This document shows, in pieces, positions 1 through 64,000 of a stretch of 64,000 nt of DNA; the stretch's first letter is position 1; each line of letters begins with the position of its first letter. The position numbers were made by a program, and so were the translations under genes. This DNA comes from Eledone cirrhosa (lineage: Eukaryota): NCBI GenBank assembly GCA_964016885.1, contig OZ024747.1, positions 23,312,001-23,376,000 on the forward strand. The letters are read 5' to 3'. The notes under the pieces were generated by a model. It saw nothing but the letters and a program-made list of their open reading frames with translations. It ran no database searches and was not told the DNA's origin.

Positions 1-24030
<24,030 letters not shown>

Positions 24031-24154
24031 GGCGGCTTTCCTTTTGTTTTTGTTTTTTGCTTTTTTGTTGAGAACTTTTCCAGAAAGTAAGTATGTGTGA
24101 AAACGTCTCACTAGGTCATTATTTGTTGAAGTGGTGTGTGGTGTCAGTTAAGTA

Positions 24155-24178
24155 GTGAACATAGCAACAGTTGTTTAC
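24155..24178. promoter_or_regulatory. Imperfect RFX X-box plus adjacent forkhead motif upstream of the LRR gene
   Basis: GTGAACATAGCAAC (one perfect GTTGCT half-site) and TGTTTAC, 125-150 bp upstream of the minus-strand ATG. Confidence 0.3.
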
Positions 24179-24313
24179 TGACAAGCTACATTTACACTGA
24201 GAAGTACTTACAGTTCTCATTTATTAGAATCAGTACCTCACTGTTCGTATTAACCAAACTATATATATATATTTATCGTACTGCCTCTCTGTTCTGTCCC
24301 TGTTCAATTTTTC

Positions 24314-24356
<43 letters not shown>

Positions 24357-24418
24357 AAGGTTTAGCAAATAATGAAAAAGTTTCAAAATAAAAATTTTAT
24401 ATTCTTTGAATGAAAAGA

Positions 24419-24501
24419 ACCTTCTGACGAGAATCTTTCTTTGCAACGAAGGCTGTATGGTCTCCGTTTATTTTGGGGATTCGAAACCGATCGGTAAAGG
24501 T
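24419..24501 (+). ncRNA. Type I hammerhead ribozyme motif (Penelope-like element type)
   Basis: Stem I ACCUU/AAGGU; core CUGACGA (24424-30); stem II GAAUCUUU/GGGGAUUC; GAAA (24483-86); stem III within palindrome ACCGAUCGGU; cleavage triplet GUA (24494-96). Confidence 0.75.
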
Positions 24502-24684
24502 AACTATAGTAGGTAAAGTCAATTTTTTAAAATTTATTTTGAAACTTTTTCATTATTTGCTAAACCTTGTTTATATTTGTTCTGGCTCGTTAATTTATTA
24601 ACCTGCCATTGAACCACACTGGCATTTGGTTGGACAATACATGCGTACCTTAGCGCCTTGTGCGTGAAGGAACACATATCCTAT

Positions 24685-24721
<37 letters not shown>

Positions 24722-25277
24722 TCCCAAGTTCAATCAGGGGTAACCACAGTAAGTGAAGTACTCAATACATTAGTAGAATATATACAACATTTAATATAGA
24801 AATGGTTTCTACAGGACTAGAGCCGTTTCTTTCTATATTAAATGATATAACACGTATGTGAGCCACGTGGCCCTCGGAGGACCTTATGTTTGACATGCCT
24901 GATGTACAACACTTTTGGGACACTTAACTCTATCAGCTCTGGCTCTGGTTTGGAAACGATCTTCCTGGCGTAATCAAACGATTACCCCTCGGATAGAGGC
25001 AGGTGTTGCAAGTCCCCTAAGCATGTTATTTAATAAATGGTGATGTTACCGCATTTAGCACCCCCGTGTAATTTCGTGAACTGAATACATAGATGTGCGT
25101 GTATGTATATTATAAAAGTAACGAAGATAGCTGGTATTAAGTCAACGTATATATGTATGTATGTAAGAAGTCCACTTATCTTCTGTAAATGTTACAATAG
25201 ATAAGTGGACTTCTTACATATATACGTTGAACGTTGACTTAATACCAGCTATCTTCGTTACTTTTATAATATACATT

Positions 25278-25561
25278 CACTATATTCTTCAGAAATATAA
25301 GAACTTTCTTTAAAGCAATACATAATATATATAATCAAAAAACATCACTAAATTTTCGTTAATCTAATTTGTTTATCTATTCAATATTATCAATTACAGC
25401 TTGCTCCATTTTTATAAGGAATCAACAGATTTAGTGTTGATAAGCGCGTGAAATTACTCATCTGCTTTTTTCCATTACTTTTTCGTATTCGTTCTGAATA
25501 TATATTTAAAAAGACAACATAACACATTTCATTTCTGAATGGTCCACTAAGCAGAACCAAA
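25278..25561 (+). promoter_or_regulatory. Putative LPMO1 proximal promoter/5' UTR (duplicated at 43137-43420)
   Basis: ~285 bp near-identical upstream of both LPMO ATGs. Contains TGATAAG (GATA), a TATATTTAAA TATA-like box at ~25500 and a TCATTTC Inr-like motif ~28 bp downstream. Confidence 0.55.
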
Positions 25562-25726
25562 ATGGTGTTGGCTTATTCTAGTTTGGTGTTTTTAGTTGGT
25601 TTATTTGTAGGAATTGAAGGTCATGGTCGACTTGTGGATCCCCCTTCCCGATCTAGTATGTGGAGATTTGGATTCAAGACTCCAGTCAACTATGACGATA
25701 TTGAACTATTTTGTGGTGGAATGACG
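25562..25726 (+). CDS. LPMO copy 1 exon 1 (signal peptide + His1)
   Basis: ATG...ATGACG|gtaaat. Confidence 0.93.
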
Positions 25727-26269
25727 GTAAATCATTTGCTATTTGTGTTTATCTTTACCCCTTTTGTACAATAATCATTATCTGCTGTTACATTCTGACT
25801 TCAAACATTTTTGTTTAGCACTGTTTTAGAATGAGAAAAAAAATAGAAAACCCGAGAAAGTGTGGTAATTTATTGGCTGATTATAATAAGTTGCAATTTA
25901 TTAGATTATTGCTATACACAGAAGTTCGTTGGCCCTCAAAAGGTGCATATGGAACTAGTTTTGTCGAACTATATGACAGACCTGTCAACTCTCTCCGTCC
26001 GACGGGGAGATCTCTCACCCACATTGAAGTGGGTGAGAGATGGCTTCTCTTGTGAAAATGGGTATAGCTTTCAGTATGTAAAATCTCCCCATTTTGCCTC
26101 ATTTCTCCCCGTTTGGGAGCACTTTTTTTTCATGGTACTCTCCGTTTTGGTTTTTATTTGGCAGGCGTTTTCAAAAACTTAATGAAATTAATTTACAGCT
26201 TCAATGAACCAATACTTATAAGTTTATTGAAAATTAATCTAAAATTAGAAGCTTCAACGCACGTGTATG

Positions 26270-26316
<47 letters not shown>

Positions 26317-26605
26317 ATAATATTGCCAAAAATAATAATAGAACATACTCACTGTTTGGTTTGGGTTGGTTTTCGCTGCTGTATCTTTTATATCTCCATA
26401 GTTAATTTATTTGGCAATCAATGATAAACATTGATTGCCAAACAGATTAACTATGGAAATATAAAAGATACAGAAGCGAAAACCAACCCCAACCAAACAG
26501 TGAGTGTGTTCTGTTATTATTTATGGCAATATTATAACAATATGACCCTCCCCAAGTACAACAATATTTGTTTCGACACACGATTTCATATCAAAAACTT
26601 TGCAA

Positions 26606-26678
<73 letters not shown>

Positions 26679-26779
26679 TGTTATACGTGGGGAGGATCAT
26701 ATTTGTGTAATATTGCCAGAATTAATAACAGAACACACTCACGTCTTTTCCGTCTATTTAATTAGAGTATCTTTTATAG

Positions 26780-26819
<40 letters not shown>

Positions 26820-27363
26820 AAATAACGAAACGAAATTAAATTTCGTTTCGCTTCTAACTCACTTTTGTATGACTGACGCTTAAACAATTAAGTTAAAGTG
26901 TACATCTACATATGTATACGGAAGTACTAGTATGCATATAAATACACATATGTATACATATGTACATGTACCGAGCTTTTTACTAGACACTTTACAGTGA
27001 GTGTCCAGCTAGTCTGTATGTAAACACACAGACGAACCGGGTTGAAACAATAGCAACGGGAGGAAACAATAGCACCACTGACGATGTTGCAGATGTGCAA
27101 CGAAAGAACTTTGATAAACTATATATATGTGTTTGTGTCTATATTGTATCTGTATTATTTTTGACCGTTGGTCAGTCAATGGCAACATTGAGGACCGATT
27201 AAATTAGATTACCGATATAAAAGACACAGAAGCGAAAAGCGAAAACCAACCAAACAGTGAGTGTGTTCTGTTATTAATTCTGGCAATATTACACAAATAT
27301 GACCCTCCCAAGTATAACAATATTTGTTTCGACACACGATTTCATATCAAAAACCTCGCAAAA

Positions 27364-27420
<57 letters not shown>

Positions 27421-30400
27421 CTATAAAAGATAGTCTAATTAAATGGACGGAAAAGAGTGGACAGAAACTTATAAGTTGCAAAATGTTTCAATATAAACTT
27501 GAATTTTTCCGTCTTAATATTCTAAAGATGGAATTTTCTCAGATTGCGGAATTGTTATCAAAGATGATGTAACTCTAGAGAAGATTGAAAGATTCAGTAG
27601 GTACTTCAAACAACTTAAATTAGATATGGAAGAAAAAACGATTTAACGACATGTATATTAGGAACATAACAAGGGTGATGAATAGCAGTGAATTCTGGTC
27701 GATAGTTTGATAGTGGCGGTATTTCAAGACGGAGTGACTGTGCGATATTTTCTATTTTTTGTGGGCTAGTTACGTTATTAAGGTATATGACTAGATTTTG
27801 CTGAGACTGATGTATCATGCGAAGAACAACTTTTAAAACTTAAAACTTAAATACAATGAAGAAAACAAATCGAATTTCAACAGTGCTAGATACGAAAATT
27901 TATTGGAAAATACAAAAATAAAAAATAAACCTTGTTCAAAATTCAACTATGTGGAATACAATATTTAATTTAGGGTTACCTTTCTTTACTATCTTGTTGA
28001 ATAAGGTAAATCATGTTGTCACCAAACAGAGAAACTGTCCGAAAATCATTGAAAGAGGGACCATCGTTTGTTCCATACGAAAATTGAACTATATACACAA
28101 CAGTTAGTTTCTCTGGATTAAACAACGATTTCATTAAATTAAATGTAATTTCAGTTTATATTCTTGGTTTATGTAAGGTAATTTCAAACAATTGTATTGT
28201 TTTTAACATATTAACAGAAGGAAGTTGGACGGTAAATTGGCAGAGCAGAGTCGTTAGAATGTCGGATAGAATGTTTTGTCTTATTCGTTCTGTCTCTTAA
28301 CGCTCTATGAGTTCAAATCCTTCCTAGGTAAACTCTGCCATTCATCTTTTCGAGTTTGACAAAAAAAACAAACAATACCAGTCCAGGTATTGGAGTAGAT
28401 TCTTCCTCTATATTTCTTTCTCACTTCTTCTCTACCCCGCTAACAAGATATCGATTGTGTTCAGACCATGAAACGTTATGGGTTTCGCCAGGTTTAGAAA
28501 ATGCCAAGACCCGTTGTACGTCGCTACGGTGCCCCTCCGCCCCCGTCAGGCGTTACATCCACAATGAAGGAAGACGGTATAATGAGGTCTAAGTAGTAGT
28601 GTGTCAAATTTAAAAAAAAATGGTATTAGGCCTGAGATTTCCATTCACGGATTTACTTTTTTTTTTTATTAGTCGTAAATACCAGAATCACTTCTAAAGT
28701 AGCTCAGTCATGGTTATCTTGGACTATATCACCAAATGTGTCCTTCCTTTTCTATAGTGTATCAGGATTCTATTTGTAGCGAGTCATAGGATCACATTGG
28801 TTTTTTAAACAAATGAGTTATTTGAAATTTGTCCTAATCCAATAAAATTAGGATTAAGTGACTTTCTTGCTGACAAATTCCCTTTCCCGGATATAAAGCC
28901 GGTTACCTAATCCGTTTGGTTGTCATAAATTATGTAAGATTATTTTGAACATTATAATATATAACATGCTATATTCTATAAATACAGGGTGTTCCAAAAA
29001 ATGTATACACACTTTGATTACCTGTACAGGCAATATTTATTAGAATGCTGTTGAAGTCTGTATACCTTTTTTGAGCACACGCTGTATGTTATAGTAATAT
29101 CCTGATTGGAATTTCATGACTGAAGAAGTTTAAAATGAAAAGCATTGTCGCACACACCAGCCACCACATGCAGCTCGAAGTCCAGATACAAATGCGACTT
29201 GAATCTAAATGAACTTTGAGGCTGAAGTTATATATTCCTAGTTAGTTTATTAGAACTTCTTGCTATATTAACTGGAGGGGCTTACACGTTTCTAGTTAAC
29301 TTATCAGAAACTCAAGCTATCTAAACAATATTAACAGGAGGTGGGAGGGCTTAAATGTTATACTGCGAGCTGACGAATCTCGTCAACACTGCAGTGTTGC
29401 CACTGCTTAAAATAACAAATAGTTTCTGCCCAGTATTCTAGATATTACCAAGTGAAATGAACCAATGTATTATATATTATAAAGTATTCTTCCCACCAAT
29501 GCAATGAAACAACAAGAACAAACTTGAAATCACAATTAACAAAAAGGCAGCCCAATACCTTATCTGTTTAACCACCTCGACTCTAATCATTAATCATCAT
29601 TGCCACCACCACCATCCTCATCACTTAACATCAGTTTTCTTTGCTAACAAGGGCTCAGCTGGTGGTCATGGACCAAATCAATATTTTATGAAAGCCATAG
29701 ACCTCTCAGACGGGCCTGTGACCTGCATATTCCTTACACACGTTCCCTGCATTTGACAGAGTATACTGGATGCATTTTATCGTAACTGTGGCACTATAGA
29801 GGTGGTGATGTCTTTGACACAGCCGAAGCGTTCTCTTGGTTTTTTCGTTTGATAAATTCTCTATGGTGGGATGCCCTTCCTATCACCAAACACTTTAAAA
29901 TCTAATTCTAGAACACTTCTGTAAATGTTTATGTAATTTTTCTCTAATCATTTTAACAGCATCAATGGGTTTTTAATCATGGAAAATGTGGAATATGCGG
30001 TGACGCTTATGAAGGACCACGAAAGAACGAAGCGGGTGGTAAATATGCAACCGGAACAATTAGTCGTTATTATCGTAAAAACCAAGTCATTAAGGTCGAT
30101 GTTGACTTGACCACCAACCATTTGGGTTGGTTTGAGTTCCGCTTGTGTCCAAACAACAATGTTAAGAAACCTGCCACACATGAATGCTTGAATAAATATC
30201 TTCTTCAACTGGCTAATGGCAACGGGACTAGGCTTTATGTTGGCAGCACAAAAGGACATATTTATACGAAAGTAAAATTACCTGCTGGTCTTACCTGCTC
30301 TCAATGTGTCTTCCAATGGAAATACCACACAGGTGAGTTGCTGTTTAATTAAAGGTGTAGTGTATGTAACAGGTATCACATTAGCACTTCATTGACTAAT

Positions 30401-31644
30401 TCTGTATATCCTAAATAACTGGCTCCATGACATTTATACAGTAGTGTAGCTAGGGGGATCGAGGGAGAGCGGTCTACCCCGGACAACATTCTTCTTTAAC
30501 AGGAAATTATTGAGCACTACGTTGTATTTTGGGGAATGAGTGGCAAACTCAAGGGTTGCCCCAGGCGGCACACTCTCAAGCTATGCTACTGTATTCATTG
30601 TTGCATTGTACAATAGCATACTACACATCGATAACATAAATACCAATCATATAGTAGAATCCCCTAAAATATATGGCCTGGAGTGAATATTAGGTGCTGA
30701 AAATAAAGTGTTGCTCAAGGGCACAACCCATCACCTGATCCGAGAATCAGACTCACAATCTCACGATTACAAGCCCAACGCTCTAACTACGAAACCATGC
30801 GCCTTCACGGTTCTGCTACCACTACATTAATAGCTTTTATTCCCAACTTATTCGACTATTTTCACAGTAAAAATGAAGTTACTTTGAAGCAGCTTATTAA
30901 AAACTAACATACTTTCAATAATTCAAAATTTACTCTACGTTTCTTGAATACAATTGATTTTTCGTTTACTTTCAACATATATGAGAACATTTTGTTATGT
31001 TATACATGCAATCTTAATAAAATTATAAATTTAGTAAATATTTTCCTTATTCTCCATTAATTAATTAAGATACAAAGTATTTCATTAGAAATACGGTTTA
31101 ACGAAAGGGTTAAATGATTTTGGAACAATTTTCATCATAGGTTTCTTTCACCTGGATTCCCATGGGATTTTACAGCAACCATTAAAATTCTGTTAAAATA
31201 CAACACTATCAAATGCTTAATATTTTTAATATCTGATTGTTTTTCTTTCTTCGATTTTTATTAGGAAACACATGGGGTGAAGGTAATAAATGTGTCGGAA
31301 TGGGATGTTCTGACGCACAAGAAGAATTCTATGGCTGTGCGGATATAGCCATCTTAGATAACGGCACACCAATTCCATCTATGATGTATTCACGAATTCG
31401 GCAAACATCACGCAAACCCCATTTCCGTATTACAACACCAGGTCATAAGAGACATTCTACAAAGTATCGAAGACCTTCAAGACATTCTACAAAGAATCGA
31501 AGACCTTCAAGACATTCTACAAGTAGCCCTCTAAACCGCAAGAACTGCCATGCTATTGGTGATTGGGCCGGTATCTATGACGACTGGTGCAGAGAGTTCT
31601 GTCCGAGGGGTAACTGTTTATCAACTATGTGTCGTTGTGACTGA
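25562..31644 (+). CDS. Secreted AA15-family lytic polysaccharide monooxygenase (chitin-binding type-4/LPMO domain), copy 1, ~305 aa
   Basis: Exons 25562-25726, 29960-30332, 31265-31644 (GT-AG, phases 0 and 1). 20-aa signal peptide, then mature His1 (HGRLVDPPSRSSMWR), NYDDIELFCGG, GKCGICGD, NHLGWFEFRLC (His89), CSQCVFQWKY and QEEFYGCADI. Basic linker and 6-Cys tail follow; AATAAA lies just after the stop. Confidence 0.95.
27074..27115 (+). ncRNA. Degenerate hammerhead ribozyme motif in LPMO1 intron 1
   Basis: CUGACGA-U-GUUGCA-GAUG-UGCAAC-GAAA: perfect 6-bp stem II, but stems I and III are weak or mismatched. Confidence 0.35.
28984..29085. mobile_element. Short Tc1/mariner-type MITE (TA|CAGGGTG...CTG|TA)
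   Basis: Inverted termini with TA flanks; partial relative at 43878-43946. Confidence 0.55.
29960..30332 (+). CDS. LPMO copy 1 exon 2
   Basis: ttttaacag|CATCAATGG...CACACAG|gtgagt. Confidence 0.93.
31265..31644 (+). CDS. LPMO copy 1 exon 3 (end of catalytic domain, linker, Cys-rich module)
   Basis: tttattag|GAAACACATGG...TGTGACTGA. Confidence 0.93.
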
Positions 31645-32637
31645 ATTACTTTAATAAAATATCATAAGGTGCTATAGCATTATTGTTGTTGTTGTTGTTG
31701 TTGTTTACACCCTAATAGAACAAAGGTATTAGAGCAGTAAATATCCCGCCTTTTATTTAAACCAGACATAGGCAATGTTTTCGAGTAGTGAACGGCAGGA
31801 GATACGGTTCATCATAAGGAAGACCGCTCTAATAAAAAATATCCAGCGTATTTTTAATTAGGTGTGCCTCTAAAAACCCAAACGGGAGTACCATGAAAAA
31901 AGGGCCCCGATTTTTACATAATGAAAACTATACCCATTTTCACAAAGTGGGTGGGAGATCTTCCCGTCGGACGGGGAGAGTTGACAGGTCTGCATTCCGA
32001 AAGTCAGACGGGCCGCAGTCTGATTTAAACATAAAGTATCGATAACTGTCTTCCTTTTCAAATGGTAAAGTATGATTTGAGGGAGACTTAATTGCTATTT
32101 CTAGCAGAGCAAAGTAACAACACACAGGCTCTGTTATTTGTATGTGTTTTAAGTGGTGCTATGAGATGATTGAAACATTTTACAATCTTCTGCAAAACCA
32201 GGCCATTCCCTGGTAAAGGTGGAGCAAGCCTCTAACTCTTCACCTATTTCTAAAAATCAGTTTAATATCGATGATCTCATGTAGGAATTGTTATATTAAG
32301 CTGATAAGAACAGATACTACATTTTGATTTTAGCCAAGAGTCGTATATTTTAGAATTAAAAAATTACTACGTAAGACATGGCTTCAGATAACTCTTAACT
32401 CCCTGTAATGATTTAGCCAAAAATATTTAAAAAGATGTTTGTTCATTCAAATGTTTATTGTATCTTTACTAGTTGACAGATTGAGGGGAACATTTTCAAT
32501 ATTAAAGTAAAGCCTTTAAATTTTAATGCGAGGAAGTCATAGTGCTGTTTTGTACTTTACAAGAATGCCGTGTTAATGTGGTTTCATGCGGTACAGGACT
32601 TTAGGAGCTAAAGTACAGCCAAGTGGGGAATTAACTG

Positions 32638-33678
32638 CTGTGGATTGGCAGTATCGGTAGAGGGTCGGACGCCATGCTTTCCAGCATAGTTACGTCCCTT
32701 TACGATCTGAGTTCAAATCCCGCCGAGGTTGACTTTGCCTTTCATCCTTACGGGGTCGATAAAATAAAGTACCAGTAATGAACTGGTAATTGCTGGCCTT
32801 GTGCCTAAAGTAGAAACAATTATTAAAAATAATAGTAGTGGTGGATTGGCAGTATCGGTAGAGGGTCGGACGCCATGCTTTGACGTATAGAGTTAGGGCC
32901 CTTGCCATTCTGAGTTCAAATCCCGCCGAGGTTAACTTTGCCTTTCATCCTTACGGGGTCGATAAAATAAAGTACCAGTAATGCACTGAGTAATTGCTGG
33001 CCTTGTGCCAAAAGTAGAAACAATTATTAAAAATAATAGTGGGGTGGTGGATTGGCAGTATCGGTAGAGAGTCGGGCACCATGCTTTGCAGCATATAGTT
33101 ACGGCCCTTTATGATCCGAGTTCAAATTCCGCCGAGGTTAACTTTGCCTTACATCCTTACTGGGTCGATAAAATAAAGTACCAGTAATGCACTGAGTAAT
33201 TGCTGGCCTTGTGCCAAAAGTAGAAACAATTATTAAAAGGTGTATGGAGAGCCAATAGGTAGGGGCAATACTATATTAATAATTCTTTCTAACAGCTCTG
33301 CAATTTGATGGGAGTGGGGGGAAGCCGATAAATCGACCCCAGTATTTGACTGGTACTTTATTTATTCGACTCCCATAAGGATGAAAGGCAAACTTCAGTG
33401 GGATTTGAACTCAGGACGTAAAGGGTAGTAACTCTATGCCGCTAAGTATTTTGTCCGACGCTCTACCAATATTACCAATCCAACGCCTTAATAATTATTT
33501 CTACTTTTGGCACAAGGCCAGCAATTATGCCAGTGTATTACTGGTACTTTATTTTATCGACCCCGCAAGGATGAAAGGCAAAGTTGACCTCGGCGAGATT
33601 TGAACTCTGACCATAAAGGGCCTTAACTCTTTGCTGAAAAGCATGGCGTCAGACACTCTACCGATACTGCCAATCTAA
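32638..33678. mobile_element. Cluster of tRNA-derived SINEs with Deu/Nin-like core: three head-to-tail + copies, then two - copies
   Basis: A-box TGGCAGTATCGG, B-box GAGTTCAAATCC, core gcctttcatcct..ggggtcgataaaataaagtacc. Many other copies, e.g. 3330-3520(-), 17425-17605(-), 18424-18612, 39975-40162, 40317-40535, 44802-44982, 47226-47642, 58674-58970, 63198-63373. Confidence 0.85.
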
Positions 33679-33895
33679 CGTAGGTACAAGGCTAAAAACT
33701 TGGTAGTAAGTAACTAATAAACATCTAGCAAGGCAGAGACGTTAGAACGTCGGATAGAATGCTTTATGGTAGTCGTTTCAGTTCTCTGTTGTCTCAGGTC
33801 AAATCCCACAAGGTCAACTTTGCCTTTCCTCCCTTCAAGGTCGATAAAAAAAGTACCAGTCTAATACTGGGTTCGATTCTTCCTCTATATCTCAT

Positions 33896-33926
<31 letters not shown>

Positions 33927-34682
33927 AACTTTCTATCCTTCTCTGGAAGAAATCTGCTGCATTCAGGCCCTGAAGAGGGGATGGGCTCCGCCAGACTTAA
34001 AGTGCCCAAGAAACGCCGTTAGTCATTACAGCGCCCCAATGACTCCATCAGGAGTTACGGGACCTTACCATACCCAAACATATAGTCCGACGCTCTACCA
34101 ACACCAACTGTACAAATAATTCTTTCTATAGCCGAGGCACAAGTCCAGAAATTTATGGGAATGATTAAATAAACTATTTAGATTTATGTGCTTTATTGAT
34201 TCTTTTCTTTTTGTGTGCGCCAAAGTTTAAATAAAATATATTTCTCTCTCACTCTCTCTTTTATATCCATCGGATGAATTCATACTTCCTGGGGAAGTGC
34301 AAGGCTTTAAGGTGGAATTTTCCAACAGAATTTATCACTAATGAGACAAAGTCAAACAGATTTTCCCCAACTTCTTTACTTCTCCATCATCAATTGATAT
34401 CCATTCTAAAGAATATTCGTTTCTAATTTAGGTACAAGGCCAGCAATGTAGGGGTGGGGGATAGCAAATTTGATGAAATCAATCCCAGTATTTGACTGGT
34501 ACTTTATTTTATCGGCCCCGAAAGGAAGAAATGCAAATTTAATCTCAGCAGGATTTGAACGTAAATACGTAATTAAATGCTGTGCTGCGTCTTGTCCGAT
34601 ATTCTATAGATTCTACCAATCTAATAGAAATTTGAGGGGAAGGAGAAAGTTAATTACATCGATCCCCTCTACTTAAATAGTA

Positions 34683-37600
34683 CAGGGGGTTCGAAAGTCT
34701 TGTCACCCCCTACCACGTCTTTTGTCCATGTCGTTATCGCTTAGTTCGTTGACGAATGATGGCTTAAACGATTAAAATGATTATATATTATAACTAACAG
34801 CTGAGCCCGGTTGCACCCGGGGCCACTTTTTATTAAGTTAATAATTTGAAAAATCTTATTGAAAGTTTATTATAAAGAAGCAGTATCAGGAAAAAAAATT
34901 AAAATGTGCACTTGGGGCTGGACGGCGTACAATGAGAAGTGGAGCGACGTGAAAAGCGTTGAGAGACGTTGAGTGGCGACGGAAGAGGAATGGCGGAAGC
35001 TTCAAAGGTGTTGTTGCAGTGCTTCTTTGTAGACAACGTTCCTGGTATTACCCGGATTACCACAAATGTAGAGATTGTGTGGACTGCTGAGGCGTGAGCA
35101 CTCGACGTATAGTTGACCGTGGGTAAATACCTGCTGTGTCAGATTTAGACCAACTACTTGCAGCGACTGTCCCTGTGCCTTGTTGATAATCATTGCAAAG
35201 CAGAGTTTTACGGGAAGCTGCCGTCTCGTAAAATCAAATGGGACGTCAGAGGGACTAAGGCTTATGGGGGATAATAACTTTGTCCCGCCAGCAGACGGTC
35301 CGCTCAGAATTTTTGTCGTAAGAATTCGTGTCCCAATTTTTTTGATGATCAGACGCGTCCCGTTGCATAGTTCTGGTGGTTCCACGTTTCTTAGCAGCAT
35401 AACTGGAACACCAACCTTCAGTCTAAGGTCATGAGGTGGAAGTCCGGGAGGTTGTTGACTGTTGAGGAATTCAATCGGATAGTTCACGGCGTCGTCCGCG
35501 TTTTTGTTGGTGTCAATTGACTTGAAGGAGACTTCACCTCCTGGAATCTGATCAAGCAGGTGGCATTATGTGGTGCTAAGATAGCTCTCCCTTGCAGCCA
35601 GTTGTGATCAAGGAATCGTGCTTCGAGGTCTGGGAAAACAGATGACATTAATTCCTCTATGCTTGATACAAAGTTTCCAAACGGCAGACGGATGTGCTGT
35701 TCATTGATTCCAGGTGTAGTTCCATTACCAACTTCCAGTAGCTGTTTTGAGAAATCTTCAGATTCTGCGTCGCCATGCACATGCACTCTCATGTTAGTAG
35801 TCAGGTTTAGTTTCTGGACATACTGCCATAGGTAGGAATACTTGATGCATGCGTTAACTTCGTCAGCTCTAGTGCCTCTAGTGATTACAGGAAGAGTCTG
35901 CCGAAAATCGCCAGCCATCAGTACTGTCGCTCCACCTATTACGTGTGAATTTCGACGCAAGTCCTTGAGAGTTTGGTCTAGAGCCTCAAATGCTGCCTTG
36001 TGACTCATTGTAGCCTCGTCCCAAATGATTAAACAGCACTCAGAAAGAAGGTATCCTTTAGAGTCTCCACGATTTATTCTGCAGGTAGGATTCTCTTTCT
36101 TTGCAAGGTTCATGGGCAATTGGAATGAGAGTGTGCCGTACGACCGCCATGTAACAGTGTCGCCGCAATTCTACTTGAGGCGACCGCTAAAGCAATCTGC
36201 CTGTCTTTCCGCAGCTTCGCAAGCAGTAGGTTTATGAGAAAGGTTTTTCCTGTTCCGCCTGGAGCATCCAAGAAGAATAGCCGTCCCTCATTTGAAATGA
36301 CACTGGCAAGAATTCTGTCATACGCCCGTCTCTGCTCAGGCAAAAGTCTGGGTTCATCTTGAGCAACCTTATCTGTCAATTCCTCGATCTTCTAATTCAC
36401 ACTCAAGCATGAACTCCACATCTAAAGCACCGTCTTTATGTACAGGTTGTGGCAAACCAAATTCTAATACACCGCCAACTCCAACAGATCTTAGACGTTT
36501 ATCCATGTCAATGAGGGCCTCATTGTATACATTGGCGTTGTAATGAAAGTCAGCCGCTGGTGCCCTTGCTCGTACTCTACGCAGGATGTCCTCTGACATT
36601 CTGTCCTTATGCATTTCTCATAGCTTAAGTGGCTCACCGACATTGCAGAACAGTAACATATTGCAAAACAAACGACGCATTTCTCGTGGCATTTTACATT
36701 CAGCAGCTTCTGTCAATGCCATGTTCAGGTGGTTATCGTCCTCGAGTAGCCCGCGCTTCATGCAAGCCTCCCTGTAAGTGGAACAAATGTAGCCGTCTGA
36801 AAGTCTGAGGTCGGTAAATGACTTGGGTCCTTTGATTCGATGGAGCAGCATTCTCAAAAAAAAAGCATTCCTGTTGCTTCGGATGAACGTTGTACACACG
36901 TCCGATGGCATTACTTTTGAATACACCTGCCCAATTCTCAACTGCCTCCCCCTGTCGCCGCCGATGCCAATTTTTGTTCGACCAAGTGAAGTAGGTTGGT
37001 AACTCGACGTAAAAGAGGGTAAGTGCAAACTCATCGACAGAGCAAAGCTTAAACAATGCTGTAAGAGTCGTCTCTGGTGGCTGTTGTGCAGCAAGTGTGG
37101 CGTTTTCCTCCGTGAAATAAACACGCTGTCCATTCTGTAAGTGAACATCCAAGTTAACAACTGTAGGAGAGCACTTGTGAATCTCAAGTACAAAAATGCG
37201 CCAAGCCGCCATATTGGACGAAATGTACCTTCCCATCACGTATTGATTAATTTCGTCTGTCGGTTGCACGAGGCCCACCACCGCCATGTTGCCGCCTTTG
37301 TTGATGTATTTGCAAATGTATTTAATGCTTTTGACAGATGTGCAGCACTCCACGTTGATGTGAGCATTGAAAATTTTAGCAAGCAAAGGGCTATAGCAAG
37401 AGGGGCCTCTATATATTAGACGTTTATTAGAAGAGGTGGAAATAACCAACCCCAGTATTAGAACAGGGGGTTCGCAATGTAAGGGTTTTATTTCTTTTGA
37501 TAGAAAACAGTGACCTTTTTCGGTTTGGCATTTCGTAAAATTCTACTGCAGGATCGATTTCATAAAACGGTACTGTATGATCGTTATAGAAGTATTTAAA

Positions 37601-38415
37601 TTTAATATAGAGCAACTGTAATTGAAAAATGAAAATGAAACGTACTGTAGAAGGCAACAGTTTATTAACAGCGAAATAACGTTGTCTTTGATATGTTATT
37701 TTAAATAAGACAATGAATATTTAAAAAAAAACTGAATTAATTAACTCGGCAACCAAAGGGCTTATAGATCCCATCCATTAAGTTTACATGCATGTATTCT
37801 TTAAACTTTTCATTTGACTTTGAAAAATACTACTTACTGTTAGTGGTGGTTAACATGTATTAGAATTAAAATAAAAATGATATCGGAAAAAACGTACCTG
37901 AGAACACGCCTCCCTTCTTCGCAATTTAAGGGTTTTATTTCTTTTGATGGAAAACAGTGACCGTTTTCGGTTTGGCATTTCGTAAAATGGTACTGCAGAA
38001 TCAATTTCATAAAACGGTACTGTATGTTAACAGCGAAAGAACGTTGTGTTTGATATGTTATGAAAAAATTGATGAGTTTAAAAATTTGTATGAAATTGTA
38101 AATAAGACAATGAAAGCGATAGTAAATAGACCGTTTTGGGGTCCTAGGGACCACATTTTTCAAGTTAGAGATTTGAAACCTCGTCTATTTGCTTCCTTGG
38201 CACTTTTTACATAGGTGTGTAAATGTTCATGTCCGTCCGACCACGTCAACTACCATTTAACCGTGCACAACTGAATTTCAACCACCACCCATTTCACAAA
38301 TATATATTAGATTAATGATATTATAATTAACGATATTATATATCATATTATTAAAACAAAAAATAATGAAAGTTAAAACAATATGTAGGGGTGACAAAAC
38401 TTTCGGTCCACCCTG
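34683..38415. mobile_element. Tc1/mariner-type MITE hosting the Helitron
   Basis: TA|CAGGGGGTTCGAAAGTCTTGTCACCCC ... GGGGTGACAAAACTTTCGGTCCACCCTG|TA; splits a SINE at its gta|ctttattttatcgac motif. Confidence 0.8.
34794..38311 (-). mobile_element. Helitron, internally deleted (partial Rep + PIF1 helicase pseudogene)
   Basis: 5' a|TCTAATATATA at 38311; 3' GC hairpin gccccgggtgcaaccgggc then TTAG|t at 34794; Rep motif HINVEC..SIKYICKY; helicase motifs DAPGGTGKT, IIWDEATM, GDFRQTLPV, INKAQGQSL and FTHGQLYV; multiple frameshifts. Confidence 0.93.
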
Positions 38416-40973
38416 TACTTTATTTTATCGACTCTGAAAGGATGGAAGGTAAAGTTGACTTCAGTAGGATTTGAACTCAGAATGTAAAGAGTCAGAACAA
38501 ACATTGCAATAGCATTTTATACATCCTCAATAATATTAGCAATAGGTATACCCATCCTTCCTAAATATTTCAATCAAGTCACTGTCATGACAGACATTGA
38601 CTGCATCATACTGTTAACCTCTAAGGAGCAGAAAATAAACATCCCCTTGTCCTTTTGTGAATGTTCGATTAAAATCTCTTGTTCGTTCATGACAAAAATC
38701 GCCGTCTCTTGAAAAAGATTGTGGATGATGTACCAAATGCGATTATGTTAATGTATTCAGTGGTGTTGCTAGAGTGTGTGCCATCCGGGGTAGCCCTTCA
38801 TTTTTATCCCCAAACCTGTAAACTCTCCCCGCCCGACGGGAAGATCTCCCACCCACTTTGAGGTGATCGAGAGATGTTTTCTCTTATGGAAATAGGTATA
38901 GCTTTCATTATTCAAAGTCTCCCCCATTTTGCCTCATTTCTCCCCGTTTGGGAGCACTTTTTTCATGGTACTCCCCGTTTGGATTTTTAGAGGTTGGCAA
39001 GCCTGTATCTATCCTGGCCCCGATAAAAATATTGCACAATGACTCCCTCCTAAGGTTATAAAGCAATACAGCCTATACAGCAGTCATGGATAAAGTGCGG
39101 TCCGCTTGGCTTTCTAAATGGCACGCTTAATTTCAAAATTGCCTTGAATTTTTTAGTAGTGTAACCCGCCTTATGATGATCCACATCCTATGCGGCCCAC
39201 TGCTTGAAAAAGGTTGCTCATGCCTGCAATGAACAAAAGTGCCACCCCGTAAAGTGTCACCTCCCTAGCAACACTACTGAGTATATTAGTTCTGTTTGTT
39301 TCTTGCAGTTTGTAATATGTTAACCATTTATATCGTTGGTTTATTTATTTATTTATTTATTATATCGGCCCCAACCAGTAGTTTTCTCAGACTCTGGAAG
39401 ACCTGCCAACTCCTAAGAACCCAAACGGGTGAGTACCATGAAAAAAGTGCCCCAAAACGGAGAGAAATTAGGCAAAATGGGGAGATTTTACATAATGAAA
39501 GCTTTACTCATTTTCACAAGAGAAGACATCTCTCACCCATCCCAAAGTAGGTGAGAGATCTCCCCATCAGACGCTGAGAGTTCTCATGTCTGTTCTGATT
39601 TTTATATAACCTAAACAATGGTCGTTGTTGTTGATTGAGATCTACTAATGTATTGCATTTTGAACTTAATCAAAGAAAAAGAATGCTGAAGAACTACTGC
39701 CAAAAGATGGGATTGGTAAATATCAAGAGTACCCACAGTTATATCCACCACCACATCATTATCATCCCCAATGCATTACAGTTGTAAATACCAGGAGATA
39801 AACAGCTGCAGGTCATTGCCATTTCTCATGACCTAAAAAGCATCGACAAATATTTACAACCAAGTTTATATAACTAGCATTGTGATACATCAGCTTTATT
39901 TATGTCTATTTATTTGTTCTTTGTTCTACAAATTTCGGGGTCTTCAACCAAAATGCGAAATCATTATCATAATTGGTGGATTGGCAGTATCGGTAGAGGG
40001 TCGGACGCCATGGTTTCCAGCAAAGTGTTACGGCGCTTTATGGTCTGAGTTCAAATCCCGCCGAAGTTAACTTTGCCTTTCATCCTTACGGGGTCGATAA
40101 AGTAAAGCACCAGTAATGTACTGGGATTATTGCTGGCCTTGTGCCAAAAGTAGAAACAATTATTTATATAATTTCCAATCTGTGAAAATTATGCCTAAGT
40201 TGTAAGAAAGTGCCAATTTCCTTCCTGGAGGAAGAGACTACATATGTATAGAAATATAATTGCTTCTACTTTTGGCACAAGGCCAGCAATTAACCCAGTA
40301 CATTACTGGTGCTTTAGGGCGGTGGATTGGCAGTATCGGTAGAGGGTCGGACGCCATGGTTTCCAGCAAAGTGTTACGGCCCTTTATGGTCTGAGTTCAA
40401 ATCCCGCCGAAGTTAACTTTGCCTTTCATCCTTACGGGGTCGATAAAATAAAGCACCAATAACACACTGGGTCAATTTAATCGATATTCCCGTCTCCCAA
40501 ATTACAGGCCTTGTGCCTATACCAGAAATCATTATTGAATTGGGAAGACCAAAGCCATCTAGTATAATGGTTATCGCAGCCGCCTGGCGTACGGAAGGTT
40601 CGTAGTTCGATTTCTGCAGAAGAGTCTCAGTCCAATCTTTTCCGTCTCCAAATGTAACTTACCCGACTTATGCGATTGGGAGAATCGTTAGAGCGCCAGA
40701 AAAAATGTTTTATCACATTTGTTCCGGCTCGTTACATTCTGAGTGCAAATCTCGTCGAGGTCGATTTTTACCCTTCATCATTCCGCGGTCAATAAATTAA
40801 AGTACCAGTCAACTACTGGGGATGTAATAATCGACTTTCCCAACCTACCTCCAAAAGCTCTGCGCTAATATTAGAAAAAAAAATTATTATTATTGTTGTT
40901 TGTGATTAATTGATATCTGTAACGGAGTTTTAGAGAAACACTCGGTTTTACCATGTTTTATTTGATGAAAAAA

Positions 40974-41011
<38 letters not shown>

Positions 41012-42717
41012 CCCGCCGAGGTTAACTTTGCCTTTCATCCTCACGGGGTCGATAAAATAAAGTACCAGTAATGCACTGGGATAATTGCTGACCTTGTACG
41101 AAAAGTAGAAACAATTGCTAACAAGTATCTTTAAGACGGTTGAAGGTCCATTCTATTAAATAGAAATAAAAAATTAAGTTTTATTTTAGTCATTTGATAT
41201 ATTTTCATATTTTTGTCAAACATTGTTTATTAGTAATTCAATATGGTCGACTCTGGTCGAGCAGGAAGCAATGTTAGCTACAAACATGACAGCATCAAAC
41301 ATACGAACATTTTGAATACTTTTTAAAACATGTTGTAAACAAAAACTTATATTAAAAAAAAAACAGGTAAAAAATGATGTCAACTAAACGAAGACAATTG
41401 TGAATGCAGATATTTTAATAAATACGGAAGAAAAAAATGAGAAAAAGTAGCGATATTTTTCATTTTTTTTTAATAAAGTAAGAACCACATAGAGGCTTTC
41501 TGTCCAGAAGTTTTGGAAACGCAGAAGAGAAAAGAAGACAGCGGACAACAACAGAGGCTACAACAAGCACGGTAGGTCCACAAAGCTGCTTTAGCAGGAT
41601 ATAAAATAATGACCATAATATTTGTATCAACAGAGGTCACCAATATAGCAAACATTTAATAGTCACCAGTTTAGCTGTTAAATAATATTATGCCATGTAA
41701 TAATAATATCAACGACAATAATGTATTTTGTTGTAACAGGAAAGGTATGGTTTTGTTAGTAGAATTGAGGTTCGGTTGGAAGTCTCGGGTTCTGTTGCTG
41801 CAGTGATAATAACTCTGGAAAGGATCTTTCCATATCACGAGACTTTACAATGTTTTTACATATTTTATTTACAAACCGATTATAAAGGTTGAGCTGGCAC
41901 GCCAAACAAAGAAATAAACAAATTAAGAGTTTAGTAGGTACGGTCGACTGGCCGAGGTGCTGGCCAAGCCATAGTTATGTTGTTGTCGTTACATATTGGC
42001 TAGTGGTCAACGGCAAAAGAAAAATGGTGTTTACCTTTCCACTGTCGAAGCAACAAAAGAAAGAGTTTTTCGAAAGTAGCGGGAAAATCTCCGTTTGGGC
42101 GGAAGTTGAAAATACATATCCGTGCGCGGCTCACGATTGGCCTGACTTAGCCAAATCACGCACGAATAGCCTATCAATGCGCCAAAGGAAACTAGCTTGC
42201 TACACCGCTGTTTCTGGAGCACCGTTAGACGCAACTCCGAAAGTAGCAAAAGAAATGGTCCCAGCCTCAACAGAAGCAGTGAAACTGACAGACACACAGA
42301 AAAAAAATCACTGCGGCCATACATACTAACCAGTATTTTCTTCCCAAACTAACAAAACACATCTATTTGTATATGCGCTACAATTTATGTACATGTTATG
42401 TTTATCACATATTGAAGTTTTTCTCACCATTTTAGAGTGCAAAAAGCTAAACTACTCACTACAACTAAATTGTCCAAATTTGGTTCCCCCCTCCCCACCA
42501 ATTCAGAAATGCTTCCACCACCCCTACTCCAGGAGCCAATAGTCAGAAGGAGCACCAAGAAACCGAGTGATCTCCGCGCTCTGCACGGAGCCGGCTGGAG
42601 GCCACAAACAATAATGCTATTTCATCACCTTACGACGATGTGGAGGAAAGTGGAGTTAGAGAGGTATGGAAAATTATTGGGGGCTATGGTGCTCAAGATG
42701 AGACAACTGCTTCTTAC

Positions 42718-43110
42718 CCAGAGTACCGGTCGCTCTCCGACAGGTTTGCGGCTGTACCCTTGGTAGTGGAGACTTTTGGTGTCCTTGGCCCTAGGGTTAC
42801 CTCCCTACTTACCACCATAGACGCTGAGCTGGCGAGTCGCAGGTGTGAGCCTCGCGAGATGGAACGGCTCTTCCAACGCATCTCCCTTACAATCCTCCGG
42901 GGAAACGCTTTGTCCATTCTGTCCGCCGGGGCTGTGGGATTGCCAGCACGTGGGACTCCATTTGCTTACTATACAGAGAGATGGGGAGGGCGAGAAAGAT
43001 GAGGGCGATGACGGTGGGAGTTAGGCTCTTCCACGTTCGGACACATGTCAAGAGTGTATTTTCATACTTGTAACTGGGTTATATATATTAGAAGTAAGGT
43101 TTAACTAACA
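42718..43110 (+). mobile_element. CRE-like non-LTR retrotransposon 3' fragment (restriction-like endonuclease C-terminus)
   Basis: PLVVETFGVLG...RE..RLFQRISLTILRGNALSIL; related remnants at ~48700-49215 and 49585-49780. Confidence 0.65.
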
Positions 43111-43136
43111 CACCAATTTATTTTCTCCTCTGCATC

Positions 43137-43420
43137 CACTATATTCTTCAGAAATATAAGAACTTTCTTTAAAGCAATACATAATATATATAATCAACAA
43201 AGATCATTAAATTTTCGTTAATCTAATTTGTTTATCTATTCAATATTATCAATCACAACTTGCTCCATTTTTATAAGGAGTCAAAAGATTTAGTGTTGAT
43301 AAGCGCGTGAAATTACTCATCTGCTTTCTTCCATTACTTTTTCGTATTCGTTCTGAATATATATTTAAAAAGACAACATAACACATTTCATTTCTGAATG
43401 GTCCACTAAGCAGAACCAAA
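43137..43420 (+). promoter_or_regulatory. Putative LPMO2 proximal promoter/5' UTR
   Basis: Near-identical paralogous copy of 25278-25561. Confidence 0.55.
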
Positions 43421-43585
43421 ATGGTGTTGGCTTATTCTAGTTTGGTGTTTTTAGTTGGTTTATTTGTAGGAATTGAAGGTCATGGTCGACTTGTGGATCC
43501 CCCTTCCCGATCTAGTATGTGGAGATTTGGATTCAAGACTCCAGTCAACTATGACGATATTGAACTGTATTGTGGTGGAATGACG
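43421..43585 (+). CDS. LPMO copy 2 exon 1
   Basis: ATG...ATGACG|gtaaat; only 2 nt differ from copy 1. Confidence 0.93.
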
Positions 43586-43812
43586 GTAAATCATTTGCTA
43601 TTTGTGTTTATCTATATATACATACATTATACATATGACCTTGTGGCTAAAGAAGAAATTATCATTAGTAATATCTATTATAATCATAATCATATTACAT
43701 TTTCTTGTTAAATTCTGCTGTCGGAAAATGTTGACGTTGCGATTAAGTAAATGTCAATGCTTTAATCGATAGAACTTCTCACTTCTACCACATACTACAC
43801 TTTAGAGATGTG

Positions 43813-43863
<51 letters not shown>

Positions 43864-44352
43864 TATATCCACAAAACTGATTACCTGTACAGGCAATATT
43901 TATTAAAATTCTGTTGAAGTGTGTATACATTTTTGGGACACCCTGTGTATATATATATTTTTTTATCCCGAGTTCAATCGGGGGTAACCACAGTAAGTAT
44001 GATACTCAATACATAGCAGAGTATAAATATTTAATATAGAAATGGCTTCTACAGGACTAGAACTGTTTCCTGATGATTTCTCCCGAATGAAACAGTTCTA
44101 GTCCTTTAGAAGCCATTTCTATATTATATATATATATACATACATATACATACATATAAATAAATATTGACATACCCTGAAAAAAGACTTTTTTCAGTGT
44201 ATGTCAATATTTATTTATAAAATTAATCTGTATTGTATTTTATCTGATGAAAGCACACCATAATTTGCCTTGGTGGCCCTTGAAATATGTATAATAAAAT
44301 AAATATGGTTTTATAAATATAGTTTCCATTTGTTAATATATTGTATATATAT

Positions 44353-44393
<41 letters not shown>

Positions 44394-44604
44394 AATTAGT
44401 ATATCTACCAACATATATATACACAGATGCATACCTATGCTATCAAATATATAGGTTTGTCTTAGTAACTTTGTGGTTCAATGCATGGGGATGCAGAACA
44501 ATAATATGAAAGACGTAAAATAAGAAAATTACCTCTGCGTCGGTGGCAAATTCAAAAAGAATCAATCACGTGACATCGCGGTCAATCAGTGGAAAGTGGT
44601 TTGT

Positions 44605-44635
<31 letters not shown>

Positions 44636-47600
44636 AGGTGTGTATGTGTGTAAGTAGAAATCTTGCCAAAACAAGGTTGAGTGGACTCTTCAGTTGTGTT
44701 AAGAGCATGGCAACATCTCTAGAGTTGGTAGGAAAGACACCTACCCATATAGGAATTGTGCTGGGGTTATGTTTGAAACACATCTATGTTCAAGTTTTAT
44801 TCGATTGGCAGTATCGGTAGAGGGTCGGACGCCATGCTTTGACGCATAGAGTTACGGCCCTTGCCATTCTGTGTTCAAATCCCGCCGAGGTTAACTTTGC
44901 CTTTCATCCTTACGGGGTCGATAAAATAAAGTACCAGTAATGCACTGGGATAATTGCTGGCCTTGTGCCAAAAGTAGAAACAATTTTTTTTTTTTTTTTT
45001 CATATTTTTATATGAGACCCTTGCAGTTCGCTTTGAAAGTAAAGTTTCTCATTCTACAGTCAACATTTTTCAACTGACTTTTGTCAAGTGACTTTTGTCA
45101 ACTGACCTTTGTCAACTGACCTTTTTATAATAAGAAAATGTGATATGAGTATATTTTACCAGAAAACATTGACAGTAAGATTTATACATCTTACATAGAC
45201 AAGTGTTTATTTTGTTTAAGATGTGTGTATGTTGCTTCTTTAAGATTGTGTTGTATTATGAGCGGTGCTTTAATAATTAATCGTCAATTTTCATGAGTAA
45301 TTCTGTCTTAGGTTGAATAGTAAGTGCTTTTTTAACATTAGGAACATTTTACAAGTCAAAACATCTGTTGCGATTACTGTCTGCCATCGTTTAAGAATGC
45401 ACGTGATTCCATCTCTTTAGAATTCTTCTGGCTTCGACGCAAAGAATTCCGTCAGTCATTGATTGAACTGATCTTCATTGCGAAAGTCTTTGGCTGCATT
45501 GCATTGCTCGTTGAGAGAAAACGGTGATAATTTGTAGGCGTGAGGTCGGGCGAATACGGCGGGTGGAGCAGAACCCCCCCCCCCTATCTTCAGCAGCTTC
45601 CCACAGCTCATCCTTGTTGTATGTGGTCGAGTGTTATCATGAAGGAATCGAACGTGACCATCGTGTGGGCGCACCTGTGCAATTTTCACCGCTAATCTTT
45701 CAAATTGTGAGCAATAGAGGTCAGAGTGCTGGTGTTCTGTGGGAGCAGCTCGTAGGGGATGACGTCTTTCCAGTCCCACCAGACGCCCAATAGATGATTT
45801 ATGGTACAAGCTCGTAGTGTATGACGTCTTTCCAGTCCCACCAGACGCCCAATAGATGATTTATGGTACAAGCTCGTAGTGTATGACGTCTTTCCAGTCC
45901 CACCAGACGCCCAATAGATGATTTATGGTACAAGCTCGTAGTGTATGACGTCTTTCCAGTCCCACCAGACGCCCAATAGATGATTTATGGTACAAGCTCG
46001 TAGTGTATGACGTCTTTCCAGTCCCACCAGACGCCCAATAGATGATTTATGGTACAAGTATTTATCAGTTTGATGTCTCTTTTTGTATTGAATTCTCGAC
46101 AAGTCGAACTTCGTTTTTAATCCCACCATTCATTAAAATAAATGACTGACATATCGATGTTGATCCAATCGATTACATACACTACTTTCCAACATAAATT
46201 GATTTTGTGCCTAATCGAAAGAATCAGCTAACAATTTTTGTGTATGTTCTTTTTTGTTTTATTAGCATCAATGGGAAACTAATCATGGAAAATGTGGAAT
46301 ATGTGGTGACCCTTATGAAGGACCACGACAGAACGAAGCAGGTGGTAAATATGCAACCGGAATAATTAGTCGTTATTATCGTAAAAACCAAGTCATTAAG
46401 GTTGATGTTAATATTGTAAACAACCATTTGGGTTGGTTTGAGTTCCGCTTGTGTCCAAACAACAATGTTAAGAAACCAGCCACACAAGAATGTTTAGATA
46501 AATATCTTCTCCAGCAGGCTGACGGCAGTGGTAGTCGAATTCACATCGGCAGAACAACTGGCCATATTTACACCAAAGTAAGGTTACCGGCCGATCTGAC
46601 CTGTTCTCAATGCGTCTTCCAATGGAAATATCATACAGGTGAGCTTTCTAACATAATTTTATTTCTCGTTCTAGAGTCAAATCTGGCCATTAGTAGCGAG
46701 TTCGTATTCAGCCAGAAGCAGGTGTCCTCCATTAACCCTTTTCTGAATATCAAGATTTTACACGACCTGGCGTTTTATCTTCAGTTAGATAGAACACTGA
46801 TCTACTCCGGCTCACTGTGCTCCGAGTTCATATCCTGCCGAAGTTAACTTTACTTTTCATCCTTTCGAGGTCGATAAATAAAGCACCGATCCAATTCTTG
46901 TGTCGTTTCTATCTCTCTATCTCTTTATCTCTTGCCCTTTCTCTCCTTACCTGAAAGAAATCGGGTGTGCTCAGACATGGAGAGGGACGGGCTCCACCAG
47001 GTTTAAAATGCCCAAGACACGCCGTATGTCAGGACTGTGTCCCTTCGATTCCATCAAGAGTTAAAGGCCCTTAACCTATATGTCACAAGTAGCTGTCATA
47101 GGCACAGATGGCGTCGAACAAATGAAATAAAATACCAGTCAAATACTGGGGTTCGATATAACCGACTTTCTCCTTCCCCCAAATTTCTGATTTTGTGCCT
47201 ACATTAGAAACTATAATAATAATAATTGGTGAATTGGCAGTATCGGTAGAGGGTCAGACGCCATGCTTTCTAGCATAGTTATGTCCCTTTATGATCTGAG
47301 TTCAAATCCCGCCGAGGTTAACTTTGCCTTTCATCCTTACGGGGTCGATAAAATAAAGTACCAGTAATGTACTGGGTAATTGCTGGCCTTGTGCCAAAAA
47401 GTAGAAACAATTATTATTTACATTTAATGAGGGCGGTGGATTGGCAGTATCGGTAGAGGAACGGACGCCATGCTTTGCAGCATAGAGTTACGTCCCTTTA
47501 TGATCCGAGTTCAAATCAAACTGAGGTTATCTTTGCCTTTCATCCTTACGGGGTCGATAAAATAAAGTACCAGTAATACACTGGGGTCAATTTAATCGAC

Positions 47601-48062
47601 TTTCCCCTCCCACCGAGAATTGCTGGCCTTGTGCCTATATAGGCATTATTTACATTTAAAAATTAGCAGTTAATTCTTAGTATTTATCACTACCGACAGT
47701 AAACCCCTGAGTAAAACATACACGTTTTTCTTTTAGGTAACACATGGGGTAAAAGTGACAAATGTGTTGGAATGGGATGTTCAGATGCCCAGGAAGAATT
47801 TTATGGTTGTGCAGATCTAGCCATCTTGGATGACGGTGTACCAATTCCATCTACATTTCCACGAACCCGCAAACCTCATATTCACATTACAACACCCAGA
47901 CATCGGAGAACATCGCCACGACCTTCAAGACATTCCACAAGAGGCCCTCTAAAACACAAGAACTGCCATGCTATTGGTGCTTGGGTCGGTATCTATGACA
48001 ACTGGTGCAAAGACTTCTGTCCGAAGGGTAGCTGCCCATCAAATATGTGTCGTTGTGACTGA
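43421..48062 (+). CDS. Secreted AA15-family lytic polysaccharide monooxygenase, copy 2, ~287 aa
   Basis: Exons 43421-43585, 46266-46638, 47737-48062. Intron positions and phases are the same as copy 1; His brace, QEEFYGCADL and 6-Cys tail are intact; AATAAA at ~48070. Confidence 0.95.
44236..44301 (+). ncRNA. Type I minimal hammerhead ribozyme motif in LPMO2 intron 1
   Basis: Stem I UAUUUUAU/AUAAAAUA; CUGAUGA (44244-50); stem II AAG..CACCA/UGGUG..CUU; GAAAU-AUGU-AUA with AUA cleavage triplet (44291-93). Confidence 0.6.
45340..46058 (-). mobile_element. Mariner transposase remnant in LPMO2 intron 1
   Basis: VWWDWKDVIHYEL, FLHDNTRPH and PPYSPDL motifs; degenerate. Confidence 0.85.
45748..46058. 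repeat. 62-bp tandem repeat (x5) of mariner coding sequence
   Basis: tacaag at 45805, 45867, 45929, 45991 and 46053. Confidence 0.92.
46266..46638 (+). CDS. LPMO copy 2 exon 2
   Basis: ttttattag|CATCAATGG...CATACAG|gtgagc. Confidence 0.93.
47737..48062 (+). CDS. LPMO copy 2 exon 3
   Basis: ttcttttag|GTAACACATGG...TGTGACTGA. Confidence 0.93.
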
Positions 48063-51000
48063 ATTCTAGAATAAAATAATTTCTTTATTACTACTACTGT
48101 TGTTGTTGCTGTTGTTGTTGTTGTTGTTGCAGCAACAACAACATATATTTACAATATATATTTTTTTAATTTGAATCTCTCTCTAAAACAACTTTTTTTT
48201 TTCAGTTATGTCTTATTAAAATTATGGTGGTGGTAGGGCCAGTGACTATATTTAGCGCCCTATGCTAGCCATACAATGTGCATGTTTAAGAGGTTCGCTT
48301 CGCAATCATTAGGTTCCATGTTCGATCCCACTGCGTGACATGCTGGGCAAGTGTAATTTATTATAGCGTTGTATCGACCCATGCCTTGTGGGTGAAACTG
48401 AATTGACAGAAACTGTTTGGAAGCTTGTCGGATAGACTGTACCTGTAATTCGGAGGGTCAGCCTCGTCACACCCTAGTCCCGCTGAATCTCCCCGAGAAT
48501 TACGTTATGGGCCCACGTGCCTGTGGAAAGCTCAAGCCAATCGTAAATTAATTTCACAAGCAGGCTGCTCTATTGATAAAAATAAACGAACACTCGTCGT
48601 CAAAACCGATGGAGGTCCATCAAGTTCCAACCTACACCGTCTCATCTGCCTCATAATCAAACAGCGCCGTGTAATTCAATTCGATGCTCACTTCGTCAAC
48701 CGGTACTCAAAAATGACGATGATGTTGCACTGCGTCTGAGCCTCCGTGTGTGTCACACATGTCCTAGTTGAGCTCTCTTTTCATCACGTCGCGATACTCT
48801 GAATGACGTATTTAAGAAGAGTCACGATGTAACCGGTTTATCGTCACAACTGGAGACGGTCGACTTTGATTGCAGAGAGGGTGGACGTTCAAATGGGACA
48901 ACCCTTTGCTCATTTGAGACGGGGAGGTAGCTCATCTAGGACATACCGTGTTGAAACATTTTCTTCAGTGCTAAACTCATCGCTTCGACCACAATTTCGG
49001 GCGCTGCTGTTGCAACGAAGAGGAGCGATATTGACTGGCCGATTCTATTTTGTGTCGTTTGCCATTGAGACTACGGGCGTACTTGATCCCTAGCTACCGT
49101 TTTTCTTTGTCAAATTGAGACAATGCCATCAAACCAAAGGAATTAGCCCTGTGAGGTTGAATGACTGATACATCGGCTATTTTCAGCGGCAAAGCTTTCG
49201 TCATCTGGTCCTTGGGTGCAGCTGAAATACGGTTACTATCCAACAGAGTGTAGAGTTTTCCCCCTTCCACATCACGTCCTTTTCCTTTCAATTGTGTTAC
49301 TAAAGTATAATGGTTTCTAATTTAGGCACAAGACCAGCTGGTTGGGGCAGGGGAAAATCGACTACATTGACACAATACTTGACTGATACTATATTTCATC
49401 GATCATGTATGGATGATAGGCAAAGTTGACCTCGGCTAGATTTGAACTTAGAACGTAAAGGGCAGTAACTAAATGCCACAGAACATTTTGTTCGACGCTC
49501 TAATGATTCTGCTAATCCACCGCCCTTTACTGGAGTATAAGGTTTAAGAATACGAATAGATTTGTGTGCATTCTATTGAAATAAGGTTTGTGGTAGAGCC
49601 TGTAGCAGTGGAGACTTCCGGTGTTTTTGGCTTTCGGATCTCATCCATGCTCATTGCTATTGGAGCGGAGTTAGCTGCCCGTAGGTGCGAGCCCCGCGAG
49701 ATGGAGTGACTGTTCCAGCGTTTTTCCCTCGCCATCCTCCGCGGTAATGTCTTCTCCATCCTGTCGGCCGGGACCAAGAGGCGGATGACATATTAAAGAA
49801 CATGATTTCTACCATTAACTTTACACTTGCTGTTAGTTGCCTTTTATACTCTCTCTTTCTATATACATATATATATATATGAGCTCCGGTCGTTTTGACA
49901 GCTAGATCCGAACAGTTCGAATCTAGTTGTCGAAACGGCCGGAGAATCGAGTACTCTGGTACGTTATGGCCCACCTGGTATCTTACCACACCTTCTTTGC
50001 TATATATATATATATAACTCCCTTTGTTTGTACTTTATCTCTTTAATTATATCCCCCTCTCTCTATATAGTCAATACCTTTTCCCTGCCTTCAACTCTTG
50101 CTTGTCAGCACAACTCGTTCTTGATGTGTAGTATCATTCCTTTACTGAATTAAAAAAAGAATCAGTGACACGGGCCCGGGTGAACTTTATTCACGTTTGT
50201 ATAAATACCATTACAAATTGTTCACATTCTTTCAGAATGAAAATATAAACAGACCGAGAGTTTGTTGTTTAGCCCAAAGTCAGCCGTTATTAACCTACGA
50301 TCAAAGGGAGTTCCAGACGTGACCATCTTTTCTTTTCAGATATAGTATATCTTTGATTTGAACGAGATTTGGCTACTATTTCTTGTAGGTCAAATAACCA
50401 TAGAAGGACTCCCCCTTTTTGGCACGGAGGAAGTCAGAAGTTTTCTGGTATAGTAGACCTATGATTAGTTTTCCAACTGTAAACATTCCGTCTTATTTTT
50501 CGCAGTAGTGTATGTAGAACTACATTCAATTCATATCTATTTTAAACATACTAAGTTATAATTTAAGGACGATTTAGCTGCAATTTTTAGTAGTTTCAGC
50601 GACCGTATAGAGATTCCCTCGCTGTTTCTTTTAAAATGTTTTGTTGTTATTTAATCCTAGGTCCACCTTGATCAAAGGCATTCTAGTCGTGACTGTCAAC
50701 TTTTGGGGGTATATACGACTATATGCATCTTTCCATGCTTGAAAACTGGGTGCTTTTGAGGGAGATTCGGCATCTATTTCTAACGGGACAATCGACCAGG
50801 TAGAGGCACTCCTGTTCAGTAAACGTGAAAGACGCATAGAAATGGAAGAGTTGAGACGGAAAAATGAATATATATATATATACAATGTAAGGTTGCGAGT
50901 AGGTGCCGGGGAAACCGACCGCTCACGGTTATATCTAATCGACCCGTGTGGTTGCAGGGGATGTGGGTATGGTGTGGCGTGTGGTGGCCGGGGGAAGTGG

Positions 51001-51288
51001 GGGGGGACTCGACCGGAAGGGGTCTTTGACCGGAAGGATGCTCGACCGGAAGGGCCAGGAGAGGGCCTCTCTCTAGTGGTGACCAGCATACGGTGAGGAC
51101 GCGTTTTGGGCAGGTCCCGGTGTTAAGCAGTCGGACGCACGTGGAAGAGGAGTACCTGCAGTGGAATTTAGCGGCGCCTGTGAAAAGCGGTAAGTGAGAT
51201 AGCTTTTTCTAACCACAAGCTATTTCGGCGACTAAAAAAAAAAAAAAAAAAAAAGAAAGAAAACACTTGCCGCAAAACAAATCAGAAG

Positions 51289-52047
51289 ATGGCGACAAGA
51301 CTACGGATGAACGAAGCTATCAGGCCATTCACCGGGGAAGGTGATGTCGCTTGGCTGCGGAAGGTTCGGCTGGTCGCGGGCTTGCAGAAGATAGAAGACG
51401 TGGCCGGTCTCATTGCATTGTACCTCGAGGGCGACGCGTTGGTACTCTTCCTTGAGTTGGACGAGCACAGCCAAAGAGATGTGCAGAAGATTGAGAGGCG
51501 TCTGATGGATGCATTCGCCGAGGGACCGTTGGCGGCTTTTGCTAAGCTGGAGAGAATCAGGTGGAATGGTGAGCGCGTCGACATTTTCGCAGCGGAAATA
51601 AGGCGGTTGGCTATGTTGGCGGGTTACCAGGCGGAATGCGAACGCACGGTGCGGTTGGCATTCATCAATGGATTTCCGGACGACATAGCGGTGAAACTGC
51701 AGCAAGTTCCGGGGTACAAAGAGATGGAAATGCGTTCACTGGTGGAACAAGCCCGGATCATAGCGGAAGATGCCAAAAAGAGTGTCGCGGCGATAGCGAC
51801 TACGGAGGCTCAGGACACCTGGCAGCGAAATGGTCAAAGGGAGGCAACCTCGGCACGCGGCCGTTCGCGAGAATTTAAGGGCCGCTGTTTTAGGTGTCAT
51901 GGCCCGCATATGGCTAGAGACTGTAGAGAGTCGAAGCCGGATATAATTTGCTACCGGTGTAAGCGACCAGGCCACATCGGTACTAACTGCGACCAGGGAA
52001 ATGGTCCAAGGGGAACTACTGCGCCGGTAGTTGCCCCTTACGAGTAG
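51289..52047 (+). CDS. gag: Gypsy Gag with two zinc knuckles
   Basis: Intact 252-aa ORF; CFRCHGPHMARDC and CYRCKRPGHIGTNC. Confidence 0.85.
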   Translation: MATRLRMNEAIRPFTGEGDVAWLRKVRLVAGLQKIEDVAGLIALYLEGDALVLFLELDEHSQRDVQKIERRLMDAFAEGPLAAFAKLERIRWNGERVDIFAAEIRRLAMLAGYQAECERTVRLAFINGFPDDIAVKLQQVPGYKEMEMRSLVEQARIIAEDAKKSVAAIATTEAQDTWQRNGQREATSARGRSREFKGRCFRCHGPHMARDCRESKPDIICYRCKRPGHIGTNCDQGNGPRGTTAPVVAPYE

Positions 52048-54820
52048 CGGCGCTGCCCGTGGTGGAAGTCTTCGTGAGGGGGAAGCCACAGCGAGCCCTC
52101 GTGGATACGGGTTGTACGACGACACTGGTGACCGCGGGGGTGGCGCAGAGGTGGGGAGGGAAGAGCAGCGTAAGGGATGTCGACGGCAGGAAAATTGAAT
52201 GCCGAGGTCGCAGCGAGATGGAAATAGCGGTACGGGGAAGGACGATAAGGCTTTCCGCCATCGTGGTAGACAGTGTGGTGGATGGGATCGGCGTGGTTAT
52301 GGGCATGGACGCGATTGGCCGTCTAGGGGGCGTCACGGTGAACAATGTCGGTGTGTCGTTTGGCGCCGCTGCATCGGTATGCGCTGTGAGTGCACGTCAT
52401 GAGAACCAGAAGGCCCACGAGGAGCAATACCCCGCTTACACTGTACAGGACAAGGACTTCAAGGCCGTGTTTGATGGGCAGCGATGGGTTGTTGAGTGGT
52501 ACTGGAAGGGAGAACCACCAACACTGAAGACCAAAGTGGGCTGCTATCAACACACATTGAAGGGAAACGCTAGGGGCGAGAAGTAGAGAGATGGATCGAA
52601 GAGGGCATACTGCTTCCCTGGAAGGAGGAGGTGAAGTGCGGAGTATTGCCGTTGATGGCGGTGGTGCAACCCACGAAGAGCAAGGTGAGGCCGGTGCTGG
52701 ACTATCGAGAGCTGAACGAGCACGTGTCATTCCACACGGGTGGCGAGGTCACGGATGTCTGTGGGGAAACCCTGCGTGAGTGGAGACGCATGACGGGGGG
52801 TTCAGCGATCGTGGATCTAAAGTCGGCTTACTTGCAGTTGCATATAGATGAGAAGCTCTGGCGGTATCAGCTGGTCAGGTATAAGGGCCGGACATATTGC
52901 ATGACCAGGCTCGGTTTCGGGCTGAGCTCCGCACCGAAGATCATGGCGGCGGTCCTCAAGACCGCTCTGGGGAGGGCCGACAAGATAAAGAGGGCTACTA
53001 ACTCCTACATTGACGACATCCTAGTGGACGAGTCGGTGGTGTCGACGGCGGAGGTCACGAGCCATTTGCGGAAGTATGGACTGACTGCGAAGCCATCAGA
53101 AGCATTGGAGGGAGGAGCTGCGCTGGGAATATGGCTACGGCGAGATAAGACGGGCGTTTTGGTGTTCCAGAGGGGAAACGAAGTTCCGGAACTGGGCCCA
53201 AGTATGAATAGGCGGGAGCTTTTCTCGGTGTGTGGAAAGCTGGTGGGTCACTACCCGATCGCTGGGTGGCTCCGGACGGCATGCAGCTATGTCAAGAGAC
53301 GAGCGGGAGGGGTGACTTGGAGTGACAGAGTGGGAGAGAGAACGGTGGCCATGATGCAGGAGATCGTGGGGAGGGTGAAGGCCGACGACCCAGTGCGGGG
53401 ACGCTGGTATGTTCCCAAATCACGGAGCGGGACCGTATGGTGCGATGCCAACAGCATAGCGCTGGGTGTCACGTTGGAGATAGGTGTTGAGGTCGAGGAT
53501 GCAGCCTGGCTTAGAAAGAAGGACGACTGCAGCCACATCAATGTGGCCGAGCTGGACGCGGTGTTGAGAGGGGTGAATCTCGCCCTGCGGTGGGGGCTGC
53601 GCACCATCGAGATACGCACCGACTCGGCTACCGTACTCGGATGGGTAAGATCAGTGCTCACCAATGAGAAGAGAGTGCGAACGAGAGGCGCGGCGGAGAT
53701 GCTGATAAAGCGCCGCCTGTGAACGTTAGGAGAGCTGGCCACCGAGTTCGACCTGAAGCTGAGCGTAGTGTTCGTGCCTTCAGAGAAAAATAGGGCGGAC
53801 ATCTTAACTAGAGTGAAGAAAGCCTGGATGGAAGCGCCGGAGGAGGTAGAGGATGAGATAGCTGCCGTGTGTCGGCTGACCGAGTTAGACCTGAAGGGGT
53901 TGCATGACATGCACCACATGGGGGTGGATAGGAGCCTGTTCCTAGCCAGGAGAATCGACTCGGACGTTAGCAGACACAGTGTTCGGGGGGTCGTTAGAGG
54001 CTGCGTCCGATGTCAGTCCATTGATCCCGCCCCGGGTGTACACGAAACGGGAAGCCTCCCGGTGGATCGCGACTGGAAGCGATTAGCGGTGGATGTGACG
54101 CACTACCGGCAGGGAACGTACCTCTCGATGGTCGACTGTGGACCAGGTCGAGTGGCGATATGGAGGGAGATGTAGACTGGAACGGCCGAGGAAATCGTGC
54201 GGACGTTGAGAGAGGTGTTCTTGGAGCGGGGCCCTGTGGATGAACTGCTGATGGACAACAGCGCAGCGTTCCGCTCGGAGGCACTGAGGGGGATGCTCGA
54301 GGGATGGAAGGTGGACCGTTTCTTCAGAGCGGCGCACAGGCCGAGCGGGAATGGAATCGTGGAGCGACACCACCGGACGATCAAGGCAATGGCGGAGCGG
54401 GGCCATATCTCACCAATGGAGGCAGTGTTCTGGTACAATATGTCCCCTCGGGTTGGACAGGTCGAGGAATCGGTGCCACACAGAGCAGTATTCAAATACG
54501 AGTGGCGGCACCCGTGCACGTCACCACAACGGCCAGTGGGGAGAGAGAGTGCATTCGTGCAGGTGGGCGAAGAAGTCTGGGTTAAGCCCCCAGATGCACG
54601 GTGCACATCTCAATGGGGAAGGGGAACGGTGACGACCGTAAATTCAAAGAACAATGTGTCCGTGGACGGGGTACCACGTCATGTCCTGGATGTAAGAAGA
54701 ATCACTGTATCGACGGACTCCGAGGAAGAGGAAACCCAAGATGAGGTGGAAACCCAGAGCCCTGCCCCAATACTACGAAGTCGTAGACCACCGACATGGA
54801 CGGCAGACTTTCATATGTAG
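52003..54820 (+). pseudogene. pol: Gypsy Pol (protease, RT, RNase H, integrase), disrupted
   Basis: ALVDTGC, DLKSAYLQ, YIDD, WCDANS, HHCC and D-D-E (VDVTH/MDNS/GIVER); frameshift near 52585; stops at 53720 and 54173. Confidence 0.9.
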
Positions 54821-55293
54821 AGGGACGAGGGGGAAATTGATCCTTGAGATCAGGGGGGCGTGTGGGTATGGTGTGGCGTGTGGTGGCCGGGGGGGGGGGG
54901 GGTGATCGACCGGAAGTGGTCTTTGACCGGAAGGATGCTCGACCGGAAGGGCCAGGAGAGGGCCTCTCTCTAGTGGTGACCAGCATACGGTGAGGACGCG
55001 TTTTGGGCAGGTCCCGGTGTTAAGCAGTCGGACGCACGTGGAAGAGGAGTACCTGCAGTGGAATTTAGCGGCGCCTGTGAAAAGCGGTAAGTGAGATAGC
55101 TTTTTCTAACCACAGGGGAATCCAGCCGACGACGACGCCCGAACGGCGAAGTGGTGTAGCTTCGCCGACGACACGCCGCCTTCTATCTCTCTAGCCATTC
55201 AAGGCCCCGCATCGACAGCGGGACCGAAGCCAACCCGCCGTCTAGGCGGTTCCGCACCCTTTTACTAGTGAGGGAACAGAGTAAAGAGAGAAG

Positions 55294-56667
55294 GGCGATA
55301 TCCAATTTTAGCGGCCTAAATGCCGCTTACTTGCTGTAGTTGCTGCTTACTTCAATGTATGAGGCTATTCCAACAAATTTACATTCCCCTTTTTTTAGCC
55401 GTTAAAAGAAATATAGATTTATTTATTGTTTTTTTTTTTTGCGATTTATTTGCCACTGGGGCATATATTTCTTTATTTGCCCCTTTTTTGTTTGTTTGTT
55501 TTTTTGCGATTTATTAGCCTTTTGGGGTCACACACACCCCCGTAGAAAGTGTGCGACCTTTCTGCGAGGGGACACAGAGAGAGGGGGGTGCTCCCTTTTT
55601 CTCTTACCTGTACAAGCCGATATAGAGAGATGGCCCACTTACACGGGCCATTATTGCTACTTTCACCCATCTTTCATGGAATTGGCTGGGACTGAGTGCC
55701 TTTTTATCCACCTTGATCCTTCTTTCGAAGTGGTATCGGAAGAAGAGGACCATTTGTTGGCCGGTGACATATCCCCAGTTTCCTCGCTGCAAACGCATCT
55801 GGGACATTTCTTTTCCAAGGGGTTTCAGTCTCGGAATCCGTGTCTGTAGAGCCTTTCCCGAACGGGCAGGGCCCCTCGGTATAATAGTAAGTATTAGTGG
55901 TTGTAATAAAAATGCAATCAAAATGTAATAAATACCTTCACTGATTTCTTTCCTTATATTATCAACAGAAGTTGGTATGTCACCCAAAGTTCGCTTTGTA
56001 TGTTCCCGAATAGCAGTGAATTTTGATAAAACTGTTTCTAATTCCTTCTCCACAGTAAGACAAATATCCATGTGTAGTTGAAGAGGATAAGTATGAAAGA
56101 ACAGTCATTTAAATTTACAGATGGACAGATGTGGGTTTGAGATATATAGAAAAATAATTATTTACAGAAAAAGAAAATAATAATAAAGAATTATTATAAT
56201 TTTTTTAAAGATTTATATCTTTTTGGACTACACATGGATATTTGTCTTAGGTGGAGAAAAAGGCACTCAGTCCCAGCCAATTCCATGAAAGATGGGTGAA
56301 AGTAGCAATAATGGCACGTGTAAGTGGGCCATCTCTCTATATCGGCTTGTACAGGTAAGAGAAGAAGGGGGCACCCCCCTCTCTCTGTGCTCCGTGGCAG
56401 AAAGGTCGCACACTTTCTACGGGGGTGTGTGTGACCCCAAAAGGCTAATAAATCGCAAAAAAACAAACAAACAAAAAAAGGGCAAATAAAGAAATATATG
56501 CCCCAGTGGCAAATAAATCGCAAAAAAAAAAAACAATAAATAAATCTATATTTCTTTTAACGGCTAAAATAGGGGAATGTAAATTTGTTGGAATAGCCTC
56601 ATACATTGAAGTAAGCAGCAACTACAGCAAGTAAGCGGCATTTAGGCCGCTAAAATTGGATATCGCC
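55294..56667. mobile_element. Non-autonomous long-TIR DNA transposon (Merlin- or MULE-like) carrying a host gene fragment
   Basis: ~420-bp TIRs at 55294-55713 and 56249-56667 beginning GGCGATATCC; 8-bp TSD gagagaag (55286-93, 56668-75). Confidence 0.9.
55936..56071 (-). pseudogene. RMND5: Captured first coding exon of an RMND5/Gid2 (CTLH E3 ligase subunit) homolog
   Basis: MDICLTVEKELETVLSKF...IRKEISE resembles the RMND5 N-terminus (MDQCVTVERELEKVLHKF, recalled); ends at a GAAG|gtattt donor; no further exons seen in the window. Confidence 0.75.
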
Positions 56668-58495
56668 GAGAGAAGACAAGCTGACATTCAGAAGTAATTT
56701 ATGAACGATCGACAAACGAAAATTTATTTCACTTGTCGCGCTGAATAATTAATTGGTTAGTTATAATTTGGGAGTAACGATTAATAATAGTTTACAAATA
56801 ATTGTTTCTACTTTTGGCACCAGGCCAGCAATTACCCAGTACATTACTGGTACTTTATTTTATCGACCCCGTAAGGATGAAAGGCAAAGTTAACCTCGGC
56901 GGGTACAAATAATCTATTATTTGTAGGTAATTATTAAACTTTGCTTGTAAAATATAAAAATAAAACATAAAAGTTCTGATTTAAATTGTTTACAAATAAT
57001 AATAATTATAATAATTTATCGGAGATATTAAAATTTCAATCTCAGCACTTAACTTGTTCGTATAAACAGGTTGTTTTTAAACTCTTAATATCTTGTAATA
57101 ATTTAGCAGAAAATATATAAAATCGGTCTTGTTAAATCAAATGTTTATAGTATCTCTACTAGTGAAAAGAAAATTGTGAAAATTTGCAGTTTTAGAGTAA
57201 AGATTTTAATATTTATTATGACGCAGTCATAATACTTTTTTTATACTTTTCAAGAATGTTTTGCTAATGCGACTTCAAGTGGTACAGGACGTTTGCATTG
57301 TTTGCTTGAACAGGAAAATAACTCGGAACTTGTGAATTTACTTAAATCACCCCGCCGCTAATAGCTTTTAACTGCCCCTTTTAACTGCTAATAGCTATTA
57401 ACTGCCCCTTCCTCGCGGAAATTCCGTGGTTTAATTAGAAACATGTATTAAAGACCAATGTGACATTGTAAATGTTTTATTTATAAGTTATATATATAGA
57501 AAGATAGATATATTTCTTTATTTATATATATTTCTTTATTTATATATAGAAAGATAGATATGTATTAAAGACCAATGTGACGTTGTAAATGTTTTATTTA
57601 TAAGTTATATATATATATATTTATAGAGAGAGAGAGAGATAGATAGATAGATAGATGACACACCACATACAAACAATATAATTGTGTTCGGGATTAGAAA
57701 AACAAATCGCACGCACATTCTTACCATCCTATTAAGACGTAGTAATATATATTTACTGTGAGTATTTTTCATATTTCTTACATATTACTGCTGCTTGTTT
57801 TGATATCGGAGTTGTAGTAGTTGTACATGTTTGTTTAACCATGAGCTATTATAGTCGACCAGCTAGTTCGATGAGAAGTCATGAAAACAACCTGGACAGC
57901 AAAATGTGGTAATTCAAATTGAAGACAATGCACAGTTGATATATTAAAAAGCAAACCAGGTCAGTTATAACTACCACGAAAACTTGAATATGTATTTATT
58001 TAGTTAGGTAGTTGGTTATTTTCTTAAACAAATATTTCTACCATATTGCAGATTAACATGCATTAATTTTTCCAGCGAAGGTATGAATTTATTTAAGGTC
58101 TTTATGAATTTATTCGACAACAAATATTTGTTAGGTTATATTTCGGCCTATGGATTCAAAACTGGGATGGTAGAGAGAGAGGGGGTGTTGGACACTCCCT
58201 CCAATACCAAGTACACCTTACGCTTAGTTAGTTTATGTTTCTCCTTTCTTTATTCTATCGCTCCTTTATATCTACTATTCACACTTATCCATTTCAATCT
58301 CCCTCCGTCCTTTTCTCTGCATTTTTACACATACACACAAATAAACTGTTTCTTTATAAATGTTCAGTAAATATTGGTTATTTGTTTTTTTTTGTAATTG
58401 CTGAATAAAGCGCGACGCACACACACATATATAAATCAGAGTCTGGAACTAGCTGTTGAAACGGCAAGAGCTCAACCGTCGGGTCCCGACTCGTT

Positions 58496-58535
<40 letters not shown>

Positions 58536-60769
58536 ATCAAAAGATGGTTAAAAGAGTTCCATGTATTTTACGCAAATATCATCCCATGATGATATTTGTT
58601 TTTGAAATGCGCATAATAAAATACATGGAACTCTTTTAACCATCTTTTGATCTTATTATTTATACTCCAGTCAGGGCGGTGGATTGGCAGTATCGGTAGA
58701 GGGTCTGACGCTATGCTTTTCAGCAAAGAGTTACGCCCCTTAATGGTTTGCGTTCAAATCCCGCCGAGGTTAACTTTGCCTTTCATCCTTACGGGGTCGA
58801 TAAAATAAAGTACCAGTAATGTATTGGGTTATTGCTGGCCTTGTGCCTAAAGTAGAAACAATTATTTATACTCCAGTTGACTTTGCCTTTCATCCTTACG
58901 GGGTCGATAAAATAAAGTACCAGTAATACACTGGGTACTTGCTGGCCTTGTGCCTAAAGTAGAAACAATTATTTATACTCCAGTCCTATAAACTAGGGAG
59001 TGCTACTTATACGATATTTGCATTGCTTTATTGTGCTACAATAAAACTCACCTCCTACATATATATAACGAAGGAATTGTGGTAAGGAACCAGATGGACC
59101 ATAACGCACCAGAGTACTCAATACTTAGGGTAGTAGAGTGGGTAATAGGAAAAAGTATGACCCCGACGGCAGAGCTCAAGCCGTTTCGACGGCTATTTTT
59201 GGACTCTTTAGTCAGAAATAGCCGTCGAAACGGCTTGAGCTCTGCTGCCGGGGTCATACTTTTTCCTATATATATAGCCCTTACTGGTGTCGTAGGGACC
59301 GCCGTACTGACACGATGTGTCTTAGGCATTTTAAACCTAGCGGAACCATCTCTCTCCATGTCGTAAAGAATGTGATAACGAGAGACAGCGGGGGAAACAA
59401 CCTCACTACTGAACTGGAACTTTATTTATCGACCTCGAAAGTATGAAAGAAAAAGTTGACTTCGGCGGGAATTTGAACTCAGAGGGCAACAAGCCAGAAC
59501 AAATACTTAAGCGTTTTTAATCCTACACTCTAACAACACTTCCAATTTACACACACACACATAAGATAATAATAATGATTTCTTTACTATTGGCCACAAG
59601 GGCCGAACATAGAGGACAATAATAATAATTGTTTCTACTTTTGGCCAGCAATTATCCTAGTACATCACTGGTACTTTATTTTATCGACCCCGTAAGGATC
59701 AAAGGCCAAGTTTACATCGGCAGGAATTGAACTCAGACCGTAAAGGGCCGTAAAATACGCCACGTGAATTTGTATATATTTACAGTGTCTAACTTTGTGA
59801 CGTCACTACATACATATTACACACACACACACATGCCTTGCCAGAGTCGACCAGGTGAGCATTTAGCATCAATTCCCGATTTTTAGGTGAAGTGAGTAAC
59901 CCCGCTCGAGATTTTTTTTTTTTTTTCGGTTGTTACTTGCAAAATCTTGTATATTCCGCTAAGCCATACATAAAACTCGATTATTAAAATACTTAATGAA
60001 CAATTTTAAATTGGACCTGGGTCAATTACCAGCTTTAAGCGGACCCGCATATATCTGTTCTACGCGCCGCCAGAAAATGAACTTGTGACCTTTCAATCAT
60101 CAGTCGAACACACTAACCATTCAGCCTGTTCTTAGTTCTGCATGCAAATATTTATATATATATATATATATGTTATACTTTGGGAGGCCATTATCGAACC
60201 AACTAACAGGAAATTTATAATAAATTGAACCAACAGGTTCGTGTGTTTTTATTGGCAGCATGACCCTCCCAGAGTATAACTATATATATACATTTATTTA
60301 TTTATTAAGAAGACCCAACGAGGTACGAAAATCGATTAAAGGTGTTTATCTTTTTTTTCTTTTTTTTTTCAATTTACAGGGAAATTCGTATTTTTGGCAT
60401 GTTTACATGTCTACATTTAAAAAAAAGTGTACATTTATATACACATTAGCACAGTCTCGGTTACCCACTCTGTACACATACAGATATTATATATATATAT
60501 ATATTATATATACCTTTATTATGATAGTTGCTTAGTGAGTAACGTTCAGTCAGTGATGGTTCATCGGTTTAAATATTCAATGCTATTACGTGGATACGCA
60601 TAGTCATGCAGGACTCGTCTATGTGTGTCGCCGGCTCTGGTATCCCGTAACAAGCAGGATTTAATTAAATTTAATTAAAACATTTAAAACAAGCTGATTA
60701 ATTCCATGGCGAAACGTGCATCACAGTTGAATAAAATACGTATGAGATACTAAATTGATACTTCATTCT

Positions 60770-60829
<60 letters not shown>

Positions 60830-61522
60830 GTGGCTGCCAACTCGTTTTCGAGTACGGCCACTACTTTATATCCATGTAGGAGAACCCCCTACCGATGCGC
60901 TGAACGAGTGTGACTTTTTAGTCCAGCCAGCGACTTGAAAACTCAGGTACAAACACTACACTTGCGACAATTATATATATATATATATATATATACTGTT
61001 ATACACACACACATTATATATATAAATATACATGCACACACCTAGATACGTTCACTCATAGATGCATACACTAACGTTCATAAATTTACACACAATCTGT
61101 TGACACGTTTTCTTATTCTTCCTACCTTTCTCTGTTTTAAATTTAATTCTCGTTTTCACCTTCCGATCTCTCTCACTCTCTATCTATCTATCTGACTCTC
61201 TCTCTCTCTTACTCTCTCTTTCTTACTCTCTCTCTTTCTTACTCTCTCACTCTCTATTTTGAGAATCTTTTCTTCTCTCCTTCTGTCCACATTAATTCAC
61301 TCATTTCTTCGTTTACCTGTTTCAGTCAGTAGACTACGGCCATGCTGGAACACCATCTCGATTTAGTTGATCATATCAATCACATTACTTTTTCAAATCT
61401 TATACTTATTTTATTGATCTCTCTTTTGTCGAACCGCTAAGTTACAGAATAATAACACAGACAGATGCACACACTCACACATGCACACACTCATACATGC
61501 ACACATACACACACACACACAT

Positions 61523-61571
<49 letters not shown>

Positions 61572-62394
61572 CACACATACAACAGGCTTCTGCAATTTCC
61601 GTCTACTAAATTCTACTCACAAGGCATTGGTCAACCCAAGGCTATATAGTAAGTAAACACTTGCCCAAGGTGCCATGCAGCAGAACGAACTGGTTGCTAA
61701 CCTTAACCCTAACCAAACTCCTTAACCACTCAGCTATGTTCTACGTTATATTCCTCTTACTTTCACTATCTCTTTCACTCTCCACACATAAATGCACACA
61801 TTGGACCCCCTTTGGTTCCGATGACGAATGTTCCAGTACTTTGAATTATAGAACAGCCTACTCATGAAATTTACGTGAAAGTATATAAGCATTCCATAGA
61901 CATTTACACCTTTTATGTAATTCTCAGGGAGATTTAAATTATCCAATGTGAGGCCTTAGAAATACAAATACAACTTATTTTTTTCCATCTGAATGGACCG
62001 AAGCATAATATGCCACCAGGAATTGAACTCAAGGTGATGTACAAGACAAGATTAGACACACAGAACTTCACTGTCATCAGCTCTCAAACCAACAAAATGG
62101 TTTCGCACGATTTAATTGAGAGTACCATTTTAAAATGCTGGATTGTGCAACAGAAAAATAAATCTTTCTGCTGGTATGTGTGTGATAAAACAAACAGCAC
62201 AAATAGAAAGATGAAAGAAAACAAAGAAAAGAAAATACTTGGATAGTGGACTTCAAACTGTGGTATCTGTCCTAAATAGAAAGCTAATCATAGTTATGAT
62301 AAAGTTAAAACAATGTCTCTGATCAAGACAAAGCTAGAGTGTATTTGAATACACACACACACACATATAACTTCCCTATGCAGAATAAATACTC

Positions 62395-62635
62395 CCATAG
62401 GAATATAGTATATGAGTGTAAGTTACCACTAGTGATGTGATGTACAAGTACATCAGCACAACAGAGATCAGTTTTAAGGATAGGTGGTACAATCATCACC
62501 ATTCCTTTAACCAGATAGATGAGAAACAGAGCATGGCACTATCCGACTTTATATGGAAGCTTAAGCAGTATTGAATACAATACTCTCTGTTGTGGTCTAC
62601 GCTTGCAATGGCATTGAGATGCAGACATCTTCTAA
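62395..62635 (+). mobile_element. Degenerate Penelope-like GIY-YIG endonuclease fragment
   Basis: NIVYECK...KYISTTEISFKDRWYNHHHSF...ALSDFIWKLK across frameshifts. Confidence 0.6.
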
Positions 62636-62639
62636 AAAT

Positions 62640-62985
62640 GTTATTCTTTAGTTCAAATAATTATTGTTCGGAGATGGCAAACCTTGTAATATCCTAAATT
62701 TTTCACTGAGGCAGAGACAACATCTCTTAGTACCATTAGTATAAGGTCTGAAACTTTCAAGTACCTTCCAAGTAATTTTATGTGGGACTTCTTTCTCCTT
62801 TAATTGCCAGACACTTTTTGCTACAGCTGTGCTGGTTCTCATATCAGGATTCCTGAAGGAGTGGAGATGGAAATAAAAATGTTGTTTAAAACAATCTTGC
62901 ATCATACCCACATATCTTTCACTAACTTCAGAATTTTCTGTGGTGTTGTGTGTAATCTTTGCCTCATACACAATGGATTTGTTAT
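62640..62985 (-). mobile_element. Penelope-like element GIY-YIG endonuclease fragment
   Basis: IVYEA...YVG....FKQH..H..SF...T.VAKSVWQLK...ITWKV...Y....CCLCLSEK..I...LN. Confidence 0.8.
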
Positions 62986-64000
62986 TATTTAGCAGAATTG
63001 TTAGAGCATCAGACAAAATGCTTTGCGTCATTTAGTTATGCCAGTTTATGTTCTGAGTTCAAATCCCGTCAACGTGAACATTGCCTTACATCCTTCTGGG
63101 ATTAATAAAATAAAGCACCAACAAAGTACTGGGATTGATATAATCAACTTTCCTCTCCCCAAAATTGCTGGCCTTGTGCCTAAATTAGAAATCATCATTG
63201 GTGGATTGGCAGTATCGGTAGAGGGTCGGACGCCATGCTTTGTTACGGCCCTTTATGGACTGAGTTCAAATCCCGCCAAGGTTAACTTTGCCTTTCATTC
63301 TTACGGGATCGATAAAATAAAGTACCAGTAATACACTGGGATAATTGCTGGCCTTGTGCCAAAAGTAGAAACATTATTATAGTCATTTATGTTGGGGACA
63401 GCTACATTTCAAATTGCAATTATATTTCTGTTTATTTCAGAATTGCTTTGTCTGTTTCATCTGAACACTTACCTCAATCCAGACACCAACTAAAGAACAA
63501 GAGATGGAGTGCCACTAGCTACATTGTTTAATTCTTCAGCTTTGCTATGCCCTTTCCATATCTTAAATTAAAATACTCATCATGGCGGGGAATTTCCGTT
63601 ATTATAGGTGGAATAATTGTACATTTGGCTCTTGGAAGCTCCTATATTATCGGTAAGTATAGATGTTGTAGTTGTTGTTTAGCTCAAGGTTAGCACTGAG
63701 TCAGCAGCCCTATGATTCAAGCAATGACTTCCCACCATCTCATATTATTTTCAGACTTAATCTGTCTAGGACTACATTATTCAATCTCACCTGTTTTAAG
63801 ATGGTAGGATATAATTTGGCTGCTATTTCTTGCAAGTCGAGTGACTATGTAAAAGCTCTCTTTTGGCTCAAGAAATATTGTTGCTGTTGTGTAGCTTTGA
63901 GTCCGATCTGATTGTGCGGCAGACCTAATAAATGTTATTGTTGTTCTTTTTTGTGGAGTATACATGGTTAAGAAGTTTCCTTCACAATCATGCAGTCTCA

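What the first reader, a model, noticed from the sequence alone, without database searches (positions are those of the whole stretch)
25562..48062. Tandem animal AA15 LPMOs that both lack the conserved copper-site alanine
Seen: two intact secreted LPMO genes with mature His1, His89 and Glu-x-Phe at the axial site (QEEFYGCAD). The usual T-A-N-H motif reads T-T-N-H in copy 1 (30110-30121) and V-N-N-H in copy 2 (46416-46427). Mature residue 34 after CGG is Met in both. Known (recalled, to be confirmed by alignment): in Thermobia TdAA15A and chitin-active AA10s an Ala two residues before the second His (Ala89/His91) gates the solvent-facing axial copper position, and Phe34 lies on the substrate-binding face. 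Inference: Thr or Asn here could change copper coordination, regioselectivity or substrate. This may be an undescribed cephalopod LPMO subtype, for example for oxidative attack on crustacean prey cuticle or remodelling of beak and radula chitin.
Basis: partly seen in the sequence, partly recalled or inferred. Interest (0 to 1): 0.75.

Follow-up and report, generated by a model that had tools for sequence, protein, structure and literature searches.

The report
Octopus chitin-cutting copper enzyme pair
Two neighbouring octopus genes encode copper enzymes predicted to cut chitin: the first carries a copper-site change already present in a tested insect enzyme and is ordinary, while the second carries a much rarer change, also read in sequencing runs of related animals, that likely tunes its activity without abolishing it.

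Summary
Both genes are real, intact three-exon AA15 LPMOs of an octopod (His1, His89, Glu179-x-Phe181, ten Cys). Residue 87 aligns without gaps to TdAA15A Ala89. The claim that losing this Ala marks an undescribed subtype fails for copy 1. TdAA15B, the chitin-specific, C1-oxidising AA15 tested in the family's founding paper, has the same T-T-N-H. Thr stands there in 20 of 64 sequences of that paper and in 40 of 373 domains retrieved here. Met34 is also unremarkable. Copy 2 stays unusual. Asn occurs in 1 of 373 domains, and the Thr before it (Thr/Ser in 367 of 373) is lost too. Runs from four related organism labels hold the same pair, T-T-N-H plus K-N-N-H. The two copies are nearly identical on both sides of this loop, which suggests gene conversion that spared it. 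Best reading: two chitin-active, C1-oxidising enzymes, with copy 2 tuned at the copper-side loop and likely kept distinct by selection. No activity, copper geometry or tissue was shown, so the prey-cuticle and beak ideas are untested. The scan earlier noted other AA15 loci of this genome, but not this sequence.

The parts
25562..25726 (+). Copy 1 exon 1: 20-residue hydrophobic leader (signal peptide inferred), His1 at 25622-25624, Tyr24, Ile27, Met34
   Evidence: His1 of the O. sinensis orthologue P0001 aligns to His1 of 5MSZ
29960..30332 (+). Copy 1 exon 2: core of the AA15 domain (Pfam LPMO_10, E 3.3e-13)
30110..30121 (+). Copy 1 Thr86-Thr87-Asn88-His89; the same motif as the characterised TdAA15B
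31265..31644 (+). Copy 1 exon 3: Trp163, Glu179-x-Phe181 (31321-31329), basic Ser/Thr/Pro-rich linker of 62 aa (17 K+R, 1 D+E; contains a 30-base tandem repeat at 31450-31522), six-Cys end module (31543-31641), stop
43421..43585 (+). Copy 2 exon 1: His1 at 43481-43483; 163 of 165 bases identical to copy 1
46266..46638 (+). Copy 2 exon 2: core of the AA15 domain (Pfam LPMO_10, E 7.3e-12)
46416..46427 (+). Copy 2 Val86-Asn87-Asn88-His89, the rare variant; part of a divergent island (codons 84-87, 46410-46421)
47737..48062 (+). Copy 2 exon 3: Trp163, Glu179-x-Phe181 (47793-47801), basic linker of 44 aa, six-Cys end module (47961-48059), stop
25274..25757 (+). Upstream region plus exon 1 of copy 1, 472 of 484 bases identical to 43133-43616: likely gene-conversion tract
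43133..43616 (+). Partner of that tract at copy 2

Best explanation
The two genes are tandem octopod paralogues encoding intact AA15 histidine-brace proteins, predicted to be secreted copper enzymes that likely oxidise crystalline chitin at C1; copy 1 has the same copper-side motif as the tested enzyme TdAA15B, and copy 2 carries a rare Val-Asn loop that likely tunes binding or turnover without changing the basic reaction. Shown: gene structure, brace residues, Glu-x-Phe, ten Cys, motif identity with TdAA15B, rarity of the copy-2 loop, and the same Thr/Asn pair in runs of related organisms. Inferred from the family: cleavage of the leader exposes His1; His1 and His89 hold one copper; Tyr24 and Trp163 flank a flat face that docks on chitin; after reduction, H2O2 or O2 is activated near Glu179; the chain is cut, opening it to chitinases; the basic linker and six-Cys module tether the enzyme. 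Inferred from sequence patterns: the duplication is older than the split from Octopus-like species, the copies have since exchanged their 5' halves by gene conversion, and the loop at residues 84-87 escaped because selection keeps the two loops different.
For: TdAA15B has T-T-N-H and E-x-F and gives C1-oxidised products from chitin only. Phe at the axial site and Trp at the Tyr166 position match the chitin-type insect enzymes. A model of the orthologue P0001 (90% identical to copy 1 over the domain; mean pLDDT 86) matches 5MSZ best, TM 0.91 by target length, E 4.8e-24. AA10s with Gly at this site are active (PMC6767633, PMC12385910), and one with Ile has been characterised (PMC10107554). Both frames are constrained: pN 0.069 against pS 0.342 over mature 1-190. 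Silent differences between the copies are 5 of 109 codons outside the loop up to residue 107, against 27 of 66 in residues 108-195 (Fisher p 2.8e-9). Eight of the 21 mismatches in the first 381 coding bases lie in one 12-base window; 0 of 20,000 shuffles reach that. At 8 of 15 listed sites both copies here share one base and both contigs of run X9 share another. Runs X7, X18, X5 and X9 (4 studies, 4 organism labels) each hold a T-T-N-H and a K-N-N-H contig; both X9 contigs continue into exon-1-like sequence, so they are spliced.
Against: No activity, copper or tissue data exist here. No enzyme with Asn at this site was found characterised in the papers seen. Copy 2 also lacks the His-3 Thr of the T-A-X-H chitin-recognition motif described for AA10s (bioRxiv 2022.04.15.488525), which argues for a larger change than tuning. 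The shuffle test ignores codon structure and clustered mutation, and a divergent patch can itself block conversion without selection. Argonauta P0002 resembles copy 2 more than copy 1 in residues 108-195 (16 against 22 differences) yet has T-T-N-H, and the small tree does not resolve its orthology (supports 56-62). The protein searches returned no named Octopus protein with the Asn loop. X7 and X18 show the same listed differences and may be one species. The Asn codon of X9 is read from a cut table. The tool only guesses that these runs are RNA.
Confidence: 0.55

Rival explanations
1. Copy 2 has changed function: loss of both Thr86 and Ala87, with Ile27 in place of the usual Asn, reshapes the surface beside the copper, so that it acts on another substrate (cellulose, chitosan, protein-bound chitin) or with another regioselectivity.
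For: His-3 is Thr or Ser in 367 of 373 domains and His-2 is Asn in 1 of 373. T-A-X-H is described as a chitin-recognition motif in AA10s. TdAA15A, active on cellulose and chitin, also lacks the His-3 Thr (Q-A-P-H). Position 27 is Ile in 5 of the 293 domains that cover it. The loop stays different in two lineages.
Against: Axial Phe, Trp163, Tyr24 and Glu179 remain chitin-type. Chitin-active CbpD departs from such motifs, and that preprint doubts their predictive value. Ile27 is shared with copy 1. The match of position 27 to the AA10 Gln could not be tested, because the profile reached no AA10.
Confidence: 0.2
2. The loop differences are neutral. The site tolerates many residues, and the patch simply fell outside the conversion tracts, so the two copies are equivalent dosage duplicates.
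For: 90 of 373 domains have something other than Ala at His-2, spread over ten other residues, with 25 parsimony steps on a 195-sequence tree. Position 86 differs among Asn copies (Val here, Lys elsewhere), as does residue 34 (Met here, Ile in the X9 Asn contig).
Against: The Asn codon is unchanged between this genome and the related runs while both neighbouring codons differ. Four of six codons in the patch change the amino acid.
Confidence: 0.17
3. Copy 2 is a copper- or chitin-binding protein with little catalytic activity, because the Asn amide fills or ligates the open apical copper site.
For: Asn is longer than Ala and polar, at a position said to restrict the solvent-facing axial site. 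One published Asn case, Hyalella XP_018020658.1, is divergent and lacks the Glu before the Phe.
Against: Glu179, Phe181, both His and all Cys are kept, and P0189 has Asn with an intact His1 and E-x-F. No model of copy 2 with copper could be made.
Confidence: 0.06
4. The oddity is an artefact: an assembly error, or A-to-I RNA editing that turns the copy-1 Thr codon ACC into Ala in the transcript.
For: A-to-G at the first base of ACC gives Ala. Coleoid cephalopods recode widely (recalled).
Against: Two contigs of DNA run X22 carry the copy-2 motif. The loose ends of the likely RNA contigs read Thr codons, and the Asn codon is unchanged. Database orthologues of three Octopus species and Argonauta have Thr. 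Contigs drop rare variants, so minor editing is not excluded.
Confidence: 0.02

Closest known systems
TdAA15B (Thermobia domestica GASN01010363.1; PMC5823890, passages, section 11 and supplementary file 1 parts 3-5 read)
   Same: T-T-N-H motif as in copy 1, Tyr24, Trp at the Tyr166 position, Glu-x-Phe; C1 oxidation of alpha- and beta-chitin, none on cellulose
   Different: Catalytic domain only, Tyr34 and Asn27. The octopod proteins have Met34, Ile27, a basic linker and one six-Cys module; copy 2 has V-N-N-H
TdAA15A (PDB 5MSZ)
   Same: Fold, His brace, ten Cys, Glu two residues before the axial aromatic; the only solved AA15 reached by sequence
   Different: Ala89, axial Tyr184, Tyr166, Phe34, Gln at His-3; active on cellulose and chitin
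Insect group I LPMO15-1 (TcLPMO15-1, OfLPMO15-1; PMC9156745, passages read)
   Same: Axial Phe, Trp at the surface edge, C-terminal six-Cys module
   Different: Keeps Ala (A109); two six-Cys repeats spaced 15-3-(6-9)-4-1, against one module spaced 13-3-4-4-1 here
AA10 LPMOs with a non-Ala second sphere: TtAA10A (Gly; PMC6767633), SdLPMO10A (Gly; PMC12385910), PlAA10 (Ile; seen only as cited in PMC10107554 and PMC12385910)
   Same: Natural replacement of the apical Ala in characterised His-brace enzymes
   Different: Bacterial family; Gly or Ile, not a polar amide; no case with Asn in the passages read
Octopus sinensis XP_029641028.1, O. bimaculoides XP_014785156.1, O. vulgaris CAI9728616.1, Argonauta hians GAB1603118.1 (uncharacterised database proteins)
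   Same: 83-90% identical to copy 1 over the catalytic domain, T-T-N-H, Met34, Ile27, same architecture
   Different: None has the Asn loop; none is characterised in the papers searched

Membership tests
AA15 LPMO | N-terminal His exposed after a signal peptide | tested here: met
   His follows a 20-residue hydrophobic leader in both copies, and His1 of the orthologue aligns to His1 of 5MSZ. Cleavage is inferred; no signal-peptide predictor was run.
AA15 LPMO | Second brace His | tested here: met
   His89 aligns without gaps to His91 of 5MSZ
AA15 LPMO | Axial Tyr or Phe with Glu two residues before | tested here: met
   Glu179-x-Phe181 in both copies; matches Glu-x-Tyr184 of 5MSZ through P0001
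AA15 LPMO | Ten conserved cysteines in the catalytic domain | tested here: met
   Cys 31, 45, 48, 98, 111, 148, 151, 169, 174, 184 in both; feature stated in PMC5823890
AA15 LPMO | Sequence and fold closest to TdAA15A among solved LPMOs | tested here: met
   Exon 2 against 5MSZ E 3.6e-31. Model of orthologue P0001 against 5MSZ E 4.8e-24, next hit 4.4e-6. The window's own spliced proteins were not folded.
AA15 LPMO | Copper binding and reductant-dependent oxidative cleavage of polysaccharide | not testable with these tools
   Needs recombinant protein
AA15 LPMO | Ala two residues before the second His (common, but shown here not to define the family) | tested here: not met
   Thr in copy 1, Asn in copy 2. 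It is also absent in the characterised TdAA15B and in 90 of 373 domains.
Chitin-specific Phe-type AA15 (TdAA15B-like) | Axial Phe, Tyr24 and Trp at the Tyr166 position | tested here: met
   Phe181, Tyr24 and Trp163 in both copies
Chitin-specific Phe-type AA15 (TdAA15B-like) | Thr or Ser three residues before the second His | tested here: inconclusive
   Met in copy 1 (Thr86), not met in copy 2 (Val86); Thr/Ser in 367 of 373 domains. Its role is described for AA10 only.
Insect group I LPMO15-1 | Two C-terminal six-Cys repeats, C-X15-C-X3-C-X6-9-C-X4-C-X1-C | tested here: not met
   One module spaced 13-3-4-4-1; definition from PMC9156745

The most novel reading that the evidence does not exclude
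Copy 2 founds an octopod-specific AA15 subtype. An Asn amide at the solvent-facing apical copper position, with loss of the chitin-gripping Thr, gives it a different substrate, regioselectivity or copper geometry, and selection has shielded that four-codon loop from gene conversion with its conventional neighbour. The pair would be a natural matched experiment on what the LPMO second sphere does.
Probability: 0.2. Interest if true: 0.6.

Novelty: new variant of a known kind. Interest (0 to 1): 0.3.

Why it matters
The Ala beside the LPMO copper is often called conserved and is said to gate the axial site. This check shows that Thr is a routine, active alternative in AA15, so copy 1 adds nothing new. 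Copy 2 offers a natural Asn variant beside a closely similar Thr paralogue (10 amino-acid differences over residues 1-107), kept apart in more than one octopod lineage. That makes a clean two-protein test of second-sphere effects. The paper searches made here showed no characterised cephalopod AA15, so it would also open cephalopod LPMO biochemistry.

Tried and rejected
Thr as a novel residue: rejected. Met34 as a marker: rejected. It is Met in 4 of 120 first hits, of which 3 are in the cephalopod-like clade, in three published insect sequences, and Ile in the X9 Asn contig. Haplotype false duplication: rejected; the intron flanks are unrelated and exon 2 is 82% identical in protein. RNA editing back to Ala: not seen in contigs, which cannot show rare variants. 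Expression in this species: no RNA holder listed, which is no evidence either way. Three protein searches (the best 120 of 139, the best 120 of 562, and all 58) and one representative search (best 150 of 2,130) returned no named Octopus protein with the Asn loop. The word index and length limits make that weak. A search for LOC115215892 in papers gave 0. Searches for Ala-site mutagenesis papers gave nothing usable, and three papers asked for by id were not held, so Munzone 2020 and Forsberg 2018 were seen only as cited by others. The alignment profile reached no AA10 structure, so residue 27 could not be mapped to the AA10 Gln-Thr pair. No copper model of either copy was made. No further close tandem copy was found in the genome: exon 2 gave 8 matches with 2 close, and the start of exon 3 gave 2 matches. 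A look-up of earlier scan notes by sequence found nothing. Of the supplements, only file 1 of PMC5823890 (parts 3-5 of 5, plus a search) was read; those of the other papers were not opened and could list further Asn cases.
Full report
Observation. Two three-exon genes lie on the + strand, about 18 kb apart, with GT-AG introns and open frames of 305 and 287 residues. Each has a hydrophobic leader, His1, His89, Glu179-x-Phe181, ten catalytic-domain Cys, a basic Ser/Thr/Pro-rich linker and a six-Cys end module. The motifs are T-T-N-H at 30110-30121 and V-N-N-H at 46416-46427, and residue 34 is Met in both. Exon 2 matches Pfam LPMO_10 and TdAA15A (5MSZ, E 3.6e-31), with residue 87 aligned without gaps to Ala89. 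The nearest named proteins are from Octopus sinensis, O. bimaculoides, O. vulgaris and Argonauta, so the source is an octopod. A model of the O. sinensis orthologue of copy 1, built on 68 sequences, matches 5MSZ far better than any other structure. The genome holds six further exon-2 matches: five with Ala at His-2 and one without the His.

Thr is ordinary. I counted by eye the residue two before the second His in all 64 sequences of supplementary notes 2-7 of the founding paper (PMC5823890): Ala 41, Thr 20, Val 1, Lys 1, Asn 1. Thermobia alone has Thr in 8 of 23. One of them is TdAA15B, which reads L-T-T-N-H and which the paper shows to give copper-dependent C1 products from alpha- and beta-chitin and none from cellulose. 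Drosophila DmAA15B has the same motif. Of 380 proteins retrieved here, 379 aligned, giving 387 domains, of which 373 keep the second His. Among these: Ala 283, Thr 40, Val 21, Ser 18, Lys 3, Gln 2, Gly 2, Asn 1, Met 1, His 1, Glu 1. This set is redundant and biased to close relatives. The 150 representatives at 50% identity give 145 such domains, with Ala 110, Ser 12, Thr 11, Val 6 and no Asn. On a tree of 195 full domains (partial ones dropped, P0189 among them), Thr tips form 12 separate groups, in clams, spiders, lobster, snails and octopods. The octopod clade sits beside an unnamed T-A-T-H family, so its Thr is a derived state. Met34 is no marker either.

Asn is rare and real. It appears in 1 of 373 retrieved domains (P0189, with His1 and E-x-F intact) and in 1 of 64 published sequences (a divergent Hyalella protein). 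Copy 2 also replaces the Thr at His-3, which is Thr or Ser in 367 of 373 domains and belongs to the T-A-X-H chitin-recognition motif described for AA10s (bioRxiv 2022.04.15.488525, passages and section 11). DNA run X22 holds two contigs across the motif that differ by one silent base, which fits two alleles; this run may be the window's own sample. Four further runs of four studies and four organism labels (X7, X18, X5, X9) each hold two contigs, one T-T-N-H type and one reading D-L-K-N-N-H. The reading is firm for X7 and X18, where one contig spans the stretch. It rests on a loose end for X5 and on a cut table for X9. In X9 both contigs run on into exon-1-like sequence, so they are spliced. 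The Asn contig continues as A-D-G-S-G-S-R-I like copy 2, and the Thr contig as N-G-N-G-T-R-L like copy 1. The pair is therefore older than the split between these species. No RNA run of this species was listed, and tissues are not disclosed.

History of the pair. The upstream region and exon 1 are 472 of 484 bases identical between the copies, whereas the intron flanks of exons 2 and 3 are unrelated. Silent differences are 5 of 109 codons up to residue 107 outside the loop and 27 of 66 in residues 108-195 (p 2.8e-9). Over 46280-46476, outside the loop, the copies differ at 6 bases, while copy 2 differs from the X9 Asn contig at 20 or more. At 8 of 15 listed sites both copies here share one base and both X9 contigs another. 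This is the pattern of gene conversion. Within the homogenised part, 8 of 21 mismatches fall in the 12 bases of codons 84-87 (0 of 20,000 shuffles). Selection for a distinct loop is the simplest reading, but it is inferred: clustered mutation, or a patch that blocks conversion, could give the same picture. Argonauta P0002 is nearer copy 2 in the 3' half yet has T-T-N-H, and its orthology is unresolved. Overall pN 0.069 against pS 0.342 shows constraint on the pair.

Mechanism. By family knowledge, the leader is removed, His1 and His89 bind one copper, the flat face with Tyr24 and Trp163 docks on chitin, and Glu179 positions the oxygen co-substrate. Axial Phe and Trp163 match chitin-type AA15s (PMC9156745 and PMC8393829, passages). 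For copy 1 the TdAA15B precedent makes C1 chitin oxidation likely. For copy 2 no tested precedent was found. AA10s with Gly at this site are active, and an Ile form has been characterised (PMC6767633, PMC12385910, PMC10107554, passages). All catalytic residues are kept, so tuned chitin activity is most likely (0.55). A changed substrate or regioselectivity (0.2), neutral variation (0.17), a non-catalytic binder (0.06) and artefact (0.02) follow. Disordered C-terminal extensions are common in AA15 (32%; PMC8615602, passages). The single six-Cys module resembles, but does not fit, the insect group I repeat. PMC11210479 was read in passages and added nothing.

Verdict. Copy 1 is an ordinary member with a tested twin motif. 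Copy 2 is a rare, conserved loop variant worth an assay, but there is no sign yet of new chemistry. The ten paper searches cover only open-licence PubMed Central and bioRxiv, so a characterised mollusc AA15 or an Asn-type LPMO in a subscription journal would have been missed.

Noticed in passing
run X14 laid on window 46429-46500: Contigs over the conserved part of exon 2 have depths of 17,000-25,000, against 20-190 in the three other runs of the call. This hints at very high expression in one tissue, but the tool warns that depth is a poor measure, the motif is not covered and the tissue is undisclosed.
   Followed up: no
window 35002-37542, minus strand: Broken PIF1-type helicase frames (Pfam PIF1 E 7e-39, Pif1_2B_dom E 3e-17), likely a Helitron remnant, lie between the two LPMO copies.
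   Followed up: partly
exon 1 of both copies, mature residue 27: The octopod clade has Ile27 where most relatives have Asn or His (Ile in 5 of 293 domains that cover it). It may face residue 86 on the binding surface, but this could not be tested.
   Followed up: partly
L008 (G000:C2:154075174-154075524): An AA15-like exon without the second His (L-F-Q-Y), about 360 kb from an Ala-type AA15 exon, L003.
   Followed up: no
L006 and L004 (G000:C9:39233594 and C9:39261607): A second pair of AA15 exons, 28 kb apart on opposite strands, both Ala-type; L006 has an extra intron in the exon-2 region.
   Followed up: no
window 4418-7372 and 18818-21991: Two low-complexity GT-rich arrays of about 3 kb with extreme strand skew (GC skew up to 0.96) that give stop-free frames near 1,000 codons in several phases; likely satellite, not genes.
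   Followed up: partly
window 7499-8455, 13410-13815, 45747-46058, 32640-33238: Minisatellites of 96, 40 and 62 bases, and a tandem of a roughly 200-base interspersed repeat that recurs many times in the window; the 62-base array lies in intron 1 of copy 2.
   Followed up: no
window 51184-54820 (+) and 11059-12718 (-): Frames of a gag-pol-like LTR retroelement (RVT_3, DUF7047, weak RVT_1) split by stops and frameshifts, and a LINE-like reverse transcriptase with an embedded PHD finger.
   Followed up: partly
bivalve homologues such as P0046, P0068, P0072, P0073, P0195: A supported clade with Val at His-2 (T-V-N-H) in clams and mussels, another untested second-sphere variant.
   Followed up: no

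Follow-up and report, generated by a model that had tools for sequence, protein, structure and literature searches.

The 1374-bp element at positions 55294-56667 of the window (the whole stretch of 64,000 nucleotides analyzed here) is, with high confidence on our part, a non-coding deletion derivative of a Merlin transposon family that carries exon 1 of the host gene RMND5 together with a LINE tail, traveling as a selfish passenger and accompanied by two likely side effects of the family as a whole. The Merlin carrier and the capture of RMND5 are firm. Judged by its ends, its target duplication and the transposase of its relatives, we class the element as a Merlin that appears to work like an animal Pack-TIR, and the original prediction of a young, multicopy Pack-type element is borne out by the presence of the family at 85 or more sites with a mean pairwise distance of 1.3%. 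The element is flanked by exact 8-bp repeats GAGAGAAG, as had been predicted, and is composed as follows.

55286..55293, no strand: left 8-bp target site duplication GAGAGAAG, with an exact copy at 56668-56675
55294..55515, plus strand: left Merlin end, comprising the GGCGATATCC terminus along with subterminal sequence and A/T-rich repeats, the whole mirroring the right end of the family
55516..55887, minus strand: remnant of the 3' part of an L1/Tx1-like LINE, matching LINE copies of the genome at ~72-84%
55888..55935, minus strand: first 48 bp of RMND5 intron 1 with GT donor intact, from alignment to the parent (L039)
55936..56071, minus strand: RMND5 exon 1, the captured coding portion running from the ATG as far as the donor (45 codons plus 1 base), from its match to the parent
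56072..56214, minus strand: sequence upstream of the RMND5 ATG, with two small deletions, a region covered by contigs of the spliced run X4
56215..56229, minus strand: Merlin sequence, located 3' of the transposase in coding relatives, from the junctions of L080 vs. L002
56227..56249, plus strand: what remains of a second RMND5 exon copy in inverted orientation, comprising the ATG and the first codons, from comparison with relatives
56249..56667, plus strand: right arm, consisting of the LINE 3' remnant (~56249-56445) and then the Merlin right end, from comparison with relatives
56668..56675, no strand: right 8-bp target site duplication, matching 55286-55293

The original prediction had read the outer parts as GG-initial TIRs of ~420 bp. 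Arms of this length are present (55294-55713, 420 bp, and 56249-56667, 419 bp), both beginning with GGCGATATCC and 97.4% complementary over 420 bp, but window 55516-55887 is LINE-derived, the arms being partly cargo, with 55516-55713 falling within the "420-bp TIR". Only the first ~55 bp of 55294..55515 resemble the short left end of L101, an asymmetric relative bearing a transposase (74%). Based on this composition, we read the "420-bp TIR" as a mirrored right arm, about half of it LINE cargo, rather than as a true TIR. In the same vein, the 23-nt inverted copy noted at 56227-56249 is present, but as the remnant of a deleted second arm and not as a separate feature, with ~345 bp of the right arm of this copy deleted between look-alike GTGGAGAA stretches and the 23-nt stump left behind. 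The fold-back centre at 56215..56229 is joined at a 3-bp ACT microhomology, as judged by the L080 and L002 junctions. Consistent with the original prediction, no transposase was recognized inside this 1374-bp copy. The sequence 56072..56214 is likely the RMND5 5' UTR. Using the left-flank repeat as a probe, we found no empty insertion site for this copy; since this repeat ends at 55259, the insertion lies outside of it.

The surroundings of the element hold other repeats. A GC-rich element at 50962-55259, probably an LTR retroelement, contains three long frames as well as a pair of direct repeats (50962-51217 and 54861-55114, 97.7%); its end has 46 genome matches, and the Merlin copy lies 34 bp beyond. 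Further away, long stretches at ~4000-8000 and 18700-22000 display strong G/T skew, the second being a tandem array with 9-15-bp periods, and a pair of 339-bp inverted repeats (8766-9104 and 11024-11362, 86% complementary, 1.9 kb apart) is perhaps another, older TIR element.

The minus-strand ATG at 56071 opens 45 codons ending at the GT donor at 55935, thus delimiting the 136-bp exon. By itself, the 45-residue peptide gave a weak match to residues 1-42 of human RMND5A (E 0.036, the top match among 4 listed PDB sequences), with no Pfam family and, among longer proteins, no match (9 candidates, none scored, which is weak evidence). A search of the genome for CTLH domains yielded 7 matches in four regions, one of which reads as RMND5; three other CTLH-domain genes (L031, L033 and L036) are located on C6, C12 and C2. 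The RMND5-like region is a multi-exon gene on G000:C5, the exon 1 of which shares 39 of 45 amino acids and 130 of 136 bases with the element exon, and because exon 1 and three later exons of this gene match human RMND5A (E 5e-4, 1e-12, 3e-16 and 2e-21), the predicted ATG-to-donor exon is indeed that of RMND5. The search for a parental locus and for other copies, suggested with the original prediction, returned both: the element matches a single place in the 120 kb around RMND5 (L039:6166-6519), and 83 genome matches were found with an exact 28-mer. As the 120 kb contain only the shared piece and short A/T-rich matches, the parent lies outside any element. One contig of run X4 joins parent exons 1, 2 and 3, confirming the donor. 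The captured piece comprises ~150 bp upstream of the ATG, the 136-bp coding exon and part of intron 1, with 48 bp of the intron in this copy and 89 bp in longer relatives; the presence of 48-89 bp of intron supports capture from unspliced sequence. The exon differs from that of the parent by six substitutions, all non-synonymous (P 0.23 under neutrality). At window position 56074, three bases before the RMND5 ATG, the element copies aligned all have C in place of the parent's A, a change which, as gauged by the Kozak rule for start context, would weaken the RMND5 start. A second candidate donor, L131 on C1, is 97% like the element and was rejected, as no other RMND5 exon occurs within 70 kb and the locus is a solo fragment.

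The size of the family was assessed in several ways. With the 535-bp interior as query, we obtained 72 matches from 40 scored candidates; the 1292 candidates of this search do not represent a copy number, while the element-specific 28-mer had 83 exact matches in the genome vs. none for the control. Pooling of the fetched loci gave 86 clustered sites, or 85 after one exon-less row was dropped, and we thus put the number of sites at 85 or more. The contig depth in the DNA runs, 641-799 on the element exon vs. 3-10 on unique contigs, is not a copy number and agrees roughly with a multicopy state. Of the 30 loci fetched, the majority form near-perfect palindromes ~1.72 kb long, in which both arms (~800 bp) contain the exon. 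The arms do recur elsewhere as paired termini, which the original prediction had proposed to check: among 49 two-ended elements, the 8-bp duplication is exact in 32 and has one mismatch in 9 more, with none longer than 8 bp (8 of the 32 exact duplications stem from a single nested insertion, and the set includes a few short neighbors with the same ends). All six element letters are common to 73 of 74 full-length exon copies, and the mean pairwise distance is 1.3% between exon copies vs. 5.1% to the parent, a pattern indicative of a single capture followed, after a long stem, by a recent burst. Codon changes among the copies (16 synonymous vs. 53 non-synonymous, with 21% of sites synonymous) match the expectation for drift and indicate that the exon drifts neutrally; on this codon evidence, the captured exon is free of protein selection.

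Besides the palindromes, the family includes several other forms. Deletion of the interval separating two ACT trinucleotides in an L080-like element accounts for the 1.72-kb form. A 4.7-kb member (L174:1338-6051) has ~3 kb of unidentified DNA separating two RMND5 arms; deletion forms of 1.0-1.1 kb (L181, L183, L184, L185 and L022) have one exon copy and exact 8-bp duplications; a solo RMND5-exon-plus-LINE fragment at L156:3606-4697 has no Merlin ends and is split by a short repeat that has a duplication of its own; and a 681-bp Merlin derivative at L243:5381-6061 has the older end type and only the LINE tail.

The original prediction had left open whether the carrier is a Merlin or a Mutator, and our data favor the former. 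The terminal 5'-GG of Merlin is found at both ends as GGCGATATCC, and the duplication, 8 or 9 bp in Merlin, is exactly 8 bp in this copy. Relatives with the same ends and cargo enclose a PF12762 (DDE_Tnp_IS1595) transposase, scoring 46 bits vs. a cut-off of 27, with D/D/E blocks present. Mutator and Foldback elements are marked by a MULE transposase and a 9-11-bp duplication. That the long arms are the true TIRs of a Mutator/Foldback-type element could be argued from the resemblance of G-initial long arms with internal sub-repeats to FB4 as described in PMC8277862; this reading seems to us hardly credible given that 1) the same-ended relatives enclose a DDE_Tnp_IS1595 transposase; 2) the duplications are 8 bp and not 9-10; 3) the arms contain LINE and host sequence.

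Within the close transposase family, RMND5 sequence is kept 3' of the transposase and in the same sense at 16 of 18 sites, the remaining 2 lacking that side; the 30 best matches for a Merlin transposase belong mostly to other families, with these ends in 2 of 30. An autonomous partner, sought as the original prediction had advised, was found only in part: same-ended relatives with transposase exist, but none of the 15 loci tested has an intact frame, the longest one from the start codon being 283 residues (40 of 203 candidates scored). L101 and L102 are organized asymmetrically, in the order of short left end, promoter region, transposase, RMND5 piece, LINE tail and right end, a plan that is likely the older one on structural grounds. 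In other copies the left end is replaced by a mirrored right arm with varied breakpoints, to the point that the whole transposase is mirrored in L085. A sister Merlin without cargo (L118, 71% identity) has doubled its arms likewise, and no cargo-free copy of the same Merlin family, i.e. no pre-capture state, was seen in our searches. Three other Merlins with unrelated ends (L083:3117-5628, L084:3152-5102 and L086:2937-4840) have the transposase doubled head to head. Fold-back seems to be common among the Merlins of this genome. As for the LINE tail, 55516..55887 corresponds to the ORF2 C-terminus and 3' UTR, deleted internally and in the same sense as the RMND5 exon; its source LINE is high-copy in the genome, with zf-RVT over cut-off in the longer form in L101 and RVT_1 in the LINE L147. 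A short GACAT/ATAT overlap marks the point where the LINE 3' end meets the RMND5 intron piece, both being in the same sense.

We postulate that the element arose in steps. In a single event, ~390 bp of RMND5 would have entered a transposase-coding Merlin immediately downstream of the transposase stop codon; this structure is what we see, and template switching in the course of gap repair is its probable mechanism. The 3' end of a LINE would then have been placed beside the RMND5 piece, an adjacency that is observed and the timing of which is our surmise. As several independent forms show, a mirrored right arm took the place of the left end on repeated occasions, bringing the exon into both arms. 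Two deletions, both read from their junctions, would complete the series: loss of the transposase at the ACT microhomology, giving the widespread 1.72-kb palindrome, and removal of another ~345 bp, giving the 1374-bp copy. The mover of this copy was likely the family's own transposase, with its present activity putative.

How the RMND5 piece entered the Merlin has to be weighed between two routes. Capture at the level of DNA, as originally predicted, has the retained intron 1 in its favor, but the fusion of the LINE 3' end in the same sense makes an RNA-level route possible as well. In the latter, RMND5 would have come in as RNA, with the LINE reverse transcriptase switching onto nascent RMND5 pre-mRNA and the resulting chimera inserting into the Merlin, a scenario to which the direct, same-sense LINE-intron fusion with its GACAT/ATAT overlap and the start of the captured piece inside the transcribed upstream part both lend themselves. 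Against it stands the LINE-free form nested in a hAT element (see below), whose intron piece breaks off at the identical base and is followed immediately by the A-rich end of the Merlin; this arrangement fits a later LINE insertion better than a precise loss of the LINE. In addition, no target duplication was found by eye around the RMND5-LINE unit. From these junctions, we favor DNA-level capture with later LINE insertion as the probable course and regard the RNA route as unlikely.

The first side effect, which we deem likely, is that palindromic copies give rise to read-through RNA that folds back on itself and undergoes A-to-I editing. The read-through hairpin with RMND5 that had been predicted fits the 1.7-kb sister palindromes but not this copy, where the loop contains the exon and no more than 23 nt of RMND5 belong to the long stem. 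All RNA evidence consists of assembled contigs of one run (X4), taken as RNA solely because one contig joins three parent exons, the run not being on record as RNA. This run has a 155-nt contig (depth 2.3) antisense to the exon, in which all 9 visible changes are A>G (3 listed in the aligned part and 6 in a 30-letter loose end), the 9 excluding 7 of the 10 aligned differences of the contig. The 3 listed changes are absent from DNA run X1, no fetched copy among 216 redundant genomic alignments has more than 1 of the 9 A>G sites, and the A>G-changed motif is absent from the genome. Clustered A-to-G changes are described as a mark of edited long double-stranded RNA, mostly of young repeats (PMC9989829). 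We surmise from this pattern that the antisense contig probably reflects edited fold-back double-stranded RNA; as the stretch lies in the loop of this copy, its source is likely a full palindrome or sense-antisense pairing. Whether the palindromes might be kept for regulating RMND5, with hairpin RNA giving rise to small RNAs that damp the parent mRNA, can be judged from the same data. The exon in the 1.72-kb stem shares identical runs of 39, 22, 21, 36 and 28 nt and 20 of 116 exon 21-mers with the parent, and the edited antisense contig is in keeping with such a role; nevertheless, the exon drifts neutrally, many copies, this one included, lack one arm, and hyper-editing of young repeats, general in animals according to PMC9989829, would reduce matching to the parent. 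We therefore hold a regulatory purpose to be improbable and retain the selfish passenger as our preferred explanation.

The second likely side effect involves another transposon, in that the transposase mRNA of a hAT element would receive a spliced leader from the exon and donor of a LINE-less sister palindrome inside that element. Two X4 contigs leave the RMND5 donor with loose ends, one of which corresponds to exon 2 of the parent; in the other, subtraction of exon 2 left a degenerate pattern that matched one sequence 6 times vs. none for the control, so that the hAT junction is deduced from a 30-letter mixed consensus and not read directly. The hAT acceptor and the parent sequence agree at 2 of 30 places, consistent with the reported agreement of 0.53. 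All 6 pattern matches fall on the splice acceptor of a hAT transposase gene, with a sense RMND5 donor upstream in 5 of 6, ~540 nt away in 4. Members of the hAT superfamily have a hAT transposase, short CA-initial TIRs and an 8-bp duplication. The composite found here measures 4.3-4.5 kb, has CAGTGGCGGATTTAA ends with the duplication exact in 4 of the 6 having both ends found, and codes for a transposase with DUF4371 and Dimer_Tnp_hAT over cut-off, with an 883-residue open frame in 2 of 12 copies examined. A LINE-free Merlin palindrome of ~1.3 kb is nested ~70 bp from the hAT 5' end, and its duplication GTAATTTG is the same in all 12 hAT copies examined. Since all 13 sites of this hAT adjoin the nested Merlin end, the hAT has spread as a composite; each of the 14 shorter hAT derivatives fetched keeps one Merlin end.

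Within the nested palindrome, nothing separates the Merlin promoter region from the RMND5 exon, which has an in-frame loss of 45 nt. Splicing to the hAT would give a 31-codon frame, a UGA, two codons and then the transposase ATG in the same frame, and promoter activity, translation and read-through of the nested piece are predictions from its structure. The X4 contig of the element-type exon is unbroken, whereas the hAT-borne exon has the 45-nt deletion, leaving more than one candidate for the copy that is spliced; that an element-type RMND5 exon is spliced to the hAT transposase message is nonetheless likely on the contig evidence. As a more tentative proposal, to which we would give less than an even chance, the host exon was relayed via Merlin and then hAT, with the mirrored derivative giving every hAT copy a promoter, first exon and donor; the in-frame leader before a single UGA would set transposase output and could, by read-through or editing, yield an RMND5-transposase fusion, while the palindromes would make edited double-stranded RNA matching the single RMND5 gene.

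These findings bear on how genes are captured and spread. TIR gene capture in animals has been reported mostly as single-copy and transposition-independent, whereas a single Merlin capture has here been amplified to at least 85 sites, and the full series of intermediates shows how cargo joins long inverted arms. If the exon was passed on to the mRNA of a hAT transposase, as is likely, this would be a concrete case of exon shuffling between transposons. In addition, the palindromes offer a natural test of gene-carrying hairpins silencing the parent vs. being neutralized by A-to-I editing.

We found no published gene-carrying Merlin, RMND5 capture or exon relay between transposons in the literature covered, which leaves aside the supplements of PMC8277862, most subscription papers and bioRxiv supplements. 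The Merlin superfamily, related to IS1016/IS1595 and described in PMC8101967, shares with our element the GG termini, the 8-bp duplication and a DDE_Tnp_IS1595 with D, D, E blocks. TIRs of 1000 bp are listed for Repbase Merlin-1_DR and Merlin-N5_DR (PMC8101967); no host-gene cargo was found described for Merlins there, while the long arms here are secondary, being derived from a cargo-laden right arm. Like Turmoil-1 of Caenorhabditis elegans (PMC2572040), the family here is a cut-and-paste animal transposon with host coding fragments and an intron in both long inverted repeats, around a transposase, but Turmoil-1 is a Harbinger and not a Merlin, 9 elements are listed for it vs. 85 or more sites here, and as described its donor site is mutated, without transcript evidence or hand-over to a second transposon. 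The element also resembles the animal Pack-TIRs and Ssk-FB4 of PMC8277862, with a host exon and its flanks in a TIR element distant from the parent, microhomology junctions, distinct target duplications and chimeric transcripts; the captured sequence is non-TE, the parent lies outside TEs and the copies are multiple with distinct target duplications, as for a Pack-TIR. Among 100 genomes, only 4 Pack-TIR cases (1.4%) were multicopy, the examples having few copies; the FB4 duplication is 9-10 bp, and the main text of that paper does not mention "Merlin" (PMC8277862). Its Pack-TIRs have their cargo between the TIRs, in contrast to the cargo here, which lies in a transposase-coding element and in both arms. 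Plant Pack-MULEs such as PM-ZIBP (PMC3310237) likewise have a gene fragment amplified by non-autonomous derivatives, and the acquired sequence can join their extended TIRs (PMC3310237); unlike our family, PM-ZIBP is a plant Mutator with 14 copies in which the TIRs are in tandem (PMC3310237), whereas here a whole arm has folded back.
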